Source of the DNA: an uncultured Candidatus Saccharibacteria bacterium
GTDB taxonomy: Bacteria > Patescibacteriota > Saccharimonadia > Saccharimonadales > Saccharimonadaceae
DNA: 64,000 nucleotides
NCBI GenBank assembly: GCA_964444615.1
Contig: CAYUHY010000002.1
Location: 4,469-68,468, forward strand
Reading direction: 5' to 3'
This document shows positions 1-64,000 of this stretch, one piece after another; within the stretch, counting starts at the first letter, position 1, and every line of letters begins with the position of its first letter. The notes under the pieces were generated by a model, which was given only the letters and a program-made list of their open reading frames with translations, was not told the origin of the DNA and searched no databases. The translations under genes and the position numbers were made by a program.

Positions 1-363
1 GGCGGAAGTTTTGCGCGATTTTTTGGTAGTCTTGTTAATTTCTTCGGCAGTAGCTTCGGCAATCGCCTCCTCGGCTACGGCACGAGCAGCTTCTTCGGCC
101 GCATCTTCAGCGGCATAGCGACGTTCCTGTTTCTCGATCACGCGATTTGCAAAAGTCTTAACAATTCCTCCCACAGAGGTCACGCCTTTGACATTGTCGA
201 CGATATCATCTGCCTTGGTGGCGATACTTTGGCCAGTCTCTATGATTTTGTGAGCTTCTTCGGTGAGGTGAATGAGCTTAATAGCGAGAACGATGCCCGC
301 GATCAAAAAGATAAATAAAGTCACCGACAATATTACTACCAAAATCCATTCTACTACCGTCAT
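1..363 (-). CDS. N-terminal part of a small membrane-anchored protein (DUF948-like); C-terminus lies outside the window
   Basis: ATG at 363 sits 8 nt after a GGAGG RBS. The frame stays open to the window edge (MTVVEWILVVILSVTLFIFLIAGIVLAIKLIHLTEEAHKII...). It has one N-terminal TM helix followed by an Ala/Glu-rich helical region. It is absent from the ORF track because it is truncated. Confidence 0.45.
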   Translation of the reverse strand, partial: MTVVEWILVVILSVTLFIFLIAGIVLAIKLIHLTEEAHKIIETGQSIATKADDIVDNVKGVTSVGGIVKTFANRVIEKQERRYAAEDAAEEAARAVAEEAIAEATAEEINKTTKKSRKTSA

Positions 364-388
364 AGCACCTACCTCCATTTAATTATCG

Positions 389-1273
389 CTATTTCTGACT
401 TTTTGCAATTAAAGCTTTTATTTCGTCGATATAATCTTCATTATCCAAGACATACTCGAGATGCGCTAAGAAGTAATTCTTAGGATCACCCGTGGTCATC
501 CACTTACCTTTGGTCTTTTCTACCAAAACATCACCATCGTTCGTCATCTTCGTGATTGCATCTACTACCCAGAGTTCGTTGTCGAGACCGATGTTTTTCG
601 GATCTAGATACTGAAATACATCTGGCGTTAATAGATAGCGACCGTAGCTAGTGAGATTGGACGGAGCTTGATCAATCGCAGGTTTCTCGACAATGCGTTC
701 TAGAGTCATCTTATCGGGATCAGCCAGCTTGATAACACCGTAGCGATTTAGCACTTCGCGCGGCATTTCTTGGGCAATAATAATGGCTTGGGCTTCGGGA
801 TGTGCTTCGTAAGCGTCAATCAAAGTCTTGACATCAGAAGTGCCATAGACGACATCATCGGAAAACAACGCTACAAAGGCTTCGTCATCGTCGATAAGAT
901 GGCGAGCAGAGGCGATCGGCGAGCCATTACCATAAGGATAAGACTGATCTTGCTCGATAATGGTAATTTTTGGAAAATCTAAAACAGCTTGCACAGGCTC
1001 ATAACGTTGGTCTTTGCCCTGGCTATGAAGCTGGTTCTTAATACGATTGGCAGGATTATTAAAATAATCTTCATAAATTGCCTTGCCCTCAGGGCTGACG
1101 ACAATAATAATCTCCTGAATGCCAGCGTCAATGCATTCTTCTACAATCAATTGCATAATAGGCTTAGGACCAATTGGTAACATAGCCTTTGGAATAGTCT
1201 TGGTAATCGGTAAATAACGGCTAGCACAGCCTGCATCGGTGATGATAGCTTTGGTTGGTTTACGATATTTCAT
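389..1273 (-). CDS. galU: UTP--glucose-1-phosphate uridylyltransferase (sugar nucleotidyltransferase)
   Basis: 294-aa ORF. The N-terminal loop DAGCASRYLPITKTIPKAMLPIG resembles the GalU nucleotide-binding motif. AAGGAGA RBS precedes the ATG. Confidence 0.7.
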   Translation of the reverse strand: MKYRKPTKAIITDAGCASRYLPITKTIPKAMLPIGPKPIMQLIVEECIDAGIQEIIIVVSPEGKAIYEDYFNNPANRIKNQLHSQGKDQRYEPVQAVLDFPKITIIEQDQSYPYGNGSPIASARHLIDDDEAFVALFSDDVVYGTSDVKTLIDAYEAHPEAQAIIIAQEMPREVLNRYGVIKLADPDKMTLERIVEKPAIDQAPSNLTSYGRYLLTPDVFQYLDPKNIGLDNELWVVDAITKMTNDGDVLVEKTKGKWMTTGDPKNYFLAHLEYVLDNEDYIDEIKALIAKSQK

Positions 1274-1306
1274 TAGTATCTCCTTAGACCTAGATTATAC
1301 CACACC

Positions 1307-1942
1307 TTAGGCCTTTTTGCTAGCTCTCTTCGCAGGGGTTTTAAGCTTGGCTTTACGTGCCTCACGGATAGCTTCGGAGCGAGCATTACGGTCTTCAATG
1401 CCCTGTTCGCGGTTGTGTACGCCGTAGATAAGGCTGCCCACGCCCAGCACAAGCATATAAGCACCGAAGAAACGGATAAAATCAACATTAGCCAAATGTC
1501 CAGAATTGAAGATGACAATGCCAAAAATGACTCCCGCCACACCGCAGAGCAGCCAAATAAAGCGATCAGTAGGATCGACCGTAGTACGAAAACCAATTAC
1601 GATCTCAAAAATACCCCGCAGCAAGGTATAGGCCGCTAAAATTGAGAGATGCCAAACCATATCATGATTAGTCAAGAATAGCAAAGCGAGACCAAAAATT
1701 GCATCGAACAATGCTACCATGGTCGCCACCAGCCACCCCTCACGGTGATGACTACGGTACAAGGAATTCGCAAACTCTACTACCGCTAAGACAAGTAGAC
1801 AAAGCCCGATCAGAGGAATCAGATTAACCGAGGAATCCATCGCTGTAAAAAGCATAATGCACCCAAAAAACAGCGCTACCGCACCCTGAAAGATGAAGAC
1901 CAACCAGTGACTATCAATGTATTTACGCTTTATATGCGCCAT
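1307..1942 (-). CDS. Integral membrane protein, DUF308/HdeD-like, with Lys-rich C-terminal tail
   Basis: 211-aa ORF with GGAGG RBS. It has repeated hydrophobic helices and no catalytic motif that I recognise. Confidence 0.5.
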   Translation of the reverse strand: MAHIKRKYIDSHWLVFIFQGAVALFFGCIMLFTAMDSSVNLIPLIGLCLLVLAVVEFANSLYRSHHREGWLVATMVALFDAIFGLALLFLTNHDMVWHLSILAAYTLLRGIFEIVIGFRTTVDPTDRFIWLLCGVAGVIFGIVIFNSGHLANVDFIRFFGAYMLVLGVGSLIYGVHNREQGIEDRNARSEAIREARKAKLKTPAKRASKKA

Positions 1943-1993
1943 ATTTACCTCCTATTTCTTTCATTCTATCACGTTATTGCTAAAATAATAGAC

Positions 1994-2022
1994 TTGACTT
2001 TTTACGATATCTGTGCTATCAT
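1994..2022 (+). promoter_or_regulatory. Sigma70-type promoter of orphan gene A
   Basis: TTGACT (1994-1999), 17-nt spacer, TGTGCTATCAT extended -10 (-10 hexamer 2017-2022). About 70 nt upstream of ATG 2100. Confidence 0.6.
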
Positions 2023-2099
2023 AAAGGTAGAGCTACTGGTTTTACTAGTTGGCTAGATTTTGAGGTACTATATGTACCCAATTGTTAGGAGGAAAAATC

Positions 2100-2585
2100 A
2101 TGGCAGGCAAGTTTTTCAATTCCAGCCTCGGTCAAATCCGTGGCAACGCTGCTCCAGATCTGTTGCAAATGATCAGCATCCTGGCCAGTGCGGATCCCCT
2201 GCTGCGGGAAGAGGCCATGGGAGAGGTCGACATTGCGGCCGGCGAGTGCATTTCGTTCAGTATCGACGAGGCGCGCCTGAGTGACAAGGAAACTTTCAAC
2301 GAGGCGAGCTACTTCTTCTGGTCGATCGTGGATGGTCGCACGACTCTTGCCAATATTCCGGCCCGCTGCGAGCGCAGCGTGACGATGATGCTGGCTCCGC
2401 CGGATCGGCTGTTGCGGCAGGAAGTGGAAAATCTCTACTACAGCGGCCAGGGCTTGGCGCAGGATGTGGCTCAGAAGCCGGAGTTTGCGCGGGAATTGCA
2501 TCAGTTCCTGACCAACCTGATCACTATCCAGGTGGTCCCGGCGAGTCAGTCGCCTTTCCGGCAGCTGCAGGAGGAGCGCTTCTAG
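2100..2585 (+). CDS. Hypothetical protein, orphan cassette A (161 aa), G+C-rich relative to flanks
   Basis: AGGAGG RBS lies 7 nt before ATG 2100 (the track ORF starts at an upstream TTG at 2082). It uses many C/G-ending codons. I recognise no family. It has its own promoter and terminator. Confidence 0.6.
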   Translation: MAGKFFNSSLGQIRGNAAPDLLQMISILASADPLLREEAMGEVDIAAGECISFSIDEARLSDKETFNEASYFFWSIVDGRTTLANIPARCERSVTMMLAPPDRLLRQEVENLYYSGQGLAQDVAQKPEFARELHQFLTNLITIQVVPASQSPFRQLQEERF

Positions 2586-2712
2586 TCGATATCTAGGCTG
2601 TAAAGGCCGGGGCTGATCCGCTCTCTGCGAAAGACTAGGGGGATTCCTGCGGATCGCCAATCCCTGAGCGTAAAGAGATAAAAAACGCTGAACCTATTTC
2701 CTCATTATTTAT

Positions 2713-2745
2713 ATGCCCGGGCTTTTGCTCGGGCATTTTTCTTGT
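2713..2745 (+). terminator. Rho-independent terminator of orphan A
   Basis: ATGCCCGGG-CTTTTG-CTCGGGCAT stem (9 bp including one G-U) followed by TTTTTCTTGTT. Confidence 0.7.
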
Positions 2746-2867
2746 TATTTTTGGACTTTGTTAGCTATCTTGCTTACGCAAAGTGCCTTGGTTTAAAAGG
2801 GCTTAGACCTGAAGAATTTCCGCTAGATATCGCTGCGAGATTGGCTGAACGCGCTTGTGAGAATGGT

Positions 2868-2971
2868 TAGATGTGGCGGAAGGACCGGTGGACTAGACAT
2901 GGCGGACGGAACGGTGGGCTAGACGTTGCAGTTGAATTGATTGATTAGACGTGGCGGACTTTTTTGCGGGT
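2868..2971. repeat. Four tandem copies, exact 26-bp period, of the TAGACRTGGCGGA word
   Basis: Copies start at 2868, 2894, 2920 and 2946. The last copy is the 3' end of the FemAB gene (encodes ...KKVRHV-stop on the - strand). The other three lie downstream of its stop and are progressively degenerate. Confidence 0.7.
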
Positions 2972-3985
2972 AGCCTCAACGGCATAATCCAGAGCATATT
3001 TGGCTTTATTTAAGATTAGATCGTGCGCCGGGATATGGCGAAGCTCATCCACACCAAAACCGCGTTTGAACCGCGAAACGCCATAAAAACGATGATGGAT
3101 ATCATCTTCGTCCACGATACCCCAGAGATTATAGCGTTCGATTCCCCGCTTCCGGGCATCACGCATTGCTTCCATATGCAAAAGTGGCGCACCCGAATAC
3201 TTCGTGCCTAGTTCCGAGGAGACGCCATAATGATAAGAAGCCTCATTGCCGTAAAAAATCATAAAATTCTGCGCAAGTGTCTCCCCATTGAGTTTGGCCG
3301 TATAGAGGACGGCTTCGTCATGCGGCGCAAAAGCCGCAAATTGCTTGGTAAGAAAATCCTCAGAAAATGCCACGAAGCGATGTCGGCCAGCGGTTTGCAG
3401 CTCGATTTCATAAAATTCGTGAATGTCTTCCGGATTGGTGCTTTTTTCAATTGTAATGCCATTTTTATCGGCTTTGCGCAAGGCACGGCGGAGGCGCTGA
3501 CGCATATCTGTCATGATTTCTTCTTCACTTTTTGTCAAGTCGAGAATCCCGGCATATTCTACCGAGAGTGGCATCGGGGATTTCTTGAGGCCCAATTCTT
3601 GCATCAAATTCAGGCCATAATCCGAGAGTTCGAGCTGTGGCCGTACGCGCACAAACACACATTTGTGTTTCTTACCCTCTGCTTTAATGTCGGCAAAAAC
3701 CGCTTCTACTAATGCACGGTTTTGCCAATCCAAGATCGGACCACCGGCAATCGCCATGTAGCGTCCTCGCTTAGCATTTTCGACTACACCGGCGTAAGCA
3801 CCGACGATTTCGCCATCTTGCCAGGCTAGGCGCCGCACCACCGCGTTGCCGCGGCTGCGATGAAATTCATAAAAATCCCAGGACTGCAAAAAATTCGCTT
3901 CGGGATGCGAGTTAATAAACTGATCCCACTGCGCCTTATCGTCGGCATCAGTAATTTTATAAACTGTTTCAGTTGAATTTGTCAT
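2945..3985 (-). CDS. FemAB-family peptidoglycan interpeptide-bridge aminoacyltransferase (FemX-like)
   Basis: 346 aa. It has the N-terminal FLQSWDFYEFHRSRG motif typical of FemAB/FemX, and the C-terminal LWGI...RFKRGFG region. GGAGA RBS. Confidence 0.75.
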   Translation of the reverse strand: MTNSTETVYKITDADDKAQWDQFINSHPEANFLQSWDFYEFHRSRGNAVVRRLAWQDGEIVGAYAGVVENAKRGRYMAIAGGPILDWQNRALVEAVFADIKAEGKKHKCVFVRVRPQLELSDYGLNLMQELGLKKSPMPLSVEYAGILDLTKSEEEIMTDMRQRLRRALRKADKNGITIEKSTNPEDIHEFYEIELQTAGRHRFVAFSEDFLTKQFAAFAPHDEAVLYTAKLNGETLAQNFMIFYGNEASYHYGVSSELGTKYSGAPLLHMEAMRDARKRGIERYNLWGIVDEDDIHHRFYGVSRFKRGFGVDELRHIPAHDLILNKAKYALDYAVEATRKKVRHV

Positions 3986-4009
3986 ATTTTCTCCACTTTA
4001 CAAATCTTA

Positions 4010-5296
4010 TTACAAATGTCGTACTTTTTTGCGAATAGTCTCAACTGCTTGGTTGACAAGGTATCTATTATGTTTAATTACTAAATCTTGGGCAGGGACA
4101 AATTCTACAACCTCACCGCCAAAACCTTTTTTGAAAGTTGTCACGCGGGCGTAACGATGTTCTGGCTGATTCGCTGGGGCGATGCCCCATAAATTATAGC
4201 GCTTGAGACCGAGTTTTTGCAAATCCTGGATAACTTGCCACTGCAGGGCGTAAGCGCCGGGGAGTTTATGATTCAACTCCGTGGAGGCGGCCTCAAAATA
4301 TTCAGCTTCGTTGCCATCAATCAAGATTAGGCCATAAGCGACTGGCGCCCCCTCGGCCGTGCGCGCTTGATAGAGGCGGGCATTGGTGCCAAAGGCAGCC
4401 CGTTCGGCTAGCAAGGTTTTCAGATCGGGCGGGATAAAATGCTGGCGTTGGGCAGTTTGGGCCTGCACCTCGTGAAACTCCTGAAAAGCCGCCTCAGTAT
4501 CACTCCAATCCACCGTCAGACCTAGTTTCTCGGCGCGACGCACCTCATAGCGAGTCTGGCGACGCATCTCTTTGAGCAAAGTCTCAGCTCTTTTGGTCAG
4601 GTCCAGGATAACGGTGTGCTCAGCATGCAGGTGCATCGGGGCCTTTTGTAGGCCAAGCCCATCCAGCTTGGACAATTCCGGAGCAGGAAGTTGCGGGCGC
4701 AGACGGACGAAGACACAGTTTTGAGCTTCGGCTATGGTTTTGATTTTGGCAAAAACCGCTTCCACGAGCGCACGATCATTCCAGTCGAGGAGCGGGCCGC
4801 CGGGTACTTCGAGATAGCGCCCGCGCTTGGCGTCTTTGACGATCATTTGACACCAAAAAACTCGCCTCGTAGATGTAGTTTTACTTCGGAGCTGGCTTTT
4901 GTTACGGCTTGCGTCTTCGTTCAGGGTTACATCTTTGTTGGGATTTGGTTTTTTGTCAGTAATTGGGTCTTGATTGGGGTCAGCGTCTTTGTTGAGGCCA
5001 GTGGAGCGTGCTGTTTCTAAGCTGGCAGCCTGAGTACGATGAGATTCCTGAGTGCCATGAGTTTTCTGAGTAGTGGCGGAATGCTCGGGAATCTGGTCGG
5101 TCAGCTCGCCTTTTTCGCAAATAGCAGTATGTTTGGGATCGGCATTGTTTCTCAATCCGCAGTCGGTTAGCTCACCCTTCTCACAGATAACGGTATGACC
5201 AATAAGTTCATTGACTTTGCCCCAGACCGGCGACTGCAAAAAGTTTGCTTCTGGGAAGGTTTTAATAATGTTTTGCCAGTCAAGCATCTTTTTCAT
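4010..5296 (-). CDS. Second FemAB-family paralog carrying a ~125-aa low-complexity insertion
   Basis: 428 aa. FLQSPVWGKV and the C-terminal half are colinear with the neighbouring FemX-like gene, and both end in RKKVRH(V/L). The insertion contains the direct repeat AICEKGELTD twice plus Asn/Pro/Thr/Lys-rich sequence. AAAGGAG RBS. Confidence 0.7.
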   Translation of the reverse strand: MKKMLDWQNIIKTFPEANFLQSPVWGKVNELIGHTVICEKGELTDCGLRNNADPKHTAICEKGELTDQIPEHSATTQKTHGTQESHRTQAASLETARSTGLNKDADPNQDPITDKKPNPNKDVTLNEDASRNKSQLRSKTTSTRRVFWCQMIVKDAKRGRYLEVPGGPLLDWNDRALVEAVFAKIKTIAEAQNCVFVRLRPQLPAPELSKLDGLGLQKAPMHLHAEHTVILDLTKRAETLLKEMRRQTRYEVRRAEKLGLTVDWSDTEAAFQEFHEVQAQTAQRQHFIPPDLKTLLAERAAFGTNARLYQARTAEGAPVAYGLILIDGNEAEYFEAASTELNHKLPGAYALQWQVIQDLQKLGLKRYNLWGIAPANQPEHRYARVTTFKKGFGGEVVEFVPAQDLVIKHNRYLVNQAVETIRKKVRHL

Positions 5297-6470
5297 ACTC
5301 CTTTACTATCTCATAGGCTTGCGTCAATTTTGCGGCGGGATACCAAGTGGGAAAATTGATAATTTCGCGAGCAATTTTGACGGTTTCGGAGCAGGTAGTG
5401 GCGGGAAAATTGACCTCGGCTTGGTAGCGGGCGGGAGAGACTGGCGTGTCGTACCAGATTTCGTTAAAATAATAGCCATTTTGTGCTAGCTGCTGGAGTA
5501 AGTCATTGCGGCGGGAGACCAGGCGATAATCGCGCAACGGAGTTTGTGGCAAATGTTTTAATTGGTCTAAAGCTAATTTGGCTTGCCAGTGGGTGAGGCG
5601 ATGGTCGAGGTTTAGCTCAGCGTCGGCCGAGCGCTGAACAAAATGGATCTTCACCAGCGCACCCATCAGAAATTTGCCAATGCCAATCCGCCAGCAAGCG
5701 CGAGCAATACTACCAAATACAGGATACCAACGGTCCCGAAGACGGTCGCGAAGTGTCGGCTTTCGGGTGGGGAGTGGCGGCATCGTGCCATCCCGTAAGA
5801 TCAGCGCACCACCGGAAATCGTGTCGATGGCTTTGCCCTTGCCGAATGATAACGCCGCCGCCGCTCCCACCGTGCCGACTTCGCGACCGTCATCGTAAAA
5901 CCGACCGGCACAATGCGCCAAATCTTCAACGATCAGGGCATGGTGCTTTTGAGCGATTTTTTCGATCTTTTTTACATTCCAAGAGATCCCGAGCGTGTTC
6001 TGCACGAGGATTATACTTCCATTATAGCACACTTTGTCATTTTTGTCAATAGATAGGGTGGTTTTGGTAGCGTTTTTCCCTGTTCTTTCTAGTTTCTTGG
6101 CTGTTTTTGCAGCACTAGCCAAATCTGTTAAAGTCTGCTCCAGCTTCTCATAATTATAGGCAAGATCTTCCCGCCGAATATCTACGAAGACCGGTCGGCA
6201 GCCGGCCGCTTTAACTGCTCGCACCACTGCAATGCAGGTTAATCCCGGGATAATGACATTTTTCCCGCCCTCAGGCGCTACCGCCAGCAAAGCCGCCGCA
6301 AGAGCAGAACGCCCAGTATGATAGAGTGCGACTTGCGTTTTGGGTACATGATAACGCTTGCCCAGAGCGGCGCGAAGGCGATCGGAATCTTTTTGGCCAC
6401 CCCAAGCAAAAAGTTGCCGCCAAACCTGGCTAGCAGAATAGTTAGAAGCTTGACCAAGAGTTACGACCAT
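5280..6470 (-). CDS. DegT/DnrJ/EryC1/StrS-family PLP-dependent aminotransferase
   Basis: 396 aa. Motifs GRSALAAALLA, IPGLTCIAVVRAV and SFGKGKAI (candidate PLP lysine). The start overlaps the upstream stop (TAATG), and the stop overlaps the downstream start by 17 nt. Confidence 0.65.
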   Translation of the reverse strand: MVVTLGQASNYSASQVWRQLFAWGGQKDSDRLRAALGKRYHVPKTQVALYHTGRSALAAALLAVAPEGGKNVIIPGLTCIAVVRAVKAAGCRPVFVDIRREDLAYNYEKLEQTLTDLASAAKTAKKLERTGKNATKTTLSIDKNDKVCYNGSIILVQNTLGISWNVKKIEKIAQKHHALIVEDLAHCAGRFYDDGREVGTVGAAAALSFGKGKAIDTISGGALILRDGTMPPLPTRKPTLRDRLRDRWYPVFGSIARACWRIGIGKFLMGALVKIHFVQRSADAELNLDHRLTHWQAKLALDQLKHLPQTPLRDYRLVSRRNDLLQQLAQNGYYFNEIWYDTPVSPARYQAEVNFPATTCSETVKIAREIINFPTWYPAAKLTQAYEIVKEYEKDA

Positions 6471-7651
6471 TATTGTTTTGCCTTCTTTTTACTCGCTCGC
6501 GTAGATTGTTTCGCCGACTGGCGACCCGAGGGCTTTGCCTGACTAGCGCGCGCGGTTTTATTGGCTACTTTGGTAGCTTTTTTGCGAGCTTGATTGACTT
6601 TTTTGGCATTACGTTTGCGCTTGATACTGCGTTTCATTTTTTCAAATTGGCTGATTTTAGGTACCGACGCACTTGAAATCACCTCCCGATAGCGGCCGGT
6701 ATCCAAGTTGGCTTTTTCGTACTCCACACCTTTGAGATTTGCTACCACGCCATCGGTAGTTTTACGATTAGCACCCACCACACCGAGAGCGGCGGATTGC
6801 TTAGCAATATCAGCTCCACTAGGACCGGCGGCTTTTTTGAACGCCATCGAGGCGGACATTTCCGCAGGATTTGGCAACACCGGCTCAGCAGCTTTGCGCA
6901 GCGACATAGAAGCAGAGCGCTCAGCCGCTTGAGTTACTTCTGGCTTAGGTCTGACTTCAGGTGGTTTGCGATAAGCTCGCCAAATCGCTTTGGCCAGCTC
7001 CGTAGGATGAGAAATATATGGGGCATGAGACCAACCACGATGAATCTCTAGGGTACTATTGGGGATTTGTTCGTGCATAATTTTCGCTTGGTGGGGCGGT
7101 GTAATAGTGTCAGCCGCACCCCAAATAATCGAGGTAGGCGTAGTGACCTTACCCAGAATTAAACGTTTATCGCTATCAAGCATATTGGTAAGGGTCTGCT
7201 TCATATTCTCCGGAGCGCGCGCATAATCACTGGCGCCGGTAATTTTATGCCAAATCTTAGCCAGACCGGGGATTTTCTTCAAAAAACCAAACTTTTTTGA
7301 TAGCGTACGGGAAACATCGCGCTTGCCAGAATTTTCGTAGACTCCAGCCGCATCGAGCAGGATCAGATGTTTGAGCTTCTGGGGCTTTTCGGCACAGAGA
7401 TTCAAGAGGATACGGCCACCATTGCTATGCCCCAAAGCTACTGCGCCATCAGGTATATTTTGATCAGCCCATTTGACATATTCTTCTATAGTCCAGACCT
7501 TGCGAGATGGCGTGGTCAGACCGGGTACATGCAGCATTTCCACTTTGAGACCCTGCTTTTCTAGTAGCACCAGTGTCTTTTCCCATGGTGCCACGGTGTA
7601 AGTCCAACCATGGATAATATATAATATTGGCTTTTTCACGTTAATCCCCAT
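6470..7651 (-). CDS. Alpha/beta-fold hydrolase with ~170-aa Lys/Ala/Ser-rich C-terminal tail
   Basis: 393 aa. It has a GHSNGG nucleophile elbow (GxSxG) and a downstream HAPY His. The tail is low complexity. Confidence 0.6.
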   Translation of the reverse strand: MGINVKKPILYIIHGWTYTVAPWEKTLVLLEKQGLKVEMLHVPGLTTPSRKVWTIEEYVKWADQNIPDGAVALGHSNGGRILLNLCAEKPQKLKHLILLDAAGVYENSGKRDVSRTLSKKFGFLKKIPGLAKIWHKITGASDYARAPENMKQTLTNMLDSDKRLILGKVTTPTSIIWGAADTITPPHQAKIMHEQIPNSTLEIHRGWSHAPYISHPTELAKAIWRAYRKPPEVRPKPEVTQAAERSASMSLRKAAEPVLPNPAEMSASMAFKKAAGPSGADIAKQSAALGVVGANRKTTDGVVANLKGVEYEKANLDTGRYREVISSASVPKISQFEKMKRSIKRKRNAKKVNQARKKATKVANKTARASQAKPSGRQSAKQSTRASKKKAKQ

Positions 7652-8907
7652 TTCTTGCGTCGTTTTACAGCGGCAGCTTCTCGGCGCGGTAATTTTTGTG
7701 CGTCGGCTGGATCGGCGAGAAGTTTCTCAATAATCCATTCCAGATATTGGCTGCCTTTGAAAATCAAGGTTTCGTCGCCGGTGATGTGAGTCTCGATGTA
7801 TTTGAGAGCCTTTTTCGGATCAAGCGTAGTGCGCGTCACAATCCCCAATTCCTTGAGGCGCGGCGCAGTATATTCCTTAGTGCGGCGCCCGACCAGAATT
7901 ACCATTTCGGGGCTAACATCGGCAATTAGATTTGCCAATTTATAGTGCTCTTCTTGTTCAATTGAACCTTGATCGACGATGTCGCCAATGATCAGCCACT
8001 TATGACCGGCTTTGAGATTACGGGCCATTTCCAGAATCGACTGCATACTAATAATATGAGCATTATAACTACTGTCGATGATGTTGATTCCCTTAATCCC
8101 CTTGAAATAGGAGCTGCGGCCAGGCGCCACGATCATATCATGAAAATCAGTTTTAAGTGGAATTTTAAGATACTCTACTAGATCTTGCAACATCGCTAGC
8201 TGGATACCCAAATCTTTGGGCTGAGGCTGCGAGAAATGAAACGAGGCATCATCAAAAACAAAATCAGTGCGGGAGGGATAAACATTGTAACGCTTGAGCT
8301 GTTTATGATGAACAGGGATGACTTTGGCCTTAATCCCCTTTACGGCTTCGCACATAGGCTTGGAGTCGCCATCAATATAAACACGCTTAGTAGTATTCAG
8401 TGGCAAAGTGGCAAATTCGTGAATAATTGCCTCTTCTAGCGTCGGATAAGTGCCGTCTTTGACCTGCTGCTCAAACTGCACTGCATGCGACAAGCCAAAA
8501 GATACCCACAATGTGACTTCTGGTTTGAGCCAACTAGCTAGGAATTCGGTCTCGTGAGGACGTTCCCCGTCAATCTCTACAACATAAAAATCGCCATGAC
8601 GTCGATAATAGAGAGCACGAATCGGCGCTAAGAAAATTAATTTCAACCAACGAAGCTTAGACCCGCGAATACCATCCATCCCTAAGAGATCAAAAGCAAT
8701 CCCAAAAGCGGAGTTGGCATTGTGTGAATAATGAGCCTTGTCTCCTAATTCAAACTCAATTAGATTCAACATGGTGGTCTTACCCGCCGAGCCAGTGACG
8801 GCAATAATGCGCGGGCGCCAGCGTTTTAAGGCAAAATTAGCAAAAAAGCGAAAATACCGTGCGGCGACGAAATAAAACCTCTTCTTGAATCGCATCGCTA
8901 AAGTCAT
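7636..8907 (-). CDS. Mur ligase family protein (MurF-like)
   Basis: P-loop VTGSAGKTTMLNLI. The start is moved to ATG 8907 (MTLAMRF...) because the first 6 track codons (MCYNRN) are the promoter GTGTGCTATAAT read as protein. Confidence 0.6.
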   Translation of the reverse strand: MTLAMRFKKRFYFVAARYFRFFANFALKRWRPRIIAVTGSAGKTTMLNLIEFELGDKAHYSHNANSAFGIAFDLLGMDGIRGSKLRWLKLIFLAPIRALYYRRHGDFYVVEIDGERPHETEFLASWLKPEVTLWVSFGLSHAVQFEQQVKDGTYPTLEEAIIHEFATLPLNTTKRVYIDGDSKPMCEAVKGIKAKVIPVHHKQLKRYNVYPSRTDFVFDDASFHFSQPQPKDLGIQLAMLQDLVEYLKIPLKTDFHDMIVAPGRSSYFKGIKGINIIDSSYNAHIISMQSILEMARNLKAGHKWLIIGDIVDQGSIEQEEHYKLANLIADVSPEMVILVGRRTKEYTAPRLKELGIVTRTTLDPKKALKYIETHITGDETLIFKGSQYLEWIIEKLLADPADAQKLPRREAAAVKRRKKWGLT

Positions 8908-8913
8908 ATTTCT

Positions 8914-8925
8914 ATTATAGCACAC
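8914..8925 (-). promoter_or_regulatory. Extended -10 promoter (GTGTGCTATAAT) of the cell-wall operon; leaderless
   Basis: TATAAT ends 6 nt before ATG 8907. There is no Shine-Dalgarno sequence in between. Confidence 0.6.
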
Positions 8926-9023
8926 CTTGGCTGACTTCTAGAATAAAAACTGATTTTGGGTATTTTCGCGAGATTGTAAGTTTCTTTGATGATAAGAGGT
9001 GAGACAGGGCTAAAAAATACAAA

Positions 9024-9056
9024 AAGAGGCCCATTAGTAAAAATGGCACCTCTTTT
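9024..9056 (-). terminator. Rho-independent terminator after rpsJ
   Basis: On the - strand, an imperfect AAGAGGTGCCAT...ATGGGCCTCTT stem is followed by TTTTTGTATTTTTT. Confidence 0.55.
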
Positions 9057-9070
9057 GCACTGTAAATATA

Positions 9071-9397
9071 TTACATTTTAATTTCGGCATCTACGCCAGC
9101 TGGCAAAGAGAGATTCTGCAGAGAATCGATTGTCTTTGGGGTGGCATTAGAAATATCAATTAAGCGCTTATGGACTTTCATTTCGAATGCTTCACCACCG
9201 GTCTTGTAAACATGTGGGGATTTTACAACAGTAAAAGTGCTGCGCTTAGTAGGTAGCGGTACAGGACCAGATACGGTAGCACCGGTGCGCACTGCAGTAT
9301 CGACGATTTGCTTGGCGCTCTGATCAATAACGCGATGATCATAAGCTTTGAGGCGAATGCGGATTTTCAAACCCTCATCTTTTTTGGCTTCTGCCAT
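9071..9397 (-). CDS. rpsJ: 30S ribosomal protein S10
   Basis: The sequence [24 protein letters not shown]...PLPTK is canonical S10. The start is set at ATG 9397 (MAEAKK), 8 nt after a GAGGAG RBS. Confidence 0.9.
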
Positions 9398-9648
9398 GAA
9401 TAAACTCCTCGATTTCATAACCTCAGCTAATTGCTAGACGAATTGGCGATGAGTTTTTGAAATCTTAATCTTAAAATTAATAATTATCTTGATTATACCA
9501 TAGTCAAGTTTTTTGCACAAGTGCGTCAAATCATGTGATTGTGCTAAATTGTTTGAAAAGTCAAATCTAGTGTAATCTTGTCAGGTTTGATTGCGATTAG
9601 AAAGTCAAATTTAGGCACTTGAGCAGTAGTTTATGTTATAATAGCATC

Positions 9649-10965
9649 ATGAAGAAGTTTAATACTGCGCCGATTAGTGGCATGCAAGAGTTGTTGCCAA
9701 ATTTGCAGACTGAATTTAACCGTCTGAAATCAGAGATTGCGGCGGTTTTTGGGGCGCATGGCTTCCAGAATATTGAAACGCCTACGATTGAACGGACTGA
9801 TATCTTGCTAGCTAAGGCGGGCGGTGAGACCGAGAAACAGATTTATAAAGTTGTCAAGACCGCGGAGGCTAATGATAGCGCCGATCAAGCGTTGCGTTTT
9901 GACCACACCGTTCCTTTGGCACGCTACGTCGTAGAACACATGAATGACCTAGTATTCCCCTTTAAGGTCTCCCAGATTGGCCGTAACTTTCGGGGAGAGC
10001 GGGCGCAAAAAGGCCGTTTTCGGGAATTTTATCAGTGCGATGTAGATGTAATTGGTTGGCAAAATCTTCCAGTGGCTTATGATGCGGAGGTGATTGATAC
10101 TTTGGCGGCGGCTTTGCAAGTCTTGCCTTTGCCGAGTTTCGCAGTGAGAATTAGCAACCGCAAGTTGCTGACGGGATTATTGCAAGAGTTATCTCTGCAA
10201 GACCAAGCGGAGCAGATTTTGGGGATTATCGACCATGCAGAAAAAGTACCACCCGAAACTACGGTGGCTTGCCTGCGAGATTTAGGTCTCAGCGAGGGTG
10301 CTTTAGAGAAGCTTACGCGTTTTATGAAAATCAATGGTAAGCTTGATGCAGTGATTAGTCAATTAGAGAGCCTAAGTATTAGCAACGAGGTTTTCCGGGA
10401 TGGAGTCGCAGAGCTCAGAACTGTTTTGTCAGTACTGGAGCCAAGAGCGAATTCCCGCTTGCAATTTGTAGCCGATTTGCTGATTGTGCGGGGTTTGGAT
10501 TATTACACGGGCACCGTATTTGAGACGATTTGCCCGGAGTATCGCCAGATTGGCTCAGTTTGTAGTGGCGGACGTTATGATAACTTAGCGCAAAATTATA
10601 CCGATCAATCTTTGCCGGGGGTAGGTGGATCGATTGGCTTGACTAGGCTTTTCTACATTCTTAATGAATATAAGTTAATTAACGCCAGCAGCCTAAAAAC
10701 TCTGGATGTTTGCATTGCGCCAATTACGAGCGCCGAGATTGTGGCGGCCAAAAACTTAGCAGATCAGCTGCGCGCGAAAAGTTACCGGGTCGATATTATT
10801 CTCACTGACAAAAAACTCGGTGATAAGATTAAATACGCTAGCAAAGTTGCCGATCACCTCATTATTATTGGGGAAACCGAGGCAAAATCAGGTAATTTTG
10901 TAATAAAAAATCTAGTTACGGGCGAAGAACAACCGCTTCAAGATTGGTTGAAGAGTAATATTTAG
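9649..10965 (+). CDS. hisS: Histidine--tRNA ligase (class II)
   Basis: Motifs FRGERAQKGRFREFYQCDVDVIG and GGRYDNL, plus a C-terminal anticodon-binding domain. ATG 9649 lies 6 nt after TGTTATAAT. The upstream track codons are promoter read-through. Confidence 0.85.
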   Translation: MKKFNTAPISGMQELLPNLQTEFNRLKSEIAAVFGAHGFQNIETPTIERTDILLAKAGGETEKQIYKVVKTAEANDSADQALRFDHTVPLARYVVEHMNDLVFPFKVSQIGRNFRGERAQKGRFREFYQCDVDVIGWQNLPVAYDAEVIDTLAAALQVLPLPSFAVRISNRKLLTGLLQELSLQDQAEQILGIIDHAEKVPPETTVACLRDLGLSEGALEKLTRFMKINGKLDAVISQLESLSISNEVFRDGVAELRTVLSVLEPRANSRLQFVADLLIVRGLDYYTGTVFETICPEYRQIGSVCSGGRYDNLAQNYTDQSLPGVGGSIGLTRLFYILNEYKLINASSLKTLDVCIAPITSAEIVAAKNLADQLRAKSYRVDIILTDKKLGDKIKYASKVADHLIIIGETEAKSGNFVIKNLVTGEEQPLQDWLKSNI

Positions 10966-11069
10966 CTGCTTATTGAGTGGTTTGGCGTCTTGTTTTTGAC
11001 TGAGGAGATTTTGTCTATTAAATACTTTTTGTTAAGCTAATCCAGCAGCTTTATGAGAAAATTGATGGA

Positions 11070-11786
11070 TCATTTTCCGAGCCCAGCGTCAAGGTAACGC
11101 TTGACATAGTCCCAGCCCCAGCTATTATCAAAACCGGAAGTAGTAAAACGTCCAAACTTAAAGGTTGGCATTCCATCGGCAAAGCGAGAAGCTTTCTCGG
11201 TGTTAGCTATAATCTCGTCGACCGTTTCATGATTAGCAATGCACTGATCGAAACGCTCACCTAATCCCACTTCATGACCAATTTTTTGCCAATAATCATC
11301 TGGCATAGATTTAATTGGTGTAGCGGTCTTGCTGGAGCCAATACCCTTGGAATGATAATCTTCCCATAGGCTAGTGATGGCGGCATGATAATATTCCCAG
11401 AATTTATCTTCATGCATGGCGCAATAGGTAGCTTCGGCAGCGTCGCGCGAGGCCGCAATCTGATTGCCCTCGTACAGAGTGTCGGTCAAGCGAACTTCGA
11501 AGAGAATATCATTTTCTGCAAGGTAGGTCTTAAATTCATCCCAATGCTCCAGGACCAAGCGCGAGAACACATCGCAATAAGGACACATCAGATCAGTGTA
11601 CATAATATAGGCATTTTTAGCCTGCATGTCTCCGACCGTGGTCGCCTCGTTCCAGACTTGGTCGCCGGCGGCAGGCCGAGAAGTTAGGCTCACTACAATT
11701 AGAGATACAAACGCAATTACTACACCTACGATTGCAATGGTGCGCCAAATCCTCGCCTTACTGTTTTTCTGCTCGTATTCTTCCAT
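11070..11786 (-). CDS. DsbA/thioredoxin-fold thiol:disulfide oxidoreductase, membrane-anchored
   Basis: 238 aa with an N-terminal TM helix and a CPYC active-site motif (YTDLMCPYCDVF). Confidence 0.65.
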   Translation of the reverse strand: MEEYEQKNSKARIWRTIAIVGVVIAFVSLIVVSLTSRPAAGDQVWNEATTVGDMQAKNAYIMYTDLMCPYCDVFSRLVLEHWDEFKTYLAENDILFEVRLTDTLYEGNQIAASRDAAEATYCAMHEDKFWEYYHAAITSLWEDYHSKGIGSSKTATPIKSMPDDYWQKIGHEVGLGERFDQCIANHETVDEIIANTEKASRFADGMPTFKFGRFTTSGFDNSWGWDYVKRYLDAGLGK

Positions 11787-12446
11787 TTATTCCTCTTTCT
11801 TAGCCCGATGCCGTTTATTATAATTTTCGCTCAATGCCATGACGTAAGTCTCTTTGCCGATGCGTTTCAGCGTAAACAGAGCCAGCAAAACAGCACCAAT
11901 CGTGAGAACGCCAGAAATTACACCGGCCAACATATAGCTACTAGAGCTAAAAACTGCACCCAAAACCGGCATCAGTAAAGTAGTGCCGCAAGTGGGGCAG
12001 CCCGACCCTAGTACTGCGAGCCCTGCGACTAACCCAGCGCTTTGTAAATTGTCGGCGTTTTGCATGCCAGCTAGGAGATTCTCGCGACGGTTTTTGCGTT
12101 TTTTCTGCCAAACCAAGACTACCAGGCCAATCAAAACGCTTTGCAGTAAAGTAATCAAAAAGAGCGGCAGCCAATCCCAAAAACTGCGCCCCACACCGAA
12201 AATTCCCAAAAAACTATCACCAATAATCCGGAGTTTCCCCGGCAAATCAGTAGCCCAGAATAAATTCAAAGCCGCAGTGCTGCTAGCCAAAAGACTCATC
12301 AAAGTGCCAAAGATAACAAAGGTGATCAGCATGACCGCCAAAAACTTACCACTACGCGTAGCTAATGCGATCCCCGACAGAGCCATTTTCCATTCATCCA
12401 GCCAGCGGTCCAAGCGTGCACCGATTTTTTTGCCTCCATGTGTCAT
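11787..12446 (-). CDS. Polytopic membrane protein with CPTC motif (possible redox partner of the adjacent DsbA-like protein)
   Basis: 219 aa. GSGCPTCG lies at a helix boundary. Its stop abuts the DsbA-like start (TAAATG). ATG 12446 lies 6 nt after TGTGTTATAAT. Confidence 0.5.
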   Translation of the reverse strand: MTHGGKKIGARLDRWLDEWKMALSGIALATRSGKFLAVMLITFVIFGTLMSLLASSTAALNLFWATDLPGKLRIIGDSFLGIFGVGRSFWDWLPLFLITLLQSVLIGLVVLVWQKKRKNRRENLLAGMQNADNLQSAGLVAGLAVLGSGCPTCGTTLLMPVLGAVFSSSSYMLAGVISGVLTIGAVLLALFTLKRIGKETYVMALSENYNKRHRAKKEE

Positions 12447-12770
12447 GGACTAATTATAACACAGCTGAAATGATTCTGGCTGATTTCTTAATGTTTTGGC
12501 CAGATTTTTCTGAGATGTTTGGAAATTAGTTATAGAAGAAATAGTAGCGGGTGGATTATTGACAAGAGGGATAGCGATAAACGTATTATTGGCAGAAGAC
12601 TTTGCAAACAAAAACTTTGCTTCACGCAGTCATAGCTACCCTACATATTTCTATTGTATCACACATTGTGATTTTTGTCAATAGGCTAGTGTTCGGTTTT
12701 TGGAATTTTACAGAGGTAGTTGTGTAAAACTTCATTTTATTTTTGTGCATATTTTAGCAAAAAATCAATA

Positions 12771-12798
12771 TTGACGACAAACACGAGCGTGATATAAT
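12771..12798 (+). promoter_or_regulatory. Promoter of a candidate small RNA
   Basis: TTGACG (12771-12776), 16-nt spacer, TGATATAAT (-10 hexamer 12793-12798). Confidence 0.5.
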
Positions 12799-12804
12799 GG
12801 AAGT

Positions 12805-12920
12805 AGGTTCGGACGAAATCTGACGTTGAGGGTCGCCCGAGCAAGAAAATAAAATTAATCGCATGGTGGTTTAGATGCGTTATAAAGTTTAAAATCCTGC
12901 TATGTTTAGCAGGATTTTTG
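12805..12920 (+). ncRNA. Candidate ~115-nt small RNA (unknown family)
   Basis: It is bounded by the promoter above and a clean terminator (AATCCTGCT-ATGTTT-AGCAGGATT + TTTTG, 12893-12920). It contains no ORF longer than 8 codons. It lies in a 716-bp ORF-free gap, and the next gene is on the opposite strand. Confidence 0.4.
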
Positions 12921-13168
12921 TCGGATTCGGGGAGCTGGGGCGGATCTTTGATTTTTTATTGGGCAGCAGAGACCTGGGAGCGAGTTTTCTATTTTCATTG
13001 AGTGGCTACAATCTAGACGAATCCCCTGGAGCCTATTGTTGCCTATTCGATGTCGGTTTTATATTTTGCGTGAGCCTGTAGTAGATTTGAGTACTCGTAG
13101 ATCTCGCTGAGTATTATGACAAAAAATGACCCCTAGAGCCTAGAGGTCATGAGGTCAGTTCTTATGCA

Positions 13169-13774
13169 TTAATCTTTGCGCTTGAAAAATTCTTTGCCTA
13201 AGCCGCAGAGAGGGCAACGGTAGTCATCTGGAACTTCATCACCGTAGTAAATATAACCACAAGCGGTGCAAACCCAAGCGGTTTTTTGCTGCTCGGTGTC
13301 GACTTTGGTCAATTCGTCTTTGTGTTCCTGGTAATATTCGTAGCTCATAGGGCGGGTCTGATCGTCAAAAATGTCACCTTCAATTAGCTTGCCGATGAAA
13401 ATCGTGTGAGTGTCGTTTTCGATAGCGTCGATTTTTTCTAGAATCATGTAGCCGAGCGAATCTTCGATCACCTGTAGCCCCTCGACGTCGTGAGTTTTGG
13501 CCTTCGCGAGCTTGTCGATATCGCGCGAAGAATGAAAGCCAAAAGTCGTAATGAGCTCAGGGTCTGCGTTTTCACCCAAGACTGATAGAGCAAATTTTTG
13601 ATTTTGTTGCAGGAGTTGATTGCTGTGATTCCCCTTTCCGACCGAAACTGCGATTAGGGGTTGGTCATCTTTGGCGCCGACGCGCGCTACGGCATCCACG
13701 ACGCAGCCGCCGCCTTTGCTGGTGAGAATATACATTCCTTGGGTAATTTTGCGGGTAATCTTGGCGTTTTTCAT
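13169..13774 (-). CDS. Flavin reductase-like domain fused to a C-terminal rubredoxin (high-molecular-weight rubredoxin type)
   Basis: 201 aa. The C-terminus has WVCTACGYIYYGDEVPDDYRCPLCG, i.e. two CxxC rubredoxin knuckles. The N-terminal ~150 aa resemble an FMN-binding split barrel. Confidence 0.65.
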   Translation of the reverse strand: MKNAKITRKITQGMYILTSKGGGCVVDAVARVGAKDDQPLIAVSVGKGNHSNQLLQQNQKFALSVLGENADPELITTFGFHSSRDIDKLAKAKTHDVEGLQVIEDSLGYMILEKIDAIENDTHTIFIGKLIEGDIFDDQTRPMSYEYYQEHKDELTKVDTEQQKTAWVCTACGYIYYGDEVPDDYRCPLCGLGKEFFKRKD

Positions 13775-14045
13775 CTTTAGCTTGTCCTCAATATTTTATA
13801 TCTATATATTATACTCGTATTTGCAAAAAGTACCAAGACTTTTAGTGGAATTGTGGAGTATATTCTGGTGGACTGGTTATTATTATTGAAATGCAAGCTG
13901 TGAAAATCCTCTCCATGCGGCTAAGATGGAAATTCCCTATTCGAAACTTAAAGCAGGACAAAAATTGGGAGATTACGAAAATTCTTTCTGAAAACCCTTA
14001 CATTTAAGTTTTTTATGATATAATGGTCATAAAATAAGGAGGGCT

Positions 14046-15539
14046 ATGGACCAAAATCCCCCGATGCAGGGAACACAACCAGGAAATACACCACAACCAA
14101 ATTTACAGCCGACTGCTAATACAGCCGGGGATACTGTTGCGACAGAACCAAATGTCACGCCAGTGCAAACTTTGCCTCCAGTGCAGAATCCAGAGCCTAC
14201 TAATATGCCGGCCACACCAGCGCCGGGTGCTGCCGTGACGCCTACTCCATCGAAGAAGAAAACTGGTCTCATTGTCACTATTATTATACTGTTAGTTTTG
14301 TTATTAGCAGGTGTGGGGGCTGCGGTTTGGTTCTTCTGTTTTTATAATGCCCCGGACAATGTCTCTTTTGATGCAGTACGCAATTTCCTTAATGCTAAGA
14401 GTGTGGTCGTAGATGGCGATTCTTACACGGACACTCAGTATACTGATGGTAGTCATCAGCGGGATGTGTTGACCATAAAATCCAACACAAACGATAACTC
14501 GGGTGCATCTACGATCGCTATTTCGGGTACTTTATATGACCGAGATGATGAAGAAATTGATCGTGTAGCCGATTTAACACTAGGCGCCGTGGCAATGTCG
14601 GATGGAGTGTTATACATTAAGATTGACAACATTGCAGACATGATAACAAAGGTGGTGCAAGCTAATCTTGCGTATAATAGCTCAGAAGAAGCATCGGCTG
14701 ATGCACTTGCCATAATTGATATGGTAGAGTTGGTCGAGGGCACTTGGTGGCAAATTTCTGTGCCGAATATTATTGATGAATTAAATGGCGAAATGTTGGA
14801 CCAAAAAGCAGCTGATAGCGTTAAGGAACTTTACGCTTGCGCGGTAGAAACTGCAAAAGGTAATCTTGGTGGGGAGTTAGCTGAGTTATATGGTAAGCAC
14901 AGTTTTATCAAAAGTGAAAAGGTAGCCGGTACCAAAGTTAATAATGTAGCAGCGCGTGAGGGTAGTAGTCTTTACGCAGTAAATTTTGATTACGAAGCGA
15001 TGGCCGACTTCATTAACGCAATTCCATATACCGATACCGCGAACAAGGCTTATGATTGCTACAATAAATTCTATGAAACTGTCGTCGCTTCTGACGAAAA
15101 AGTTTCGGCTGCAGATTTTGAAAAGGTTAATGCTGCAGATCTCGAGCAAACTTTTGGTGCTAAATTTAAGGGTCAGTTTTATCTAGAAATTACTGATTTT
15201 AGCCATCAACTGACCGGCATTTTGATGGATGCCAAAGAAGACAACCGCGAAGAGCAAGCACATTTCAGCTTTACTTATGATAAGGTTGCTGTTACGACGC
15301 CCGAAAGCTATCGTTCAATTACGGAATTGTTTGACGATTTAGCAAAATGGTCTTATGAGTTCTCTTCTGGGTCGGATAACATCGGCATTACTGTCTGGCC
15401 GAACGCTTGGACATGGGACGAGGAAGACGAAATTTGGGCAGATTCGGAAGATTTTGAGTTCTGGGATGATGATTCGGACTATAATTGGGACGAAGATTGG
15501 GACGATAATACACTTGACGACGAAGATGTTTGGACATAA
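14046..15539 (+). CDS. Hypothetical membrane-anchored protein (Pro/Thr-rich N-terminus, one TM, acidic Asp/Trp-rich C-terminus)
   Basis: 497-aa ORF with AAGGAGGG RBS. I recognise no family. Confidence 0.55.
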   Translation: MDQNPPMQGTQPGNTPQPNLQPTANTAGDTVATEPNVTPVQTLPPVQNPEPTNMPATPAPGAAVTPTPSKKKTGLIVTIIILLVLLLAGVGAAVWFFCFYNAPDNVSFDAVRNFLNAKSVVVDGDSYTDTQYTDGSHQRDVLTIKSNTNDNSGASTIAISGTLYDRDDEEIDRVADLTLGAVAMSDGVLYIKIDNIADMITKVVQANLAYNSSEEASADALAIIDMVELVEGTWWQISVPNIIDELNGEMLDQKAADSVKELYACAVETAKGNLGGELAELYGKHSFIKSEKVAGTKVNNVAAREGSSLYAVNFDYEAMADFINAIPYTDTANKAYDCYNKFYETVVASDEKVSAADFEKVNAADLEQTFGAKFKGQFYLEITDFSHQLTGILMDAKEDNREEQAHFSFTYDKVAVTTPESYRSITELFDDLAKWSYEFSSGSDNIGITVWPNAWTWDEEDEIWADSEDFEFWDDDSDYNWDEDWDDNTLDDEDVWT

Positions 15540-15568
15540 TATATAAGTATAAAGGATAAACGAAATTC

Positions 15569-16924
15569 ATGGGCTTTTTCTCTAAAACAGTGAATGCGAC
15601 TAAGGCAAAAGTGAAGGCGGCAGCGCAAGCCGTTCGTTCTACTGATGCAGAAGAAGTACCCCGCGAAGTGGAAGCAGAATTAAATCTGAAGCGTAGCGAT
15701 GATACGATTCTAGCACTGGATATCGGAACGGAATTCGTCAAAGTACTGATTGCCAAACAAAACAAGGACAGTGATTTAGAAATTATCGGAGTCGGAAAGG
15801 CACATCAAGATAGCAGTAATATGTATGCGGGCGCAATTGCGGATATTCCAGCAGTAGTGGGGGTTTGTGAACGTGCGCTCAATCAAGCGGAAAAGATGGC
15901 AGGAGTGACCAGTCGTTTGGCGGTAGTCGGTATTGCAGGCGAATTAATCAAAGGTAATACATCTACGGTGCGTTATCGTCGTCAGAATGGTAATAAGCCG
16001 TTGACGGAACAAGAAATGGCTTTGATTATTAAGCGGGTACAGGAACGCGCTGGTGAACGGGCACGCAAAGAAATTGCAGACGAGACAAATAATCCTAGCG
16101 TAGAAGTGCGTTTAATTAATTCGGCGATTGTTTCTATTTCTATTGATGGTTATAAGATTTCTAATCCGATTGGTTTTAAGGGGACGGATATTGTAATTCA
16201 GTTTTACACAGCTTTTGCACCTTTGGTACATATTTCTGCGATCGAAAAAGTTTGTGCGGAGTTGTCATTAGATCTCTTAGCAGTGGCAGTAGAGCCTTTT
16301 GCAGTCTGCCGGGCTTGTTTGGGTAATGATCTAGATGGCAATCTTTCGGCAATCGTAATGGATATTGGCGGTGGCACTACTGACATTGCGGTGATTGATG
16401 ATGGTGGCGTCGAAGGCACGAAAATGTTTGGCATTGGTGGGCGTAGTTTTACGCATCAGATTGCGGAAGCTTTGAATGTAGATTTTGATACGGCAGAAAA
16501 GTACAAACTTAGCATCAACAATCCGACTAAAGTCCCAGCGGACATGCGTGACAAAATGCTACTAGCAGTGCAGAGAAATCTTGCCGTGTGGCTGTCAGGT
16601 GTGCAAATTACTTTGGAAGAATTCCAACTTAGTGAGATGTTGCCTAATAAGATTTTCCTTTGTGGTGGCGGCGCGGGATTAAGCGAGCTCCAAGATGTCT
16701 TAAGTACAACCGATTGGTTTAAGGAATTGCCTTTTGCGCGGCGCCCAGTGATTCACCTAGTAAATTCGGCTGATCTGCCAGGCATCGCTAATAAAACCAG
16801 CACTGTCTTGGATCATTCTTATGTCACAGCTTTGGGATTGTTAAGAGTAGCCCTTGATACTTTGGCTGGTGCGCCTGAAGAAAGTGGCGTGCGCGGGAAG
16901 TTGGCGAAATTATTACAAAATTAA
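15569..16924 (+). CDS. Actin-like ATPase, FtsA-like cell-division protein
   Basis: Phosphate-1 motif LALDIGTEFVKV and phosphate-2 motif MDIGGGTTDIAV, plus CGGGAGL. 451 aa. Confidence 0.6.
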   Translation: MGFFSKTVNATKAKVKAAAQAVRSTDAEEVPREVEAELNLKRSDDTILALDIGTEFVKVLIAKQNKDSDLEIIGVGKAHQDSSNMYAGAIADIPAVVGVCERALNQAEKMAGVTSRLAVVGIAGELIKGNTSTVRYRRQNGNKPLTEQEMALIIKRVQERAGERARKEIADETNNPSVEVRLINSAIVSISIDGYKISNPIGFKGTDIVIQFYTAFAPLVHISAIEKVCAELSLDLLAVAVEPFAVCRACLGNDLDGNLSAIVMDIGGGTTDIAVIDDGGVEGTKMFGIGGRSFTHQIAEALNVDFDTAEKYKLSINNPTKVPADMRDKMLLAVQRNLAVWLSGVQITLEEFQLSEMLPNKIFLCGGGAGLSELQDVLSTTDWFKELPFARRPVIHLVNSADLPGIANKTSTVLDHSYVTALGLLRVALDTLAGAPEESGVRGKLAKLLQN

Positions 16925-16936
16925 ATTCTGTTGATT

Positions 16937-18154
16937 ATGAATCGTGTCCCTCTTGCTGAACGTATGCGCCCGCAAAGTCTTGATGAAGTGATTGGTCAGG
17001 ACGAGATTATTGGTGATGGCAAAATTTTGACAGAAATTGTCAAAAAAGGCGAGCCAGTGAATTTGATTTTTTGGGGTCCTCCGGGCACCGGTAAAACTAC
17101 TTTGGCACGAATTCTTGCTCGCGAATATAAAGCGGATTTTGTGGAGCTTTCGGCGGTCACGGCTAAGAAAAAGGATATTGAAGACGTGGTGGAGCGCGCG
17201 AAAGTGAATTGGAATCTGAAGACTCGCACCGTGTTATTTGTGGATGAAATTCATCGTTTCAATAAAGCTCAGCAGGATGCCTTTTTGCCACATGTCGAAT
17301 CGGGTTTGATTATTCTAATTGGTGCGACGACAGAGAATCCGAGTTTTGAAGTAATCTCGCCATTAATCTCACGTTCTCGCGTAGTGATTGTTTCCCCGCT
17401 GAGTCGCGATGATATTATTAAAGTGCTTCAGCGCGCAGTGGAAGCGGAAAAGGTGACGGACCGCGTCGACGAAGAGGCGATTAAGTTAATCGCTGAGCTC
17501 AGTGGCGGAGATGCACGCTCCGCTCTGGGCGACCTCGAGCTCGCGCTTAGTTTGGGCGAAAAAGTCACTGCAGAAACTGTGAAAACTGCAACTGGCAAGA
17601 AATTACCAATTTACGACAAAAGTGGCGATTATCATTACGACAATATTTCTGCTTTTATTAAGTCGATGCGAGGAAGCGATGTTGATGCGACTTTGTATTA
17701 CCTTGCGCGTATGGTGATTAGCGGCGAGGATCCTAAATTCATTGCTCGACGCATGGTAATTTTTGCTTCTGAGGACATTGGTTTAGCTGGAAATGGTGCG
17801 CTGAATTTGGCGTTGAGTTGCTTCCAAGCTATTGAGCGCGTAGGTATGCCGGAGGGAGAAATCATCCTCTCTCATGTTGCGGTAGTTCTAGCAAAAGCTC
17901 ACAAAAGTCGCGAGACTTATGATGGTTGGACGCGAGCAAAACAAGTCGCGGCCATGACGATGGGCTCACCGGTACCGATTCATCTGCGTAATGCGCCTAC
18001 GAAGCTGATGAAGGAGCTTGGCTATGGCAAAGGCCAAAAATGGGAAGCCGGCTTCCATCTTGATCAGAGCTATCTACCGGAAGATGCGCAAGGACAAAAG
18101 ATCTTTGGTGTTAAAACTGATTACGACCATAATAATCCTAACGCTTCTGCATAA
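16937..18154 (+). CDS. rarA: Replication-associated recombination protein A (AAA+ ATPase)
   Basis: PLAERMRPQSLDEVIGQ..., Walker A GPPGTGKTTLARILA and Walker B LFVDEIHRFNK. ATG at 16937 is preferred over TTG at 16931. Confidence 0.85.
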   Translation: MNRVPLAERMRPQSLDEVIGQDEIIGDGKILTEIVKKGEPVNLIFWGPPGTGKTTLARILAREYKADFVELSAVTAKKKDIEDVVERAKVNWNLKTRTVLFVDEIHRFNKAQQDAFLPHVESGLIILIGATTENPSFEVISPLISRSRVVIVSPLSRDDIIKVLQRAVEAEKVTDRVDEEAIKLIAELSGGDARSALGDLELALSLGEKVTAETVKTATGKKLPIYDKSGDYHYDNISAFIKSMRGSDVDATLYYLARMVISGEDPKFIARRMVIFASEDIGLAGNGALNLALSCFQAIERVGMPEGEIILSHVAVVLAKAHKSRETYDGWTRAKQVAAMTMGSPVPIHLRNAPTKLMKELGYGKGQKWEAGFHLDQSYLPEDAQGQKIFGVKTDYDHNNPNASA

Positions 18155-18205
18155 AAGTTCTTCGCGTAATTAATTTTAGTTTTATCTGTTATGGAGTGAA
18201 CTTCT

Positions 18206-18230
18206 AAATGTTGTAAAAATTACAACATTT
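18206..18230. repeat. Palindrome family copy P1 (AAATGTTGTAAAAATTACAACATTT)
   Basis: Perfect 9-bp arms with a 3-nt loop, 52 nt downstream of the rarA stop. Confidence 0.9.
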
Positions 18231-18332
18231 AGGTTAGCTAGGGTTCCTGATTAATTATCACCCGCATGCGTATTATATACCTTGCACCTCGCTCCAGACG
18301 TGCTATAATGAAAACATAATTAAGGAGTTAAT

Positions 18333-18863
18333 ATGGCGGATTTTAATAAAATTTTGCAACCAGGTGATTATGAGAATGGTGAAATCAATGTTGTAGTAGA
18401 GATTCCTACCGGTTCTAACCACAAGATTGAATGGGATCGCAAAAACGCTTGCTTTATGCTAGACCGGATTGAGCCGATGGCTTTTGCTAAGCCATGTAAT
18501 TATGGTTTTATTCCCCAGACTTTGGATGAAGATGGCGATGAGCTTGATGTATTATTGATTACAGATCAACCTCTCACGACTGGTATTTATACCAAGGCGC
18601 GCATCCTCGGCGTGATGAAGTTTGTGGATAGCGACGAAGTTGATGACAAGATTATCGCCGTAGTTGAAGATGATCGTAATAATGGTAATCATTATCAGAC
18701 GCTTGCAGATTTGCCAGAACAATTAATCAAGCAAATTGAATTCCATTTTAACCATTACAAAGACCTGAAGAAACCTGGCACTACCGAAGTCAAAGAGTTT
18801 GCGGATGCTAATGAAGCGAAAAAAGTCATTGCAGATGCAATTAAGCGTTGGAATGAGCAATAA
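18333..18863 (+). CDS. ppa: Inorganic pyrophosphatase, family I
   Basis: 176 aa. VVEIPTGSNHKIEWD and DGDELDVLL motifs. TGCTATAAT promoter and AAGGAG RBS upstream. Confidence 0.85.
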   Translation: MADFNKILQPGDYENGEINVVVEIPTGSNHKIEWDRKNACFMLDRIEPMAFAKPCNYGFIPQTLDEDGDELDVLLITDQPLTTGIYTKARILGVMKFVDSDEVDDKIIAVVEDDRNNGNHYQTLADLPEQLIKQIEFHFNHYKDLKKPGTTEVKEFADANEAKKVIADAIKRWNEQ

Positions 18864-18892
18864 TTTAATTCCTATTTGTGCAAATTGATTTT

Positions 18893-18927
18893 CTAAGAGC
18901 CCTTGTTTGTTGAGGGCTCTTAGTTTA
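18893..18927 (+). terminator. Terminator after ppa
   Basis: CTAAGAGCCC-loop-GGGCTCTTAG followed by TTTA. Confidence 0.55.
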
Positions 18928-18980
18928 CTAGGGTTAGTTTTAAGCCCGATTTTAGCTAATTAAGGTATAATAGCACTATT

Positions 18981-19643
18981 ATGAGAATACTATATGTAGA
19001 AGACGAAGAGCGTTTGGCATCGGCGGTGATTTATATGTTGAAAAAAGAGCATATCGCCGTAGACTGGACACCGGATGGCGAAGAGGGTTTGCGGATGGCG
19101 TTGAAAGGCGGCTATGATTGCATTGTACTAGACATTATGTTACCGCACTTATCTGGCACAGAAATCTTACAGACAGTGCGTCAGCATAATATCGCTACGC
19201 CGATTTTGATGCTCTCGGCTTTGGCGGAAGTAGAGGACAAAGTTAGTAATTTGGAGTCGGGTGCAGATGATTACCTTGCTAAACCATTCAAGACGGCAGA
19301 GCTGATTGCGCGGATTAAAGCGATTACACGGCGTCCACCTTTGCAGATGGATGAGGTAATTAAATTTGCTGATTTAGAATTTGATCTCAAAAATCGGACT
19401 TTGAATGGTGTTGTGCTTACTGGCAAAGAAGCGGATTTGTTTGAGCCCTTGATTCGTAATCCTGAAAAAATCCAACACAAGGAACAGTTATTAGCGCGGA
19501 CTTGGGGTAATGAGGCCTTGTCTTCGGATAATTATGTTGAAGTTTATATGAGTTATTTGCGTAAGAAATTAGAACAACTGCATTCGCACGCTACCATCAA
19601 AACCATTCGCAATTTAGGTTATAAGCTGACGGAGCGAAAGTAA
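18981..19643 (+). CDS. OmpR-family response regulator
   Basis: Receiver domain (DCIVLDIMLP, phospho-acceptor Asp) plus a winged-helix C-terminus (TIRNLGYKL). ATG lies 9 nt after TATAAT. Confidence 0.85.
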   Translation: MRILYVEDEERLASAVIYMLKKEHIAVDWTPDGEEGLRMALKGGYDCIVLDIMLPHLSGTEILQTVRQHNIATPILMLSALAEVEDKVSNLESGADDYLAKPFKTAELIARIKAITRRPPLQMDEVIKFADLEFDLKNRTLNGVVLTGKEADLFEPLIRNPEKIQHKEQLLARTWGNEALSSDNYVEVYMSYLRKKLEQLHSHATIKTIRNLGYKLTERK

Positions 19644-19646
19644 TTA

Positions 19647-20588
19647 ATGTTTCGGCACCTACGCAATCGACTGATTTTTATTAATTTAGCCGTAACCACC
19701 TTGGTGTTGCTTTTGGCTTTTTCGTTGATTTACGTAGTTGCACAAGAAGGCGCGCAACGCCGCAAAACAATTTCGGCTGATATTATACCAGGCTACACCC
19801 AAATTGTGATTCAGGCGGTGAACGAACGGGTTTTGGCGGAGCGCGATGAAGCGTTAAACTCGTTACTGGTTTCTTTAATTATCGTAGGGCTTTCTGTAGA
19901 GGTAGCAGTGGCAGTTTTGTCCTATATTCTAGCCGAGGCTTCGATTCGGCCAGTCAAAGAAGCTTACGAAACTCAAAAAGTTTTTATTGCCAATGCTAGT
20001 CACGAGATGAAAACCCCAATTGCTGCAATTATGGCAAATTTGGAAGTGGCAGATATTCAAGATAATCCTTGGATTGATAATGTTACGCATGAAGTGGAGG
20101 CATTGGCTAGTCTCAATAGTGATCTTCTGGCTTTGGCGCGAGTAGAAAATGCCATGAGCATTGCAAAAACTCCTGAAACGGTGATTTTAAAAGATTATGT
20201 AGAATCTTTGATTGCACCTTTTCGACCGCGCATTAAAACTCAGCAAGTAGATTTTGAATTAAAAACGCAACTAAAATCGGGCAAAGTCAAGCTGGTAAAA
20301 TGCGATTTCGGGCAAATTGTTTCTATTCTGCTCGATAATGCCCTCAAATATTGCGATAAGCAGATCAAAATTACTTTGACTGCTAAGAGCTTCGTGATCG
20401 AAAATGATGGTAAAACCATTGCTGCAAAAGATCTTCCGCATATTTTTGACCGTTTTTACCAAACCGACAAAAGCAGCGAGGGCGTAGGGCTGGGTCTCGC
20501 AATTGCAAAAACTATTGCCGATCACGAGGGCTGGAAATTAACCGCCGTCTCGGATGCTACAACTTCTACTTTTACGCTCGAGTTTTAG
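19647..20588 (+). CDS. Sensor histidine kinase
   Basis: Two TM segments, H-box FIANASHEMKTPI, and a C-terminal HATPase (DRFYQTD...GLGLAI). Confidence 0.8.
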   Translation: MFRHLRNRLIFINLAVTTLVLLLAFSLIYVVAQEGAQRRKTISADIIPGYTQIVIQAVNERVLAERDEALNSLLVSLIIVGLSVEVAVAVLSYILAEASIRPVKEAYETQKVFIANASHEMKTPIAAIMANLEVADIQDNPWIDNVTHEVEALASLNSDLLALARVENAMSIAKTPETVILKDYVESLIAPFRPRIKTQQVDFELKTQLKSGKVKLVKCDFGQIVSILLDNALKYCDKQIKITLTAKSFVIENDGKTIAAKDLPHIFDRFYQTDKSSEGVGLGLAIAKTIADHEGWKLTAVSDATTSTFTLEF

Positions 20589-20705
20589 AGCTTAGTTTCT
20601 TGCAGTTCAAAAGTATTTTTCCCAGTTCAAAAGTACTGCATTTAGTTCTTCCGTCCCACAAAAATCTCCGCCCAAAAGCAGTGAATTTATTTCTGCTATC
20701 TTAAA

Positions 20706-22499
20706 TTAGTTTTCTTCCATAAAAGCACCGGATTGGCGCGCCCAAAGTTGATGATAGGTGCCGTCGGGTTTTTCTAGCAATTCTTGATGTTTTCCCTGCT
20801 CGACAATTTTACCATTTTCTAATACCACGATGCGATCAAGATTAGCCACGGTAGAAAGGCGATGCGCAATTACCACGCTAGTGCGCCCAGTCATCAAAGT
20901 ATTTAAAGCATCCTGGATCAAGGCTTCCGATTCTGAGTCGAGTGCCGAAGTAGCTTCGTCCAAGACGAGAATTGGAGCGTCCTTGAGGATAGCGCGCGCA
21001 ATTGCTATACGTTGGCGTTGCCCACCGGATAATTTAATGCCGCGTTCGCCAACCAAAGTTTCGTAACCGTCAGGAAGCTCCATAATAAAATCATGCGCAT
21101 TGGCTAACTTTGCTGCTCGCTGGATCTGTTCGGGGGTAGCGTCGGGATCACCATAAGCAATATTTTCGGCAATGGTACGATGGAAGAGCGCCGTCTCTTG
21201 GGGCACATAAGCAATGTTTTCGCGCAGACTTTTTTGAGTGAGGTGTTTAATGTTTTGGCCAGCAATAGTAATCTCCCCGGTATCCACATCCGCAAAGCGG
21301 AGCAATAATTTGGTCAAAGTAGTTTTGCCGGATCCAGACATTCCCACCAAACCAATCCGCTCGCCAGGTTTGACTTCAAGATTAAAATGCTCAAAAATTG
21401 GCGTTTTAGCATCTTGATGTTGAAAAGTAATATCGTTGAAGGAAATATCGGTATTCTCCAGCTCCAAAGGTTGGGCGTCGCGCGCATCCACCACATCGTC
21501 CACGGTATCAAGAATCAAGGTCATGTCGTGCGCATCGCCAAATGCGCGGTTAATGTTTTTGAAGATATGGGTAATGCTCCAGAGCTCACCCTGAATACTT
21601 TGGGTATAATTTACAATCAAAATCAAAGTTGCCACCGAAATTCCTAGCCAATCACGCCCCACGATTAAGAAGATCAAAATTAATGCCGTAATTCCTACTT
21701 GCACGGAGCTAAACATAATGTCTTGCCGGATAGTTGCGGTCATCAACTTTTGTCCCGCAGCAAAATTATTATGCGCAAATTTGGAATAACGTGATTTTTC
21801 GTGTATCTCTTTGGCATAGGATTTTACCGAAATGATGTTAGAAATAGAGTCAGCCAACTGACCGGTTTGCTTAGCCTCGGCCGCCGCTTCTTCTTCGTTG
21901 AGATGACTAATCCTCCGAAAACAGAGTCCAGCGATAGTAGCATAAATAAGTACAAACGCTATTAGGCCCACGGCATACCACGGCACTTGCGGAGCTAGCA
22001 CACATACTACCATGATGACATAGGTTGATGTTGGCCAGAGATCCCAAATAAAGACATCTACAAGACGCTCAAAGGAATTAACAAATTTATTGGTCTGCGA
22101 AACCAACGATCCAGAGAAGCGGTCGCTATGAAACTGCATTGATTGCTCAGAAATGACGTCAAAGCACAAATTTGCCAAATCATACATTGCCATCAGCTCC
22201 ATTTTCCAGCACCAATAGAGACGCAGTTCTTCTAATATAACTTTGCTGATAATGTAAAGCAGTATGAAAAATATTACTTCGCCGAGGGCGACATTAAGTA
22301 GCTCACCTAAGGATAGACCTTGAGAGACTTTTTCGATCAAATCAGCACAAATCAGAGGCGCCAAAACCGCCCGAATAAATACCACCACGGGCGTCACAAT
22401 AAAGGCGCCCAGAGCATACCATTTATACTTGACTAATTCGCGCCAAAAATAGTGCATTGTGCGCCAAGTCGTTGATTTTTGAGCCGAATTTTTACCCAT
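20706..22499 (-). CDS. ABC exporter, fused permease/ATPase (MsbA/MDR-like)
   Basis: 597 aa. Walker A GMSGSGKTT, signature LSGGQRQR, Walker B ILVLDEATS, and an N-terminal 6-TM domain. Confidence 0.85.
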   Translation of the reverse strand: MGKNSAQKSTTWRTMHYFWRELVKYKWYALGAFIVTPVVVFIRAVLAPLICADLIEKVSQGLSLGELLNVALGEVIFFILLYIISKVILEELRLYWCWKMELMAMYDLANLCFDVISEQSMQFHSDRFSGSLVSQTNKFVNSFERLVDVFIWDLWPTSTYVIMVVCVLAPQVPWYAVGLIAFVLIYATIAGLCFRRISHLNEEEAAAEAKQTGQLADSISNIISVKSYAKEIHEKSRYSKFAHNNFAAGQKLMTATIRQDIMFSSVQVGITALILIFLIVGRDWLGISVATLILIVNYTQSIQGELWSITHIFKNINRAFGDAHDMTLILDTVDDVVDARDAQPLELENTDISFNDITFQHQDAKTPIFEHFNLEVKPGERIGLVGMSGSGKTTLTKLLLRFADVDTGEITIAGQNIKHLTQKSLRENIAYVPQETALFHRTIAENIAYGDPDATPEQIQRAAKLANAHDFIMELPDGYETLVGERGIKLSGGQRQRIAIARAILKDAPILVLDEATSALDSESEALIQDALNTLMTGRTSVVIAHRLSTVANLDRIVVLENGKIVEQGKHQELLEKPDGTYHQLWARQSGAFMEEN

Positions 22500-22506
22500 G
22501 TTAAAT

Positions 22507-22535
22507 ATTATAATCAGAAAATTCCCCTATGTCAA
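22507..22535 (-). promoter_or_regulatory. Promoter of the ABC exporter (leaderless)
   Basis: On the - strand: TTGACA, 17 nt, TATAAT. ATG 22499 follows 7 nt after the -10. Confidence 0.6.
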
Positions 22536-22588
22536 TGAAGTTATAGAAAACAGGAAGTCTATCCAGAAAAGACCTTCTCTAGGTATAA

Positions 22589-22609
22589 ATGTTGTAAAAA
22601 TTACAACAT
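22589..22609. repeat. Palindrome family copy P2
   Basis: ATGTTGTAAAAATTACAACAT lies in the divergent promoter region between the ABC exporter and orphan B. Confidence 0.9.
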
Positions 22610-22646
22610 TTTAATTGACAATATAGCCAGATTAAGCATAAAAGTA

Positions 22647-22675
22647 TTGACTTTTTCGCTAATCTGTGATACAAT
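22647..22675 (+). promoter_or_regulatory. Promoter of orphan gene B
   Basis: TTGACT, 17 nt, TGTGATACAAT. It implies a ~136-nt 5' UTR. Confidence 0.6.
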
Positions 22676-22732
22676 AGAGATATATAGGTAAAACTATATC
22701 GTACTTTATGAGATTGATTTACTTCTGAGGTT

Positions 22733-22781
22733 GTTTCTGCCCTAATTGTTTATCTAAAGGGTGGATAATTAGGGCGGAAAC
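22733..22781 (+). promoter_or_regulatory. 15-bp stem hairpin in the 5' UTR of orphan B
   Basis: GTTTCTGCCCTAATT ... AATTAGGGCGGAAAC (one G-U) with a 19-nt loop containing GTGGAT. It lies 37 nt upstream of the ATG. Confidence 0.6.
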
Positions 22782-22817
22782 AGCGAAATTCGCCGAATAT
22801 TTGAAAGGAGGGAGCTT

Positions 22818-23750
22818 ATGAGCTTCCAGAGAGAACTTGCAGAAAAACTCAGCGTAAAAACCGGCTGCAAAATTACCGAGGAGCATATCCACTCCGACAA
22901 TCCCGGCTATCACTATTATATTCGGGATTTGCAGTCCGAGCATCCCCTGTTCCTCATCCACTACCGGACGGTGCCGATGTGCATCCTGCCCGACGCCGAC
23001 TTCCAGCGGCTCAGCATTGGTCAGATCACGCCTGAAGATTACATTGATCAGGCACGGTGGTCTTACGGCCGCTACTGGGGTGGCGGGTCTTTGCTGGGTG
23101 GTATCTACTGGCAGCCGTTGGAAGATACGCGCGGCATTCATGACACCGCTACGATCAGTCGCTACCTGCAGATTCTGATGTGCAGAACCCTTGCGCATTC
23201 CTCCGGCTATCGCCCGACTACCACTGTTTGCTGTAACTGCAAGCTGGACTCTACTACCTGCCCGCTCTCGGCAATGAACTTGACTGGAGATTGGGCTACT
23301 GAGATCCAGGAGCCGGACGCTCGCGTGGAATTGCTCAAAGTTTTGCAGCACTGGCTGGACGTGGAGTATGGGTTCGAGAAGGTGTATACCGTCCTGACCC
23401 ACCGCGGCAAGATCAACGAAGTGCACTTGATGCCTCCCGCCAATCGGTCCGAAGATTGCGTCACCTTAGTCATCAGCACGGCCTTGCATAACGCCATGCT
23501 CGATAAGACGATTGACGTGCGCGTTTTGGATCAGCTGGTGCGCAGCTTCAAGTTTAAGACGGGTCAGGGCTTCCCCAAAACCACTGCACTGGCGGAAATT
23601 CCGTCCGATGTGGTAGACCCGCACCAGTTCTGCCTGGACTGCTGGGGTTTCTCGGAGGATGAAGACTTGACGTGCACTGACGAGGATAGCCAGGCAAATG
23701 ATGATAACCATCCGTTGTTCGGCTGGCTGCATCGCTTGGTGAAGAAGTAA
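22818..23750 (+). CDS. Hypothetical protein, orphan cassette B (310 aa), G+C-rich, Cys-containing
   Basis: GGAGGGAG RBS. CCNCKLDSTTC and FCLDCWGF cysteine clusters. Acidic tail. I recognise no family. Confidence 0.6.
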   Translation: MSFQRELAEKLSVKTGCKITEEHIHSDNPGYHYYIRDLQSEHPLFLIHYRTVPMCILPDADFQRLSIGQITPEDYIDQARWSYGRYWGGGSLLGGIYWQPLEDTRGIHDTATISRYLQILMCRTLAHSSGYRPTTTVCCNCKLDSTTCPLSAMNLTGDWATEIQEPDARVELLKVLQHWLDVEYGFEKVYTVLTHRGKINEVHLMPPANRSEDCVTLVISTALHNAMLDKTIDVRVLDQLVRSFKFKTGQGFPKTTALAEIPSDVVDPHQFCLDCWGFSEDEDLTCTDEDSQANDDNHPLFGWLHRLVKK

Positions 23751-23762
23751 TCAACTCAGACG

Positions 23763-23796
23763 ACCGCCGGTATTCAAACCGGCGGTTTTCTTTTTC
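23763..23796 (+). terminator. Terminator of orphan B (also sits just past the convergent glyQS stop)
   Basis: ACCGCCGGT-ATTCAA-ACCGGCGGT followed by TTTTCTTTTT. Confidence 0.75.
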
Positions 23797-23813
23797 CTTG
23801 AAATTTTCTCTTA

Positions 23814-25127
23814 TTAAAGCTCTGCGATCTTGATGCGCTCTTGCTCAGTGGTATCGCGGTCGCGGACGGTCACCGTGTCATCTTCCAGTGTATCAAAGTC
23901 AATCACGACGCATTTTGGCGTGCCGATTTCGTCTTGCTTTTTGTAGCGCTTACCGATATTGCCGGAATCATCCCACGTCACAAAGGTATATTTATCTTTG
24001 AGCTGACGATAAACCTCTTGAGCTTTTTGGACTAGCTCGGGTTTGTTCTTTAACAAAGGTGAGACGCAAAAACGATATGGCGCCAAGTTTTCTGGCAGGG
24101 CCAAAACGATACGGTCGCCATCTTCACGATAGGCAGCAGTTAGAACGGCTAAGAACAGGCGCTCAACACCGATCGAAGGCTCGATGACGTGCGGAATGAA
24201 GGTTTCGCCGGTATTTTTGTCACGATATTCCATGGATTTACCAGATTCACGTTGAATATTACTGAGGTCGAAATCCGTACGATAGGCTAAGCCCATTAAT
24301 TCTTCTTCGCCATTCGGGTAGTCAAACATCATATCAATCGTACGCTTAGAGTAATGCGCGCGATCTTCAGCTGGTACATCATAATCGTGGATCATAGCTG
24401 GAGGCAAACCAATAATTTCTTCGAGGAAAGCGTGTTGCAAAGCACGCATTTTTTCAAACTCAGCTTCCCAAGTATCCGGATGGATAAAGTATTCTATTTC
24501 CATCTGAACGCATTCGCGATCGCGCAAGATAAAATCGCGCGGGGAGATTTCGTTGCGAAAAGCTTTACCTTGTTGCGCAATACCAAAAGGGATACTTGGA
24601 TAAATCGTATCTACCACATTTTTGTAATTAGTGAAGATTCCCTGCGCGGTTTCCGGACGAAGATAAGCGATGCTCGAATCATCTTCTACGGGGCCTACAT
24701 GGGTCTGGAACATCATGTTGAACTTTTTGATCTCGCTCCAATTTTGCTTGTGGCAGGTAGGACATTTCGGATTAATTTGCAAAAACTCTTCGGTAGTAAT
24801 ACTTTCGGTGGCACCATCAACTAATTTGTCGGCGCGAAAACGACCATGGCATTCTTTACATTCTACGAGAGGGTCGGCAAAAGTAGCTACATGCCCTGAA
24901 GCCTCCCAGGTGCGGGGATTCATAATAATCGCCGCATCTACACCATAAATATCGTCGCGCTGATCAACCCAAAAGTTCCACCATGCTTGCATAATTTTGC
25001 GCTTAAGCATGACACCCAGAGGGCCAAAATCCCATGTACCAGCCATGCCGCCATAAACATCCGACCCTGGAAAAATAAATCCGCGTCGTTTACATAAACT
25101 TACAATGTCTTCTAATTTCTTTCCCAT
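23814..25127 (-). CDS. glyQS: Glycine--tRNA ligase (dimeric alpha2 type)
   Basis: MGKKLEDIVSLCKRRGFIFPGSDVYGG and FRNEISPR motifs. The start is set at ATG 25127, 10 nt after TGTGCTATAAT. Confidence 0.85.
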   Translation of the reverse strand: MGKKLEDIVSLCKRRGFIFPGSDVYGGMAGTWDFGPLGVMLKRKIMQAWWNFWVDQRDDIYGVDAAIIMNPRTWEASGHVATFADPLVECKECHGRFRADKLVDGATESITTEEFLQINPKCPTCHKQNWSEIKKFNMMFQTHVGPVEDDSSIAYLRPETAQGIFTNYKNVVDTIYPSIPFGIAQQGKAFRNEISPRDFILRDRECVQMEIEYFIHPDTWEAEFEKMRALQHAFLEEIIGLPPAMIHDYDVPAEDRAHYSKRTIDMMFDYPNGEEELMGLAYRTDFDLSNIQRESGKSMEYRDKNTGETFIPHVIEPSIGVERLFLAVLTAAYREDGDRIVLALPENLAPYRFCVSPLLKNKPELVQKAQEVYRQLKDKYTFVTWDDSGNIGKRYKKQDEIGTPKCVVIDFDTLEDDTVTVRDRDTTEQERIKIAEL

Positions 25128-25137
25128 AATTCTTACT

Positions 25138-25149
25138 ATTATAGCACAG
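25138..25149 (-). promoter_or_regulatory. Extended -10 promoter of glyQS (leaderless)
   Basis: CTGTGCTATAAT on the - strand. Confidence 0.55.
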
Positions 25150-25272
25150 TTTAGCAAACAGGATAGTACAAAACTAAGCAGAGTTTGTTAGCGCATGATA
25201 ATGTTATTATTGACATAGGGAAATGCCACGCAAAGCGGGTTGTTTTTAAGCTTAGGGCTTTTTGATTTCAAA

Positions 25273-25935
25273 TCATCTTTTTGCGATCGGCGTCAAGACG
25301 GTTAGCATTTGTTCGACTGCTTGCACGCGGCTAATGAGTGTCAGCTTACTAGTTAAGCATAATCTAGCTAGTTTAATGGCTGGGGCGGTAATATTGCCTT
25401 GAGGATGAGCGCGCAAGGCCTGCTCCGTGCTATCCCAAAAATAGCGACTGTCTTTTTCTAAAACATTGCCGTCGACATCCCGAATGAGGTTGATTTCTTC
25501 CCCTACGGCTTGGAGCATTTGCAAATCAAACCAAAATTTAATAATACTTGGATCGGTGCTTTTATTTAATTCGGCGAGGACTTGCTCGAGAATGCTAAAA
25601 AAATCTGGATTGTCGGTCTGTTCAGAGGCGCGTTCGATTTTGCGTAATGCTTCGGAAGCAAGCTCAACCTTGGCTAAGTCGGTCATAATATTGCCGTAGA
25701 ATCGTAGCATTTTTGCGCTCGTGAGAGTGCCGAGCTCGCTTCTGCCCTGATGTATGACAATATCGGCTACGGTAAATAGCTCAATCCCGCCCGCCAGACG
25801 TGATTTTTCTTTGCGCACACCGCGCGCTAGGACGGCGTATTTTCCTTCGGGTGTAATGATATTCAAAATACGATCACTTTCACCGTAATTAGTGCGCCTT
25901 AGTACAATCCCCTGAGTACGTAAATCATGCGGCAT
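25273..25935 (-). CDS. recO: DNA repair protein RecO
   Basis: N-terminal OB-fold signature TQGIVLRRTNYGESDRILNIITPEGK. ATG 25935 is preferred over the upstream GTG. It overlaps the receiver gene stop by 11 nt. Confidence 0.75.
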   Translation of the reverse strand: MPHDLRTQGIVLRRTNYGESDRILNIITPEGKYAVLARGVRKEKSRLAGGIELFTVADIVIHQGRSELGTLTSAKMLRFYGNIMTDLAKVELASEALRKIERASEQTDNPDFFSILEQVLAELNKSTDPSIIKFWFDLQMLQAVGEEINLIRDVDGNVLEKDSRYFWDSTEQALRAHPQGNITAPAIKLARLCLTSKLTLISRVQAVEQMLTVLTPIAKR

Positions 25936-26293
25936 GGGCCAGAACCTCACTGACGCTCGTGTTAATCATAGCTGGTGTCATACTTTCTTTTTGCAAAATT
26001 TTGTGCACGCCATAATGTTTTAAGTTGTTTGACTGTAAATTTAAAGACGTAATGATTATAATGGGAATTTTGGCGGTGTCGTCATAAGAAGATAACTCAT
26101 TCAAAAAACTAAAACCATCTGGCCCGTCCAATAAAATATCGAGAATGATTAAATCGGGAATTTGCTCGTTTAGACTGTTCATGGCCACAATTGCATTAGA
26201 AAAATAACTTATAGTGCAATCAGGAAGTTTAATTGCACGCGTAATACATTCGGCCATAATTTCGTCATCGTCAATCAGCATAATTTGAGTCAT
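25925..26293 (-). CDS. Stand-alone response-regulator receiver domain (CheY-like)
   Basis: 122 aa. LIDDDE...DLIILDILLDGPDG. No output domain. AGGAGA RBS. Confidence 0.75.
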   Translation of the reverse strand: MTQIMLIDDDEIMAECITRAIKLPDCTISYFSNAIVAMNSLNEQIPDLIILDILLDGPDGFSFLNELSSYDDTAKIPIIIITSLNLQSNNLKHYGVHKILQKESMTPAMINTSVSEVLAHAA

Positions 26294-26302
26294 TAAATTC
26301 TC

Positions 26303-27052
26303 CTAAAATAAACAAGCTTGCTGAGAAATTGGTAAATCGACATAAAAACTTGTACCATCACGATGCCGCACTGCGCCCAGCTGAGCATGCATATATTCTG
26401 CAAAACGCGAAGAAATATAAAGTCCTAAGCCCGAGCTACCGGCGCGCATGCTAATATTGGTTGGCTGGTCCAGTTTGCCGTGATTGAGTTCTCGCCAAAT
26501 ATTAGCTGGCAAAGCTGGGCCATAATCGCGCACAGCAATCCGAATTCGGCTTTTGGCGTCGCTAATACTCAAAGTGCTGGAAGCCTCATCGTCGGAATAG
26601 CGCATAGCATTGACGCAGAAATTATAAACCACACTATATAATAATTCTCCATTGGCAATAGCAAGTTTTTGATGGTTAGAATATTTGAGTTGTAATTTTT
26701 TACGCGTGTAACCAAAAAGTGGAGTAATGTCACGAGCGACTGCTTCACAAACGCCCCGCACACTAACTGGTTCCATCACAAAGAGCCCATCTTCTAGTCT
26801 AGCGATTTTGGTTAAATCGTTTACATGCAGCAAGGCACGCTCAGAGACATTGACCATTTGAGCACAAATTCGTGCCCGCTGAGCGTCTTGCTGATTATTG
26901 TGGAGTTGGTCAGAAGTTTCATGGATGTCGGATGATTGCGAATCTGCAGGATATTGAAGTTCTTGGAGCGACAAAGCTAATTGTCGCATCAGACTTAAGG
27001 GCGCTTTGAGCTCGTGCGCCGCCACCAGTACCCCATTTACCTCTCTTGTCAT
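26303..27052 (-). CDS. Soluble histidine kinase (no TM or sensor domain)
   Basis: 249 aa. H-box VAAHELKAPLS and a C-terminal HATPase (GSSGLGLYI). ATG lies 6 nt after TGCTATAAT (27059-27070). Confidence 0.7.
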   Translation of the reverse strand: MTREVNGVLVAAHELKAPLSLMRQLALSLQELQYPADSQSSDIHETSDQLHNNQQDAQRARICAQMVNVSERALLHVNDLTKIARLEDGLFVMEPVSVRGVCEAVARDITPLFGYTRKKLQLKYSNHQKLAIANGELLYSVVYNFCVNAMRYSDDEASSTLSISDAKSRIRIAVRDYGPALPANIWRELNHGKLDQPTNISMRAGSSGLGLYISSRFAEYMHAQLGAVRHRDGTSFYVDLPISQQACLF

Positions 27053-27133
27053 GGTTTAATTATAGCACGCTTCAGCGGTGATATTGAGAAAACTAGAAAA
27101 GAAAGTGAGGAGGTTGCGCTTGATTAGTTAGGT

Positions 27134-27928
27134 TTATTCTACTAATTTAACGGTTTCGAGGACACGATAGAAGTCGTCTAGGAAAGTCTCGGCGTCAGTT
27201 TGTAGCATAACGGTCTTGTCACGTAATTTGAGAATCATAATAGCACCGCGCATATTGGTAGCTAATTCGCCCGTGTAAATATTAGCGAGGACGCCGCCCA
27301 CCATTTCGGTGCGCAAAGCAAGTTTACCGTTTTTGATTTGGCTCTCGTAACCACGTACGACAGAATCGAAAGAAGTATCACGAATACGCATCCGCAGCGC
27401 GTTAATAGAAGTAGCGCTAACTGGATTAACTTCACCAGGGTTAAAATAAGCTTCAAAATCACCGCCGCCTACAGCATCTTTGGCAACATAAACACTCCAA
27501 GTTTGCGGATACTGGAAAGAAAAGCTACCATAATCAGCTGGACCCATAAAATCTTTGTAAGGGAATTTTTCGCGTTCGGCAAATTCGGCTTCAAGCTCGG
27601 TAGTTTTGGCTTCAATTGCTACCGCAACGGCACTTTCGATTTGGCTGTCTACATTGGTAGAAATTGCGTCCCATTCAATGTATTTTTGAATATAAAGCCA
27701 GATGAATAATACGGCAATTAGGCTAACAATCACAAGCAAAATAGTTTCGATCAGAGTATTGTGGCTTTTTTTCTGCTCGGTAGGAGCTTTGGGTGCCGTA
27801 GAAGTTAATTGCGCACCAGTATTAAGTGGAGCTGCACCAGCGGCGGACGGTGCAAATTGCGGCTGCGAAGCTGGTTCGATCATGCTACCGGTAGGCGTAG
27901 GATTGTTTTGCATACTTTTATTGTACAT
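27134..27928 (-). CDS. Hypothetical membrane-anchored extracytoplasmic protein
   Basis: Pro/Ala/Thr-rich N-terminus, a single TM, and a ~180-aa C-terminal domain. Start choice among 27931 (TTG), 27928 and 27913 is uncertain. Confidence 0.5.
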   Translation of the reverse strand: MYNKSMQNNPTPTGSMIEPASQPQFAPSAAGAAPLNTGAQLTSTAPKAPTEQKKSHNTLIETILLVIVSLIAVLFIWLYIQKYIEWDAISTNVDSQIESAVAVAIEAKTTELEAEFAEREKFPYKDFMGPADYGSFSFQYPQTWSVYVAKDAVGGGDFEAYFNPGEVNPVSATSINALRMRIRDTSFDSVVRGYESQIKNGKLALRTEMVGGVLANIYTGELATNMRGAIMILKLRDKTVMLQTDAETFLDDFYRVLETVKLVE

Positions 27929-27934
27929 CAAACT

Positions 27935-28141
27935 TTAGCTTTTTGTAAAGTCTTCTACGATTTCAATTTGGTTTTTTAGTTCTGCCAAGTCGTGCTGGAT
28001 TTCGCAAGCCAGCTCGGTAGCTTGTTGATATTTTTTCAGAGCTTTGTCTAAAGTAAAGTCATCGCTATAAAACCACTCTACGGCTTCATCTAGTTCGGTG
28101 ATTTTTTTATTGATGGTTTTCTTGGTCTCGGTCTTGGACAT
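27935..28141 (-). CDS. xseB: Exodeoxyribonuclease VII small subunit
   Basis: 68 aa. ELDEAVEWF...LDKALKKYQQATELA helical hairpin. It overlaps the xseA 3' end by 35 nt. Confidence 0.75.
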   Translation of the reverse strand: MSKTETKKTINKKITELDEAVEWFYSDDFTLDKALKKYQQATELACEIQHDLAELKNQIEIVEDFTKS

Positions 28142-29216
28142 CTTTTACCTCCGCTTTAATTAAGTGTCGCATTGTCAGAATTTGTAGTTCTTGGCCAGTA
28201 AGGATTTTACCAGTTACGATGGCATAGCCACGCGCTAAAACATTTTCGGGATTGAGACTTTGGAGAATCTTTTGGGTTTCGTCAAGATGTTGCGCGGTTT
28301 TTTCGATCTGTAGCAAAATCTGATTTTTAATTTCCTTGAGGCGAGCTTCGAGCTCTTTACCAGAATGGTCGATTTGGGTCAAAATCGTACGACGTAAATT
28401 TTCTAGATTAAGATTAATCCGTTGTAAGATTTCCCGGCGGTCAAAAGTCAGGCGCTCGGCAGCATTAGATGGAGTGGAAGCGCGGACATCGGCAGCCAAA
28501 TCCGCCAAACTTTCGTCTACTTCGTGACCAATTCCAGTCATAACCGGGATGCGACTTGCTGCAATTGCCCGAGCCATACCCTCGTCGTTAAAAGCTGCGA
28601 GGTCGTCCGCACTACCTCCGCCGCGTATGATTACAATTGCCTCGACTTCGGCTCGCACATTGTAATATTCGAGAGCGCGGATAATTTGTTCTGGTGCAGC
28701 CAAACCTTGAACTTGCGTATTAATCATCTGAATCACCATTCCACCCCAGCGATTGCTGATAATTTTGATAAAATCGTGATATCCGGCGGCACCGGTAGAA
28801 GAAATTACTCCAATTTTATGCAAACCGGGCTCAATTACCCGTTTGCGAGCCGGATCAAAAAGCCCCTCGGCAGTTAATTTCTTTTTCAGCAGCTCAAAAC
28901 TTTTCTTGATACTTCCCTCTCCCATCGGCATAACTTGACGTACGGTGAGAGAAAATTTGCCCCACTTGGTCAATTTAGGGGTAGCGCGCACCCGTACTTT
29001 CATACCGTCCGTGAGAGCGACTCTCAGCTGAGAAATCACCATAAAACAATTTACACTGGCTTCCCCTTCTTTGAGATCGAAAAAGACCCATTTACCTTGA
29101 TTAACCTTAAAGCTTGCCACCTCGCCTTCAATCACGAGATCAGGAAAAGCGTAGTCTAAAGTTTGATTACAAATCTCGACAAACTGAGAAACGGTTAAGC
29201 TAACTTCATTCGTCAT
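28107..29216 (-). CDS. xseA: Exodeoxyribonuclease VII large subunit
   Basis: N-terminal OB fold (VIEGEVASFKVNQGKWVFFDLKE) and catalytic region (RGGGS.DDL, TGIGHEVD). Start set at ATG 29216. Confidence 0.85.
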   Translation of the reverse strand: MTNEVSLTVSQFVEICNQTLDYAFPDLVIEGEVASFKVNQGKWVFFDLKEGEASVNCFMVISQLRVALTDGMKVRVRATPKLTKWGKFSLTVRQVMPMGEGSIKKSFELLKKKLTAEGLFDPARKRVIEPGLHKIGVISSTGAAGYHDFIKIISNRWGGMVIQMINTQVQGLAAPEQIIRALEYYNVRAEVEAIVIIRGGGSADDLAAFNDEGMARAIAASRIPVMTGIGHEVDESLADLAADVRASTPSNAAERLTFDRREILQRINLNLENLRRTILTQIDHSGKELEARLKEIKNQILLQIEKTAQHLDETQKILQSLNPENVLARGYAIVTGKILTGQELQILTMRHLIKAEVKDVQDRDQENHQ

Positions 29217-30279
29217 GATCCATTTTAGCCTTTTCTTGGCGACCAATCTTGGAAATTGAATGCTGGTAAAAACCGTAACCACTCACGATAGTGCTGGCTA
29301 ACACAATCACGCGCGTCATTAGCACTACCGTCGTCGCTAAGGAAATAGGTACGCCGAGGCTGACCATAATGCCTGCCATACCCAGCTCATATAAGCCATA
29401 AGGAACGATGGCGCCCATCACCGAACCGATGGCTTCGCCGATCATAATTTGTGGCAAAATTTGAGGATGACCGAGGCTAGCAGCTACAATCCAATAGGTT
29501 GCGATCTCCAGAAAACTATACACTATACCCCACAAAATTGGGCGTAGCAAAATCTTTTTGTTGCGGCGTGCAGTCATGAGATCTCCGTGAATATCATTAA
29601 GATATTTATCGACTACACTGCGTTTTAGTACTTCAGAGTAATGCCCAAAAGTTACTTTATTTACGACAAAATTACAGAATTTAGTAATGTTTTTGGCAAA
29701 CCACTCGATGCGTTTTTCGCCACTGGCAATGATAATCAAAATACCAATTCCGGCAATGATACCAATACTGAGCAAAGCGGTAATCCAAATTACCCATCGG
29801 CCTGCAGTAGGCACTCCACTCATAAACAAAAGGGCGATAATAGCCACGATAGTCTGCAATTGATTAGCACAAATTGTAATCACATAGCGCAGTACGTACA
29901 TAAAACTCGACTGTCCGGCAGTAGCGCCAAAGGGTTTTAGGCGCCAAGTAATGTAGCCGAGACCACCCAAACCGCCGGCAGGAACAGCATGGTTGACAAA
30001 GTTCAATTCCAGAGAAACTCGCATCAATGTCCAGGAGGAGACTTTTTTGGCGTCTTTTTTGGCGGCCATGTAAGAAAAGAACATTTGCCCGCAACAAAAG
30101 TACATGAACAATTGTTCCGGAATCAAAAGCAGTAAAACGAGAATATTTGTTTCGCCGAGATGATTGATAGCTTCAATAATATCTGACCAGTTGGAGTAAA
30201 CTACATATATAATTAAAGCAAGCGTCAGAACAGTGAGTACTGTACGAAAAGAAAGTTTAGATTGTTTTTTCTTATCCAT
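29206..30279 (-). CDS. UPF0104 / lysyl-phosphatidylglycerol-synthase-TM-like flippase-like membrane protein
   Basis: Polytopic membrane protein. ATG 30279 (MDKKKQ) lies 7 nt after TGTTATAAT. The upstream ATG 30288 overlaps the -10 element. Confidence 0.5.
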   Translation of the reverse strand: MDKKKQSKLSFRTVLTVLTLALIIYVVYSNWSDIIEAINHLGETNILVLLLLIPEQLFMYFCCGQMFFSYMAAKKDAKKVSSWTLMRVSLELNFVNHAVPAGGLGGLGYITWRLKPFGATAGQSSFMYVLRYVITICANQLQTIVAIIALLFMSGVPTAGRWVIWITALLSIGIIAGIGILIIIASGEKRIEWFAKNITKFCNFVVNKVTFGHYSEVLKRSVVDKYLNDIHGDLMTARRNKKILLRPILWGIVYSFLEIATYWIVAASLGHPQILPQIMIGEAIGSVMGAIVPYGLYELGMAGIMVSLGVPISLATTVVLMTRVIVLASTIVSGYGFYQHSISKIGRQEKAKMDHDE

Positions 30280-30317
30280 AACAAACATTATAACATAACT
30301 TGTGATATAATAAATAT

Positions 30318-31454
30318 ATGAAAAAATTTCTTGCGGTGTTGGGTCGGCAACCTTTGATTTCAGCGGCAGAGCTGGAGAGTTTGTGTCAGAATGTTAAATT
30401 GGTGGCACCGAATTTAGCCACATTTGAGACGGACTTAGGGGCAAAAGATTTAGTTTTTCGTTTGGGTGGTACGCTCAAAATCGCCGAGCCGGTTGCCTTG
30501 CCACAATTTTGGCAAACTTTGCCTGATGAGGGCAAGATTACGCTAGGCGTTTCCGACTACTCCAAAAAGTCTAGTCCTTTTCTGGCGCAAAAAGAAGCCC
30601 TGCACTGGAAGCGTTTCCTAACCAAACAAGGTCGCAGTGTGCGCGTGATACCAAATAAAACTGTGGCGCTTTCTAGTGCTACTAGCATCCATAATCACCT
30701 TTTTACGCCTACACATATTGAACTGATCAAAAATGGTCGCGATTATTATCGAGTGTTGGCCGTGCAAGATATTGAAGCTTATGCTGGTCGCGACCGTGCT
30801 CGCCCGGCGCGTGATGCCAAAGTGGGGATGTTGCCCCCGAAACTTGCGCAAGTTTTGATCAATCTTTGTGGTAATTTACCAGCGGAAGCGCGTTTGCTAG
30901 ACCCATTTTGTGGTACCGGTGTGGTGTTGCAAGAGGCAGCTTTGATGGGATATATTCCCTACGGCACCGATGTTAGTGAGCGGATGGTAGATTATTCGCG
31001 GCGCAACCTTGAGTGGCTGGAGAGTCTTGATCAAGGTTTTTGCAAGGTATCCCCGCAGCTCCTTCAAAAATCCCTCGTGGAGCAAGGCGACGCGACTAGC
31101 TTCCAGTGGTCGGCGCCGATCGATGCGGTGGCTTGCGAAACTTACTTAGGGACACCAATGTCGCAGCCGCCTGCCGAAATTAAGTTAAAACAAGCCAAGC
31201 AGGAGTGCAAGAGTATTATTGTAGGGTTTTTGAAAAACCTCTCTGGGCAATTGCAATCCGGTACGCCAGTAGTAATAGCTGTACCGGCTTGGCTGCGCCC
31301 GGATGGACATTATGAACGCTTAAATTTGCTTGACGAAATAGACAATCTGCGCTATAATGTAGTAAGATTTAAGAATATGGGGCAAAAGGACTTTCTTTAC
31401 CATCGCGATGGTCAGGTGGTCGCCCGGGAAATAATAGTTTTAAGGAAAAAATAG
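30318..31454 (+). CDS. SAM-dependent (RNA) methyltransferase, UPF0020/Trm11-like
   Basis: Motif I LLDPFCGTGVVLQEAA. 378 aa. ATG lies 6 nt after TGATATAAT. Confidence 0.55.
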   Translation: MKKFLAVLGRQPLISAAELESLCQNVKLVAPNLATFETDLGAKDLVFRLGGTLKIAEPVALPQFWQTLPDEGKITLGVSDYSKKSSPFLAQKEALHWKRFLTKQGRSVRVIPNKTVALSSATSIHNHLFTPTHIELIKNGRDYYRVLAVQDIEAYAGRDRARPARDAKVGMLPPKLAQVLINLCGNLPAEARLLDPFCGTGVVLQEAALMGYIPYGTDVSERMVDYSRRNLEWLESLDQGFCKVSPQLLQKSLVEQGDATSFQWSAPIDAVACETYLGTPMSQPPAEIKLKQAKQECKSIIVGFLKNLSGQLQSGTPVVIAVPAWLRPDGHYERLNLLDEIDNLRYNVVRFKNMGQKDFLYHRDGQVVAREIIVLRKK

Positions 31455-31455
31455 C

Positions 31456-31728
31456 ATGTCACATGTCAAAGCTGGCGGTACCGCCAAAAATATCCATAAC
31501 AATGCTGGTCAACGTCTAGGTGTTAAGCGCTTTGGTGGTCAGAAAGTGCGCAATGGCGAAGTTTTGGTACGCCAAACTGGTGCTACCAAGATCGCTGGTC
31601 CAGGCACTTACATGAGTCGTAATTTTACTATTCATGCTGCTAAGGATGGCGTGGTTACTTTCGTGAAGACCAAAAAAGCCCACTTCTCTGGTAAGAACGT
31701 ACCACGGGTACGTGTTGAAGTACGCTAA
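31456..31728 (+). CDS. rpmA: 50S ribosomal protein L27
   Basis: MSHVKAGGTAKNIHNNAGQRLGVKRFGGQ is canonical L27. Confidence 0.9.
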   Translation: MSHVKAGGTAKNIHNNAGQRLGVKRFGGQKVRNGEVLVRQTGATKIAGPGTYMSRNFTIHAAKDGVVTFVKTKKAHFSGKNVPRVRVEVR

Positions 31729-31749
31729 AATTCATCAGCTTTAGGAAAA

Positions 31750-31770
31750 GTGTTGTAATTTTTACAACAC
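31750..31770. repeat. Palindrome family copy P3 (GTGTTGTAATTTTTACAACAC)
   Basis: The outermost base pair is changed on both arms (A/T to G/C), which preserves the palindrome. It is followed by TTTTTT, 22 nt after the rpmA stop. Confidence 0.9.
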
Positions 31771-31807
31771 TTTTTTGTTATTCTAAGGAGCAGGATATCA
31801 ATTGCTA

Positions 31808-31836
31808 TTGACTTTTGTTGATACATGTGCTATAAT
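31808..31836 (+). promoter_or_regulatory. Promoter of orphan gene C
   Basis: TTGACT, 17 nt, TGTGCTATAAT. It implies a ~150-nt 5' UTR. Confidence 0.65.
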
Positions 31837-31995
31837 GAAAAGATAGGGCAGTGTCTGTCCTCGCAGTTGGTTTTTGTTGGTTATCTCTCCAGCATTAACC
31901 ATCTTTTATTAACATTTAGGTCAATTCGCATCCCTATTCAGTCAGTTAGTCGAGCTGCGTCTCGGCTTTCTAGAAAATTTAGGAGGTATACTAGG

Positions 31996-33066
31996 ATGAA
32001 AAAGCGCGTCATTTCCCTGCTCCTCGCAATCGTTATGTTGGTTAGCATAATGATTACACCGGCCGCCGCTGTGGCAAACCAAAGAGGCACCTATCATGCT
32101 TCGATTCCAGCATTGGACTGGTCTGGTGAGATCCACCCGGCCTACGACAACCGCGAGGATGCAAACAACGACATGACCACGATTTACGTCAGCGAAGATG
32201 ATCTGCCCGTCAAAGTCAGACTGAACGGAGAAAACTACCACAGCACCTTTGAGCTCGACAAGTATGACATTTACTACCTCAGAGTGGCGGATGAAGATGA
32301 TGGACGCTTTGTAGCTGATTTATTCTTATTCGTTTCGATTATTGGCATTCCACTCATCTTCTGCGACCCTCCCTATGCTTACGCTACGGTTAAGATTGCT
32401 CCGCCCGAAGACAATACCATGAACAACAATAAGAAGGCCCTTCATAGTGCGCCCGCCTCTACTGCTGCGCCTGAAGCCAAACCTGCTACCAACAACTCTA
32501 GTACTGACACCTCTTCTCCCGCTCCTACTCCTGTTTCTTTAGAAGATCGTTATAAAACTGTTATAAAAGTCTTGGATCTTCCCTTTAGTCACGCTGAATA
32601 TACACCTTATGGCAAAGAACTGAAGGAATTTTTTACTGGCGATGGATGGGATGGTTCTAACCGCAGCGACATCGATCCTAGCGACGGTTATGCCGGATAT
32701 ATTGCCAACCGCAGTATTGATTGTCGTACTTACCGTTTACATGTCACTAACCTACACAATGGTAAAACGTTTGAGCGTACTACCAATGTGGACTATCTTG
32801 GTAATCTTGAGACAGTACCGGGAGTGACACCCGCGCAAGATTATACTTTAGTGGTTGATCGTCAGAACGGCATTATTGAGGAATGGTCACTCTTACAGAA
32901 ACGCGATGCTTGGAACTTAGACCTGCAGGGAGCGACGATTAGTGATGTCTTTCCGCTTGCCTGCGGCGATGATGACGATTCCCGCGTCATGGTTAACATT
33001 GATGATGCTACAGGCCAGCATATCTGGTCGTTGCTCAAGGATGGCAAAATTGCCAAATTGACCTAA
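31996..33066 (+). CDS. Secreted hypothetical protein, orphan cassette C (356 aa)
   Basis: AGGAGG RBS lies 9 nt before ATG 31996. Signal peptide MKKRVISLLLAIVMLVSIMITPAAAVA. Central Ala/Pro/Thr/Ser linker. The first 57 track codons are promoter and UTR. Confidence 0.6.
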   Translation: MKKRVISLLLAIVMLVSIMITPAAAVANQRGTYHASIPALDWSGEIHPAYDNREDANNDMTTIYVSEDDLPVKVRLNGENYHSTFELDKYDIYYLRVADEDDGRFVADLFLFVSIIGIPLIFCDPPYAYATVKIAPPEDNTMNNNKKALHSAPASTAAPEAKPATNNSSTDTSSPAPTPVSLEDRYKTVIKVLDLPFSHAEYTPYGKELKEFFTGDGWDGSNRSDIDPSDGYAGYIANRSIDCRTYRLHVTNLHNGKTFERTTNVDYLGNLETVPGVTPAQDYTLVVDRQNGIIEEWSLLQKRDAWNLDLQGATISDVFPLACGDDDDSRVMVNIDDATGQHIWSLLKDGKIAKLT

Positions 33067-33112
33067 ACGAGATTGTAAGTCTCATTAGATTCGTAGCTAC
33101 TACTGCGAAGAT

Positions 33113-33140
33113 TAGCTCCGGCTTCGGCCGGAGCTTTTTA
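33113..33140 (+). terminator. Terminator of orphan C
   Basis: AGCTCCGGC-TTCG-GCCGGAGCT followed by TTTTAT. Confidence 0.75.
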
Positions 33141-33252
33141 TGGCCAAAAATTTATGGACCATTACTGCACTCCTATCCAGAGGCGGGATGAATCATTGTT
33201 CTATATCTAGAGACGAGGCTGAGCGATTGCGACACCTTTATTAGAAGCGGGG

Positions 33253-36132
33253 CTATTCGTTTAGCATCATCTTCAGATATTTGCCAGTTGGGGTCTTTTC
33301 GTCTTTGGCGAGCTGCTCTGGTGTGCCTTGCGCCATGACGCGACCGCCATTTTGACCGCCCTCTGGACCCATATCAATAATCCAGTCGGCGGATTTGATG
33401 ACATGGAGATTATGCTCAATTACAATCATAGAATTGCCACCATCTACTAGACGTCCTAGAATTTCGAGAAGACGCTTGACATCGTCAGTATGGAGACCGG
33501 TAGTAGGCTCATCGAGGATGTAGAGAGTCTTGCCGGTGCTACGACGAGACAATTCCGTGGCAAGTTTAATACGTTGCGCTTCGCCACCAGAAAATGTGGT
33601 AGCTGGCTGACCAAGTTTAATATAGCCTAGGCCTACTTCTTGGATGGTTTTTAACTTAGGAGCAATGGCAGGAATATTAGCAAAGAATTCTACAGCTTCG
33701 TCAATAGTCATATCCAAAACCTGCGAGATATCCTTACCTTTGTATTTGATTTCCAAGGCTTCGTGATTGTAACGGCGACCATGACAAACTGGACAAGTTA
33801 CGTAGACGTCCGGCAAGAAGTGCATTTCGATTTTATTCACGCCATCACCTTGACAATGTTCGCAGCGTCCGCCCTTGACATTGAAGCTAAAACGTCCGGC
33901 TTTGTAACCGCGCAGCTCAGCTTCAGGCTGCTTAGCAAACAATTCACGAATTTGATTGAATACACCAGTATAAGTAGCAGCGTTAGAGCGAGGAGTGCGG
34001 CCAATCGGCGATTGATCAATGACGATAATTTTGTCGAGGTATTCAATGCCATCGATTCGCTCATGCAGGCCAGCCACAGTCTGAGCGCGATTGAGGCGCG
34101 CTAGCAGCTCGTTGGCTAAAATTCCGTTGACAAGCGTGGATTTACCGCTACCGGAGACACCAGAAACTACCGTCATGACGCCCAGCGGAAAATGCACATC
34201 GATATTCTTGAGATTATTTTCGCGTGCACCGACAACGACCAGCTCTTGGTCTTTTTTGGGGTGACGACGTTTTTTGGGGACGGGAATGGTATCTTTGCCT
34301 GACAAATAGCGCCCAGTCACAGAGTTAGGATCTTTGGACACCTCCTCCGGCGTACCAGCCGCGATCAAACGACCACCGTTCTTGCCAGCACCAGGGCCAA
34401 TATCCACGATAAAATCGGCTTCGCGCATCGTGTCCTCATCATGCTCAACCACGATCACGGTATTTTTGAGGTCGCGCAAATGTTTGAGCGTGGCAATTAG
34501 TTTGTCATTATCACGTTGGTGCAGACCAATAGACGGCTCATCAAGCACATAAAGCACGCCTTGCAGACCCGAACCGATTTGCGTGGCCAAACGAATGCGT
34601 TGGGCTTCGCCACCAGAGAGGGTATTCGCGGCGCGGCCCAGCTCCAGGTAACCCAAACCGACATCTTGCATAAATTGCACCCGCTCACGGATTTCCTTGA
34701 GAATTGGCTCAGCAATGAGTTTTTCGCTGTCGGTAAATTGCAGATCTTTGCGCAAAACTTCTAACGTAGCGTCCACGTCTAGATTGCACATATCCATAAT
34801 ATTGAAGCCATGCACAGTTACAGCGAGAACGGCAGGTTGAAGCCGGGCGCCGTGGCAGGTTTGGCATTCATGCACGCGCATAAAACGCTCAATATCCTTG
34901 CGCACAAAATCGGATTCGGTTTCCTTGTGGCGGCGCTCGAGCGTAGGAATAACACCTTCAAAAGTAGATTGGTAAGTGGCGCCATTACCCCATTTACCAT
35001 GACCTCCCACGGTGACTTCGTACTTTTCTTTGCCGGTACCGTAGAGAATTACCTGAATATCTTCTGGCGTCAAATCGCGAATGGGGACGTGGCAAGAAAA
35101 GCCATGCCTGGCGCCAACCGCCTCTAAACGTTTAAGCCACCACGACTCCTGCGTAACGCGGTTAAAAGGTCTAATTCCGCCCTCGGCAATAGTAAGATTA
35201 GGGTTCAAGATTAAGTTGGGGTCAATTTCTAGCCTCGTGCCCAAGCCGGTACAAGTAGGGCAGGCGCCTTGAGGAGCGTTAAAGGAGAAAAGTCGCGGCT
35301 CTAATTCCGGGATCAGCTCGTCCGGGTGCAGTTCACAAGCATAGCGCTGAGAATAAGTCAAGATCTCAGTGTCCTCACTGGCGCGGTTTTCGCCAACAGC
35401 GGTAGAGTTATCATTGATTTTGAGCAATTTAATAATTCCCTGGCCTAATTCTAGAGCTTGCTCCACCGAGCCAGAAATCCGCGTTAAGAGGTCGGGCGAC
35501 AAAATGAAGCGATCGACGACGATTTCGATATCATGACGATCATTTTTGTTTAGATCCGGGAATTCATCAAGAGCATAGACAATTCCGTCGATACGGACTC
35601 GCGAAAAACCTTTAGCCTGGTATTGGTCGGCGACGTGTTGGAAACTACCCTTTTTCTGGGAAACGATCGGAGCGAGGAGCATCAATTTACTACCGAGTGG
35701 CAATTTCATGACTTCATTGATAATATCTTCCACGCTGCGGCGATGAACTTCGCGATGACAAATCGGACAGTGCGGCACACCCACACGCGCAAAGAGTAAA
35801 CGGAGATAATCATAAACTTCCGTGACCGTAGCAACCGTAGAGCGGGGGTTGCGGCTGGTGGATTTCTGATCGATCGAGATCGCCGGGCTAAGACCAGTAA
35901 TACTATCGACATCCGGCTTATCCATCACGCCCAAAAACATGCGCGCGTAGCTAGAGAGACTCTCGACATAGCGGCGCTGGCCCTCGGCATAAATCGTATC
36001 AAAAGCCAAACTCGACTTCCCACTCCCAGACAAACCAGTAATTACTACTAGCTTGTCGCGCGGGATGTCAACATCGAGATCCTTAAGATTGTGCTGTCTA
36101 GCACCACGAATTTTTATGAAATTATCGTTCAT
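33253..36132 (-). CDS. uvrA: Excinuclease ABC subunit A
   Basis: 959 aa. Two ABC modules ([12 protein letters not shown] and [11 protein letters not shown]), zinc-finger CxxC pairs, and LSGGEAQR twice. Confidence 0.95.
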
Positions 36133-36169
36133 ATTAGTTAAAAATTATACCTTATATCCTTATTTTTGA

Positions 36170-36345
36170 CAAGAATGCCTAGTTTCTACAGCGGGAGGGT
36201 ATTTGGAGGCTATGTCGGACTGTGTTATCGTATAGTTTGCCTCGGGGGTTGTTCTGAGGTTCGGGAAAATGGGTTTTCTGGGATTGTCCGAGGTTAGTGA
36301 GGAATTCAAGCAATTACCTTTGTATTTGTAGAAACACCCTATATC
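36170..36345 (-). ncRNA. Candidate structured RNA or long distal leader upstream of uvrA
   Basis: A consensus TTGACT-N17-TGTGCTATAAT promoter at 36350-36378 fires toward uvrA. The transcript ends can pair (GTTTCTACA / TGTAGAAAC), with an inner CCTCGG/CCGAGG pair. There is no plausible ORF. uvrA has its own proximal TTGTCA-N17-TATAAT promoter. Confidence 0.3.
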
Positions 36346-36506
36346 TCCATTATAGCACACTTTATTAAAAAAGTCAATAGTTTCGGGGTTGTTTTCCGAG
36401 TGAGGGCGGTTTTTTGCGCTGAGGTTCGTGTAGCCTGAGGTTTCTGGGGGCTTTCAGGGCGTAAAGTGGTTTCCGGCTTTAGGCAGTTTCAGAGTAAGAG
36501 ATCATA

Positions 36507-37964
36507 TTAAGGAGCTTCTCCGCTGACCGGCGCAATGGCTTGATACCATAACAACAATTCTTCTACCAGATATTGACATTCCTCGGGAGTTTTGCCGCCA
36601 AAAGTCTCGCCTTTGGCTAGTTGCGCTTTGATACGGCCGAGATCGCCAAAAAATTGCTTGGCTTGGGTCTTGAGACGCTGGGAGCGGTATTTTTCCCAGA
36701 GTCCGACCTCGTCGTTGCTGAGGCTGGCTGGAAAACTGCGCGCTTTGTAATGCAAAAGCAGTTCGGGTAGGCGCTCATCGCGAAAACTAGGCCGAAAATC
36801 CGCCAGCTCATCGGCGCCATTATTGCGCACGGCGGCGCAAATCACTCGGTCATGCTCGTCCAGGAAATTATCGTAAAGAGCAGATTCAGGGTCCGGAGCT
36901 TGATAACTAGGTTTTTCTTGACCGGTAAAGCGCTGCGCAAACTCGGGATGCTTAAGGAGGCTGCGCAAGTTGGCGGTAACGGTTTCTTTGCTGAGTTTGA
37001 TTTTTTCCCAGCCGTTTTCACGCTCCAACACCCCTAGAGGCGCCACAGCAGGACAATGATTATACTGAAGTTTTTTTACAATCGGAAAATAATTTTTCTC
37101 CCACGGATCACGCTCGTGCCAAGGTTTTTGGTAATCAATGGTGCCAGCCGCGCGCGCCGCCGCTTCTTGATCTAGCAGCTCATCCAGATTGTAACGCAAA
37201 TCATAGACATAGAGCGTGCCGTTTTCGCCCTCCACGAGCGGGTAAGCCACGGTGGTCTTTTCGTGGGCGGAAGAGTAACGGCCAGAAGCATAGACAAAGG
37301 GCTGCGGATTAGCGAGATTGGCGAGATTGAAGACGTCTTTTTTACCACGCAGATTATAGAGAAAATCAAACATTTGCGGCTGTTGCTTTTTTAGTAATTT
37401 CGTGACTTCGATCAGAGCTACCACATCTGCCAAAGCGTCATGGGCATGTTCGTGCTCAATGCCATTGAGTTTAGTGATAAGCTCAAGGCGGTTGGTGGAG
37501 TGACCATCCTCGGTCACGGGCCAGGTAATTCCCTCCGGGCGTAAAGCGCGCGTGAGGCGCACCACATCTAGTAAATCCCAGCGCGAACGGCCGTCTTTCC
37601 ATTGCCATTCATAAGGATCATAAAAATTGCGCCACAAGAGGTGACGCATAAACTCATCATCAAAACGCACAGAATTGTAGCCGAGAATAGTAGTATTAGG
37701 CGTGGCAATTTCTTCAATAAAATAGCGGCAAAATTCCGCCTCGGACATGCCGTCCATCAGAGTGGCCTGAGGCGTGATGCCGGTCACCATGATGGCGGAG
37801 GGGCTCGGCAAGGTATCCTCGGCAAGCTGAATCAGGATATTCTGAGGCTCGCCAATCGGATTAAAATCAACATCCGTACGCTGGCCGGCAAATTGCATCG
37901 GGCGGTCGCTGCGGGGATTTAGACCAGAAGTTTCCAAATCATAAAAGTAAAAACTGGCGCTCAT
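36507..37964 (-). CDS. sbcB: Exodeoxyribonuclease I
   Basis: MSASFYFYDLETSGLNPRSDRPMQFAG (Exo I motif) and H-x4-D (HDALADV). Start at ATG 37964, 6 nt after TGCTATAAT (37971-37982). The 201 upstream track codons are spurious. Confidence 0.85.
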   Translation of the reverse strand: MSASFYFYDLETSGLNPRSDRPMQFAGQRTDVDFNPIGEPQNILIQLAEDTLPSPSAIMVTGITPQATLMDGMSEAEFCRYFIEEIATPNTTILGYNSVRFDDEFMRHLLWRNFYDPYEWQWKDGRSRWDLLDVVRLTRALRPEGITWPVTEDGHSTNRLELITKLNGIEHEHAHDALADVVALIEVTKLLKKQQPQMFDFLYNLRGKKDVFNLANLANPQPFVYASGRYSSAHEKTTVAYPLVEGENGTLYVYDLRYNLDELLDQEAAARAAGTIDYQKPWHERDPWEKNYFPIVKKLQYNHCPAVAPLGVLERENGWEKIKLSKETVTANLRSLLKHPEFAQRFTGQEKPSYQAPDPESALYDNFLDEHDRVICAAVRNNGADELADFRPSFRDERLPELLLHYKARSFPASLSNDEVGLWEKYRSQRLKTQAKQFFGDLGRIKAQLAKGETFGGKTPEECQYLVEELLLWYQAIAPVSGEAP

Positions 37965-38009
37965 AAATTCATTATAGCATACTTCTGAGGTCTTAGCGTA
38001 ATCTCTGGG

Positions 38010-38170
38010 TATTGGGAGTTGGCAAGGCATTGAGGAGTGGTAGAAGTTTAGGGAGTGAGAACCGGCAAGGTATTGGCGGTAGATTGATGGAAGTTTAGGG
38101 AGTTCAGGGGAGCGGTGGAAGTTTGGTGAGTGAGAACGGGCAAGGTACTGAGGAGCGGTGGAAGTTTGTA
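38010..38170. repeat. Degenerate G-rich tandem repeats
   Basis: GGCAAGGYAYTGRGGAGYGGTRGAAGTTT-like units recur about 3 times at ~45-55-bp spacing, between the orphan D terminator and the sbcB promoter. Confidence 0.6.
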
Positions 38171-38175
38171 GAGCA

Positions 38176-38204
38176 GGCAAAGACCCGCCACAAAGGGCGG
38201 GTCT
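38176..38204 (-). terminator. Terminator of orphan D
   Basis: AGACCCGCC-loop-GGCGGGTCT followed by TTTG on the - strand. Confidence 0.6.
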
Positions 38205-38271
38205 AAAAAGTTGTAAGGTACGTGGCAACTGGAGTTTGCCCGACGTTGTAGCCGGAGCTAGGAGAATCAGA

Positions 38272-38889
38272 TTATCCGATCTGGTCGTCATCAGGTGAGT
38301 GGTTTTCCGATTCAGAGCTGGGCCGGATGTAGCCTTTGAGGTCGAGTTCTTTCCACTCGAGACCATCACTGCAGGTGCAATGGGACCGCTTTGCATTTCT
38401 GAAGGCGTCTGCGGTGATGACCGCTTTGGCCTTGTTTCTGCAGGGGCAGTTCTCCAGCACCCAAGGGCACTGAATGTCAACCACCTTGCGGCAGCGTTCC
38501 ATTTGCTCATCCGCCTGCTGCTGAGCCAGGTACTCGTGGAGATTTTCGCCGGCCGTTGCAGCCGCAAAAAGGGTCAGGTAGAGTGCCAGATTGAATCCCA
38601 CCAAGATTATGGGGAATGCGAACACGACGGCTGCAGCTTCAGATTCGCCGTCAGAAAGGAACCGCTGCGCCACGTCAAGGATGCCGAGATGGCTCTCGAA
38701 AATAGCCATCAAGGTAATCAGAGTGACGGTCACAATAGCGATACCAGACCAGGCAGCCTTGTGGTGTGCCCAGCTAGTGACGCGGACGCGGCAACGAACG
38801 CGGCGGACCGAGGTCCAGCCGACCATGAATGCTACCAAGATAGCCAGTACGCTAATCACCGGCCACCAATTCCAATTCCAGTTTGTCAT
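38272..38889 (-). CDS. Hypothetical membrane protein with Cys-rich cytoplasmic tail, orphan cassette D (205 aa)
   Basis: AAGGGGGA RBS. N-terminal WNWNWW motif and about 4 hydrophobic helices. The C-terminal region has CRKVVDIQCPWVLENCPCRN...HCTC. Confidence 0.6.
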   Translation of the reverse strand: MTNWNWNWWPVISVLAILVAFMVGWTSVRRVRCRVRVTSWAHHKAAWSGIAIVTVTLITLMAIFESHLGILDVAQRFLSDGESEAAAVVFAFPIILVGFNLALYLTLFAAATAGENLHEYLAQQQADEQMERCRKVVDIQCPWVLENCPCRNKAKAVITADAFRNAKRSHCTCSDGLEWKELDLKGYIRPSSESENHSPDDDQIG

Positions 38890-38944
38890 TTGTTAATCCC
38901 CCTTTAGTTTTCTTGGACGTTCCCTATTGGAAGTCCATACTTCT

Positions 38945-38973
38945 ATTGTAGCACACTTTGCCTAAAAAGTCAA
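38945..38973 (-). promoter_or_regulatory. Promoter of orphan D
   Basis: TTGACT, 17 nt, TGTGCTACAAT on the - strand, starting 12 nt after the trxB stop. Confidence 0.65.
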
Positions 38974-38984
38974 TACTTTTACGC

Positions 38985-39848
38985 TTATTTCTTGCTAAAA
39001 TGCAAATAATTAGTGGTTTCAATAGCGCTAAGCGCGCCCTCACTAGCAGCTACAACGGCCTGTTTGATGGAATTTTCCCGAACATCCCCCGCAGCAAAAA
39101 GACCGTCGAGGGTGGTTTGATGAGGATATTTACTCTCGGCATCAGTGATAATATAGCCCTGGCGAGTCAAAAGCTGATGTTTGGCTGCTAATGGCTGCAG
39201 AAAATCAGTAGCGGGGATTTTGCCGATGTAGACGAAAATATGATCGTAGGGAGCAAGGTTCTCGGGCGTGGGCTCGGTCTGCTCAATGACGTGAATATTA
39301 GTATGCTGAGGCAATCGCTGCAATAATTCTGCATCGGCCTTGAGCTGAGAATGAGTGATAATGGTCACGCTTTGAGCAATGTCGGCGAGGAAGAGAGCCT
39401 CCTGCACTGCCGAATTGGCTCCGCCAATCACGGCGATATTTTTGCCCTTGACGAGAGGGCCGTCGCATAGTGCGCAATAGGATACTGGCGCAGCGGGAGT
39501 GAAACTGAGCTGACGGGGTAAGGAGCCACTAGCCACCAAGACAGTGCGAGCGGATACTGATTCCCCGTCGATAGTAAGCTGAAAATCCTGACCAACTTTG
39601 GCAACTGTGGTACATTCGCCATAGGAGAGCTCGGCGCCGGCTTGCTCGGCTTGCTGACGCATTTGGAGGGCTAGGGCGCGACCACTGCCGCCAGTATAGC
39701 CGGGGTAATTTTCGATCAGGGCAATCTGTGAGACGACGCCGCCAAAATCGGCTTTTTCGTAAACCGAGACAGAGAGTCCGGCGCGGGCAGCATAGAGAGC
39801 CGCCGAGAGCGCAGCCGGACCACCACCGATAATTGCAAGATCGACCAT
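38985..39848 (-). CDS. trxB: Thioredoxin-disulfide reductase-like flavoprotein
   Basis: FAD motif IIGGGPAALSAALYAARAG, redox CALC (YCALCDG), and NADPH motif VIGGANSAVQEA. 287 aa. Confidence 0.75.
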   Translation of the reverse strand: MVDLAIIGGGPAALSAALYAARAGLSVSVYEKADFGGVVSQIALIENYPGYTGGSGRALALQMRQQAEQAGAELSYGECTTVAKVGQDFQLTIDGESVSARTVLVASGSLPRQLSFTPAAPVSYCALCDGPLVKGKNIAVIGGANSAVQEALFLADIAQSVTIITHSQLKADAELLQRLPQHTNIHVIEQTEPTPENLAPYDHIFVYIGKIPATDFLQPLAAKHQLLTRQGYIITDAESKYPHQTTLDGLFAAGDVRENSIKQAVVAASEGALSAIETTNYLHFSKK

Positions 39849-40567
39849 TAGCTTTGACTACCCATGTAAGCAGTGTAGAGACGATAATAGATATCTTCGC
39901 GCTCTTTCAGAAGGTCGGTGAGGCTTTCGTCTACTGGGAGCGCCATCACGACGTACCGGAGCGGGGCGTTGCTCATGCCACAGTATTTGTCTCCCACGGA
40001 ATCACCGTAGGCCATTTCGCCGGGCACCGAGAGCTGTCGGACGCCACCCAACTTCATGCCCACCACGCCTTGGGTCCAGCCCTCAATCAAACTGCTGGGT
40101 TGGATTAGTGGCGACTTGAGACTCTTGGGATTAGTCTTGTGCTCTTCGTCTTCATAGTTGAATGAGGAGTCCAAGATACTGCCATCAGGGCACCAACCGA
40201 TATAATAGGCCATATAATCAGTATCACCCTCGGTGAGTTGTTTGCCGGTACCTTCTTTGAGGTCTTCGATCTGGAGTTTTTCGCTATTGGCTCGAGCAGC
40301 ATTGAAGCTTTTGACCTGCTTTTGATAGGATAGAAGTTCATCGAAATGCTTGGGGGAGAGTGCTTCGGCGGCGGTTTCGATTTCTTTGCCCTTGGCCGTG
40401 AGTTCTTCTTCGAGGGCAGCCACGCGTTCTTCGTTACTCTGTTTACCACTATTACTGCTCATAACGATAAACATGTATGTGAGTACGGTAGAGCTAAGCA
40501 GCAAAATTGCTACGATAATAATCACAATTCTCTGCCAGAGGCTGGTTTTTAATTCTTTTGCGTCCAT
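39848..40567 (-). CDS. FKBP-type peptidyl-prolyl isomerase, membrane-anchored
   Basis: N-terminal TM. C-terminal FKBP motifs (YIGWCPDGSILDSS, IEGWTQGVVGMKLGGVRQLSVPGEMAYG). The stop overlaps the trxB start (TAATG). Confidence 0.75.
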   Translation of the reverse strand: MDAKELKTSLWQRIVIIIVAILLLSSTVLTYMFIVMSSNSGKQSNEERVAALEEELTAKGKEIETAAEALSPKHFDELLSYQKQVKSFNAARANSEKLQIEDLKEGTGKQLTEGDTDYMAYYIGWCPDGSILDSSFNYEDEEHKTNPKSLKSPLIQPSSLIEGWTQGVVGMKLGGVRQLSVPGEMAYGDSVGDKYCGMSNAPLRYVVMALPVDESLTDLLKEREDIYYRLYTAYMGSQS

Positions 40568-40614
40568 CTTGTCCTTTTCATCTGTATTAAAATTAATCTT
40601 GCGCTAAATTACCC

Positions 40615-43188
40615 TTAAATCACCATGGCACCGATTTTGGCGGCAGCCTCAATCACGGCAGTCATAATCGTAGTGATTTCGGTGGCGTCTAGAGTGTGTT
40701 CGGGGCTAGAAAACTTGAGTCGGAATGAATAATTCTTGTGCTCAGTATCAGCTTGGTAAATTGATAGGGGTTGCACAGAATAGATGAGATGCTGGCGCTT
40801 GAGAGCCTTGTAAATCTCATCGCTCACGCGGCCAAAAGGCAGATCTGTGGCCACCTTAAAGGTAACGTCTCGTTCCACGGATGGGAATTTGGACATTTTG
40901 ACATCAACGGCAATATCGGGTTGCAGATTAACGACTTCGTCGAGCTCAATTTCGGCGGCGCTGATAGTCTGGTCGAGCTTGAAGCGGCGCAAAACGGCAG
41001 CTTTGACTTCGCCAAAGGCGCCAATTCTCTTACCGCCGGCTAATAATTCGACCGAGCGAACCGGCTCTAAATAAGGATAGAGCTTGGTGGATTCAGAACC
41101 AGGGGCCATGCGGACGTATTCGATGTCGATTTTGAGACCGCGCTCGAGGGCGGCAAAAATCTTGGCTTTGAGGGCGTAGTAATCACCTAGAGAGACAATG
41201 CCTAAATCGGTCTTTACGGTAGGTACGTCATCCGCATCCAGACCATATTGGCGGCCGGTGACTTGGTTCATTTCGTAAATGGTGAAATTTTTGTGGCCAG
41301 ATTTGATATTTTCGCGCACTTTGTCTAAGAGGCTAGGGACGATTTGCTGGCGGAAACATTGCAACTCCGGGGAAATCGAATTGATGATTTCGTAGCTGTT
41401 TTCGAGATTTTGGCCGACTTTTTCGAGAAGACTGCGGCTCACGAAGGAATAGGTAAGCAGCTCGTTCATAGCCAGGCGATGCGAGAGAATACCACGGAGA
41501 TTCTGTTTGAGCTGGAGCATGGGGGCGATTTCAGTGCCAGAAAAAGGTTTTTCGGGCAGGGTAAGGGCAATATTATCGTAGCCCAAGAGGCGGCCAACTT
41601 CCTCAATAATATCCTCGGGGATATGAATATCGGTACGCCAAACCGGGGCGGTTACTTCTAATTCTGCATTAACAGAGGTAGATGCATTTAGAGGCTGTTT
41701 TTGGGTCGCTGGTGAGGTTTTTGCCTCGGAGCTTGGTGTTACCGCACTTTTGACCGCACTGGCCTTAGAAGCGGTTTTTGAGGCCTCTGCGGGCATTTTG
41801 CTTATGATTTTTACCTGAAAACCGACGTTTTCGAGGGTACGGATAATGGTGTCGGTGTCATAATTAGTGCCGAGAAGGCCATTGATAGCTAATGTTGTAA
41901 TTTTTACAACATTTTCGGTGCGGTCAGCAACCCATTCATCTACTACGGCGAGCGGCGTGACGGATTTGCCTAGCTCTGCGATTGTCTCCGCTAGGACTGG
42001 AAAAGTCATCGCAGCAGGCTGACCCTTGGTGAAGCGGGTGATCGCCTCAGAAAAGATACCATGCGCCATCTGGGTTTTGCGCAGATTATAGAGAGAAAAG
42101 GTAGCACTTTCTAAGACCACACGCTGAGTGGAGGCATCGATTTCGGTGTTTTTGCCGCCCATCGCTCCGGCGAGAGCGACAGGGACGTTATTGCTAGTGA
42201 TTAAAATATCTTCTGGGATACATTCGATAGTTTTGCCGTCGAGGAGTTGCAGAGTTTCTCCAGCTTCGGCGGCACGCACGATGATCTGCGGAGTCTTGGT
42301 GCCACCTACGGTGATTAATTTGTCGTAGTCAAAAGCATGCAAAGGCTGTCCGGTGCGAAGCATGATCATATTGGTGAGGTCGACAATCGGATCGATGGAG
42401 CGCATGCCGGCTTTGGCCAAGAAGACATCACCGTAATAAGTGAGATATTTAGCTTTGTCGTGTTTAGGGAGATCGAAGACGGCACAGGAATAGCGCGGAC
42501 AGAGAGTCTTATCAGCGATCTTGACAGTGATCGGTAAATCTTGTACGAGAGCTAATTCTGGCCAAGTAGGCTCGGTAAAAGGCTGCCCCAGAATTCCTGC
42601 CACTTCGCGAGCAAAACCAATCAGGCCAAAGCAGTCAGGGCGGTGAGTGAGGGATTTATTCTCGACGTCGAGGATAATATCATTGAGCTCAAACACATCC
42701 GCAAAGCTATCGCCAGGTTTGGCCATATTGGGGTTAATCTCGACGATACCCTCGTGATCAGTACCGAGGTCTAGCTCATCGGCGGCCGCGAGCATACCAT
42801 TAGAATCGTAACCGCGCAACTTGCGCACACTGAGCTTGAAATTTTCGTTGCCGTAGGTCTGCGGAACGATGCTGCCAGGCGCAATCCAAGCTGCAAGCAT
42901 ACCTGCATGGACATTAGGGGCGCCGCAAACTACTTGAATCAGGCCGCCTTTTTCGGCTAGCTCCGTGCGCATACCACCAGCGTCGATTTTGCATAAGTGG
43001 AGATGAGTATCAGGGATTTTTTCTTCAGAGACCACCTTGACGATGTAGATTCCTTTGTATTTGGGTGCCAAATCAGTCGCGGATTCTACCTCGACCAGCC
43101 GTGTACCGATGAGGTCGATAAGCTCTTGATCGGTCTGCGGGATTGGGGTTTGTAAATATTTTTTAATTTCATTGAGCGAAATCAACAT
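40615..43188 (-). CDS. pheT: Phenylalanine--tRNA ligase beta subunit, with a ~45-aa Ala/Ser/Thr/Lys-rich insertion
   Basis: 857 aa with the tRNA-binding, B3/4, B5 and C-terminal domain order. The insertion is AEASKTASKASAVKSAVTPSSEAKTSPATQKQPLNASTSVN. Confidence 0.9.
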   Translation of the reverse strand: MLISLNEIKKYLQTPIPQTDQELIDLIGTRLVEVESATDLAPKYKGIYIVKVVSEEKIPDTHLHLCKIDAGGMRTELAEKGGLIQVVCGAPNVHAGMLAAWIAPGSIVPQTYGNENFKLSVRKLRGYDSNGMLAAADELDLGTDHEGIVEINPNMAKPGDSFADVFELNDIILDVENKSLTHRPDCFGLIGFAREVAGILGQPFTEPTWPELALVQDLPITVKIADKTLCPRYSCAVFDLPKHDKAKYLTYYGDVFLAKAGMRSIDPIVDLTNMIMLRTGQPLHAFDYDKLITVGGTKTPQIIVRAAEAGETLQLLDGKTIECIPEDILITSNNVPVALAGAMGGKNTEIDASTQRVVLESATFSLYNLRKTQMAHGIFSEAITRFTKGQPAAMTFPVLAETIAELGKSVTPLAVVDEWVADRTENVVKITTLAINGLLGTNYDTDTIIRTLENVGFQVKIISKMPAEASKTASKASAVKSAVTPSSEAKTSPATQKQPLNASTSVNAELEVTAPVWRTDIHIPEDIIEEVGRLLGYDNIALTLPEKPFSGTEIAPMLQLKQNLRGILSHRLAMNELLTYSFVSRSLLEKVGQNLENSYEIINSISPELQCFRQQIVPSLLDKVRENIKSGHKNFTIYEMNQVTGRQYGLDADDVPTVKTDLGIVSLGDYYALKAKIFAALERGLKIDIEYVRMAPGSESTKLYPYLEPVRSVELLAGGKRIGAFGEVKAAVLRRFKLDQTISAAEIELDEVVNLQPDIAVDVKMSKFPSVERDVTFKVATDLPFGRVSDEIYKALKRQHLIYSVQPLSIYQADTEHKNYSFRLKFSSPEHTLDATEITTIMTAVIEAAAKIGAMVI
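41892..41912. repeat. Palindrome family copy P4, inside the pheT coding sequence
   Basis: ATGTTGTAATTTTTACAACAT is read in frame on the - strand within AAT GTT GTA AAA ATT ACA ACA TTA (N V V K I T T L). Confidence 0.9.
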
Positions 43189-43189
43189 G

Positions 43190-44137
43190 TTAGAATTCCT
43201 CCAAAAAATCTAGTTTACCAGATTCAAAATAGCGCACGTCGGTGAGACTGTATTTGAGCATGACTAGACGGTCGATGCCGCCACCCCAGGCAAAGCCGTG
43301 ATAAATAGTCGGATCGATGCCGGCCATTTTTAGAACATTGGGATGAATCATGCCGCAACCCAACATTTCTAGCCAATCGCCACCTTTGCCGCCTAGCGAG
43401 GCAGGCTTTTCGATTAGCAGCTCGGCTGAAGGCTCGGTAAACGGAAAATAGCCCGGCTGGGTTTTGATATTCAGCTTTTGACCATAGTATAATTCAAAGA
43501 AATTCTTGAGCACGCCAAACATCTGACCCATCGTGGCGTCTTTGGAGACGAAAACGCCCTCACACTGATAAAAAGTGTGTTCGTGGGTAGCATCGGCATC
43601 TTCGTTGCGGAAGACGCGGCCCGGAATCACGACAGCAATCTGGCCACCGTTTTCGAGATCTTTTTTGTATTTTTTGAGTGCGCGATGTTGCATGGTAGAA
43701 GTGTGGGCGGGCGGAATGAGACCCTCGGCGGTACGAAAAGTATCGTAGCCATCTCGCGCCGGATGGCCCTTGGAGAAATTCAGGCTATCAAACATGTGGA
43801 ACTCGTCGTCGAGCTGCTGAGATTCGATGACATTAAAACCCATATTGGAGTAAATGCCGATGACGCGATCTAGCTCGGTCATGAGCGGATGCTCGGTACC
43901 CAGCGACAAATCGATAATCGGCTGGTTGGGCGCACAGGGGGCCGAAACATCAAGCGGCTCTACGGTTTCGCTTTCTAAGGCTTCTTCGGCTGCGGCGATT
44001 TGACTCAGTAAAGTTTGTTTTTTGGCATTGATGGTACGCCCAAACTCGCCCCGCTCAGCGGGAGGCAAAGTCTTAATCTTAGCATATTCGGCATTAAGAT
44101 TTTTTAGTTCCAATTTTAACTTCTCTAGCTCTGACAT
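43190..44137 (-). CDS. pheS: Phenylalanine--tRNA ligase alpha subunit
   Basis: Class II motifs (FRNEDADATHEHTFYQCEG and GFAWGGGIDRL). Start at ATG 44137, 6 nt after GTGTGCTATAAT (44144-44155). Confidence 0.9.
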   Translation of the reverse strand: MSELEKLKLELKNLNAEYAKIKTLPPAERGEFGRTINAKKQTLLSQIAAAEEALESETVEPLDVSAPCAPNQPIIDLSLGTEHPLMTELDRVIGIYSNMGFNVIESQQLDDEFHMFDSLNFSKGHPARDGYDTFRTAEGLIPPAHTSTMQHRALKKYKKDLENGGQIAVVIPGRVFRNEDADATHEHTFYQCEGVFVSKDATMGQMFGVLKNFFELYYGQKLNIKTQPGYFPFTEPSAELLIEKPASLGGKGGDWLEMLGCGMIHPNVLKMAGIDPTIYHGFAWGGGIDRLVMLKYSLTDVRYFESGKLDFLEEF

Positions 44138-44239
44138 AGTAAAATTATAGCACACTTTAGGGAGTTTCTGGAAGAAAGTAAATTGGGGATCGGAGATCCT
44201 GTTACGGAAATGGCAATTCTGAGTTTAGAAAGCTTAAAA

Positions 44240-44464
44240 TTAGATAAAAATAATACAGAAGACGGAAATCAAAGCCAACACGATAAGAATAATCCAAACC
44301 CAGGTAAATTTACCGGTTTTCTTGGTATTTTCCATATACGCAGCGTCTTCGACATAGTCCGGATCATCGCGCTCAGCACTCTGGGCTCTCGCTCGTAAAT
44401 CGGCAGAAATTCTTCGGTTTAGCTCCGAATTGCGATCTAGGTCCTTTGACATCATTATTCCCAT
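44240..44464 (-). CDS. Small tail-anchored membrane protein (74 aa)
   Basis: Charged N-terminal half and a C-terminal TM (FTWVWIILIVLALISVFCIIFI). Weak AAAGGA RBS. Confidence 0.4.
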   Translation of the reverse strand: MGIMMSKDLDRNSELNRRISADLRARAQSAERDDPDYVEDAAYMENTKKTGKFTWVWIILIVLALISVFCIIFI

Positions 44465-44558
44465 ATCATTCCTTTACAATTTAAAACTTTTCACTTCCCA
44501 ATTGTATCATACATGTGCTATAATGGCATAAATAATAGTTTTTTAAGGAGGTTATTTA

Positions 44559-45527
44559 ATGGCCAATCAAAAGCCGAAAAAATCTGGAAAGAAAGATTCC
44601 CAGGCAGAACCGAAAAAAGATCTGAAAGAGACGAAAGACGTCAAAGAGGTCAAAGATACCAAAACTACCAAAGAAGCTACAGAGACTAAGGCCACCGTCA
44701 AAGTTGAGGCGAACCAAAATCCTATGAAGGGTTTCTTTGCGCGCAAGTACGGCGAAGGTGAGAATATTTTAACAATTTTTAAGACGCCAAAGATTTGGGG
44801 TGCGTTGCTAGGTGAGGTCATTGGTACCATGCTATTAGTGATGCTTTTATTGACTCTAGGTGTGCAGCCACTTTATCTCTGGATGGGCGTACTAGTAATT
44901 TATGCGATTATCTTTGGAGTCTCTGGCGCCAATCTTAACCCATTGATTACTGCAGGTATGATGGCAACTCGCCGCATGTCTGCCATTCGTGGTATTCTCT
45001 ACATGCTAGCACAACTACTCGGAGCTTGGATTGGATTAATTCTGATCAATGCTTTCCGTCTCGGTAGTGGTACCAGCGCAGAATTGCCAATCATGACCGA
45101 AGTGAAGGGCGAGACCTTCTGGGCAGTTGCTTTGGTAGAGCTCGTAGGTGCAATTATTATTGCATTTTGCTTCGCACGAGCACTCAAGTTCTCTCATCGT
45201 AATCCGGTAGCGATGGGCTTAGTAATGGGCGGTGGTATTACACTAGCAGTGATTTTTGGCATCGTAGTAGCACAAAGCTTCTTCGGCATGCAAAATAGTT
45301 TTATCTTTAACCCAGTAGCAGCTTTGATGTATCAAGTTCTTCCTACAGCTGCGGAGAATTTTGGTGAATTAGCACAGATGGCTGGTTTAGCTGCTGCAGC
45401 TTACGTCATCTTCCCGATTGTTGGCGGTATCGTAGGTTTCTATGTCTCAGACATTATGACTCGTCTAGCTGGCGATGGTTATAGCTGTGATTATGACAAT
45501 AATTCCATTGAATCTTATAATAAATAA
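44559..45527 (+). CDS. MIP/aquaporin-family channel with Lys-rich N-terminal extension and non-canonical NPA boxes
   Basis: SGANLNPLIT and FIFNPVAAL sit at the two half-helix positions. 6 TM segments. AAGGAGG RBS and TGTGCTATAAT promoter. Confidence 0.7.
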   Translation: MANQKPKKSGKKDSQAEPKKDLKETKDVKEVKDTKTTKEATETKATVKVEANQNPMKGFFARKYGEGENILTIFKTPKIWGALLGEVIGTMLLVMLLLTLGVQPLYLWMGVLVIYAIIFGVSGANLNPLITAGMMATRRMSAIRGILYMLAQLLGAWIGLILINAFRLGSGTSAELPIMTEVKGETFWAVALVELVGAIIIAFCFARALKFSHRNPVAMGLVMGGGITLAVIFGIVVAQSFFGMQNSFIFNPVAALMYQVLPTAAENFGELAQMAGLAAAAYVIFPIVGGIVGFYVSDIMTRLAGDGYSCDYDNNSIESYNK

Positions 45528-45688
45528 TATTTGACGGGATTTTCACCGACTCCCAGCCTACGGCTGGGAGTTTTGGTTGGGATGATTTTTGAGATAAATT
45601 ATGAGAATGTAGGGTGGACTGTGAGGATGTTGTGAGGGTGTTGCGGGGATGTCGTGAGAGTGATGTTGCGAAAATGTTTTTTGCAAGA

Positions 45689-45709
45689 ATGTTGTATTTT
45701 TTACAACAT
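45689..45709. repeat. Palindrome family copy P5 (ATGTTGTATTTTTTACAACAT)
   Basis: 8-bp arms, downstream of the MIP gene. It is preceded by degenerate GRTGTTGYG repeats (45620-45690). Confidence 0.85.
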
Positions 45710-45812
45710 TTTATTTGAGGTTTTGTTTGATATGGGATTGTGATTTATTTTATAGTAGTTTATCCTGTTTAGAGTTACTGACAATTTGGGAAATTTTTGT
45801 TATAATAATTTT

Positions 45813-47768
45813 ATGGTTAAAAACCGCTCAGAAGCTAAGTCTTCAGAACCATCTTCTCGCAAGCGAAGTCGAATTCAGCGCGGTCTGCATCCGATGCCGG
45901 CTTTTTTGCGTGTGTCTTGTACAATACTTTTTTTGATGGTGATTTCGATCTTTTTTACCTGGTTTATTTTTTGGCGGCAAAACTTATGTGATGCTGATGC
46001 AGCTTGGAAATTCGTACAAGAAAAACCAGTTTTGGCTGAATATAGCTATTTGGTAGTGTTTTGTTTGCTGACGGTAATAGCGGCAGTAACTTGGCGGCCG
46101 TTTTTTAGCGCGGGACTTTTCTTCTGTATTATTAGCGTGATTACTTTTATTCACATTCAGAAATTTAATCTGCGGGCGGCGCCGCTATTGCCAGAAGAAT
46201 TCCAGATGGCGGATTCGGTGGGTAATTTAATCGAATTTATTGATATCGAAGCGATGTGGCGGTTGATTTTTGGGGTGATTTTTACTCTGGCTGGTTCGAT
46301 ACTTGCTGAATATTATGTGCGAAAATTCTGCGGACGCAATCCGCGTAGGTTGGCTTGGTGGGACCGAATTGCTTTGGTGCCGCGAGTGACTTTTTCGATG
46401 ATTGCTTTGGCATTACTGTCTACTGTTGCGGGAGTCGTGATTAACCGGCGTGATACGAGCTGGCTAAAGGGTCTGAATCTCATCGCTTGGAACCAAACTG
46501 ATAATTACGAAGAAAATGGTTTTATTATTGGGTTTCTATATAATATGGGCAACGATGAAGCGAAGCGGCCTGATGATTATAGCCAAGAGGCGATTTATGA
46601 AATTGCGGACAAATATCGCGAGCGTAAAGCGGCGGATACCGGTCGCGAAGATTGGGACGAGGTAATTGATAATTTAGTGATTATTCTGAATGAGAGTTTT
46701 TATGATCCAACGCTGCTGACGGAGCATTACAGCCATTCGGGCGGTGATGTGACGCCGGTTTTGCACCGCATTTTCCAGGAATATCCTAGTGGCTACATGT
46801 ATTCTCCGGAGTATGGCGGCAATACAGCAAATGTGGAGTTTGAGGTGCAGACGGGACTTTCTAATTATTGGGCAATGTCGTTCCCTTATGTAAACTCGGT
46901 TTCTAAAATGGATACTTTGCTAAGTGCGGCGGATTATGGTAAAAATATGTATGATTTTAATACTTTGGGAATTCATTCGTACGATGGGACGATGTACAAA
47001 CGCAACTTGGTTTATCGCATCTTGGGATATGATGATTTCATCGACAGCTCGACTATGAAACACACCGAGCGGGAGAATGCCAGTACGGTGATTAACGATC
47101 GATCAATTTATCAAGAAATTATTGATATGCTGGAGGAGAATAAAAATCCGCAAGTGATTGGTGCGGTGACGATGCAAAATCACGCGCCTTATGCGCAAGC
47201 AAAATACGACAAGATTCAGTTCCCGCTCTACAATCGGATTGATGACTGGGTTTTGATCGAAGCGAGCTTCCAGAGTTTACACGAGTCGGATAAATATCTG
47301 GGCGAATTCTTAGAGCAAATTGATGAACTTGATGAACGCACGGTAGTGTTGTGGTTTGGGGATCATGCCGCGGGCGTATTGGAGTCATACATTTCTTCGG
47401 AAGACAAGGACGAGGTGAATATTGCGCATCTCACGCCGTATTTCGTCTATGCTAATTTTGAAATCGAAAGTCCCTACACGATGAGGACCACTGCTAAGCT
47501 TAATCGCGAGCAAGGTTTCGTGTTCCCGACTTACGGAGTGGATCTTCCTACTGTGACGCCGAATTGCCTACTAAATACTGTATATAATATATTAAATATT
47601 AGCAAGCCGTCCCTATATTATTTGGTGGATGATGTTTGCGAAAAAGTGCCGATCTTGGCGCGTTCTTACCAAGATGGCAAAAGCGTAGAAAATATTCCAG
47701 CCTTGAGAGCTTACCAGCTAGTGAATTACGATATTCTGAATGGTGAGCGGTATTGGGATGGGTCGTAG
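45813..47768 (+). CDS. LtaS-like sulfatase-family membrane enzyme (phosphoglycerol-transferase type)
   Basis: N-terminal 5-TM region plus an extracytoplasmic domain with VIILNESFYDP and VLWFGDH motifs. ATG 45813 lies 6 nt after TGTTATAAT. Confidence 0.65.
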   Translation: MVKNRSEAKSSEPSSRKRSRIQRGLHPMPAFLRVSCTILFLMVISIFFTWFIFWRQNLCDADAAWKFVQEKPVLAEYSYLVVFCLLTVIAAVTWRPFFSAGLFFCIISVITFIHIQKFNLRAAPLLPEEFQMADSVGNLIEFIDIEAMWRLIFGVIFTLAGSILAEYYVRKFCGRNPRRLAWWDRIALVPRVTFSMIALALLSTVAGVVINRRDTSWLKGLNLIAWNQTDNYEENGFIIGFLYNMGNDEAKRPDDYSQEAIYEIADKYRERKAADTGREDWDEVIDNLVIILNESFYDPTLLTEHYSHSGGDVTPVLHRIFQEYPSGYMYSPEYGGNTANVEFEVQTGLSNYWAMSFPYVNSVSKMDTLLSAADYGKNMYDFNTLGIHSYDGTMYKRNLVYRILGYDDFIDSSTMKHTERENASTVINDRSIYQEIIDMLEENKNPQVIGAVTMQNHAPYAQAKYDKIQFPLYNRIDDWVLIEASFQSLHESDKYLGEFLEQIDELDERTVVLWFGDHAAGVLESYISSEDKDEVNIAHLTPYFVYANFEIESPYTMRTTAKLNREQGFVFPTYGVDLPTVTPNCLLNTVYNILNISKPSLYYLVDDVCEKVPILARSYQDGKSVENIPALRAYQLVNYDILNGERYWDGS

Positions 47769-47808
47769 GCGACTGTAGAGTCTATATGTGATTGCGCTCT
47801 GGAGAAAA

Positions 47809-47829
47809 ATGTTGTAAAAATTACAACAT
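47809..47829. repeat. Palindrome family copy P6
   Basis: ATGTTGTAAAAATTACAACAT lies between the convergent LtaS-like and metG genes. Confidence 0.9.
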
Positions 47830-48013
47830 TTTGATGGGGGCTGAGGGCTACTGTTGGAGGTGTGGAGTTTGAGTATGTTTAAGTGGATTTCGCGGAGTGG
47901 GGTTTAACTGGATTATTATATAATGATGGTAGGCTTTCTAACTAGAATGCCTTAAAGAAGAGCAAAAATCCCCACGCTAACGGTAGGGATTTCTGGCGTT
48001 AATGATAGCTGTT

Positions 48014-49435
48014 TTAGTTTTTTGGGAAAAGCGGTTCAGCAGGAGGGGTAACTTGCTCAGCGGTAAAAATCTGGGTGATTTTTGCGCCGGTCTCGGGTAA
48101 GAAAATCGTGAGCATTTGATTAGCAAGCAATAGTTCACGTTCGAGATTTTGCAAAACTTCAGCCACACGCTCTGATTCCCCGTTTTTGGCAAGTTCCCAA
48201 GGCTTTTGTTCGTCGATGTCTTTGTTGATTTGCTGGACTTTGCTCCAAGCGTAATCAAAAGCTTTGGAAAATTCAAAATTATCCATCAGTGCGCAAAACT
48301 CGGGGTCTAATTTCTCGTCGCTAAGATTTACGCCGCCGATGCGATTCTTCTGACACAAGGTAGCTAAACGCTGCACGAGATTGCCCAGGTCATTGGCGAG
48401 TTCATTATTATAAGCATTCTCAAACTTTTCGTCGGTAAAATCAGAGTCGGCAAAAGAATCAATATGACGCAAGAAGAAATAGCGAAAAGCCGGGAGACCT
48501 TTGCGGGAAAGCACTTCCATCGGATCGACGACATTGCCGATACTTTTGCTCATTTTTTGCCCCGAAGCTAAGACGTGACCATGAGCGACAAGGTTGCGTG
48601 GCAATTCCAAGCCTAAGCCCAGCAAAATTGCCGGCCAAGTAATAGCATGAAAACGCAAGATGTCTTTGCCCACGAATTGGGCTTGCGCCGGCCAATATTC
48701 TGGTAAATCAGTACCATCTGGATACCCTAGGACACTGATATAGTTCGACAGGGCATCAATCCAGACATACATGACCTGATCTTCGTCGCCAGGGACAGGA
48801 ATACCCCACGATAGTTGCTTGCGCGGGCGCGAGATAGAGATATCGGGCGCATCCTCGAGCAGGCGGAGCATTTCTTGCTTGCGGAACTCGGGAGTGATTT
48901 TCATGCGTCCAGACTCGATGGCGGCCTGAATTTGCGGCTTAAAATCGTCGATGCGCAGATAATAATTACTCTCGGAAAGCTGCTGGTAAGGTTTCTGGTG
49001 ATCAGGGCAGCAGCCGTCATTCTCAGCGTATTCTTTTTCTGTCACAAAACGTTCACAGCCCTCACAATACCAACCATTATATTCGGAACGGTAAATATGC
49101 GGTTCGAGCTGTTTCCAAACCGCCTGGCAAGTCTCGATATGCTGAGGATCGGTAGTGCGAATAAAATCGGTATAAGAGATATCCAAGCCATCAATAAACT
49201 GGCGGAATTTGTCGGCGTTGGTGCGGACATATTCTTCGACAGGGACGCCGTTTTTTTGCGCAGTACTAAAGACTTTGTTGCCGTGTTCATCTGTACCGAC
49301 CTGGAATTTCACCTCATCGCCGCGCGCACGACAATAACGCGCGTAGGTATCAGCCAAGAGGTAATCCATGGCATGACCAATGTGAGGGTTACCGTTGACA
49401 TATGGAATAGCTGTACAGATATAAACTTTTGACAT
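48014..49435 (-). CDS. metG: Methionine--tRNA ligase (short form)
   Basis: HIGH (NGNPHIGHA) and KMSKS motifs, plus CEGC...CCPDH zinc knuckles. ATG lies 9 nt after TGTGCTATAAT (49445-49456). Confidence 0.9.
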   Translation of the reverse strand: MSKVYICTAIPYVNGNPHIGHAMDYLLADTYARYCRARGDEVKFQVGTDEHGNKVFSTAQKNGVPVEEYVRTNADKFRQFIDGLDISYTDFIRTTDPQHIETCQAVWKQLEPHIYRSEYNGWYCEGCERFVTEKEYAENDGCCPDHQKPYQQLSESNYYLRIDDFKPQIQAAIESGRMKITPEFRKQEMLRLLEDAPDISISRPRKQLSWGIPVPGDEDQVMYVWIDALSNYISVLGYPDGTDLPEYWPAQAQFVGKDILRFHAITWPAILLGLGLELPRNLVAHGHVLASGQKMSKSIGNVVDPMEVLSRKGLPAFRYFFLRHIDSFADSDFTDEKFENAYNNELANDLGNLVQRLATLCQKNRIGGVNLSDEKLDPEFCALMDNFEFSKAFDYAWSKVQQINKDIDEQKPWELAKNGESERVAEVLQNLERELLLANQMLTIFLPETGAKITQIFTAEQVTPPAEPLFPKN

Positions 49436-49573
49436 AATACTATGATTATAGCACAGAAAAGAAGTTTTGGAGGATTAATGTGAATTGGGCGATGGCTATA
49501 TTGATGGATCCTCTAGGCTTTGTGACTGACGGAAGAAGTGTTTGGTGGCTGACAAAGTGGGCCTATACGGCAT

Positions 49574-49598
49574 GGAAAAGCGCCCCGAGATGGGGCGC
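49574..49598 (-). terminator. Terminator of the 84-aa membrane protein gene
   Basis: GCGCCCC-ATCTC-GGGGCGC followed by TTTTCC on the - strand. Confidence 0.7.
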
Positions 49599-49679
49599 GG
49601 AGGTTGGATGAGGTATGAGTGGTTTTGCGGTAGATGTTACGATTGGTAGGTGGATACTTTGCGGCTTCCTTACTAGTGG

Positions 49680-49934
49680 TTATGGGCGGCGGTGATGGCC
49701 GAAAAGACCGGCAAGCAGGCGGTAGAGCGCCCAGGTGATCAGCACAATAAAGACTAAGCCGACGAACATCACCAGCCAAGTTACGAAGAAAGTGAGGAAG
49801 ATGCCGATGGCAATAATGATACTACCGACCGCGCGCAGGAGTGGGCGCAGTGAGAACCCCACAAAGAGGCTCAAGATCCAGGCTACGACGCCGATCAACA
49901 GGAAAAGCTGTGCATTTTGAGACATGATAGACAT
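49680..49934 (-). CDS. Small polytopic membrane protein (84 aa), self-contained cassette
   Basis: Three hydrophobic helices. TTGACA-N17-TGTGCTATAAT promoter at ~50022-50050, ~85-nt leader, and AGGGGAAGG RBS. Confidence 0.55.
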   Translation of the reverse strand: MSIMSQNAQLFLLIGVVAWILSLFVGFSLRPLLRAVGSIIIAIGIFLTFFVTWLVMFVGLVFIVLITWALYRLLAGLFGHHRRP

Positions 49935-50111
49935 GATTTTCCTTCCCCTTTCACATCCAAATTCTAAGGTACGGTTCTGGGTATCGCTTAGAGATTCCTT
50001 GATAGATACCCTATCTATTCATTATAGCACAGATAGGTAATTTTGTCAATAAGATTTTTAGGTTAACAGAGGTGAAGGATGGGATTGGGTGCAGCTTTTT
50101 GATTTATAAAC

Positions 50112-50374
50112 CTGATAGAGCGCCTAAAAATTTGACTTATTTACTGAAGTTTGTTATGATGGAGACATATGAGTTTAGTTGTTGTCTTCGACGTAGTCGA
50201 GGACAACTTTTATTTTGCGAACGGTTTTGGTAGCATGTACCTCTTCCGTCTGTTCAATAATTACTCTGCCCATATGAGCTCCTTTCAAACTAGTTTTTAA
50301 CTACTAGATTAAGGTTTTTTGATATTAAATATCGACCTTGAATATAGTTACAGTCAATTCTAGGCGCTCTATAG
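50112..50374. repeat. ~260-bp segment bounded by an imperfect ~22-bp inverted repeat (MITE-like or long-range RNA stem)
   Basis: Left arm CTGATAGAGCGCCTAAAAATTTGAC (50112-50136). Right arm GTCAATTCTAGGCGCTCTATAG (50353-50374). The perfect 12-bp core is ATAGAGCGCCTA. Confidence 0.5.
50175..50273 (-). CDS. Candidate 32-aa hydrophilic peptide (MGRVIIEQTEEVHATKTVRKIKVVLDYVEDNN)
   Basis: AAAGGAG RBS lies 5-6 nt before ATG 50273. It is below the ORF-track size cutoff and sits inside the inverted-repeat-bounded segment. Confidence 0.35.
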   Translation of the reverse strand: MGRVIIEQTEEVHATKTVRKIKVVLDYVEDNN

Positions 50375-50375
50375 T

Positions 50376-50402
50376 AAAAGTAGCACAAAAGTGCTACTTT
50401 TA
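50376..50402 (-). terminator. Bidirectional hairpin terminator downstream of the DGR target gene
   Basis: AAAAGTAGCAC-TTTT-GTGCTACTTTT: perfect 8-bp stem flanked by A and T runs. Confidence 0.55.
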
Positions 50403-50535
50403 CCAAGCATAGGCATGATGTTTTTTGTAATTTTCTTTTATTTCAGCTAAAACGTGGTGATTTACGAATGGCAAGGGGCGTAGCGACGGCTTCTCGACAG
50501 ACGTGGTTTTGATGGTACTAATTAATAAAAAGCAA

Positions 50536-50643
50536 GGCGCCAATGAGTTTCTCAACAGACCCGGCTAGCTAGATATTTAGGTATACTTATATTTATAGAC
50601 TAGCTAGACGGTTCTTTTAGTCTGTTTCAAAACTATTGGCGCC
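50536..50643. repeat. Long nested imperfect palindrome just 3' of VR1
   Basis: Three concentric arm pairs: GGCGCCAAT/ATTGGCGCC, AACAGAC/GTCTGTT and CTAGCTAG/CTAGCTAG. It lies 52-160 nt beyond the target gene stop. Confidence 0.7.
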
Positions 50644-50694
50644 CCCACTTTTAGTTTTATTTATGGCTCTCGAGGGTTGTTGGGTTTTAAGATT

Positions 50695-53001
50695 TTAGGA
50701 ATCGCGGGCGATACACCGCACAGCGTATCCGCGGTAACGGCTGCTGCCGACTGTACCAGGGCCGACGCCGCCACTGAGTATGTACAGGTGGTATGCGTAG
50801 TCAGCATTGTACGCCGTACTAGACCACCAGTATCCGTCGCTAGTACCGTAGCCGAGGGAGCCATCGAGGACGTACCCGGTATACTTGAAATTGTAAATGA
50901 CTTTACTATTAGAATCTGTTGCATTCTGAACAATATTTAGATCTCCTGAACCCCAGTTGGTGTATTCATTAAGACCTGGTTTGAGGCTGGTGTTACTAAT
51001 GGTAAGACCCATATTACGGAATAACTTATAATAATCAGACCAGGTATTCTCTGTATTTACATTACTTTGGCGACCACCAGTAGGCAATTTCCAACCTTTA
51101 GGACAGATAGAAGAAGGAGCTTGACTATTAGCGGCTATGGCGTTTGATGAATCTGTGCCTCCAGTACCAGCTGTAGCAGCGTTCCAAGAATAATAACCAG
51201 TTTCTCCAGCATTAGAACTAGAAGCTATATAAGATTGTACAGCATAATACCCTTTGTCTGCTGAGAAGTCTCTATTTCCGGAAGAAGTATTAAGTGAAGT
51301 GAGGGTATTGGTTGGTTTTACGACAGTGCTTAGGGAACTTTGATTCCAGTCGGCACCTTGGTTGAGGTCAGTATCATCCTTACTTAGGCCAGCGGTGGTG
51401 AGTTTGAGTTTGAGGTTACTTGTCATCCAGCATCTACCGTCTCCAAGTTTTCTTACAGTATAAGATTTTCCATCTCTCGTGTCCTGGAGAGTATATTCGG
51501 CACTATATTTTTGGCCAGAGATAAAGGGAGTTTTCTCGCAGACGCGGGGAGTCATTTCTTGCATGGTGGTAATCTCAGAAAGATCAGGATCCCGCATCAC
51601 GCACCGCACAGCGTAACCGACGTAACGGGCGCCGCTGACTGTACCAGGGTCGACGTAGCTACTGATTACGCGCAGGTTGTACGCGTAGCTAGCATCGTTC
51701 GCCGTACTAGACCACCAGTAGCCGCTGCTAGTACCGTCGAGGGAGCCATCGTAGACGTGTCCGGTATATTTAAAGTTGTAAGGAGTAGCTTGGATCTTGG
51801 TAGAGCCGGCAGTATCACTGGTAATTGATGCAGTAGTGGCAAAGGCTTCATATTCTCCACTACTACTACCGGATGGTAGTTTCCAGCCTTTTGGGCAAAT
51901 GGAAGACGGAGCTTGACTGTTGGTAGCTATCACATCTGAATGGCTTGTACCACCAGTACCAGCTGTAGCGGCATTCCAAGAGTAGTAACCGGTTTCTCCT
52001 GCGCTAGAACTAGATACTATGTAGGATTCTACTTTATATGGAATTCCGTTAAAGGTTCCATCGCCACTGGAGACAGAAGTGAATGTATTGGTAGGTTTTA
52101 CGACGGTACTTGGAGAACTTTGGTTCCAGTCCAAGCCTTGGTTAAGGTCGGTGTCATCTTTACTGAGGCCGGCAGTGGTGAGTTTGAGCTTAAGGTTGTC
52201 GGTCATCCAGCATTTACCATCGGCAAACTTTCTAATATTATAGACGTTATCGTCGCGGGAATCTTTGAGCGGGTAGGCATCACTGTAAGTTTGATTAGTA
52301 AGATATGGGGTTTCTTCACAATATTCGGGGTGAGTAGCTAAATCTTGCATGGTGTTAGCTTTTTCTAGGCCAATAAGTTTTCTGGGTGTGGCGACCATGC
52401 TGAGTTGTACGCCAGTTTTGTAATGTCCAGAATTGTTGTTATTCTCGGCAAACTTGGCGGCAAAAACGATGCGTTTAGTAGTAGAATCTAAGGTATTATT
52501 AGCACTTTCTGGTAAAGTTACATTTTCTAATCTTCCAGTGCTCAAACCACTACCGTTAGTACCATAAGTTGGTACAGTATAATAAGTAAGTCCAGCATTA
52601 GTAGTGTCATTATTAGTAGTATTATTAGTCCAGGCAAAACCCCAAGAGTTATTTGCTAAATTAGATCCACTTGTGCCATTAGCTCCTGTTAATGTAGTAG
52701 TACCTCCATCTAACTTCAGACTACTATATCCATTAGCATATGATACTTGTAATGTATAACTATCTATATCGCTAGCAGAATAAGTAACATTACTACTAAG
52801 ATATGCAGTATCGCCAGGCGCTACGGTAGCAGAAAGAGTAGGGTTGCTGACACTGAGTGAAGCGGTAGGACTGATAGCAGCGTAACATTTATTACCGAGT
52901 AACGAAAAGAACAAGGTGCAGATGCTACACAATGGGACAACAAGTCTTAAATATCGATAGCGCGATATACTTAAGAATTTATATTGATAATTGTGTAGCA
53001 T
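50695..53001 (-). CDS. Secreted surface protein with two tandem FISUMP (Fibrobacter succinogenes major paralogous)/C-type-lectin-like domains; DGR target
   Basis: 768 aa. AAAGGAGGG RBS and signal-like N-terminus. Each repeat has CWMT(D/S)NLKLKL ... ICPKGWKLP ... GYWWSST ... GYAVRC(V/I). The two repeats are clearly paralogous. Confidence 0.8.
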   Translation of the reverse strand: MLHNYQYKFLSISRYRYLRLVVPLCSICTLFFSLLGNKCYAAISPTASLSVSNPTLSATVAPGDTAYLSSNVTYSASDIDSYTLQVSYANGYSSLKLDGGTTTLTGANGTSGSNLANNSWGFAWTNNTTNNDTTNAGLTYYTVPTYGTNGSGLSTGRLENVTLPESANNTLDSTTKRIVFAAKFAENNNNSGHYKTGVQLSMVATPRKLIGLEKANTMQDLATHPEYCEETPYLTNQTYSDAYPLKDSRDDNVYNIRKFADGKCWMTDNLKLKLTTAGLSKDDTDLNQGLDWNQSSPSTVVKPTNTFTSVSSGDGTFNGIPYKVESYIVSSSSAGETGYYSWNAATAGTGGTSHSDVIATNSQAPSSICPKGWKLPSGSSSGEYEAFATTASITSDTAGSTKIQATPYNFKYTGHVYDGSLDGTSSGYWWSSTANDASYAYNLRVISSYVDPGTVSGARYVGYAVRCVMRDPDLSEITTMQEMTPRVCEKTPFISGQKYSAEYTLQDTRDGKSYTVRKLGDGRCWMTSNLKLKLTTAGLSKDDTDLNQGADWNQSSLSTVVKPTNTLTSLNTSSGNRDFSADKGYYAVQSYIASSSNAGETGYYSWNAATAGTGGTDSSNAIAANSQAPSSICPKGWKLPTGGRQSNVNTENTWSDYYKLFRNMGLTISNTSLKPGLNEYTNWGSGDLNIVQNATDSNSKVIYNFKYTGYVLDGSLGYGTSDGYWWSSTAYNADYAYHLYILSGGVGPGTVGSSRYRGYAVRCIARDS
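50705..50884 (-). repeat. DGR variable repeat VR1 (C-terminal 60 codons of the target)
   Basis: Ungapped 180-bp match to 53462-53641. By hand count there are ~30 mismatches, ~23 of them at template A (coding strand). Confidence 0.75.
51602..51768 (-). repeat. DGR variable repeat VR2 (end of the first FISUMP domain)
   Basis: Match to the same template. By hand count there are ~26 mismatches plus one 3-nt indel, ~20 of them at template A. Confidence 0.7.
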
Positions 53002-53028
53002 CGAGCCCTCCTTTTGTAGGTTTTTTGA

Positions 53029-53084
53029 GATCTTCGCCCTAAGTAATCTAAAAATCCACTAAAAGATTACTAGGGCGGAAGATC
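53029..53084 (-). promoter_or_regulatory. ~20-bp stem hairpin in the 5' UTR of the DGR target gene
   Basis: On the - strand: GATCTTCCGCCCTAGTAATCT - loop containing GTGGAT - AGATTACTTAGGGCGAAGATC. It lies ~27 nt upstream of the ATG. Confidence 0.6.
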
Positions 53085-53230
53085 ATTTTGTATATATACC
53101 GGGGTATCATTCTTGTATGTAAGTAAAATATCATAAATACACATCAGCGGAGATTGTATAATATGGTATTTTTTGTATAAGTAATCGAGGAGTTTCTCTA
53201 TAGTAGATAGACAACTACTCCAAATACAAA

Positions 53231-53373
53231 AATGGCACCACTAGGGTGCACAATAAACTAATCGGACGAGACTATACTCAACAGATGGCTTATTCCCCTT
53301 GCGGTGCCATTTATACTGTTCAATATAGTAGTCCAGGCGATGTCTTGTCTTTATTAACTAATTTATTGTGCAC
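53231..53373 (-). other. Interleaved inverted repeats (pseudoknot-capable or alternative pairing) followed by a U-run, 3' of the TR
   Basis: On the - strand the order is A (53356-53373), B (53301-53311), A' (53246-53263), B' (53231-53241). A/A' is 17 bp with one mismatch. B/B' is AATGGCACCGC/GTGGTGCCATT. TTTTTGTATTT follows B'. Confidence 0.5.
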
Positions 53374-53461
53374 TCTTATTATATCACAAATTTAGGCTTG
53401 GCTAGATAAAAAATATTGATAAGTTTTGCACAGGTAGAAAAGAAAAATCTAGAATCGGAAC

Positions 53462-53641
53462 CGGGCGATACACCGCACAGCGAATCCGTTGTAACGGTTG
53501 TTGTTGTTTGTACCAGGGCGGACGTTGCTACTGTTTATGTTCAGGTTGTATGCGTTGTTAGCATCGTTCGCCGTACTAGACCACCAGTAGCCGTTGCTAG
53601 TACCATTGTTGAGGGAGCCATCGCCGACGTTCCCGGTATAC
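53462..53641 (-). repeat. DGR template repeat (TR), non-coding
   Basis: The - strand reads YTGNVGDGSLNNGTSNGYWWSSTANDANNAYNLNINSSNVRPGTNNNNRYNGFAVRCIAR, with ~15 AAC codons. There is an in-frame TAG 13 codons upstream with no start codon between, and a TAG 4 codons after. Confidence 0.75.
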
Positions 53642-53835
53642 GCACAACAGTGCCTAGTAGGAAACAGAAACTCCTATTCCTGAGCAAGGCCGTAGCCCAG
53701 CTTCATGCTAACCTGACTCGGCTTCGAGAATTGCCGGCACAGGGGAGTTTCACGATTCTAGGAGTGGGGCACCGTGAGTTGCTGGAGCTTGACCTCAATT
53801 GCTTCCCTTGGAACCCATGAAGATTATGACTTCAC
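53642..53835 (-). ncRNA. G+C-rich ~190-nt non-coding leader transcribed into the TR (putative DGR RNA 5' segment)
   Basis: There is no ORF longer than 35 codons on the - strand. Composition is distinctly G+C-rich versus the flanks. It is contiguous with the TR and downstream of a TGTTATAAT -10. Confidence 0.4.
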
Positions 53836-53841
53836 AGTTTT

Positions 53842-53850
53842 ATTATAACA
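53842..53850 (-). promoter_or_regulatory. Extended -10 promoter (TGTTATAAT) for the TR transcript
   Basis: CATGTTATAAT on the - strand. The -35 region is weak. Confidence 0.45.
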
Positions 53851-54064
53851 TGAGTTGGGGGCGTAAAGATGGTTTTCGGAAGTGTTGCTAGAGGGTTAAT
53901 TTTTATGCTTAAAACGCCCAATTTGGGGCTTCTGGGTTTAGAGCTGGGTAAGGACCGCGGTTTGAGTGCAAAATCGCTAGAAGAGCCAAAAATTAGCCGC
54001 TAGCGGGATTTTGGCACGGAAATAGGCCTAAAAATCGACATTTTTGAAGAAAATTGCAAATTCT

Positions 54065-54856
54065 TCACCCCTGTGAGCGAGGCTGAGAATTATGCTTCTC
54101 GAGAGCTTGATAGAGGCCTTCCCAAGCCCAGAGGCTGAGATCTTCGGCACGCACGTCGGGATCGATGCCCTCAGCGTCAAAGATTTGCAGCCATTGGTCG
54201 CGAGAAATGTGTTCGTCGGCCAGGACACGGGCGAGTTTCTTGCGCGGATTACTGAAACCACGGGCGGCAAGCTGGAGAGAGGCGGGATCTACCGCCGGCT
54301 CGGAAAGTGGAGTCAGGACTAAGACCTGGCTATCTACCTTCGGTGGCGGGGTGAATTCGGCGGCCTGGACGACTGGGCCGAGTTCGGCTTCGGCGAGGTT
54401 TTGGACCATGAGGGCGAGGAGATTATAATCCCCCTCGATAGCGACGATACGCCGAGCGACTTCTTTTTGCATGAGCAGAACGATCTTCTCGGGGCGGGGC
54501 GTGACGGCAAGCATACGACGCACGATGGGCGAGGTAATGTAGTAAGGGATATTACCGGCGACGACGTAAGGACGGTCGGCAACCAGCGGGGCAATCTCAG
54601 TAGTGAGAATATCGCCCTCGATGACACGGAGATTTTTGCCTGGAAACGAAGCTGGAAGCTTGCGGGCAAGGTCGTGATCGTATTCAACGGCAATGACTTC
54701 GGGAAAACGGCGCAAAAGGCTAGAGGTGAGGGTACCGAGACCGGGGCCAATTTCTAGGCATAAGTCTACATCTGGCACGACGGCGAGATCGGCAATTTGA
54801 TCGAGAATAGCACGATTCTGAAGCCAATGCTGGCCGAGAGATTTCTTGTTTTTCAT
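54065..54856 (-). CDS. rsmA: 16S rRNA (adenine1518/1519-N6)-dimethyltransferase
   Basis: KKSLGQHWLQNRAILDQI and SAM motif LEIGPGLGTLT. Start set at ATG 54856 (MKNKKSLGQHWL). The 71 upstream track codons overlap the preceding gene. Confidence 0.85.
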   Translation of the reverse strand: MKNKKSLGQHWLQNRAILDQIADLAVVPDVDLCLEIGPGLGTLTSSLLRRFPEVIAVEYDHDLARKLPASFPGKNLRVIEGDILTTEIAPLVADRPYVVAGNIPYYITSPIVRRMLAVTPRPEKIVLLMQKEVARRIVAIEGDYNLLALMVQNLAEAELGPVVQAAEFTPPPKVDSQVLVLTPLSEPAVDPASLQLAARGFSNPRKKLARVLADEHISRDQWLQIFDAEGIDPDVRAEDLSLWAWEGLYQALEKHNSQPRSQG

Positions 54857-54878
54857 GCGAGGTGGTGATTTCCCATGA

Positions 54879-55925
54879 TTAGTACCAACCGCGCTCGAGC
54901 TTAAAGGCGAGGGCGCCTTGCCAGCCGCCATAGCGACCGCGCACATAAGAATCCATCCAACGGAGCTGAGTAACGGGGTTGGTCTGCCAGTCGGCACCGG
55001 CACTAGCCATCTTGGAGCCCGGCAGAGCCTGCGGAATACCATAAGCGCCACTGGAAGAATTCTGAGCATCGACGCGACAGCCTGATTCGTGATAAATAAT
55101 ATAGAGCGCAGCCTCTAGGTCAGCATCGGTGATACCGGCTTCGCGCGCCCAGCCGGCGCAAACTTCTTGATTGGGCGCAATGGAGGGGCGAGCACCCTCG
55201 ACAACGATCTCAGGGACGGCTTCGACGAGGATTTTTTCTTCGATAAGCTCGCGCGAAACTTCGACATTATTCTCAAATTCGACTTCGTAGACACTAATGC
55301 GGCGGCCCTCTTCCCCGGGCTGCTCTAAAACACGCTCACCCTTAGGGCGATTGTAATCGTAACGCACCTCGACTTCGTAAGGCAGAGCTTCTTCGATAGT
55401 GAGGCGGCGACCGCCGTTGCGCTGAATGCGATAGGTGGAGACGGCGCCGGCTTCAAGGAAATTATTATTAAACTCGGTCATAACTTCGTCGTCATCGTAG
55501 ACGGTGAGGCCGGCCTCGACAGCGATCTGCTTGGGGTCGTAGCTGGCGGTCATGACGTATTTGCGCTGGACACCATCGATGACCAGAGCCGGGCGAGCAC
55601 GGTAAATATTAATGCTAAAATTACCATCTACAACCGTATCGAGACTAGGCTCGACGATGTCGGTCTCGGCTAAGATAATGTCGGATTTGGCAAGGACTTC
55701 GCGGACGCTGGCAGAGCCGGTCTTGACTACGAGGTTTTTGCCGTCGTCGTGGATGGTGACGAAATATTCGTCATTTTCTGACTGGGGGAGGATGAGATCG
55801 CCGTTTTCGTCTTCAGCGTAAACAGGGGCGGGGCGATAAAAAGCGAGCAACGACAAAAAGGCCGTAAGCACCATCAAGAGGGCGGCTGCATATAAATTAC
55901 GCTTTTGGAAATGCAATTTCATCAT
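54879..55925 (-). CDS. Secreted DUF348/G5-domain cell-wall hydrolase with C-terminal lytic-transglycosylase-like domain (RpfB/YabE-like architecture)
   Basis: Signal/TM N-terminus and repeated beta-rich modules. C-terminus has YIIYHESGCRVDAQNSSSGAYGIPQALPGSKM. ATG lies 9 nt after TGTGTTATAAT (55935-55946). Confidence 0.6.
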   Translation of the reverse strand: MMKLHFQKRNLYAAALLMVLTAFLSLLAFYRPAPVYAEDENGDLILPQSENDEYFVTIHDDGKNLVVKTGSASVREVLAKSDIILAETDIVEPSLDTVVDGNFSINIYRARPALVIDGVQRKYVMTASYDPKQIAVEAGLTVYDDDEVMTEFNNNFLEAGAVSTYRIQRNGGRRLTIEEALPYEVEVRYDYNRPKGERVLEQPGEEGRRISVYEVEFENNVEVSRELIEEKILVEAVPEIVVEGARPSIAPNQEVCAGWAREAGITDADLEAALYIIYHESGCRVDAQNSSSGAYGIPQALPGSKMASAGADWQTNPVTQLRWMDSYVRGRYGGWQGALAFKLERGWY

Positions 55926-56109
55926 TTCCTATCTATTATAACACAGTTTTGGGCGAAAATGTAGGTTTGTGGAGGCGGAGACTGATCAGAGGTGCGGGAT
56001 TAAATAGAGGATTAGGGCGCAACTGCGGGGGCTGAAAACAGAGGGTTAGAACGCGATTATTCCCAACCCTTAAGGAATTCTACGATAGAACCTCTCAAAG
56101 TCGCAGCAT

Positions 56110-56136
56110 TAGAAACCCCTCAGCAGAGCTGAGGGG
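56110..56136 (-). terminator. Terminator of orphan E
   Basis: CCCCTCAG-CTCTG-CTGAGGGG followed by TTTCT on the - strand. Confidence 0.7.
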
Positions 56137-56255
56137 CGCAGGGGTAAAAGTAGGTTTGGAGTTTGAGGCTAGCCAGCGTCGTACTCTCAAGTTGAGCCGC
56201 GAATTGCCCGAGTGCAGGCGTGAACCTATGCTATATAGGGAAAGTTTGGGGGTGA

Positions 56256-57044
56256 TCAGAGTACCACGGAGCCGCAGTCGGCTTCTTCGGCGATGCAGAT
56301 CAGATCTTCGAGGCAATTGACATCATAGGCATTGAGGCCAAAGCTCTCGCAGATAATCTGGCTGCCATCACCGCTGAGATAGTACACGGTCAAGTCATTA
56401 TCCTCCAGGTAGGCGGTCCACCCCAGCTGATCGCGGGCATAGAGAGCCAGCGTCATCAATTCGTGACGGTACTGCTCAGCATATTCTTCGGCATCAGCCG
56501 CACAGAGGGCGTTCAGGGTCAGGTCCAACTGATGCTCTTCCTCAAGCTCGTCAAACAGAGCGCGCAGCTCCGGCGTCAGGGACGCGGCATACAGGCTAGA
56601 GCCACTATTCTCAGTCGTGAAGGTGCCGAGACTTTTCCAGTTATGCTTTGCAGCATAGTCGATACTGCGGCGAAGGTCCTGGGTGTTAGCCACAAAGAAT
56701 TGCAGCAGCGCGTCGGTAGCTTCAGCCGGAGTGGTAAGCGTGACGCACTCAGTCTTCTCGTCGTAGCGGCAAGCATAGACCGTCACCTGCTCGCACGGGA
56801 AGAGATCCAGAGCCCGCACCAGGCGGAGATCGGTGGCGTCGATGATAGCATGAGGCCAGGCTACGGCGCCACTATAGTATACCGGCAGGACAGGCGAAAA
56901 AGCGATTTTCAGGGGGAAATCGTCGCTAAGAGGGCCGCAGAAATTGCCATCCGGAGCAACTGTGATGTCGCCACTGACGTTGTAGCGAGCCTCCAGCAAG
57001 GTTACCTTCCTCATCCGAGGAGCAATAATTTTGCGATAGTCCAT
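56256..57044 (-). CDS. Hypothetical protein, orphan cassette E (262 aa), G+C-rich, acidic
   Basis: AAGGAGGA RBS. I recognise no family. C/G-ending codon usage is unlike the neighbours. Confidence 0.6.
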   Translation of the reverse strand: MDYRKIIAPRMRKVTLLEARYNVSGDITVAPDGNFCGPLSDDFPLKIAFSPVLPVYYSGAVAWPHAIIDATDLRLVRALDLFPCEQVTVYACRYDEKTECVTLTTPAEATDALLQFFVANTQDLRRSIDYAAKHNWKSLGTFTTENSGSSLYAASLTPELRALFDELEEEHQLDLTLNALCAADAEEYAEQYRHELMTLALYARDQLGWTAYLEDNDLTVYYLSGDGSQIICESFGLNAYDVNCLEDLICIAEEADCGSVVL

Positions 57045-57081
57045 AGTGTCCTCCTTAGTTTTATTCTGCCTTTTCCGTTGT

Positions 57082-57171
57082 AATCGGCAGTATTATATTG
57101 ACAAATTGGTGATTTGGTAGGTTTGTGGCGTGGATTGGGTTCGTAGCGTTGTCAATATGATATTGCCGATT
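57082..57171 (-). promoter_or_regulatory. ~23-bp imperfect inverted repeat in the orphan E leader, immediately upstream of its RBS
   Basis: AATCGGCAGTATTATATTGACAA (57082-57104) pairs with TTGTCAATATGATATTGCCGATT (57149-57171). Confidence 0.55.
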
Positions 57172-57199
57172 AGCTCGGGGCATAAGGATGGAGTTGGCT

Positions 57200-57325
57200 G
57201 TGGTGACTGAAAATAGGGAGGGTATTTGACTGTATCAGGTAGAAATTTGACTATATGGGCTGGAAATAGGGAGGGATCTGATCGTATTAGCTGGAAATAA
57301 GGGGATTTGACCATATGGGCTGGGA
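57200..57325. repeat. Degenerate ~30-bp tandem repeats inside the orphan E leader
   Basis: GCTGGAAATAGGGAGGGAT...TTGACNATATGG-like units recur about 4 times. Confidence 0.6.
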
Positions 57326-57376
57326 TTTTACTTTTACCATTAAAAAACTTGGGGAGAAAAAACACCCCATATCTTC

Positions 57377-57405
57377 ATTATAGCACACTTTATGTAAAAA
57401 GTCAA
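57377..57405 (-). promoter_or_regulatory. Promoter of orphan E (implies ~325-nt leader)
   Basis: TTGACT, 17 nt, TGTGCTATAAT on the - strand. An ATG 6 nt after the -10 opens a 27-codon uORF. Confidence 0.6.
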
Positions 57406-57525
57406 TGGTTTTGCTGTGATCGTGGGATTGTTCTATAGTTTTTCTCAATAACTATGTTTTGATCTAGCTTTCTTGATAGAGGTAGCAGATTACGGATAGG
57501 GCAAAGCCTGTGATTATGGCTACTC

Positions 57526-60054
57526 CTAGCCCTCCCACACTGGTAAATCTTCAGGGAAAGGGTCAAAATCGGAGCCAAATTCGTCAAAATCACCGGTAGC
57601 ACTAGTCTCGATGATAGTGGGCTCGCTGGCAAAATCTGGTGAACCAGCAAAACTATTGTCGCCAGACAAATCCTGCGAACTAGTGAAGCTATTATCGCTA
57701 CCGCCAAATTCCCCATCCGGGTCGCCACCGAGGAGACCAAAGCTCTCGCTGCCACTATAAAATGCTCCGGATTCGCCAAAATTACCACTGCCGTAAGGTT
57801 CGTAGCCGAGCTCAAGCAAAAAGCGAGAGGGCGGATTGTAATTTCTGCCGCCAAAACTGTAGCGCGAGCCGGCAAAAGTGAGGAAAAGCTCTTGCATGGC
57901 GCGGGTCATACCAACGTAGGCTAGGCGGCGCTCTTCTTCGAGCTCGTCGGCGGAATCGTTGGAACGGCTGCTGGGGAAAAGCCCCTCCTCTAGGCCGACC
58001 ATGAAGACCACTGGAAATTCCAAGCCCTTGGCAGCATGCAGAGTCATCAGGGAGACAACGTTGTCGCCGGCTGATTCATCGGCGGAACTCAGCAATGCGG
58101 CGTCCTCCAGGAATTCTTCTAGTGTATCATAAACGCTAGCGTTGCTGGCGAGCACCTCGATATTTTGCATGCGCTCTTCCCCGTCGGGAGTGTCGGTGCG
58201 TAGGAGCATGCCAAAGTTAAACTCACTGACGATGCGCTCGATAATCTCGGCAGCGGTAATATTATGATCGGCGCGCATGGTCTGCAGGAATTTTTCTACC
58301 TTGCGGACGGCGCTGTCGGCACGAGCAGTGAGCTTGAGATCGCCCAAATCGGCGAGATTGTGCTCGGGATGCTCATTGAGGTAGCTAAAAATCTTATCTA
58401 CAGAAGCCGCCCCCACACCGGTCAGAATATTCTTGACCACCCGCTCGAAGCTGACGCGATCCAGCGGATTGACAATCAGTTTGAGCAGAGCCAGGACATC
58501 CTTCACCTCTTTGCGATCGTAAAAACGCACGCCACCGATGATTTTGTAGGGGATTTTTGCGGCGATAAAAGCTTTCTCAAAAGCGCTGGATTGAGCGTTG
58601 GTGCGATAAAGCACGGCGAAATCGCTGAAATTATGATACTTGGACTGGAGAAAGCGGATTTGGCGCGCAACGTAATTGGCTTCGGCGGTCTCGTCCAGCA
58701 CGCCCTCAATATTAACCGGATCACCATCACCGGACTCCGTAAAGAGCTTTTTCTCGGTACGGGTCTTGTTTTGATTGATGATTTTTTGGGAGGCGGCGAG
58801 AATATTGCCGGTACTGCGGTAGTTTTGCTCTAGCTTGATGACTTTGGCGCCGGGAAAATCGCGTTCAAAATTAAGAATATTGGTGAAATCTGCGCCCCGC
58901 CAAGAGTAAATCGACTGCCAGTCATCGCCAACCACGCAGATATTGCGCTGCTCATTGACCAGAGATTTGATGAGGCGATACTGGACGGAGTTGGTATCCT
59001 GATACTCGTCGATTAGAATATAACGGAATTTTTGCTGCCATTTTTGACGAACTTCGGCGTTCTTGGCAAACATGTCGGCGGTAATGGTGAGGAGATCGTC
59101 AAAGTCGAGAGCGTCGGCGGCGCGTTTCTCAGCCTCGTAGCGGGCATAGATCTCGGCGATTTTCTTCTGATTGGGGTAGTAAGCCTCGCGCTTGGCGTCA
59201 GAGACTTTGATGCCGTGATTTTGGTAATTGCTAATGGCGCTAAGGGCGTTCTTGGGGGTGAGAGATTTATCGCCGGTCATTTTGAGATCTTTCATGACGC
59301 GCCGAATCAGGGTGAGCTGATCGTCGGTGTCGTAGATGGTGAAATTCGCGCCCACGCCGGCGGCTTCGTGCTCGATATGCAAAATGCGCACGCAAATCCC
59401 ATGAAAAGTCCCCATGTAGGGCATAAAATTGCGGGGGCACTGGGTCGTTTCGGGGTTCGCGGCTTCGGGGGATAGGGAGGCAGAAGTGCTGGCGGGATTT
59501 TGCGGGTTTTCGGAGGCCTGGGAGTTTTCTGTAATTGCGGAGATTTTGACGTTTTCCGCGTTTTCGGGGTTTTCGGGAGTTTGGAGCGTAAAAGTAGCGT
59601 TTTTGGCTAATCCGCTAGAGGTTTTTTGCATTTTAAGGCCATTTTTAGACGATTCTAGCGATTTTGGGCCCGAAGTGCTGTCTGACGGCGCTTGAAAATT
59701 AGAGGGGCCTTGCAGGGCATCCTCGCAAGCATTACCGGGATTCTGAAGCTGTTCAACATTGATGCGTAGACCAGATAGACCTTGACTACGATCACGTTGC
59801 TCGCGAAGAGCGTTTTTGCGCTGCGCCTCGAGGAGCTTCCAGAGGCGAGTACGCATTTCTTTGGCGGCTTTGTTGGTAAAAGTGACGGCCAAAATCTGGT
59901 CTGGGCGCGTGCCGTGAGCGATAAGATTAGCAATGCGATGCGTGAGGACCTTGGTTTTACCCGATCCAGCCCCGGCCAACACTAAAACGGGACCTTCTAG
60001 TGTCTCGACTGCCTCCTGCTGGGGAGGATTCAAACCTCGCACGATTGCATCCAT
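57526..60054 (-). CDS. pcrA: ATP-dependent DNA helicase PcrA/UvrD with ~140-aa low-complexity insertion and Gly/Ser/Asp/Phe-rich tail
   Basis: AGAGSGKTKVLTHRIA, TFTNKAAKEM, ILIDEYQDTN and VSLMTLHAAKGLEFPVVF. Start at ATG 60054, 6 nt after TGCTATAAT (60061-60072). Confidence 0.9.
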   Translation of the reverse strand: MDAIVRGLNPPQQEAVETLEGPVLVLAGAGSGKTKVLTHRIANLIAHGTRPDQILAVTFTNKAAKEMRTRLWKLLEAQRKNALREQRDRSQGLSGLRINVEQLQNPGNACEDALQGPSNFQAPSDSTSGPKSLESSKNGLKMQKTSSGLAKNATFTLQTPENPENAENVKISAITENSQASENPQNPASTSASLSPEAANPETTQCPRNFMPYMGTFHGICVRILHIEHEAAGVGANFTIYDTDDQLTLIRRVMKDLKMTGDKSLTPKNALSAISNYQNHGIKVSDAKREAYYPNQKKIAEIYARYEAEKRAADALDFDDLLTITADMFAKNAEVRQKWQQKFRYILIDEYQDTNSVQYRLIKSLVNEQRNICVVGDDWQSIYSWRGADFTNILNFERDFPGAKVIKLEQNYRSTGNILAASQKIINQNKTRTEKKLFTESGDGDPVNIEGVLDETAEANYVARQIRFLQSKYHNFSDFAVLYRTNAQSSAFEKAFIAAKIPYKIIGGVRFYDRKEVKDVLALLKLIVNPLDRVSFERVVKNILTGVGAASVDKIFSYLNEHPEHNLADLGDLKLTARADSAVRKVEKFLQTMRADHNITAAEIIERIVSEFNFGMLLRTDTPDGEERMQNIEVLASNASVYDTLEEFLEDAALLSSADESAGDNVVSLMTLHAAKGLEFPVVFMVGLEEGLFPSSRSNDSADELEEERRLAYVGMTRAMQELFLTFAGSRYSFGGRNYNPPSRFLLELGYEPYGSGNFGESGAFYSGSESFGLLGGDPDGEFGGSDNSFTSSQDLSGDNSFAGSPDFASEPTIIETSATGDFDEFGSDFDPFPEDLPVWEG

Positions 60055-60198
60055 TACCTCATTATAGCACGATTCGCTTGAGAGGAAAGGCAAAAATCAG
60101 AGATTTTACTTCTTAGCACCAAAGTGAACTCTAGTATTCCAACGGGCGACTGATTTAGGTCAAAAGAGGTGATTTTTTGCTACAATCGAGATTTATAT

Positions 60199-61428
60199 TT
60201 ATTTTTTGCGCCAATCGAGGCCACGTTTGTGACGGAGGTGAATCAAATAATAGCAGACCCCTAACTGTACGGCCAAGACTAATGCCGAAGCGCCCAACAT
60301 GGCGCCAATGCCAAAATCGTACATGCGCCCACAGATAAACATACCTAGCGCCTCGCCAAGATAAGAGATGACATTGCGAAAAGTGCCGTATTTGAGCTGG
60401 TGGCGATTATCAATAGCATTGATATAATAGCCGTCGCTGACATCCTCATAGGCGGTGGCGCTGAGCAGAGCCCAGATAAAGGCGATAAAGCATAGGAACA
60501 TATTATCCGTCAAGACGGCGACCGTAAAGGCGACCAAGCGCAGGCCGAATTTAAGCGTGATAGTAACGTAATCATTGCGCGGAGTGAAATATTTGAGGGC
60601 AAAAATACCAATCATATCCGCAATGAGCCCGACCACGAGCAGGCAGTTCGTAGCTACGCTAGGGGTAAAGTCAAAGATATTGGTAAGCACAAGCATTTTA
60701 AGGCCCACGGCAGCCTGGAACGAGACCGACGAGAGGAAGTTATAGACCATGTAGACCTGCTGGACGCGATTGCGCATGGCGATTTTGACGACCGGGAGAG
60801 GCTTGGCGGGCGAACGGCTTTGGGTGAGTTCGACCTCGAGCTGATACATGATAATAATAGAGACGACGAGAAAAGCGGCCGCCACCAGCAAACAGCCATT
60901 GTAGTCGAAGAGCCAGTTACCGAGATGGTGGCCAATTAGGACACCGCCAACCAAAATACCGAGGTCGCGGAAAAGATATTCCACGAGTTTGCGGCGGCTG
61001 TAGGCTTTATTGCTCTTCATTACCGTAGTAAGGAGCGGGTACAGGCTGGTAAAGATAATGTAAGCGGTAGCGACGTCAATGGATATACAGATAGTAATGA
61101 CCGCGGTGTTTCCCTCCATATTGAGGCAAAAAAGCGCGAGTAAGTTCAAAAATCGACCCATCAAGGCGACGGTGACGAGATTTTTGATTTGGGGCATTTT
61201 GATGAATTTGCCCACAATCACAATAGCACCCACGCCGATGAGCATGCTTAAGCTGAGAATATTACTGATTTGGGGCGCACTAAAGCCATTAGCTTCGAGC
61301 CAAAGCTGGCGGAAATTTTCCCAAAGCCCAGTAGAAATACTGACAAAAGCGATCATGGTCAAAATTTGGCGTTCCAAGCGCTTCCACTTTGGCGCGGGAG
61401 TACGATGCTGTTTCCATTTTTCGATCAT
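60199..61428 (-). CDS. MFS-type transporter
   Basis: About 12 hydrophobic helices. The first ATG (61437) lies only 1 nt from the TATAAT at 61439-61444, so ATG 61428 (10 nt after the -10) is preferred. This start choice is uncertain. Confidence 0.6.
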   Translation of the reverse strand: MIEKWKQHRTPAPKWKRLERQILTMIAFVSISTGLWENFRQLWLEANGFSAPQISNILSLSMLIGVGAIVIVGKFIKMPQIKNLVTVALMGRFLNLLALFCLNMEGNTAVITICISIDVATAYIIFTSLYPLLTTVMKSNKAYSRRKLVEYLFRDLGILVGGVLIGHHLGNWLFDYNGCLLVAAAFLVVSIIIMYQLEVELTQSRSPAKPLPVVKIAMRNRVQQVYMVYNFLSSVSFQAAVGLKMLVLTNIFDFTPSVATNCLLVVGLIADMIGIFALKYFTPRNDYVTITLKFGLRLVAFTVAVLTDNMFLCFIAFIWALLSATAYEDVSDGYYINAIDNRHQLKYGTFRNVISYLGEALGMFICGRMYDFGIGAMLGASALVLAVQLGVCYYLIHLRHKRGLDWRKK

Positions 61429-61637
61429 TTTGCCCATTATTATACTATTTTAACATAAAAAGAATCAAACACAAAAGTGAGTGAGTTGGCTTTGTTGCAT
61501 TTTTTATCAGAGACAGATGTTGCAAAAATCAATACAAATGGAATGGAATAGATAATTATGCAGCAATATCGAGAATCGTTTTGTATTTTTTTGCCAGATG
61601 GATATGCAGTAAAGGGCTTGTGAAGAGTGCAGTAAAA

Positions 61638-61658
61638 ATGTTGTAACAATTACAACAT
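61638..61658. repeat. Palindrome family copy P7 (ATGTTGTAACAATTACAACAT)
   Basis: Perfect 9-bp arms with loop CAA. It lies 60 nt downstream of the orphan F stop and upstream of the MFS promoter. Confidence 0.9.
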
Positions 61659-61718
61659 TTTATGAAATGGTTAGGGCGGCCAAATTGGTCGCCCCTAGAG
61701 TCATGGTGGTCGCTCGCG

Positions 61719-61940
61719 CTACGGCTGCTGGTATTTGTAATCTTCAGAAAAACAATCTTCCAGCAAGGCGGCTATTTCGGCCCGGGTACGACGTCTGATA
61801 ATCGGCCGGCATTCTCGTGGCGGAAAATTCCACGGCTCAAAAACGCTGGGTAAGTCCTGAGGGTAAACCCCGTAGAATTCCATTACGCTCATGTCTTCGC
61901 GCAAAGGCAATCCCGAGGGCGCATACTGCAGTTTCTGCAT
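61719..61940 (-). CDS. Hypothetical small protein, orphan cassette F (73 aa)
   Basis: AAAGGAG RBS lies 8 nt before ATG 61940. TGCTATAAT -10 at 61973-61981, right after the alaS stop. G+C-rich. Confidence 0.5.
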   Translation of the reverse strand: MQKLQYAPSGLPLREDMSVMEFYGVYPQDLPSVFEPWNFPPRECRPIIRRRTRAEIAALLEDCFSEDYKYQQP

Positions 61941-61998
61941 AAGGTACACTCCTTTCGGTTGAAGTTACCTTAATTATAGCATTAAATGTGGCGGAAAG

Positions 61999-63885
61999 CT
62001 AATGGTTGCTTAGAATTGCTTTGATGCGGCGCACGCCGGCAGAAGAGGATTCTTCTTTGGTGATTTTGAATTCACCCAGCTCGCCGGTGCGTTCTACATG
62101 CGGGCCACCACAAATTTCGATGGAAATTGGTGCTTCCCCGTCCTTGCCGATGGTATAGACGGTAACTTTGTCGGGGTAGCGATCGCGGAACGAGCCGTGG
62201 GCATGCAATTCATCAAAAGCATAATCTTTGTCATATTCGGCATGCTGGACAGGATAATCGGCCTGGATCCATTGATTGACTCGATCCTCGACTTTTTGGA
62301 GTTCTTCGGGAGTTAATTTATGATCGATATTAAAGTCAAAGCGCAAACGCTCCGGGGTGAGATTGCTGCCTTTTTGATTGATATTGGAGTCAATTTCTTG
62401 CTGCAAAGCCGCCAGTAGCAGGTGGCAAGCGGTGTGATATTTGACGGTCTGATCGCTAGTGTCCGAGAGACCGCCCTTAAACATGCCTTTAGAAGCGGTC
62501 TTGCTGCGATTGCGCTGTTCTTCGAGAGCGGCGGCAAATTCGTCCTGATAATTATCCGAGAGGCGCAAGTTGAGCTTGTAGGCTTCTTCCACGCTGAGCT
62601 CGAGTGGAAAACCGTAAGTATCTTGCAGCTTAAAGAGCTCGGCGCCGGTGAGTAATTGATCTCTGCCCATTTTTTCTAATTCTTTGACACCCTTGTTAAT
62701 GGTCTTACGGAAAGCATTTTCTTCTTTGGTCAAGACCTCGAGGACGTTTTTGCGATTTGGCAAAATATCATCGGAAAGTTCTTGATAATTCTCGGCAATG
62801 ATGGGGATAATTTGCTCTAAGAAATCTTGGCCAATACCAAGGTCGAGGGCTTTGAGTACGGCACGGCGGACCAAACGACGCAAAGCATAACCTTGAGCCT
62901 TATTTGATGGCGTCAAGCCTTGGGCGGCCAGCAAGTAGGCGCCACGTAAATGATCGGCGATGATGCGCATTTCGTCGGTATTATTATCGTAATTTTTGTG
63001 CGAAATTTCTTCGAGTTTACTAATAATTGGCTGCATTAAAGAAATCTTGAAAACGTCAAAACTCCCCATCGCAGCAGCCGCTAGACGCTCCAAGCCGCCG
63101 CCGAAATCGACATTTTTTTGCTCCAGTTCAGAGAAACTGCCGTCCTCATTGCGCTTGTATTGCATGAAAACTTGGTTGCCAATTTCCATAAAACGGGCGC
63201 CGTCGCTAGCGGGATGGGATTTGCCATATTTCTCAACATCCTGCTTGTCTTCGCCAAAATCATAGAAAACTTCTGAATCCGGTCCACAAGGATCGCCCAA
63301 CGGAGTGGTATCAATGCCACCGCCGCGGCTCCACCAGTTTTCCTTGTCATCGTAGAAGAAGATGCGCTCGCCTGGCAAAATGCCCCGCCGATCACCATTC
63401 TCAGCACTGCCGATTTCGGCAATTTTGGCATCAATACCGGCCTTAGCGAAGACTTTTTGCCAAATCTCCGCGGCCTCGGTGTCTTTAGGAATGCCATGTT
63501 TCTCATCACCAATAAAGCAGGTCACAAAAATCTTTTCGGGATCCAAACCGATTTCTTTGGTGAGAAATTCAAAGTAATTTTCGATCTGCTCGGCTTTGAA
63601 ATAATCGCCCAAAGACCAGTTACCTAGCATCTCAAAAACGGTAGTGTGGCGCGGATCGCCCACATCTTCGATATCCTGCAAGCGCATGCTGGGTTGAGAG
63701 TCCGTCAGACGTTTCCCTTCTGGGTGCGGCTGACCCAACAGATGCGGCAATAACGGTTGCATACCAGAGCCGGTGAACAAAGTGGTAGGGTCATTTTCGA
63801 GCACGAGAGGCGCAGGAGGAATGACTTTGTGACCATGCTTTTCTTGGAATTGTAGAAACTTTTGACGGATTTCGTTTGCGTTCAT
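61999..63885 (-). CDS. alaS: Alanine--tRNA ligase, short form lacking the C-Ala domain
   Basis: 628 aa. N-terminal class II core (FTGSGMQP, FEMLGNWSLGDYFK) and editing-domain HTACHLL and CGGPHV motifs. The protein ends ~35 aa after the latter. ATG lies 8 nt after TGTGCTATAAT (63893-63904). Confidence 0.85.
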   Translation of the reverse strand: MNANEIRQKFLQFQEKHGHKVIPPAPLVLENDPTTLFTGSGMQPLLPHLLGQPHPEGKRLTDSQPSMRLQDIEDVGDPRHTTVFEMLGNWSLGDYFKAEQIENYFEFLTKEIGLDPEKIFVTCFIGDEKHGIPKDTEAAEIWQKVFAKAGIDAKIAEIGSAENGDRRGILPGERIFFYDDKENWWSRGGGIDTTPLGDPCGPDSEVFYDFGEDKQDVEKYGKSHPASDGARFMEIGNQVFMQYKRNEDGSFSELEQKNVDFGGGLERLAAAAMGSFDVFKISLMQPIISKLEEISHKNYDNNTDEMRIIADHLRGAYLLAAQGLTPSNKAQGYALRRLVRRAVLKALDLGIGQDFLEQIIPIIAENYQELSDDILPNRKNVLEVLTKEENAFRKTINKGVKELEKMGRDQLLTGAELFKLQDTYGFPLELSVEEAYKLNLRLSDNYQDEFAAALEEQRNRSKTASKGMFKGGLSDTSDQTVKYHTACHLLLAALQQEIDSNINQKGSNLTPERLRFDFNIDHKLTPEELQKVEDRVNQWIQADYPVQHAEYDKDYAFDELHAHGSFRDRYPDKVTVYTIGKDGEAPISIEICGGPHVERTGELGEFKITKEESSSAGVRRIKAILSNH

Positions 63886-64000
63886 AATAATATATTATAG
63901 CACAGATATGAGGAAGGGTGGGAAGATTTTTTGAGCCTATATAAGGAGAGTATGCTTGCAGATGGAATGGCGTGAGGTTTTGACGGGAAGTTGGGGGGGG

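Follow-up and report, generated by a model that had tools for sequence, protein, structure and literature searches.

Seven orphan genes lie singly between conserved genes on a rat-gut Candidatus Saccharibacteria contig, and the question they raise is whether they arrived together, moron-style, from a donor of higher G+C content such as a host bacterium, as the initial annotation proposed. Saccharibacteria are tiny bacteria that live on other bacteria, and their genomes are tiny and highly syntenic. The window considered here, meaning the whole 64,000-nucleotide stretch of DNA that was analysed, has a G+C content of 46.5% and was compared with 80 related loci (numbered L), 79 of which are titled Candidatus Saccharibacteria, Nanosyncoccus or Nanosynbacter; the S10 and L27 clusters, too, bear the name Candidatus Saccharibacteria. 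Overall, we lean towards a reading in which the seven cassettes are accessory single-gene units of three kinds at variable junctions, not one acquisition class.

Single-gene units at conserved junctions

All seven annotated ORFs are present, and the sequence bears out that they directly follow conserved genes. Their neighbours in the window are cellular housekeeping genes only, namely aminoacyl-tRNA synthetase, uvrA, pcrA and ribosomal protein genes. The coding sequences are:

2100 to 2585, + strand: cassette A, 161 aa; GC3 0.753; perfect AGGAGG ribosome-binding site
22818 to 23750, + strand: cassette B, 310 aa; GC3 0.704; mobile single-gene family
31996 to 33066, + strand: cassette C, 356 aa; N-terminal signal-peptide-like sequence; GC3 0.482 (background)
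38272 to 38889, - strand: cassette D, 205 aa; multi-pass membrane protein, tail rich in Cys; GC3 0.665
49680 to 49934, - strand: M84, the 84-aa gene; small hydrophobic protein; GC3 0.694
56256 to 57044, - strand: cassette E, 262 aa; GC3 0.662; rare family
61719 to 61940, - strand: cassette F, 73 aa; GC3 0.581 (no outlier)

The statement that none belongs to a recognisable protein family holds: 0/7 match Pfam, NCBIfam, PHROG or PADLOC, and with PDB included there was no significant sequence or fold match, the best fold-search E-values being 0.29 for B and 0.033 for E. The predicted model of B is confident and has no known fold relative. No transposase or integrase domain occurs in the cassettes or the adjoining genes, and a repeat search of the cassettes turned up only promoter and palindrome families, with no terminal repeats of their own. 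That the genes are real is shown by a dN/dS of 0.05-0.07 between strains and by motifs conserved in the B and E families. The expression signals around them are:

1994 to 2022, + strand: promoter of A, TTGACT-17-TGCTATCAT, extended -10
2713 to 2743, + strand: terminator hairpin and T-run of A
22647 to 22675, + strand: promoter of B
22737 to 22777, + strand: hairpin within the 143-nt leader of B, seen in this sequence
23762 to 23795, + strand: terminator of B
31808 to 31836, + strand: promoter of C
33114 to 33141, + strand: terminator of C
38945 to 38973, - strand: promoter of D, beginning 12-13 nt past the trxB stop
38178 to 38204, - strand: hairpin 3' of D, T-run weak
50021 to 50049, - strand: promoter of M84
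49574 to 49598, - strand: terminator of M84
57377 to 57405, - strand: promoter of E, 90% match with the one that precedes uvrA
57045 to 57376, - strand: leader of E, ~330 nt
56111 to 56136, - strand: terminator of E
61973 to 61984, - strand: -10 box of F (TGCTATAAT); the putative -35 region would overlap the alaS stop
61634 to 61695, - strand: hairpin 3' of F, G+C-rich, without T-run, then the palindrome AATGTTGTAAnnnTTACAACATTTT

The initial annotation gave every cassette its own consensus promoter, a strong GGAGG site and a downstream hairpin, and much of this stands. A, B, C, D and M84 have a near-consensus promoter (TTGAC-N-TGTGCTAYAAT) 56-160 nt upstream and E has one at 333 nt, but F has only the -10 box. 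The ribosome-binding site is a perfect AGGAGG in A, B, C and E (4/7, set against leaderless housekeeping genes) and AGGAG in F, whereas D and M84 have G-runs without GGAGG. A hairpin follows all seven, although the T-run is weak in D and missing in F. The promoter is the general consensus of the lineage and nothing peculiar to the cassettes; across loci, it stands upstream of orphans about threefold more often than upstream of core genes (13.1% versus 4.8%; p = 5e-5). A 90-aa ORF in the leader of E (hyp90, 57093 to 57365) was rejected as a gene, since a 73-nt net indel separates the strains at this point. Judged by these motifs, with a promoter and a terminator around one gene, the cassettes are real units of transcription, complete in themselves and placed where conserved genes meet.

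Relatives of the cassettes

Recent import is refuted in part by the same junctions in related Saccharibacteria, where homologs of C, D, E, F and M84 (24-70% identity) sit between flanking genes whose proteins are 55-94% identical. C has a full-length homolog, 30% identical, at the rpmA-uvrA junction in L002, L005 and L007, and D has weak collinear homologs at the ExoI-trxB junction in L002 and L003 (24-26% identity; E-value 5e-4 to 2e-3 in single comparisons). In L009 and L012, homologs of M84 (26-33% identity) sit between ksgA and metG, and phmmer adds others immediately 5' of metG in L087 and L093. Those of E follow pcrA or precede the G5-domain gene in L087, L093, L027 and L029; identity is 25% to L087 by tblastn and 24-29% to cluster representatives, and the family is rare, with five other clusters among 1.84 billion representatives. 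F has homologs directly 3' of alaS in L087, L010 and L008 (39-70% identity). Four junctions were surveyed in 21-29 genomes each. The alaS-hyp412 junction holds the F family in 3, other ORFs in 10 and nothing in 8; between pcrA and the G5 gene the E family occurs in 3, other ORFs in 10, and 16 are empty; the ksgA-metG interval holds the M84 family in 2 and other ORFs in 19, with 3 empty. The rpmA-uvrA and ExoI-trxB junctions vary likewise, and individual empty sites include that of C in L003, that of E in L009 and L014, and that of F in L031. C, D, E, F and M84 thus appear to be fast-diverging residents of the lineage, and most cassettes would not be recent imports from a G+C-rich host.

Acquisition fits the remaining two. 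In L097 and L098, the junction that holds A contains no gene and spans 75 and 129 bp, and no homolog of A was found beyond its own 90% cluster, as would suit a species-specific ORFan insertion. B belongs to a family of 12 members, 30-79% identical, in 12 unrelated neighbourhoods with no neighbours in common, and every member (12/12) exceeds the remainder of its locus by 6-27 G+C points. In L116, L119 and L089, nucleotide identity of ~80% is limited to a stretch that opens with the -35 box and ends ~50 nt beyond the terminator. Cys122, Cys138, Cys141 and Cys148 are invariant in the family, which also has a GYYWGGG motif. On this comparison, B alone belongs to a family clearly moving between genomes.

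Base composition and strain divergence

The cassettes had been described as G+C-rich, with C/G-ending codons. Against 46 background genes (GC3 0.470 +/- 0.064, maximum 0.613), this is true of A, B, M84, D and E, whose GC3 of 0.66-0.75 lies above 46/46; F is marginal, in the upper background range, C is at background, and the set as a whole differs from the background (Mann-Whitney p = 1.8e-5). GC1 and GC2 are close to background. The codon preference likewise holds for the five G+C-rich cassettes, in which CTG reaches 0.43 versus 0.14, ATC 0.62 versus 0.35 and GGC 0.60 versus 0.42, and third-position A falls to 0.087 versus 0.193. The long antisense shadow ORFs are real, but they are merely a by-product of that depletion of A. 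High G+C also marks the intergenic DNA 3' of A, D, M84 and E (0.47-0.50 versus 0.39 overall), which is evidence against pure codon selection, and these regions are also the ones that diverge most between strains, which is evidence against simple homogenisation. Taken over all 59 loci, the average orphan is not rich in G+C. Homologs of E and M84 have a GC3 of 0.61-0.73 against backbones of 0.47-0.60 (one E homolog, in L027, has 0.545), and because the excess is retained in orthologs only 25-33% identical, it is not the relic of a recent donor.

Between strains, dN/dS of 0.05-0.07 in the cassettes (A, 0.07) indicates purifying selection. Mismatches number 35/3048 in cassettes versus 395/12253 in flanks, about threefold lower (p = 1.4e-11), and cassette dS is 2-5 times below that of the flanks, both figures coming from strain contigs picked via 90%-identity clusters of cassette proteins, a choice that could bias cassette divergence downwards. 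Divergence of the flanks is mosaic, as is typical of recombination.

Alternative explanations

If all cassettes had recently been acquired horizontally from a donor of higher G+C content, for example an actinobacterial host, and still bore a signature not yet ameliorated, this would account for the five GC3 outliers, their G+C-rich 3' flanks, the lower divergence of cassettes than of flanks between strains (as expected if they are younger), the lack of A in relatives and the mobility of B. We nevertheless regard it as improbable. Five cassettes have positional homologs, the GC3 excess persists in distant E and M84 orthologs, every B family member is G+C-richer than its host although members share just 30-79% identity, GC1 and GC2 stay near background, and McLean et al. 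did not see strong transfer from Actinomyces into TM7x (PMC7427843). Nor do A, B and E have a homolog in any named organism, Actinobacteria included: B has 9 matches, all metagenome contigs and low in G+C wherever the contig was read, E has 5 and A none. For D, M84, F and C, the search covered family libraries and the fetched loci. The proposed high-G+C host donor therefore fails for most cassettes; C is not even G+C-rich, and for C and F this origin is already refuted. That the cassettes are phage morons or prophage remnants is more improbable still. They do share with morons an autonomous promoter, one gene and a terminator (here from sequence motifs), a deviant base composition, and insertion between genes that are adjacent in relatives (the empty sites of A, C, E and F), but their carrier is a cellular housekeeping chromosome and no phage relatives were found. 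A to E have no PHROG match and no relatives in 2.9 million viral contigs, so the suggested moron link finds nothing for these five; B has no structural match in BFVD; and F and M84 have no match in PHROGs, the sole phage test for both.

Very high expression is a somewhat less remote alternative, though we still think it unlikely. C/G-ending codons would then reflect translational selection, which would also lower synonymous divergence, and the consensus promoters, the perfect Shine-Dalgarno sites, an NNC/(NNC+NNU) of 0.62 versus 0.35, the low dS and the stability of the excess across orthologs are all in keeping with it. Against this, two ribosomal protein genes are biased the opposite way (GC3 0.39-0.41, NNC 0.25), G-ending codons are increased as much as C-ending ones, and the non-coding 3' flanks deviate in the same direction. 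We give hardly any credence to the notion that the ORFs are spurious, or that the real genes are antisense in a dual-coding arrangement. Long antisense ORFs do cover A, D and E, and overlapping genes classically show a lowered dS; but the sense frame is under the purifying selection described above, the B, C and E families keep their motifs and lengths in it, and promoter, ribosome-binding site and terminator all suit the sense strand. The antisense stop counts, for their part, fit the general depletion of third-position A (P of 0.03-0.7), and the antisense ORFs are interrupted at varying places in homologs.

Discussion

The reading we favour, that of accessory units of three kinds, begins from a strongly syntenic backbone in which first-in-operon housekeeping genes are often leaderless. 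Single-gene units with their own promoter, long leader, Shine-Dalgarno site and terminator would occupy the gaps between operons, so that the same conserved flanks hold nothing, unrelated ORFs or very divergent family members in relatives. C, D, E, F and M84 would be lineage-restricted, keeping their position under extreme divergence or allele-by-allele replacement; B would represent a truly mobile cassette family moving from promoter to terminator; and A would be a species-specific ORFan insertion. Turnover may proceed by uptake of related DNA and homologous recombination in the conserved flanks, a route suggested because natural competence is reported for Saccharibacteria (PMC10633639). In A, B, D, E and M84, the elevated GC3 would be maintained at synonymous sites, via selection or biased gene conversion, and would not point to a donor of high G+C content. 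Going by sequence features and fast turnover, we propose that C (secreted) and D and M84 (membrane) are likely envelope or host-interface proteins, and that A, B, E and F are likely cytoplasmic proteins in conflict or adaptation.

The nearest parallel appears to be the minimal mobile elements of Neisseria (2007), as far as they are described in PMC3787668, which the cassette junctions resemble. In both, specific conserved flanking pairs enclose nothing, unrelated genes or divergent alleles, depending on the relative; mobility genes are lacking, the lineage is naturally competent (for Saccharibacteria, PMC10633639), and the variable genes are mostly without known function. A composition unlike that of the flanks is shared by A, B, D, E and M84, marginally by F and not by C. 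The Neisseria elements move by transformation and recombination in the flanks, a route for which mosaic strain divergence and reported competence would be indirect support in the cassettes. The comparison here, however, is among species-level genomes and not strains, and several cassettes look vertically kept yet hyper-divergent and share an unexplained GC3 excess. Integron cassettes are also single-gene units without known function that vary between relatives, but they are promoterless ORFs with attC, arrayed next to intI, whereas the cassettes here have their own promoters and are scattered singly, with no array and no integrase among their neighbours. The ORFan genes of Patescibacteria/CPR are similarly short, fast-evolving, without known domains and confined to a narrow clade; the cassettes differ in being tied to defined junctions, in their maintained compositional offset, and in being Shine-Dalgarno-led beside leaderless neighbours.

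Standard amelioration does not explain why genes that maintain an elevated GC3 and diverge little at synonymous sites between strains should differ so extremely between species. One bolder idea, which we consider a long shot, is that the G+C-rich cassettes, the B family above all, form a class of their own, made up of autonomous single-gene units that run from promoter to terminator and occur in Saccharibacteria and further gut bacteria rich in A+T, with synonymous sites actively held G+C-rich. If true, the compositional offset would be no donor relic; it would have a function and move along with the cassette, possibly serving mRNA stability, controlled translation, or tuning to the translation machinery of a high-G+C partner.

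Regardless of what maintains the offset, B and E are two new uncharacterised protein families, and much of the variation in gene content among Saccharibacteria sits in single-gene units at fixed junctions. The cassettes provide a concrete set of candidate genes for host interaction or conflict, one that touches the question of host adaptation, and natural transformation makes such candidates testable.

Variable junctions between conserved flanks

Its ORFs, NCBIfam annotations and protein-cluster assignments mark the window as a piece of cellular chromosome with reduced-looking housekeeping genes that include short alaS and metG together with glyS, hisS, pheST, uvrA, pcrA, trxB, S10 and L27. 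The clusters to which S10 and L27 belong are named Candidatus Saccharibacteria. Neither tRNA genes nor Rfam RNAs were found within the window, and the DNA runs in which its sequence occurs are metagenomes of rat gut or faeces. The seven orphan genes that the initial annotation had described as self-contained, G+C-rich cassettes are all present in the ORF map and, as it had proposed, none belongs to a recognised family, with no match in Pfam, NCBIfam, PHROG or PADLOC; the lack of a PADLOC match also speaks against a known defence system.

Cassettes and their GC3 (G+C at the third codon position) relative to 46 background genes of the window
A, 2100-2585: GC3 0.753, above all 46 background genes
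B, 22818-23750: GC3 0.704, above all 46 background genes
C, 31996-33066: GC3 0.482, ordinary
D, 38272-38889: GC3 0.665, above all 46 background genes
M84 (84-aa membrane protein), 49680-49934: GC3 0.694, above all 46 background genes
E, 56256-57044: GC3 0.662, above all 46 background genes
F, 61719-61940: GC3 0.581, within the background range

We compared the gaps between conserved flanking genes (junctions) in related loci, designated L001 and so on, including 80 species-level loci gathered with PcrA, all but one of them Candidatus Saccharibacteria, Nanosyncoccus or Nanosynbacter. The junctions are variable while their flanks are conserved, and five cassettes have positional homologs. Between rpmA and uvrA, three relatives (L002, L005, L007) carry a full-length homolog of C at 30% identity, and others hold unrelated small ORFs (L001, L004, L006) or nothing (L003). 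D is collinear with membrane proteins of 247 and 169 aa at the ExoI-trxB junction (24-26% identity, E values of 2e-3 and 5e-4), and its tail, CRK..C..CxCP..DAFR, is common to one homolog there. Homologs of E lie directly after pcrA or directly before the G5-domain gene (L087, L093, L027, L029), and the L087 copy is 25% identical to E, while PcrA in the same locus is 82% identical. In L087 and L093 a homolog of M84 lies immediately before metG, and L009 and L012 have one within the ksgA-metG interval; homologs of F come after alaS in L087, L010 and L008. The junction of A, femX-hyp211, is empty in L097 and L098 (75 and 129 bp), and a search of a large protein database found no homolog of A outside its own cluster.

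Junction occupancy in related genomes, counting only those that retain both anchor genes
alaS-hyp412: F family 3; other ORFs 10; empty 8
pcrA-G5 gene: E family 3; other ORFs 10; empty 16
ksgA-metG: M84 family 2; other ORFs 19; empty 3
hyp412-pcrA: cassette family none; other ORFs 5; empty 16

UvrA itself (33253-36132) is 93-94% identical to its counterparts in L001-L007, compared with only 55-73% for the neighbouring TrxB, ExoI and methyltransferase, which would reflect either unusually strong constraint or import by recombination.

The B unit and its relatives

Homologs of B form nine clusters in a large protein collection and occur at 19 metagenome loci, and B has no relatives in viral contigs. 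Twelve distinct members of the family, 30-79% identical, share no common neighbouring gene, and they sit beside ordinary chromosomal genes (sortase, VanY, PBP5, thymidylate kinase, a Cys/Met PLP enzyme). In three loci (L116, L119, L089) a nucleotide identity of about 80% runs from the -35 box to about 50 nt past the terminator, between unrelated flanks. Because the identity is bounded by the -35 box and the terminator region, the moving unit is the transcription unit, and B is mobile. A promoter-like direct repeat around the unit in L119 and L089 is too weak in A+T-rich DNA to rely on. All 12 members exceed the rest of their own locus by 6-27 G+C points, with GC3 of up to 0.64 beside neighbours at 0.10-0.15. 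Cys122, Cys138, Cys141 and Cys148 are invariant, the family also shows the motifs GYYWGGG and ExxExDxR, and the AlphaFold2 model of B is confident (pLDDT 80.5), with no significant fold match in PDB or BFVD.

In the window, B lies at a rearrangement breakpoint (20706-25157): relative to L001, L004 and L006 the mgsA-msbA block is inverted, and only in the window are glyS and B found between msbA and recO. Elsewhere, a Pfam-less 203-aa gene with GC3 of 0.44 against about 0.15 adjoins the B homolog of L089 (987-1598; locus G+C 30%) and recurs in L090-L092, and L106 encodes a large serine recombinase (11332-12798) 2.4 kb downstream of its B homolog.

GC3 excess

Against a window G+C of 46.5% and a background GC3 of 0.470 +/- 0.064 (maximum 0.613), the claim of G+C-richness stands for A, B, D, E and M84, which lie beyond every background gene, and falls for C, with F inside the upper background range. 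Taken as a whole, the cassette description holds up in most respects for these five. GC1 and GC2 are close to background, so the shift sits at synonymous sites; it consists chiefly of fewer A-ending codons (A3 0.087 vs 0.193), with C and G both rising. The long antisense ORFs that had been taken as a sign of higher G+C do exist, but they are explained by A3 depletion, which removes TTA, CTA and TCA, and they are not conserved, and dual coding or antisense genes were accordingly rejected.

The GC3 offset is persistent. Homologs of E and M84 in other species, at 25-33% identity, have GC3 of 0.61-0.73 in backbones of 0.47-0.60 (the L027 copy of E, at 0.545, is an exception), and the positional homologs of D are raised too. 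A donor relic should have faded long before proteins diverged this far, and we infer that the excess is a maintained state, kept by selection or by biased gene conversion. No other intergenic DNA of the window is as rich in G+C as that lying 3' of A, D, M84 and E (0.47-0.50 vs 0.389), a pattern that favours a regional effect and disfavours pure codon selection. A phylum-wide rule that orphans are G+C-rich fails on average (GC3 difference +0.01 to +0.03) and applies only to closer, lower-G+C relatives; among closer relatives, orphan GC3 is mostly about 0.5-0.75 irrespective of a backbone value of 0.42-0.69. Small orphans of markedly elevated GC3 (0.63-0.82), unrelated to these, also occur in related genomes, and the compositional class therefore reaches beyond the seven cassettes.

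Raised-GC3 orphans in relatives
L003: 13502-13843, 1024-1362
L087: 3301-5334
L093: 5700-6044, 17016-17648

Expression signals

The cassettes have independent expression signals. The organism turned up in no metatranscriptome: the RNA runs found were libraries of host animals, and three runs of unspecified type yielded patchy contigs at low depth. A near-consensus extended -10 promoter is predicted upstream of A, B, C, D and M84, and one of the same kind 333 nt upstream of E; F has a good -10 box only, and the proposal that each cassette has its own consensus promoter would hold for all but F. The 90-aa ORF hyp90 (57093-57365, minus strand), between pcrA and E, contains two 29-nt repeats; strains differ there by a 73-nt net indel, so this stretch is most likely the long leader of E rather than a gene. 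Hairpins follow all seven cassettes, as described, and the strong GGAGG ribosome-binding site ascribed to each is found, as a perfect AGGAGG, in four of the seven (A, B, C, E). Perfect AGGAGG also precedes other lineage-specific genes (hyp211, h497, h322, FISUMP768). About 11 first-in-operon housekeeping genes (hyp219, RR220, msbA, HATP249, MTase378, uvrA, sbcB, metG, aggprom, hyp412, alaS) look leaderless, lacking a Shine-Dalgarno site and having TATAAT just 5-9 nt upstream of the ATG.

The 50-nt promoter consensus also occurs before uvrA, another gene and two unannotated stretches, and inside one gene; across the 80 related loci it precedes 13.1% of orphans vs 4.8% of core genes. In these loci it is the general strong promoter rather than one peculiar to cassettes, and a cassette-borne promoter was rejected for the window, where the same lineage-wide consensus drives non-cassette units. 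Consensus promoters at 12770-12798 and 50132-50160 (both plus strand; 722-nt and 760-nt intergenic regions) have no annotated gene downstream, and a perfect 12/12 match lies within an aminotransferase gene (6021-6049, minus strand); such sites may be the source of small RNAs or small proteins, or serve as an internal promoter.

Two repeats were also noted. A 25-nt A+T-rich palindrome, AATGTTGTAAnnnTTACAACATTTT, has seven copies, five of them exact, where chance predicts none (18207, 22588, 31749, 41891 inside pheT, 45688, 47808 and 61637), and in related genomes it directly follows rpmA, alaS, pcrA or an F homolog. One possibility is a terminator used in common; another, the lineage being naturally competent, is a putative site for DNA uptake or protein binding. 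Between the D terminator and the sbcB start lie 4-5 imperfect tandem copies of a 22-29-nt unit, GAGCGGTGGAAGTTTGGTGAGT (38027-38173).

Divergence between strains

A, B, D, E and F occupy the same places on contigs from other rat samples. Their dN/dS of 0.05-0.07 between strains identifies them as real protein-coding genes under purifying selection. Strain divergence is low: in contigs reached via the 90% protein clusters of the cassettes, a route that may itself lower the cassette values, cassette synonymous divergence is 0.00-0.07 vs 0.10-0.18 in adjacent genes, or 2-5 times lower, and pooled mismatches are 35/3048 vs 395/12253 in the flanks (p = 1.4e-11). A and hyp211 together form one low-divergence block, the cassette 3' intergenic regions diverge most (0.063-0.079, with indels), and the backbone is a mosaic of 0.000 to 0.041 per site, the pattern expected under recombination.

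The FISUMP-domain gene (50705-53641) has internal repeats of 170-245 nt, and the region of ORF h134, on the opposite strand, contains a third copy. Contigs of two runs connect 51591 to 53462, skipping 1870 nt, which suggests repeat-mediated deletion variants at this surface protein locus.

Origin and possible function

The initial annotation read the cassettes as moron-style imports, possibly from a higher-G+C host bacterium. Acquisition survives in spirit for A, which is absent in relatives, and for the mobile B unit, but not for the rest, which have positional homologs. The host as donor finds no support in large-database searches with A, B and E, which found no homolog in any named organism; McLean et al. 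likewise did not find strong Actinomyces-to-TM7x transfer (PMC7427843). A phage origin is likewise not supported, there being no PHROG matches, no viral-contig relatives for A-E and no BFVD match for B. The unit architecture is indeed moron-like, and among known kinds of element the minimal mobile element, as defined in PMC3787668, comes closest. Given that definition and the natural competence demonstrated in Saccharibacteria (PMC10633639), turnover would proceed by uptake of related DNA followed by recombination in the flanks.

By sequence inspection, the N-terminus of C resembles a signal peptide, D combines several hydrophobic stretches with a tail rich in Cys, and M84 is hydrophobic nearly throughout; A, B, E and F are without signal-peptide-like or hydrophobic segments. 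Among 1.84 billion cluster representatives, the family of E comprises just five further clusters; matches of E to two giant Ig-repeat proteins are repeat artefacts. A PDB search with the AlphaFold2 model of E (pLDDT 74.5) gave no significant match. The cassette genes may plausibly act at the host interface or in conflict. Patescibacteria are a new setting for junctions that resemble minimal mobile elements, one in which accessory genes are Shine-Dalgarno-led whereas housekeeping genes look leaderless, and which adds two uncharacterised protein families and an apparently maintained GC3 excess.

Follow-up and report, generated by a model that had tools for sequence, protein, structure and literature searches.

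What maintains one short palindrome at seven places of a single stretch of DNA, in gene spacers of different kinds and inside an aminoacyl-tRNA synthetase gene? The question is raised by the window analysed here, a 64-kb stretch from the genome of a gut Saccharibacteria bacterium (CPR), in which a preliminary description had reported a family of seven palindromes. As far as its sequence and distribution tell, the palindrome looks like a genome-wide DNA signal read by a protein, which also acts as a weak transcription terminator.

The family is real: the window contains seven matches to ATGTTGTAA-N3-TTACAACAT (Table 1), against 0.02 expected from dinucleotide shuffles, in which the highest count was 1. 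The arms are perfect or nearly so, as described, with five perfect copies, a paired change in copy 3 and a single change in copy 5. The loops are AAA (three copies), TTT (three copies, one widened by a mismatch) and CAA (one copy). No copy has more than two mismatches, the next-best matches have at least five, and decayed copies with three or four mismatches are absent from the window. The exact 9-mer arm occurs 11 times, each time as part of a palindrome, and no lone arm was found elsewhere in the window. The copies are flanked by (A)AA on one side and TT(T) on the other; the word has the core GTTGTAA-N3-TTACAAC and in full reads (A)AATGTTGTAA-N3-TTACAACATT(T). Similarity between copies ends at approximately 25 bp, no larger repeat or MITE was found around them, and an extension of the window by ~2.5 kb leftwards yielded no further copy.

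Table 1. The seven palindrome copies (each 21 bp) and neighboring features of the 64-kb window.
Feature	Coordinates	Sequence or form	Setting
Copy 1	18208..18228	ATGTTGTAAAAATTACAACAT	53 nt past the rarA stop; ~65 nt upstream of the ppa promoter -35
Copy 1, lengthened stem	18204-18232	complementary flanks CTAA/TTAG	
Copy 2	22589..22609	perfect, loop AAA	between two divergent sigma-70-like promoters
Copy 2, minus-strand -35	22535-22530		promoter of msbA-like ABC exporter
Copy 2, plus-strand -35	22647-22652		promoter of unknown 310-aa gene
Copy 3	31750..31770	GTGTTGTAATTTTTACAACAC, then TTTTTT	21 nt past the rpmA (L27, Pfam match) stop
Copy 4	41892..41912		inside pheT (40615-43188, minus strand)
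MIP-channel gene terminator	45549-45571	GC-rich	118 nt before copy 5
Copy 5	45689..45709	ATGTTGTATTTTTTACAACAT; one mismatch, TAA -> TAT	
Copy 6	47809..47829	perfect, loop AAA	convergent spacer, 40 nt past the sulfatase/LtaS-like gene stop
metG terminator	~47966-47990	GC-rich	metG's own terminator
MFS-like gene	60199-61437		200 nt downstream of copy 7
Copy 7	61638..61658	ATGTTGTAACAATTACAACAT	3' side of a 76-aa ORF and alaS (both minus strand); TTTTT next on minus strand

The preliminary description placed most copies, with A- and T-run flanks, just past gene 3' ends. This holds for copies 1, 3 and 7 and for the convergent copy 6, but not for copy 5, which lies within a GT-rich spacer expansion of ~170 nt specific to the window, with the next promoter ~80 nt downstream; since the MIP-channel gene has a separate GC-rich terminator ahead of this copy, copy 5 is not its terminator. 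A hairpin followed by a T-run just past a stop codon was recognized at copies 3, 6 and 7, partly at copy 1, and not at copies 2, 4 and 5. The locations of copy 2 (divergent promoter region) and copy 4 (pheT) were as reported, and in its divergent spacer copy 2 has no terminator role. In copy 3 the outer A-T pair is replaced by G-C on both sides (GTG...CAC), which preserves pairing, as had been noticed; this copy scored as terminator-like with 15 pairs, and its position is occupied in six relatives by an ordinary GC-rich hairpin with a T-run. The predicted hairpin energies range from -8.5 to -14.8 kcal/mol (-8.7 for copy 2, -13.7 for copy 1, -14.8 for copy 3) vs. -16 to -22 kcal/mol for the GC-rich terminators of the window, so the stems are indeed the weaker ones.

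Spacer sites (n = 32) comprise 3 divergent, 6 convergent and 23 tandem ones. For the tandem sites the median distance is 53 nt to the preceding stop and 164 nt to the following start, and 18 of the 23 are nearer the stop (p = 0.011). When the spacer copies of the window and of related loci were pooled, their flanks extended the stem more than after shuffling (mean 2.2 vs. 1.41), and the observed value was reached in 0 of 5000 shuffles; GTACTAA/TTAGTAC and ATAAGG../..CCTTAT are examples of such covarying flanks. A T-run is missing from many spacer copies of the relatives. Judged by these features, the spacer copies appear to behave as weak hairpin terminators. They resemble bidirectional intrinsic terminators in the succession of A-run, hairpin and T-run seen in several copies, and copy 3 stands in for the canonical terminator of the relatives. 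However, ordinary terminators share structure and not sequence, whereas the palindromes share their sequence, have weaker stems and in 3 of the 7 window copies lack a terminator role. Termination alone does not account for the word, because some copies lie within genes, downstream of a separate terminator or between divergent promoters, and because the identical word is found in about 87 species; the suggestion of a function beyond termination made in the preliminary description is upheld on the same grounds.

The comparison with related genomes that it proposed was carried out with one genome per species. The exact palindrome was found in about 87 (at least 85) species-level genomes of gut Saccharibacteria: at least 113 stretches matched, approximately 105 of those listed originate from these ~87 genomes, and 6–8 scattered matches belong to other phyla among the matches listed. 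The coding DNA of the motif-bearing relatives is only ~70% identical to that of the window. In 855 kb of Saccharibacteria loci, 232 half sites are parts of palindromes and 6 are isolated, which equals the chance level. The spacing of half sites in the related loci is constant (TGTTGTA-N5-TACAACA), and the centre is A/T-rich yet variable, while arms and spacing are invariant. About two thirds of the spacer copies have AAA or TTT at the centre, and with regard to transcription both of its orientations are represented at the tandem sites (7 AAA-type and 10 TTT-type). Density is one copy per 9 kb in the window and roughly one per 40–90 kb in the relatives; a typical genome has ~10–20 copies. Coding sites make up 83 of 121. 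Close pairs with inverted centres occur in locus L113, with a further pair in L107.

In three related loci (L197-L199) the syntenic spacers lack copies 5 and 6 of the window; spacer copies are thus gained and lost between species, and the lineage of the window has gained several. Regional clustering was considered and rejected: 25 of the 62 non-phosphoketolase loci map near the window region, and they reflect a few conserved sites (xseA, hisS and pheT), not many distinct ones, the distinct sites being dispersed. Viral contigs gave one match (L115), the chance level. The metagenome scan by phosphoketolase alignment recovered mainly distant phosphoketolases of other phyla, and its informative part was limited to L116-L119. 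A literature search retrieved no description of this motif and, for Saccharibacteria, nothing about uptake sequences or conserved inverted repeats.

The copies within genes are informative with respect to the level at which the word is maintained. It is carried in frame by at least 17 unrelated protein families, in 14 of them as [NDY]VV[KN][ILF]TT and in 3 as CC[KN][NF]YN. The frames used are those encoding NVVKITT (PheRS, HisRS, XseA, GlmS and phosphoketolase) and CCKNYN (GatA); the frame containing a stop is never used. Copy 4 reads AAT GTT GTA AAA ATT ACA ACA on the coding strand, and NVVKITT was present in 38 of 120 PheT homologs. Motif-less orthologs are of equal length and differ at 8–11 bases and several residues, as in hisS (GALEKLTRF without and ENVVKITTF with the word), gatA (KHFEDYH and KCCKNYN, respectively), xseA (GETVKAVTF and GNVVKITTF) and phosphoketolase (NQVNLVTF and NVVNLTTF). 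It follows that the coding copies arose by substitution, without indels. In the XseA tree, orthologs with and without the site interleave. Among six pheT orthologs, only 22 of the 409 columns with an invariant residue use a single codon, and the palindrome accounts for three of these 22 (V, V and T). Moreover, four pheT orthologs picked regardless of the DNA word retain GTT GTA AAA AT[TC] ACA AC[AG]. Both comparisons indicate that the synonymous sites within the pheT palindrome are conserved. In this palindrome a DNA-level signal clearly takes precedence over the protein sequence of essential genes.

The best explanation of these observations is that all seven sites represent one DNA signal present throughout the clade, and that selection or drive would maintain the DNA sequence itself. 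Probably, a candidate symmetric dimeric protein reads the word as duplex DNA on the chromosome at large and not at promoters, and where the word lands in a spacer, the hairpin that it may form would bring about weak intrinsic termination, often in both directions. We tentatively suggest a self-DNA tag maintained by drive, similar to the DNA uptake sequences of Neisseriaceae (DUS; GCCGTCTGAA and dialects) and Pasteurellaceae (USS; AAGTGCGGT). The reading protein would then be a candidate component of the DNA-uptake and recombination machinery of naturally competent bacteria, and alleles bearing the palindrome would be preferentially taken up and recombined. Such preference would bring the word into tolerant reading frames of housekeeping genes, would let spacer copies come and go and would lead to their accumulation as terminators, as with the inverted pairs of DUS and USS. 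The more specific proposal, a palindromic uptake sequence of CPR bacteria, for which a dimeric competence or pilus receptor would favor the GTTGTAA-N3-TTACAAC duplex while drive wrote it into terminators and at least 17 proteins, is slightly less probable.

The likeness to DUS and USS covers several traits: (i) an exact, over-represented, clade-specific word common to many related species; (ii) frequent placement just past genes, where inverted copies make terminator hairpins; (iii) occurrence inside genes in tolerant frames, at the cost of amino-acid changes; and (iv) turnover of single copies in a naturally competent host lineage with type IV pili. On the other hand, DUS and USS are short asymmetric words, mostly single and in either orientation, whereas the 21-bp word is an obligate palindrome whose single arms are not enriched and whose density is 10 to 100 times lower. 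Uptake words of Neisseria and Haemophilus occur roughly once per kb. At the low density of the palindrome most DNA fragments would be untagged, which counts against an uptake tag. Of the three functions put forward in the preliminary description (an operator, an RNA-processing site and a DUS-like word), the last one is the best fit, given the terminator placement, the in-frame coding copies, the conservation in the clade and the turnover in spacers; two points do not fit, the lack of lone half sites above the chance level and the low density. We know of no obligate palindrome among uptake sequences.

Natural competence has been documented in Saccharibacteria (PMC10633639). Their laboratory transformation uses linear cassettes with homology arms, with no sequence requirement reported, in strains of a different, oral clade (PMC10633639), and the literature search found no report of receptor-specific uptake bias caused by this word. 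Were the palindrome an uptake or recombination tag, 25 bp added to donor DNA could raise transformation efficiency, genetics could reach an uncultured gut clade, and uptake signals would have evolved independently outside Proteobacteria; a palindromic uptake sequence would be the first outside that phylum and the first obligately palindromic one. Saccharibacteria are the only CPR bacteria that are culturable and genetically manipulable, and their genetics relies on natural transformation.

Palindromes that number 10–20 per genome usually mark the sites of a nucleoid or segregation protein, which counts against an uptake tag. In the main rival explanation, which we regard as unlikely, a dimeric protein of this kind would bind a few tens of exact palindromes, wherever they are tolerated, and would influence the architecture of the chromosome or division, as known for ParB-parS, Noc-NBS, SlmA-SBS or MatP-matS. 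Like parS (TGTTNCACGTGAAACA), matS (GTGACRNYGTCAC), NBS and SBS, the word is an exact palindrome suited to a dimer, deeply conserved (across ~87 species), present in tens of copies per genome and tolerated in coding as well as spacer DNA; its obligate symmetry, fixed spacing and free 3-bp centre recall matS in particular. In addition, these genomes encode ParB, yet none of six loci has a canonical parS less than 10 kb from parAB.

The distribution of the word fits this rival less well. The surroundings of parAB are not enriched: four loci chosen by parB (83 kb) contain two sites, both in xseA, and two of the four (L201 and L203, out of L200-L203) contain none. Distinct sites are dispersed and not gathered in one region; the spacer copies come and go between species and have multiplied in one lineage, unlike stable architectural sites, and neither the terminator-like placement nor the covarying flanks are predicted. 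Finally, the arms are longer than in the known sites, and at least 18 near-invariant bases hold about twice the information needed to specify ~20 sites in ~1 Mb. parS itself, and parS-like clustering at parAB, were rejected as candidates: canonical parS has no match with up to two mismatches in 855 kb of Saccharibacteria loci, and none with up to three within 10 kb of parB, where no other shared palindrome was found except the terminator after L21. The two words have only the outer TGTT/AACA in common, parS being an even palindrome of 16 bp, compared with 21 bp and a 3-bp centre, with an incompatible half-site spacing. If the palindrome were nonetheless a nucleoid-protein site, it would offer the first handle on chromosome organization in CPR bacteria.

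It is less probable still that the copies are a REP-like hairpin or terminator cassette, whose only action would be that of a hairpin, in RNA or DNA, and of a terminator, and which templated repair or a dedicated enzyme would have multiplied, so that their identity would reflect common descent and not reading of the duplex by a protein. The placement in terminator slots, the T-runs and the covarying flanks would suit such an element, as would copies that are near-perfect or absent, without decayed intermediates, the expansion in the lineage of the window, the pairs with inverted centres (L113 and L107) and the AAA/TTT centre common to approximately two thirds of the spacer copies. However, mobile insertion does not explain length-neutral substitutions in coding sequences or the conservation of synonymous sites, and the copies share nothing past ~25 bp; the word persists unchanged despite the divergence of coding DNA between the genomes, and copies 2 and 5 lack a terminator function. 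REP and BIME elements are likewise short spacer palindromes, most of which follow 3' ends or lie between convergent genes, sometimes paired and able to stabilize or terminate transcripts. They differ in being strictly extragenic, imperfect, GC-rich and restricted to one species or genus, whereas the palindrome is AT-rich, perfect, part of the reading frame in at least 17 protein families and common to ~87 species. The REP/RAYT class was rejected on account of the 83 coding sites among 121, the at least 17 families and the absence of a transposase-like gene from the window.

An operator of a global dimeric transcription factor, one of the functions first put forward, is very improbable. A palindrome with an A/T-rich centre would be expected of an operator, as would the divergent promoter region around copy 2 and the variant copy that directly precedes the orthologous ABC-exporter gene of a related locus (L196). 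Against it, only 3 of the 32 spacer sites are divergent, even though divergent regions make up 27% of spacer bases, and the six convergent sites are promoter-less. Sites are nearer stops than starts, many are in the middle of genes, and orthologous genes do not retain a spacer site in front of them. No position relative to promoters is conserved either, as the distance to the -35 box varies (48–80 nt) and the core promoter is never overlapped. Operators of CRP, CcpA (cre; TGTAAGCGCTTACA), PadR (ATGT-N8-ACAT), NtcA and the GntR type were also compared and rejected; their half sites look alike and their spacing is always different.

The least probable explanation, which would accommodate the hairpins, the copies at mRNA 3' ends and the stem-lengthening covariation of the flanks, is a processing or stability hairpin recognized in transcripts, as also first put forward; an invariant stem with a free loop is the opposite of how proteins recognize RNA hairpins, the strand of the loop bears no relation to the direction of transcription, one site lies in a divergent spacer that looks untranscribed, and no Rfam match at the gathering score was obtained anywhere in the window. 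Whatever reads it, the palindrome is a simple marker for the gut Saccharibacteria clade in metagenomes.

The palindrome ATGTTGTAA-N3-TTACAACAT, searched with up to three mismatches, has seven matches in the whole window, compared with a mean of 0.02 and a maximum of one in dinucleotide-preserving shuffles. This confirms the seven-copy family of the preliminary description, each copy in its place (see table), and the finding is real and non-random. Five of the seven are perfect copies, and the paired alteration of the outer positions of copy 3 was upheld. All 11 exact 9-mers of the window lie within a palindrome, and no partly decayed copies were found there, the next best matches having at least five mismatches. 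The copies are flanked by added (A)AA and TT(T), and no similarity between them was found past ~25 bp. The sole palindrome-like relic of the window, close to copy 7, could have arisen by decay of a copy or simply by chance. The literature yielded no account of this palindrome and no uptake sequence reported for Saccharibacteria, and the element is apparently undescribed so far.

Coordinates of palindrome copies and associated features (window positions, or positions in L-numbered stretches from other genomes)
Feature	Position	Details
Copy 1	18208	
Copy 2	22589	flanked by two divergent promoters whose -35 elements are 51 and 67 nt away
Copy 3	31750	G...C replaces A...T at both ends
Copy 4	41892	inside pheT
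Copy 5	45689	single change, adjoining the loop; within a spacer expansion specific to the window, 118 nt past the real terminator of the upstream gene
Copy 6	47809	metG spacer
Copy 7	61638	downstream of alaS
Relic	61517-61537	ATGTTGCAAAAATCAATACAA; 5 mismatches, 120 nt from copy 7
G/T-rich spacer expansions	45572-45690, 47830-47950	flanking copies 5 and 6; short repeats, e.g., GATGTTGTGAGGGTGTTGCGGGGATGTCGTGAGAGTGATGTTGCG
-10 box, sulfatase-like gene	45779-45816	TATAAT
-10 box, MFS-like gene	61437-61460	TATAAT
ppa	18333	AAGGAG ribosome-binding site
Paired copies	L113:1866-1929, L107:2777-2877, L081:2810-3291	single spacers
glyS 3' end site	L196:1446	
Nomurabacteria-labelled site	L001:721-741	JAISDN010000057.1
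Viral contig site	L115:4945-4965	IMGVR_UViG_3300042691_041427, 61.8 kb
Split phosphoketolase	L056:~520-2632, L012:3675-5746, L038:1978-4049	
ParA and ParB genes	L049:1106-1942, L083:4094-4945, L200-L203:10001-10861	
tRNA-like sequence	L196:~6990-7410	minus strand

A scan for the exact palindrome, with each bacterial and archaeal species represented by one genome, returned at least 113 stretches. Among the matches listed, ~105 come from ~87 Candidatus Saccharibacteria or Nanosyncoccus MAGs of ruminant, mouse and human guts, and the 6–8 scattered single matches in other phyla are roughly the chance number. In the coding DNA that they share with the window, the matching genomes are only ~65–75% identical to it, so that conservation of the word far exceeds the background; the conservation in related genomes that the preliminary description left to be checked holds for at least ~87 of these MAGs. 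One MAG labelled Candidatus Nomurabacteria has the exact palindrome in frame (VEDVVKITTF), and either this bin is mislabelled or the word extends outside Saccharibacteria. The sole match in 2.9 million viral contigs has AAAA/TTTT flanks, overlaps the stop codon of a gene encoding a T4-type RNA ligase and is neighbored by NUDIX, nucleotidyltransferase and M15 peptidase genes; the contig may represent either a phage of Saccharibacteria or a genome fragment filed in error. The gene content of the window itself is of a reduced, CPR type (short AlaRS, MetRS, PheST, UvrA, RarA, SbcB, PcrA, FemAB, a Mur ligase, FISUMP surface proteins and an FtsA-like protein), and the whole window contains no tRNA genes or Rfam matches. 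Between the MIP-channel gene and SHMT of relative L196, near pheST, inspection by eye showed a sequence resembling a tRNA, probably tRNA-Phe (anticodon region CTGAAGA).

In 855 kb of Saccharibacteria sequence, the arms occur 232 times within palindromes and 6 times alone, the latter being the chance number, and their spacing is fixed in every case (TGTTGTA-N5-TACAACA). Only positions 1, 2, 20, 21 and the centre vary; the centre is rich in A/T (~2/3 of spacer copies have AAA or TTT) and of mixed strand relative to transcription (7 AAA-type and 10 TTT-type tandem sites). When a symmetric dimer recognizes duplex DNA, the arms are invariant, their spacing is fixed and the centre is free and indifferent to strand; recognition of an RNA hairpin leads to a conserved loop and a covarying stem. 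Since the former features are those observed, we infer that the palindrome is read as duplex by a symmetric dimer.

Genes contain 83 of the 121 sites, at a limited set of orthologous positions among the related-genome matches listed: the C-terminal subunit of a split phosphoketolase (at least 45 species), the xseA 3' end (at least 14), hisS (at least 4), pheT (at least 3, including window copy 4), as well as gatA, glmS and others. At least 17 protein families carry the word in frame; it is read as [NDY]VV[KN][ILF]TT in 14 and as CC[KN][NF]YN in three, while the third reading frame, which holds a stop, is used in none. Site-free orthologs are of equal length and differing sequence: GALEKLTRF (window) vs. 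ENVVKITTF in HisS, KHFEDYH vs. KCCKNYN in GatA, GETVKAVTF or GSEVEIRLE vs. GNVVKITTF in XseA, and NQVNLVTF vs. NVVNLTTF in phosphoketolase. The coding word was therefore made by 8–11 substitutions, including radical residue changes, without insertion. NVVKITT is present in 38 of 120 PheT homologs, and the DNA of four of these 38, picked regardless of the DNA word, reads AA[CT] GTT GTA AAA AT[TC] ACA AC[AG]. In six pheT orthologs, only 22 of the 409 invariant degenerate amino-acid columns use one codon, and three of these encode the palindrome's V, V and T residues. In an XseA tree with the site masked, orthologs with and without the palindrome interleave. Combined, the substitution origin, the pheT codon constancy and the XseA interleaving show that the DNA sequence itself is under pressure.

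By-eye counting suggested that aaRS-related and genome-maintenance genes are enriched in sites (roughly 6 of ~45 distinct sites near aaRS genes). The former include window copies 4, 6 and 7, hisS (L008, L015, L030 and L044), the glyS 3' end and gatA (L021 and L046), and the latter xseA, rarA and ftsK, with sites in or adjoining them.

Of the spacer sites of all loci, 23 are tandem (against 56% of spacer bases in the background), 6 are convergent (17%) and 3 are divergent (27%). For the tandem sites, the median distance is 53 nt to the upstream stop and 164 nt to the following start, and 18 of the 23 are nearer the stop (p = 0.011). The palindrome extends into its flanks by a mean of 2.2 bp, compared with 1.41 in shuffled flanks, and the observed mean is reached in 0 of 5000 position-preserving shuffles. 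Extensions other than A/T runs occur (GTACTAA/TTAGTAC, CTTAGAT/ATCTAAG and ATAAGG../..CCTTAT), and a paired A-T to G-C change is found in copy 3 and in the glyS site of L196. In six relatives, rpmA (L27) is followed by ordinary GC-rich hairpins with T-runs, and exactly there the window has copy 3 and TTTTTT. By these signs, the spacer copies appear to behave as hairpins and terminators. Their predicted RNA stability (-8.5 to -14.8 kcal/mol) agrees with the preliminary view that the stems are weaker than the unique GC-rich terminators of the window (-16 to -22 kcal/mol), and copies 2, 4, and 5 are without a terminator job. Three single spacers hold paired copies, 43–461 bp apart; the inverted centres (AAA then TTT) of the L113 pair recall REPIN-like doublets.

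Four relatives of the pheT region (L196–L199) retain its synteny (metG, sulfatase, MIP, pheS, pheT, sbcB, uvrA, L27, xseA), and copies 5 and 6 are not in their corresponding spacers, which are 50–120 nt long and without the G/T-rich expansions of the window. With the finding copy set aside, 8-kb loci contain ~1 further site per 90 kb, and loci chosen independently of the motif ~1 per 25–45 kb. The window, with one per 9 kb, is several-fold richer than the loci of relatives, suggesting that its lineage has gained spacer copies.

The palindrome is probably a protein-read DNA element, not an operator, that doubles as a weak terminator, and the suspected function beyond termination is borne out. 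It would be a location-independent signal that a dimer reads in duplex form; in spacers, it would be tolerated as a terminator hairpin or be of use as one. A copy-favouring drive, rather than equilibrium binding-site evolution, may maintain it. Approximately 16 bits suffice to specify ~20 sites in ~1 Mb. The drive fits better because the information content (at least 18 near-invariant bases) exceeds this need, because orthologous positions show an all-or-none state, and because tolerant reading frames are invaded and spacer copies turn over. The best-known drive of this kind is biased DNA uptake and recombination at the uptake sequences of Neisseria and Haemophilus relatives (DUS/USS), which also accumulate as inverted pairs, both within terminators and within genes. 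Given the signs of drive, this similar placement and the natural competence of Saccharibacteria (PMC10633639), a palindromic self-DNA tag of DUS/USS-like kind is tentatively put forward, by analogy, as the single most likely mechanism, although the obligate palindrome and the low site density do not fit the DUS/USS family.

A dispersed site for a nucleoid protein, Noc- or SlmA-like, is nearly as likely as the uptake tag. A parS-like site is not supported: Saccharibacteria encode ParA and ParB, and four parB-centred loci (83 kb) hold only the xseA site, in two of the four, the distinct palindrome sites being without regional clustering. Canonical parS (TGTTTCACGTGAAACA) was found neither within 10 kb of parB in these four loci (up to 3 mismatches) nor in two 8-kb parB-bearing stretches (up to 4 mismatches). 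A mobile hairpin (REP or MITE) fails for the coding sites, which are substitution-type and synonymously constrained, and no larger repeat unit surrounds the copies. The operator for a dimeric DNA-binding protein, proposed initially, is ruled out by the few divergent, several convergent and many intragenic sites, the variable promoter distance and the lack of conservation upstream of orthologs. The conservation of the stem, together with a loop that is free, contradicts an RNA element such as the RNA-processing site also proposed.

In the window, consensus -10 boxes lie just a few nt from the ATG of the sulfatase-like and MFS-like genes, which suggests leaderless or near-leaderless mRNAs; ppa, unlike these genes, has a normal ribosome-binding site. 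The phosphoketolase of these gut Saccharibacteria is consistently encoded by two ORFs (N-terminal part of ~310 aa, C-terminal of ~390 aa) in L056 and ~40 other loci, overlapping by 4–41 nt in different frames. A separate Shine-Dalgarno sequence serves the second ORF, and the pair looks like a conserved two-subunit enzyme, not an assembly error.

What the first reader, a model, noticed from the sequence alone, without database searches (positions are those of the whole stretch)
50705..53641. DGR-type template repeat with adenine-biased mismatches to two regions of a surface lectin-like protein
A 180-bp segment (53462-53641) aligns without gaps to the last 60 codons of the 768-aa FISUMP/C-type-lectin-like protein (50705-50884).
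- By my hand count there are ~30 mismatches, and ~23 fall where the upstream copy has A on the coding (-) strand.
- The upstream copy is rich in AAC codons (~15). That is the codon DGR templates use so that A-mutagenesis samples many residues without creating stops.
- It is not translatable: an in-frame TAG lies 13 codons upstream with no start codon between.
- The conserved scaffold (GYWWSST, RCIAR) is invariant. The variable positions map between those anchors, as in CLec-fold DGR targets.
- Both copies share GCTGTGCGGTGTATCGCCCG at the 3' end and then diverge (IMH versus IMH*-like).
- About 7 non-A mismatches exist, two of them shared by both VRs. The element may therefore be old, decaying, or have a drifted TR.
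Basis: partly seen in the sequence, partly recalled or inferred. Interest (0 to 1): 0.9.

Follow-up and report, generated by a model that had tools for sequence, protein, structure and literature searches.

The report
DGR template beside target, no RT
This is a real diversity-generating-retroelement template RNA gene next to a surface-protein gene that it has rewritten at two sites, in a Saccharibacteria genome. It is ordinary in kind, but no reverse transcriptase lies nearby and there is no sign of recent activity.

Summary
The 180-nt segment 53641-53462 (- strand) aligns without gaps to the last 60 codons of the 768-aa FISUMP protein. It has 30 mismatches, 23 of them at template adenines (p=3e-9). 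With one 3-nt gap it also aligns to a second internal region, with 21 of 28 mismatches at adenines. It carries 15 AAC codons and is not translatable.

This is a DGR template repeat (TR) with two independently diversified variable regions (VRs). The TR sits in a self-contained RNA gene: a conserved -10 box, a ~190-nt structured leader with strong covariation, and a 9-bp helix pairing the leader with the sequence just 3' of the TR. Homologous cassettes in related Saccharibacteria sit next to a DGR reverse transcriptase and show only adenine mismatches (63/63).

The window holds no reverse transcriptase or accessory gene (at least 53 kb on one side, 10 kb on the other). Its TR/VR pairs carry 14 non-adenine differences. 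The TR has lost adenines at three variable codons without either VR being overwritten. So this is an RT-unlinked locus that must be served in trans, and it is quiescent or decaying. The kind is known and the architecture is a modest variant; interest is moderate.

The parts
53842..53850 (-). TGTTATAAT extended -10 promoter-like box of the TR cassette
   Evidence: A -10 box at the same distance from the leader occurs in all homologous cassettes. The generic sigma-70 scan did not call it because there is no -35 box. Its function is inferred.
53642..53835 (-). ~190-nt structured 5' leader of the DGR template RNA. Elements: hairpin P1 53834-53818; invariant core GAGGTCAAGCTCC 53796-53784; H5a 53761-53753; H6a 53751-53744 pairing with H6b 53674-53667.
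   Evidence: The leader is homologous to sequence beside the TR in L015, L043, L046/47, L050 and L053. On the 7-sequence alignment of window, L015, L043, L032, L050, L031 and L047 (L053 not included), the 53 tested pairs are 94.4% paired, against 37-46% when partners are slid, and 27 pairs show compensatory changes. The window copy keeps 43 of 48 pairs.
53462..53641 (-). Template repeat (TR): 180 nt, 52 adenines, 15 AAC codons, not translatable
53436..53457 (-). 3' tail. CGATTCTAG (53457-53449) pairs with leader CTAGAATCG (53761-53753) and is followed by a T-rich run.
   Evidence: Complementarity is perfect in the window. Four pairs covary across five cassettes on the alignment. L053 adds a sixth variant, TTAGAATCG/CGATTCTAA.
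50695..53001 (-). Target gene, 768 aa: N-terminal hydrophobic segment, beta-sandwich domain, then two FISUMP (Fib_succ_major) domains each ending in a VR
   Evidence: Pfam PF09603 (E=4e-16, 2 stretches) and TIGR02145 (E=6e-25). AlphaFold model has pLDDT 86.9. Homologues come from Saccharibacteria.
51602..51769 (-). VR1, at the end of the first FISUMP domain (aa ~412-467)
   Evidence: 21 adenine and 7 non-adenine mismatches to the TR, plus one codon deleted. Diversified independently of VR2.
50705..50884 (-). VR2, the last 60 codons of the target (aa 707-766)
   Evidence: 23 adenine and 7 non-adenine mismatches, ungapped
50536..50643 (-). Long imperfect hairpin ~60 nt after VR2, followed by a T-run. 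Probably the target gene's terminator; any role as a DGR target-site hairpin is untested.
   Evidence: z=-4.9. No counterpart follows VR1.

Best explanation
The segment is the template repeat of a diversity-generating retroelement. It is embedded in a free-standing template-RNA gene made of four parts: its own -10 box, a ~190-nt structured leader, the TR, and a short tail.

Shown:
- The TR and two regions of the adjacent FISUMP surface-protein gene differ almost only at template adenines.
- The two regions were diversified independently of each other.
- The leader is a conserved, covarying structure.
- One strand of the leader pairs with the 9 nt just 3' of the TR (H5), and the next strand pairs with a segment ~25 nt 5' of the TR (H6). 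The TR is thus looped out between two adjacent helices.

Inferred:
- This is the same topology as the Bordetella phage DGR RNA, where a template:primer duplex and a 'cPRT Stop' duplex bracket the TR. Here the long structured domain lies 5' of the TR rather than 3' of it.
- A clade-specific reverse transcriptase, together with a conserved 308-351-aa partner protein, binds this RNA. It primes near the H5/H6 junction and copies the TR with random incorporation opposite adenines.
- The cDNA then replaces VR1 or VR2 by homology at the GC-rich 3' end, GCTGTGCGGTG(TATCGCCCG).

Neither enzyme gene is in the window, so homing here must be served in trans from elsewhere in the genome. The 14 non-adenine differences, and three TR codons that lost their adenines without either VR being overwritten, show that neither VR has been rewritten for a long time. 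The locus is quiescent at best. My estimate is about 45% still functional in trans and about 40% a relic after loss of the reverse transcriptase. The confidence given is for the DGR template-target identity and RT-unlinked architecture, not for current activity.
For: - Adenine bias: p=2.7e-9 for VR2 and 3.9e-8 for VR1. 15 AAC codons.
- Independence of the two VRs: 17 adenine sites changed in only one VR, and 6 changed to different bases.
- Homologous cassettes beside DGR-type RTs (IGNLTSQ...YVDD motifs) have 24/24, 17/17 and 22/22 adenine-only mismatches. L043 is syntenic with the window across UvrD-G5-ksgA.
- Leader covariation: 94.4% of cells paired, 27 compensatory pairs. The bracketing helix covaries in six variants.
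- The window leader is as intact as that of the adenine-only, RT-linked L043 (43/48 versus 43/50 pairs).
- No RT in the window: motif scan and tblastn with two clade RTs and two accessory proteins.
- None of the top 120 clade RT homologues lies on a 69,094-bp contig, which is the length of the window's source contig.
- A nearly identical cassette occurs both beside an RT (L046/47) and away from any RT (L031/L032) in another lineage.
- Homologues are hypervariable at TR-adenine codons: entropy 1.57 and 1.75 bits, against 0.47 and 0.52 at other codons.
- The BPP-1 RNA topology comes from Handa et al., bioRxiv 10.1101/2023.10.23.563531.
Against: - No reverse transcriptase is demonstrated for this genome.
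- 14 of 247 non-adenine comparisons differ, against 0 of 391 in three RT-linked relatives (p=1e-6).
- VR1 carries a 3-nt deletion and a shorter 3' homology.
- TR changes at 53520 and 53483, close to the 3' end where cDNA integration starts, were not copied into either VR.
- The promoter, the priming site and the permuted-topology analogy are inferences. No expression or cDNA data exist.
- The CLec fold of the VR domain was not recovered by structure search: best PDB E=2.2, and only FISUMP phage proteins in BFVD.
Confidence: 0.85

Rival explanations
1. Relic DGR. The reverse transcriptase and its partner gene were lost from this genome, or were never co-inherited with this locus. The TR cassette and the two VRs are fossils of past diversification that are now drifting.
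For: - No RT or accessory gene in 64 kb.
- 14 non-adenine mismatches, against 0/391 in RT-linked relatives.
- The TR lost adenines at three codons and neither VR was overwritten.
- VR1 has a codon deletion.
- In the syntenic relative L043 the RT sits just beyond the target gene, whereas in the window MetRS lies in that position.
Against: - TR-lineage changes are confined to formerly variable codons: 5 of 5, and none at never-adenine sites (binomial p=0.003). This is not expected of neutral decay.
- Leader helices, the bracketing helix and the -10 box are intact.
- The target ORF and both VRs are intact and free of stops.
- Non-A substitutions (up to 11 per target gene) and 3-nt indels are reported for DGRs curated as putatively functional, and multiple non-A substitutions are frequent in the CPR set (Wu 2018).
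Confidence: 0.4
2. Second-copy TR. The genome has a canonical RT-linked TR cassette elsewhere that still carries AAC at the three drifted codons. That copy, not the one in the window, wrote VR1 and VR2. The window cassette is a duplicated, diverging copy.
For: - Both VRs share G at 53520 and A at 53483, against the local TR.
- Related TRs have AAC or TAC at those positions.
- In another lineage, near-identical cassettes exist in an RT-linked context (L046/47) and an RT-unlinked one (L031), which shows that cassettes duplicate or move.
- Cassette position relative to the RT varies between relatives.
Against: - No second TR-like sequence exists in the window.
- At the single-VR mismatches 53590, 53565 and 53632 the other VR agrees with the local TR; 53605 falls in VR1's deleted codon and is uninformative. 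The local TR is therefore close to the donor.
- This rival cannot be tested without the rest of the genome. The exact-pattern scan of species-representative genomes found nothing.
Confidence: 0.15
3. Not a retroelement. The three copies are ordinary diverged repeats of a FISUMP domain end, one of them a non-coding pseudogene fragment, and the adenine bias is a compositional accident.
For: The three copies share only 82-83% identity, and there are some non-adenine differences.
Against: - Fisher p=3e-9 and 4e-8.
- 15 AAC codons in the untranslatable copy only.
- The copy lies inside a conserved structured RNA that in relatives sits beside a DGR RT with 63/63 adenine-only mismatches.
- TR-TR divergence between species spares adenines.
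Confidence: 0.02

Closest known systems
Bordetella phage BPP-1 DGR (mtd VR - avd - TR - Sp - brt), including its DGR RNA architecture (Handa et al. 2018, PMC6182149, listed; bioRxiv 10.1101/2023.10.23.563531)
   Same: - An untranslated TR rich in AAC codons.
- Adenine-specific TR/VR differences.
- The VR lies at the C-terminal end of a ligand-binding domain.
- A GC-rich shared 3' end.
- The TR is looped out between two adjacent helices formed with flanking RNA.
   Different: - No Avd. Relatives instead carry an unrelated 308-351-aa partner ORF.
- The long structured RNA domain is 5' of the TR, with its own promoter, instead of the 3' Sp.
- The RT is not adjacent here.
- One TR serves two VRs in a single gene.
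- There is no hairpin directly after the VRs; the nearest is ~60 nt after VR2 and none follows VR1.
Category 'd' / CLec2 DGR targets (DUF1566 / DUF823 / Fib_succ_major), exemplified by the Legionella DGR target lipoprotein (Wu et al. 2018, PMC5758913)
   Same: The VR overlaps a Fib_succ_major/FISUMP domain of a predicted surface protein.
   Different: Two tandem FISUMP domains are each diversified. The N-terminal domain is a beta-sandwich with weak TasA/pilin similarity. The host is a Saccharibacteria (CPR) bacterium.
CPR/Patescibacteria DGRs (the 'CPR set' of Wu et al. 2018; DGR clade 2 of Roux et al. 2021, PMC8144416)
   Same: The host phylum matches. Multiple non-A-to-N substitutions are reported as frequent in the CPR set, and in-frame (multiple-of-3) indels are known among DGRs.
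   Different: 90% of the CPR set has architecture B3, a subtype of the avd-TR-RT architecture family. This clade shows no Avd, and the TR position is variable. RT-anchored pipelines require a repeat within 1 kb of the RT and would miss this locus.
Incomplete DGR loci and trans-acting DGR components in Thiohalocapsa PB-PSB1 (PNAS 2024, PMC10907252), and remote targets of the Treponema DGR
   Same: These are loci lacking the RT whose targets were apparently diversified by components encoded elsewhere.
   Different: Here the locus keeps its own complete template-RNA gene. What would have to act in trans is the enzyme, not the template.

Membership tests
Diversity-generating retroelement (complete cassette) | A DGR-type reverse transcriptase gene in the locus | tested here: not met
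   No RT motifs in the six-frame translation. tblastn with clade RTs from L015 and L043 gives only chance hits. No clade RT lies on a contig of the source contig's length.
Diversity-generating retroelement (complete cassette) | A TR/VR repeat pair whose differences are concentrated at TR adenines | tested here: met
   23/30 and 21/28 mismatches at adenines; p=2.7e-9 and 3.9e-8
Diversity-generating retroelement (complete cassette) | The TR is non-coding or invariant, and the VR lies inside an intact ORF, typically at the C-terminal end of a domain | tested here: met
   The TR frame is closed on both sides. VR1 and VR2 end the two FISUMP domains of an intact 768-aa ORF.
Diversity-generating retroelement (complete cassette) | Fidelity at non-adenine positions (few or no non-A-to-N differences) | tested here: inconclusive
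   7 non-A differences per VR, against 0 in three RT-linked relatives. This is within the published range of up to 11.
Diversity-generating retroelement (complete cassette) | An accessory gene (Avd, HRDC, MSL or CH1) next to the TR/RT | tested here: not met
   None in the window: the two clade accessory proteins gave only chance tblastn hits. Relatives carry an uncharacterised 308-351-aa ORF instead.
Diversity-generating retroelement (complete cassette) | Ongoing diversification (within-population variation confined to TR-adenine sites) | not testable with these tools
   No reads or strain-level relatives were available. Only between-species hypervariability at these codons could be shown.
DGR template RNA with TR bracketed by flanking duplexes (BPP-1 type) | Pairing between sequences upstream and downstream of the TR, supported by covariation | tested here: met
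   Helix 5 (leader 53761-53753 with tail 53457-53449) has 4 compensatory pairs. The adjacent helix 6 has 5 compensatory pairs.
DGR template RNA with TR bracketed by flanking duplexes (BPP-1 type) | An Avd-binding stem-loop and Sp domain located 3' of the TR; cis-priming from an Sp adenosine | tested here: not met
   The structured domain is 5' of the TR. After the 9-nt tail strand there is only a 13-nt T-rich run within the cassette. The priming site is not testable here.
CLec-fold DGR variable protein (CLec2 / Fib_succ_major class) | The VR lies within a Fib_succ_major/DUF1566-type domain | tested here: met
   PF09603 covers aa 522-764 and TIGR02145 covers aa 593-765. Classification follows Wu 2018.
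CLec-fold DGR variable protein (CLec2 / Fib_succ_major class) | Structural similarity to solved C-type-lectin-fold variable proteins | tested here: inconclusive
   The domain model has pLDDT 81.8. No significant PDB match (best E=2.2), and no PDB sequence match. BFVD matches only phage FISUMP proteins (E=1e-3).

The most novel reading that the evidence does not exclude
In this Saccharibacteria clade the DGR template is a free-standing, independently promoted RNA gene. Its fold is a circular permutation of the Bordetella-phage DGR RNA, with the enzyme-binding domain 5' of the TR. It can be placed anywhere in the genome, so that one RT plus a new non-Avd partner protein serves several dispersed template-target modules in trans. 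On this reading the window's locus is such a satellite module and is still functional.
Probability: 0.3. Interest if true: 0.55.

Novelty: new variant of a known kind. Interest (0 to 1): 0.4.

Why it matters
- DGRs are the only known natural system of targeted protein hypermutation in prokaryotes. They are thought to help the tiny, host-dependent CPR bacteria vary their surface adhesins.
- This locus adds a clean example of one template rewriting two domains of one adhesin-like protein.
- It shows that the template RNA is an autonomous, structured gene that can sit far from its enzyme. Surveys that start from the RT and look within 1 kb systematically miss such loci, so target repertoires in reduced genomes may be under-counted.
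- The covarying leader gives a concrete RNA model for an Avd-less DGR clade that could be tested in vitro.
- If the locus is instead a relic, it documents how a DGR module decays: adenines are lost from the TR first.

Tried and rejected
- An exact 21-nt TR/VR core scan of species-representative genomes found nothing.
- Exact-protein look-ups for the target, ksgA, P0001 and P0002 found no record. MetRS gave only a 1.9-kb Logan contig. The rest of the source genome could therefore not be reached.
- The cluster look-up gave no names or accessions.
- Rfam gave no hit in the window at gathering thresholds, and only a chance miRNA hit at E=5.6 around the TR.
- The leader-motif scan of metagenome contigs returned 22 loci. 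20 were chance hits in coding genes, and only L031 and L032 were real.
- The viral-contig scan gave one hit in an unrelated sequence context with no cassette features.
- L044 and L045 RT loci (63-66% RT identity) have no recognisable cassette after the RT.
- L054's contig ends 208 nt after the RT, so it is uninformative.
- The generic sigma-70 scan did not call the cassette promoter.
- The gene next to the cassette in L031 is a family member, but it is not a VR match to the closely related L032 TR; L031's own TR is cut off by the contig end. I do not claim that pair as a template-target module.
- The full-length structure search was dominated by the N-terminal beta-sandwich. The domain-only search did not recover a C-type-lectin fold.
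- I considered the hairpin after VR2 as a BPP-1-like target-site cruciform. I rate it as more likely a terminator, because it is ~60 nt away and VR1 has none.
Full report
**Observation**

I recomputed the alignments. On the minus strand, 53641-53462 aligns without gaps to 50884-50705, the last 60 codons of ORF 50695-53001 (768 aa).
- There are 150/180 identities. 23 of the 30 mismatches lie at adenines of the upstream copy, and 29 adenines and 121 other bases are unchanged (Fisher p=2.7e-9).
- The same segment aligns, with one codon missing, to 51769-51602 inside the gene. That alignment has 21 adenine and 7 non-adenine mismatches (p=3.9e-8).
- In the VR reading frame the upstream copy has 15 AAC and 1 AAT codons. 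It is closed by an in-frame TAG with no start codon after it.
- The two gene copies were written independently. 17 adenine sites changed in only one copy, 6 changed to different bases and 7 to the same base. Both show the same A>G>T>C spectrum and have no stop codons.
- As a control, TRs of different species differ mostly at non-adenine sites, for example 9 adenine versus 28 non-adenine differences. The adenine bias is therefore specific to the template-target relationship.

The one imprecision is that VR1 shares only GCTGTGCGGTG at its 3' end and encodes RCVMR, not RCIAR.

**What the gene and the organism are**

- The ORF matches Fib_succ_major/FISUMP twice (Pfam E=4e-16; TIGR02145 E=6e-25).
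- Wu et al. 2018 class VRs overlapping Fib_succ_major, DUF1566 or DUF823 as category d / CLec2, exemplified by the Legionella DGR.
- The AlphaFold model is confident (pLDDT 86.9). It shows an N-terminal beta-sandwich with weak TasA/pilin similarity, followed by two similar domains that each end in a VR.
- A domain-only model found no significant PDB neighbour and matched only phage FISUMP proteins in BFVD. I therefore rate the C-type-lectin fold as inconclusive by structure.
- Homologues and related loci all come from Candidatus Saccharibacteria MAGs.
- Across 11 homologues the residues encoded by TR-adenine codons are hypervariable: 1.57 and 1.75 bits, against 0.47 and 0.52 bits at other VR codons and 0.80 bits for the rest of the protein.

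**The reverse transcriptase is missing**

- ksgA lies upstream of the TR and MetRS lies downstream of the target.
- A six-frame motif scan found nothing in the 64-kb window. tblastn with two clade RTs and two accessory proteins also found nothing.
- The window's source contig is 69,094 bp long (P0001). None of the 120 best clade RT homologues sits on a contig of that length.
- The rest of the genome could not be reached.

**Relatives show the complete system**

| Locus | Mismatches at adenines | Layout |
|---|---|---|
| L015 | 24/24 | partner ORF-RT, then TR cassette; target convergent |
| L043 | 17/17 | partner ORF-RT, then TR cassette; target convergent; syntenic with the window (UvrD-G5-ksgA, 69-72% aa identity) |
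| L053 | 22/22 | target, then TR cassette, then partner ORF-RT |

- In every RT locus a 308-351-aa ORF overlaps the RT start. These ORFs are 44-66% identical to each other and have no Pfam, NCBIfam or PDB match. No Avd is present.
- In total these relatives show 63/63 adenine-only mismatches and 0/391 non-adenine differences. The window has 14/247 non-adenine differences (p=1e-6).

**The TR is part of a conserved RNA gene**

- The ~200 nt upstream of the window TR is homologous to the sequence beside the TR in the RT-linked relatives L015, L043, L046/47, L050 and L053. The homology includes a -10 box at a fixed distance (window TGTTATAAT, 53850-53842).
- I aligned seven cassettes (window, L015, L043, L032, L050, L031, L047). 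I took the leader helices from RNAalifold and added one long-range helix by hand.
- Of 53 pairs, 94.4% of cells form standard pairs, against 37-46% when the 3' partners are slid by 1-3 columns. 27 pairs show compensatory changes, and 0 of 500 shuffles reach the observed values.
- The long-range helix joins leader CTAGAATCG (53761-53753) to CGATTCTAG (53457-53449), which lies 4 nt after the TR. It covaries:

| Cassette | Leader strand | Tail strand |
|---|---|---|
| window | CTAGAATCG | CGATTCTAG |
| L043 | CTAGAATTG | CAATTCTAG |
| L015 | TAGGATCG | CGATCCTA |
| L032 (tail seen); L031, L046, L047 share the leader strand | TATAGGATTG | CAATCCTATA |
| L050 | TGCAGGATCG | CGATCCTGCA |
| L053 | TTAGAATCG | CGATTCTAA |

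- One nucleotide further on, GAAACTCC (53751-53744) pairs with GGAGTTTC (53674-53667), about 25 nt 5' of the TR.
- The TR is therefore looped out between two adjacent helices that share one continuous strand.
- The cryo-EM structure of the Bordetella phage DGR RNP shows the same topology. There a TR:Sp template-primer duplex sits next to the avd:Sp 'cPRT Stop' duplex, and similar duplexes were predicted in 207 of the 278 Avd-containing DGRs examined, including CPR ones.
- The difference is that here the large structured domain is 5' of the TR rather than 3'. That makes it effectively a circular permutation. This analogy and the implied priming site are my inference.
- The window's copy keeps 43 of 48 pairs, comparable with the adenine-only, RT-linked L043 (43/50).

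**The cassette moves**

- It lies downstream of the RT in L015, L043, L046/47 and L050. It lies upstream of the partner ORF and RT in L053. In the window it is away from any RT.
- In a second lineage the cassette of L031/L032 has no RT within 2.4 kb upstream or 10 kb downstream, where gatA, gatB, a helicase and fusA lie. The L031 copy is nearly identical to the RT-linked copy in L046/47.
- The gene beside the L031 cassette is not a VR match to the closely related L032 TR, so I do not count it as a target.
- Remote targets and incomplete, trans-served DGR loci are documented. TRs, however, are described as usually directly adjacent to the RT, and a major survey required a repeat within 1 kb of the RT.

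**Is the window's module alive?**

Against recent activity:
- There are seven non-adenine differences per VR.
- Three TR codons have drifted: GGC 53625-23, CGC 53520-18 and TTC 53484-82. In related TRs these are AAC/AAT, AAC, and AAC, TAC, ATG or TTT. They are hypervariable in homologues (2.85, 2.41 and 1.62 bits).
- Both VRs still carry diversified residues at these codons, including the two codons near the 3' end where integration begins.
- Neither VR has therefore been rewritten since the TR changed.
- The remaining non-adenine differences are single-VR point changes, two of them synonymous, plus one codon deletion in VR1.

For continued constraint:
- All TR-lineage changes fall in formerly variable codons and none at never-adenine sites (5/5, binomial p=0.003).
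- The leader, the bracketing helix, the -10 box, the target ORF and both VR frames are intact.
- Published putatively functional DGRs tolerate up to 11 non-A substitutions per target gene as well as 3-nt indels, and multiple non-A substitutions are frequent in the CPR set.

I cannot resolve this without the genome and reads. My split is about 45% functional but rarely used in trans, about 40% a relic after RT loss, and about 15% VRs written by another, RT-linked TR copy.

**Other local features**

- A 108-nt imperfect hairpin followed by a T-run lies ~60 nt after VR2 (z=-4.9). It is most simply the gene's terminator, and VR1 has no counterpart.
- Between the cassette and the target gene lies a separate promoter-hairpin-terminator unit (53386-53226). 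It has no Rfam match and no copies elsewhere, and it remains unexplained.

**Verdict**

The finding is real and the DGR interpretation is supported. It is a known kind of system in a phylum where DGRs are known. The variant features are three:
- the RT-unlinked, self-contained template-RNA gene;
- the 5'-placed structured domain;
- a possible new accessory protein in relatives.

Interest is 0.4. The most novel reading not excluded is dispersed, trans-served template modules with a permuted DGR RNA, to which I give a probability of about 0.3.

Noticed in passing
window 53226-53386 (- strand): A separate small unit lies between the TR cassette and the target gene. It has a TGATATAAT box, a long hairpin with an 18-bp outer stem (z=-3.4), and a terminator-like stem plus T-run. 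There is no Rfam match and no other copy in the window or in the fetched loci. It could be a small RNA or a 5'-UTR element; its function is unknown.
   Followed up: partly
L015 15535-16461 (-); L043 6442-7431; L050 733-1668; L053 1731-2684; L054 4982-6004; L044 9010-10008; L045 8953-10008; L046 4573-5511: Every RT of this Saccharibacteria DGR clade is preceded by a conserved 308-351-aa ORF that overlaps the RT start. These ORFs are 44-66% identical to each other and have no Pfam, NCBIfam or PDB match. No Avd is present. This is a candidate new DGR accessory protein.
   Followed up: partly
L031 1-290 and L032 150-575, compared with L046 6815-7134 and L047 3827-4141: A nearly identical template-RNA cassette occurs next to an RT in some contigs. 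In others it lies away from any RT, beside housekeeping genes (gatA, gatB, fusA). This suggests that the cassette duplicates or relocates as a unit.
   Followed up: partly
window 52375-52870 (target aa ~45-210): The N-terminal domain of the target is a confident beta-sandwich. It has weak structural similarity to TasA fibre and chaperone-usher pilin subunits (Foldseek E about 1e-3). This hints at a fibre- or adhesin-type surface protein.
   Followed up: partly
window 53625-53623, 53520-53518, 53484-53482: The TR lost adenines at three variable codons but shows no change at scaffold positions. This pattern is explained neither by neutral decay nor by an active element. It is recorded in the notebook as unexplained.
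   Followed up: partly
L046 ~7090-7134; L047-L049, L051, L052 contig ends: Contigs carrying the clade RT often stop inside or just before the TR, which points to assembly breaks at the TR/VR repeat. L046 ends in Illumina adapter sequence (AGATCGGAAGAGC).
   Followed up: no
window 54065-55069 and 54879-55925 (- strand): The ksgA ORF as listed mechanically overlaps the upstream G5/DUF348 gene by ~190 nt. Homology to the L043 KsgA starts at 54856, so the true start is probably downstream of the listed ATG.
   Followed up: partly
window 1-64000: No tRNA gene and no Rfam family at gathering threshold were found anywhere in the 64 kb.
   Followed up: no
window 50374-50403: A perfect 13-nt inverted repeat with a 4-nt loop (GTAAAAGTAGCAC/GTGCTACTTTTAC) lies in the intergenic region downstream of the target gene. 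It is probably a terminator.
   Followed up: no
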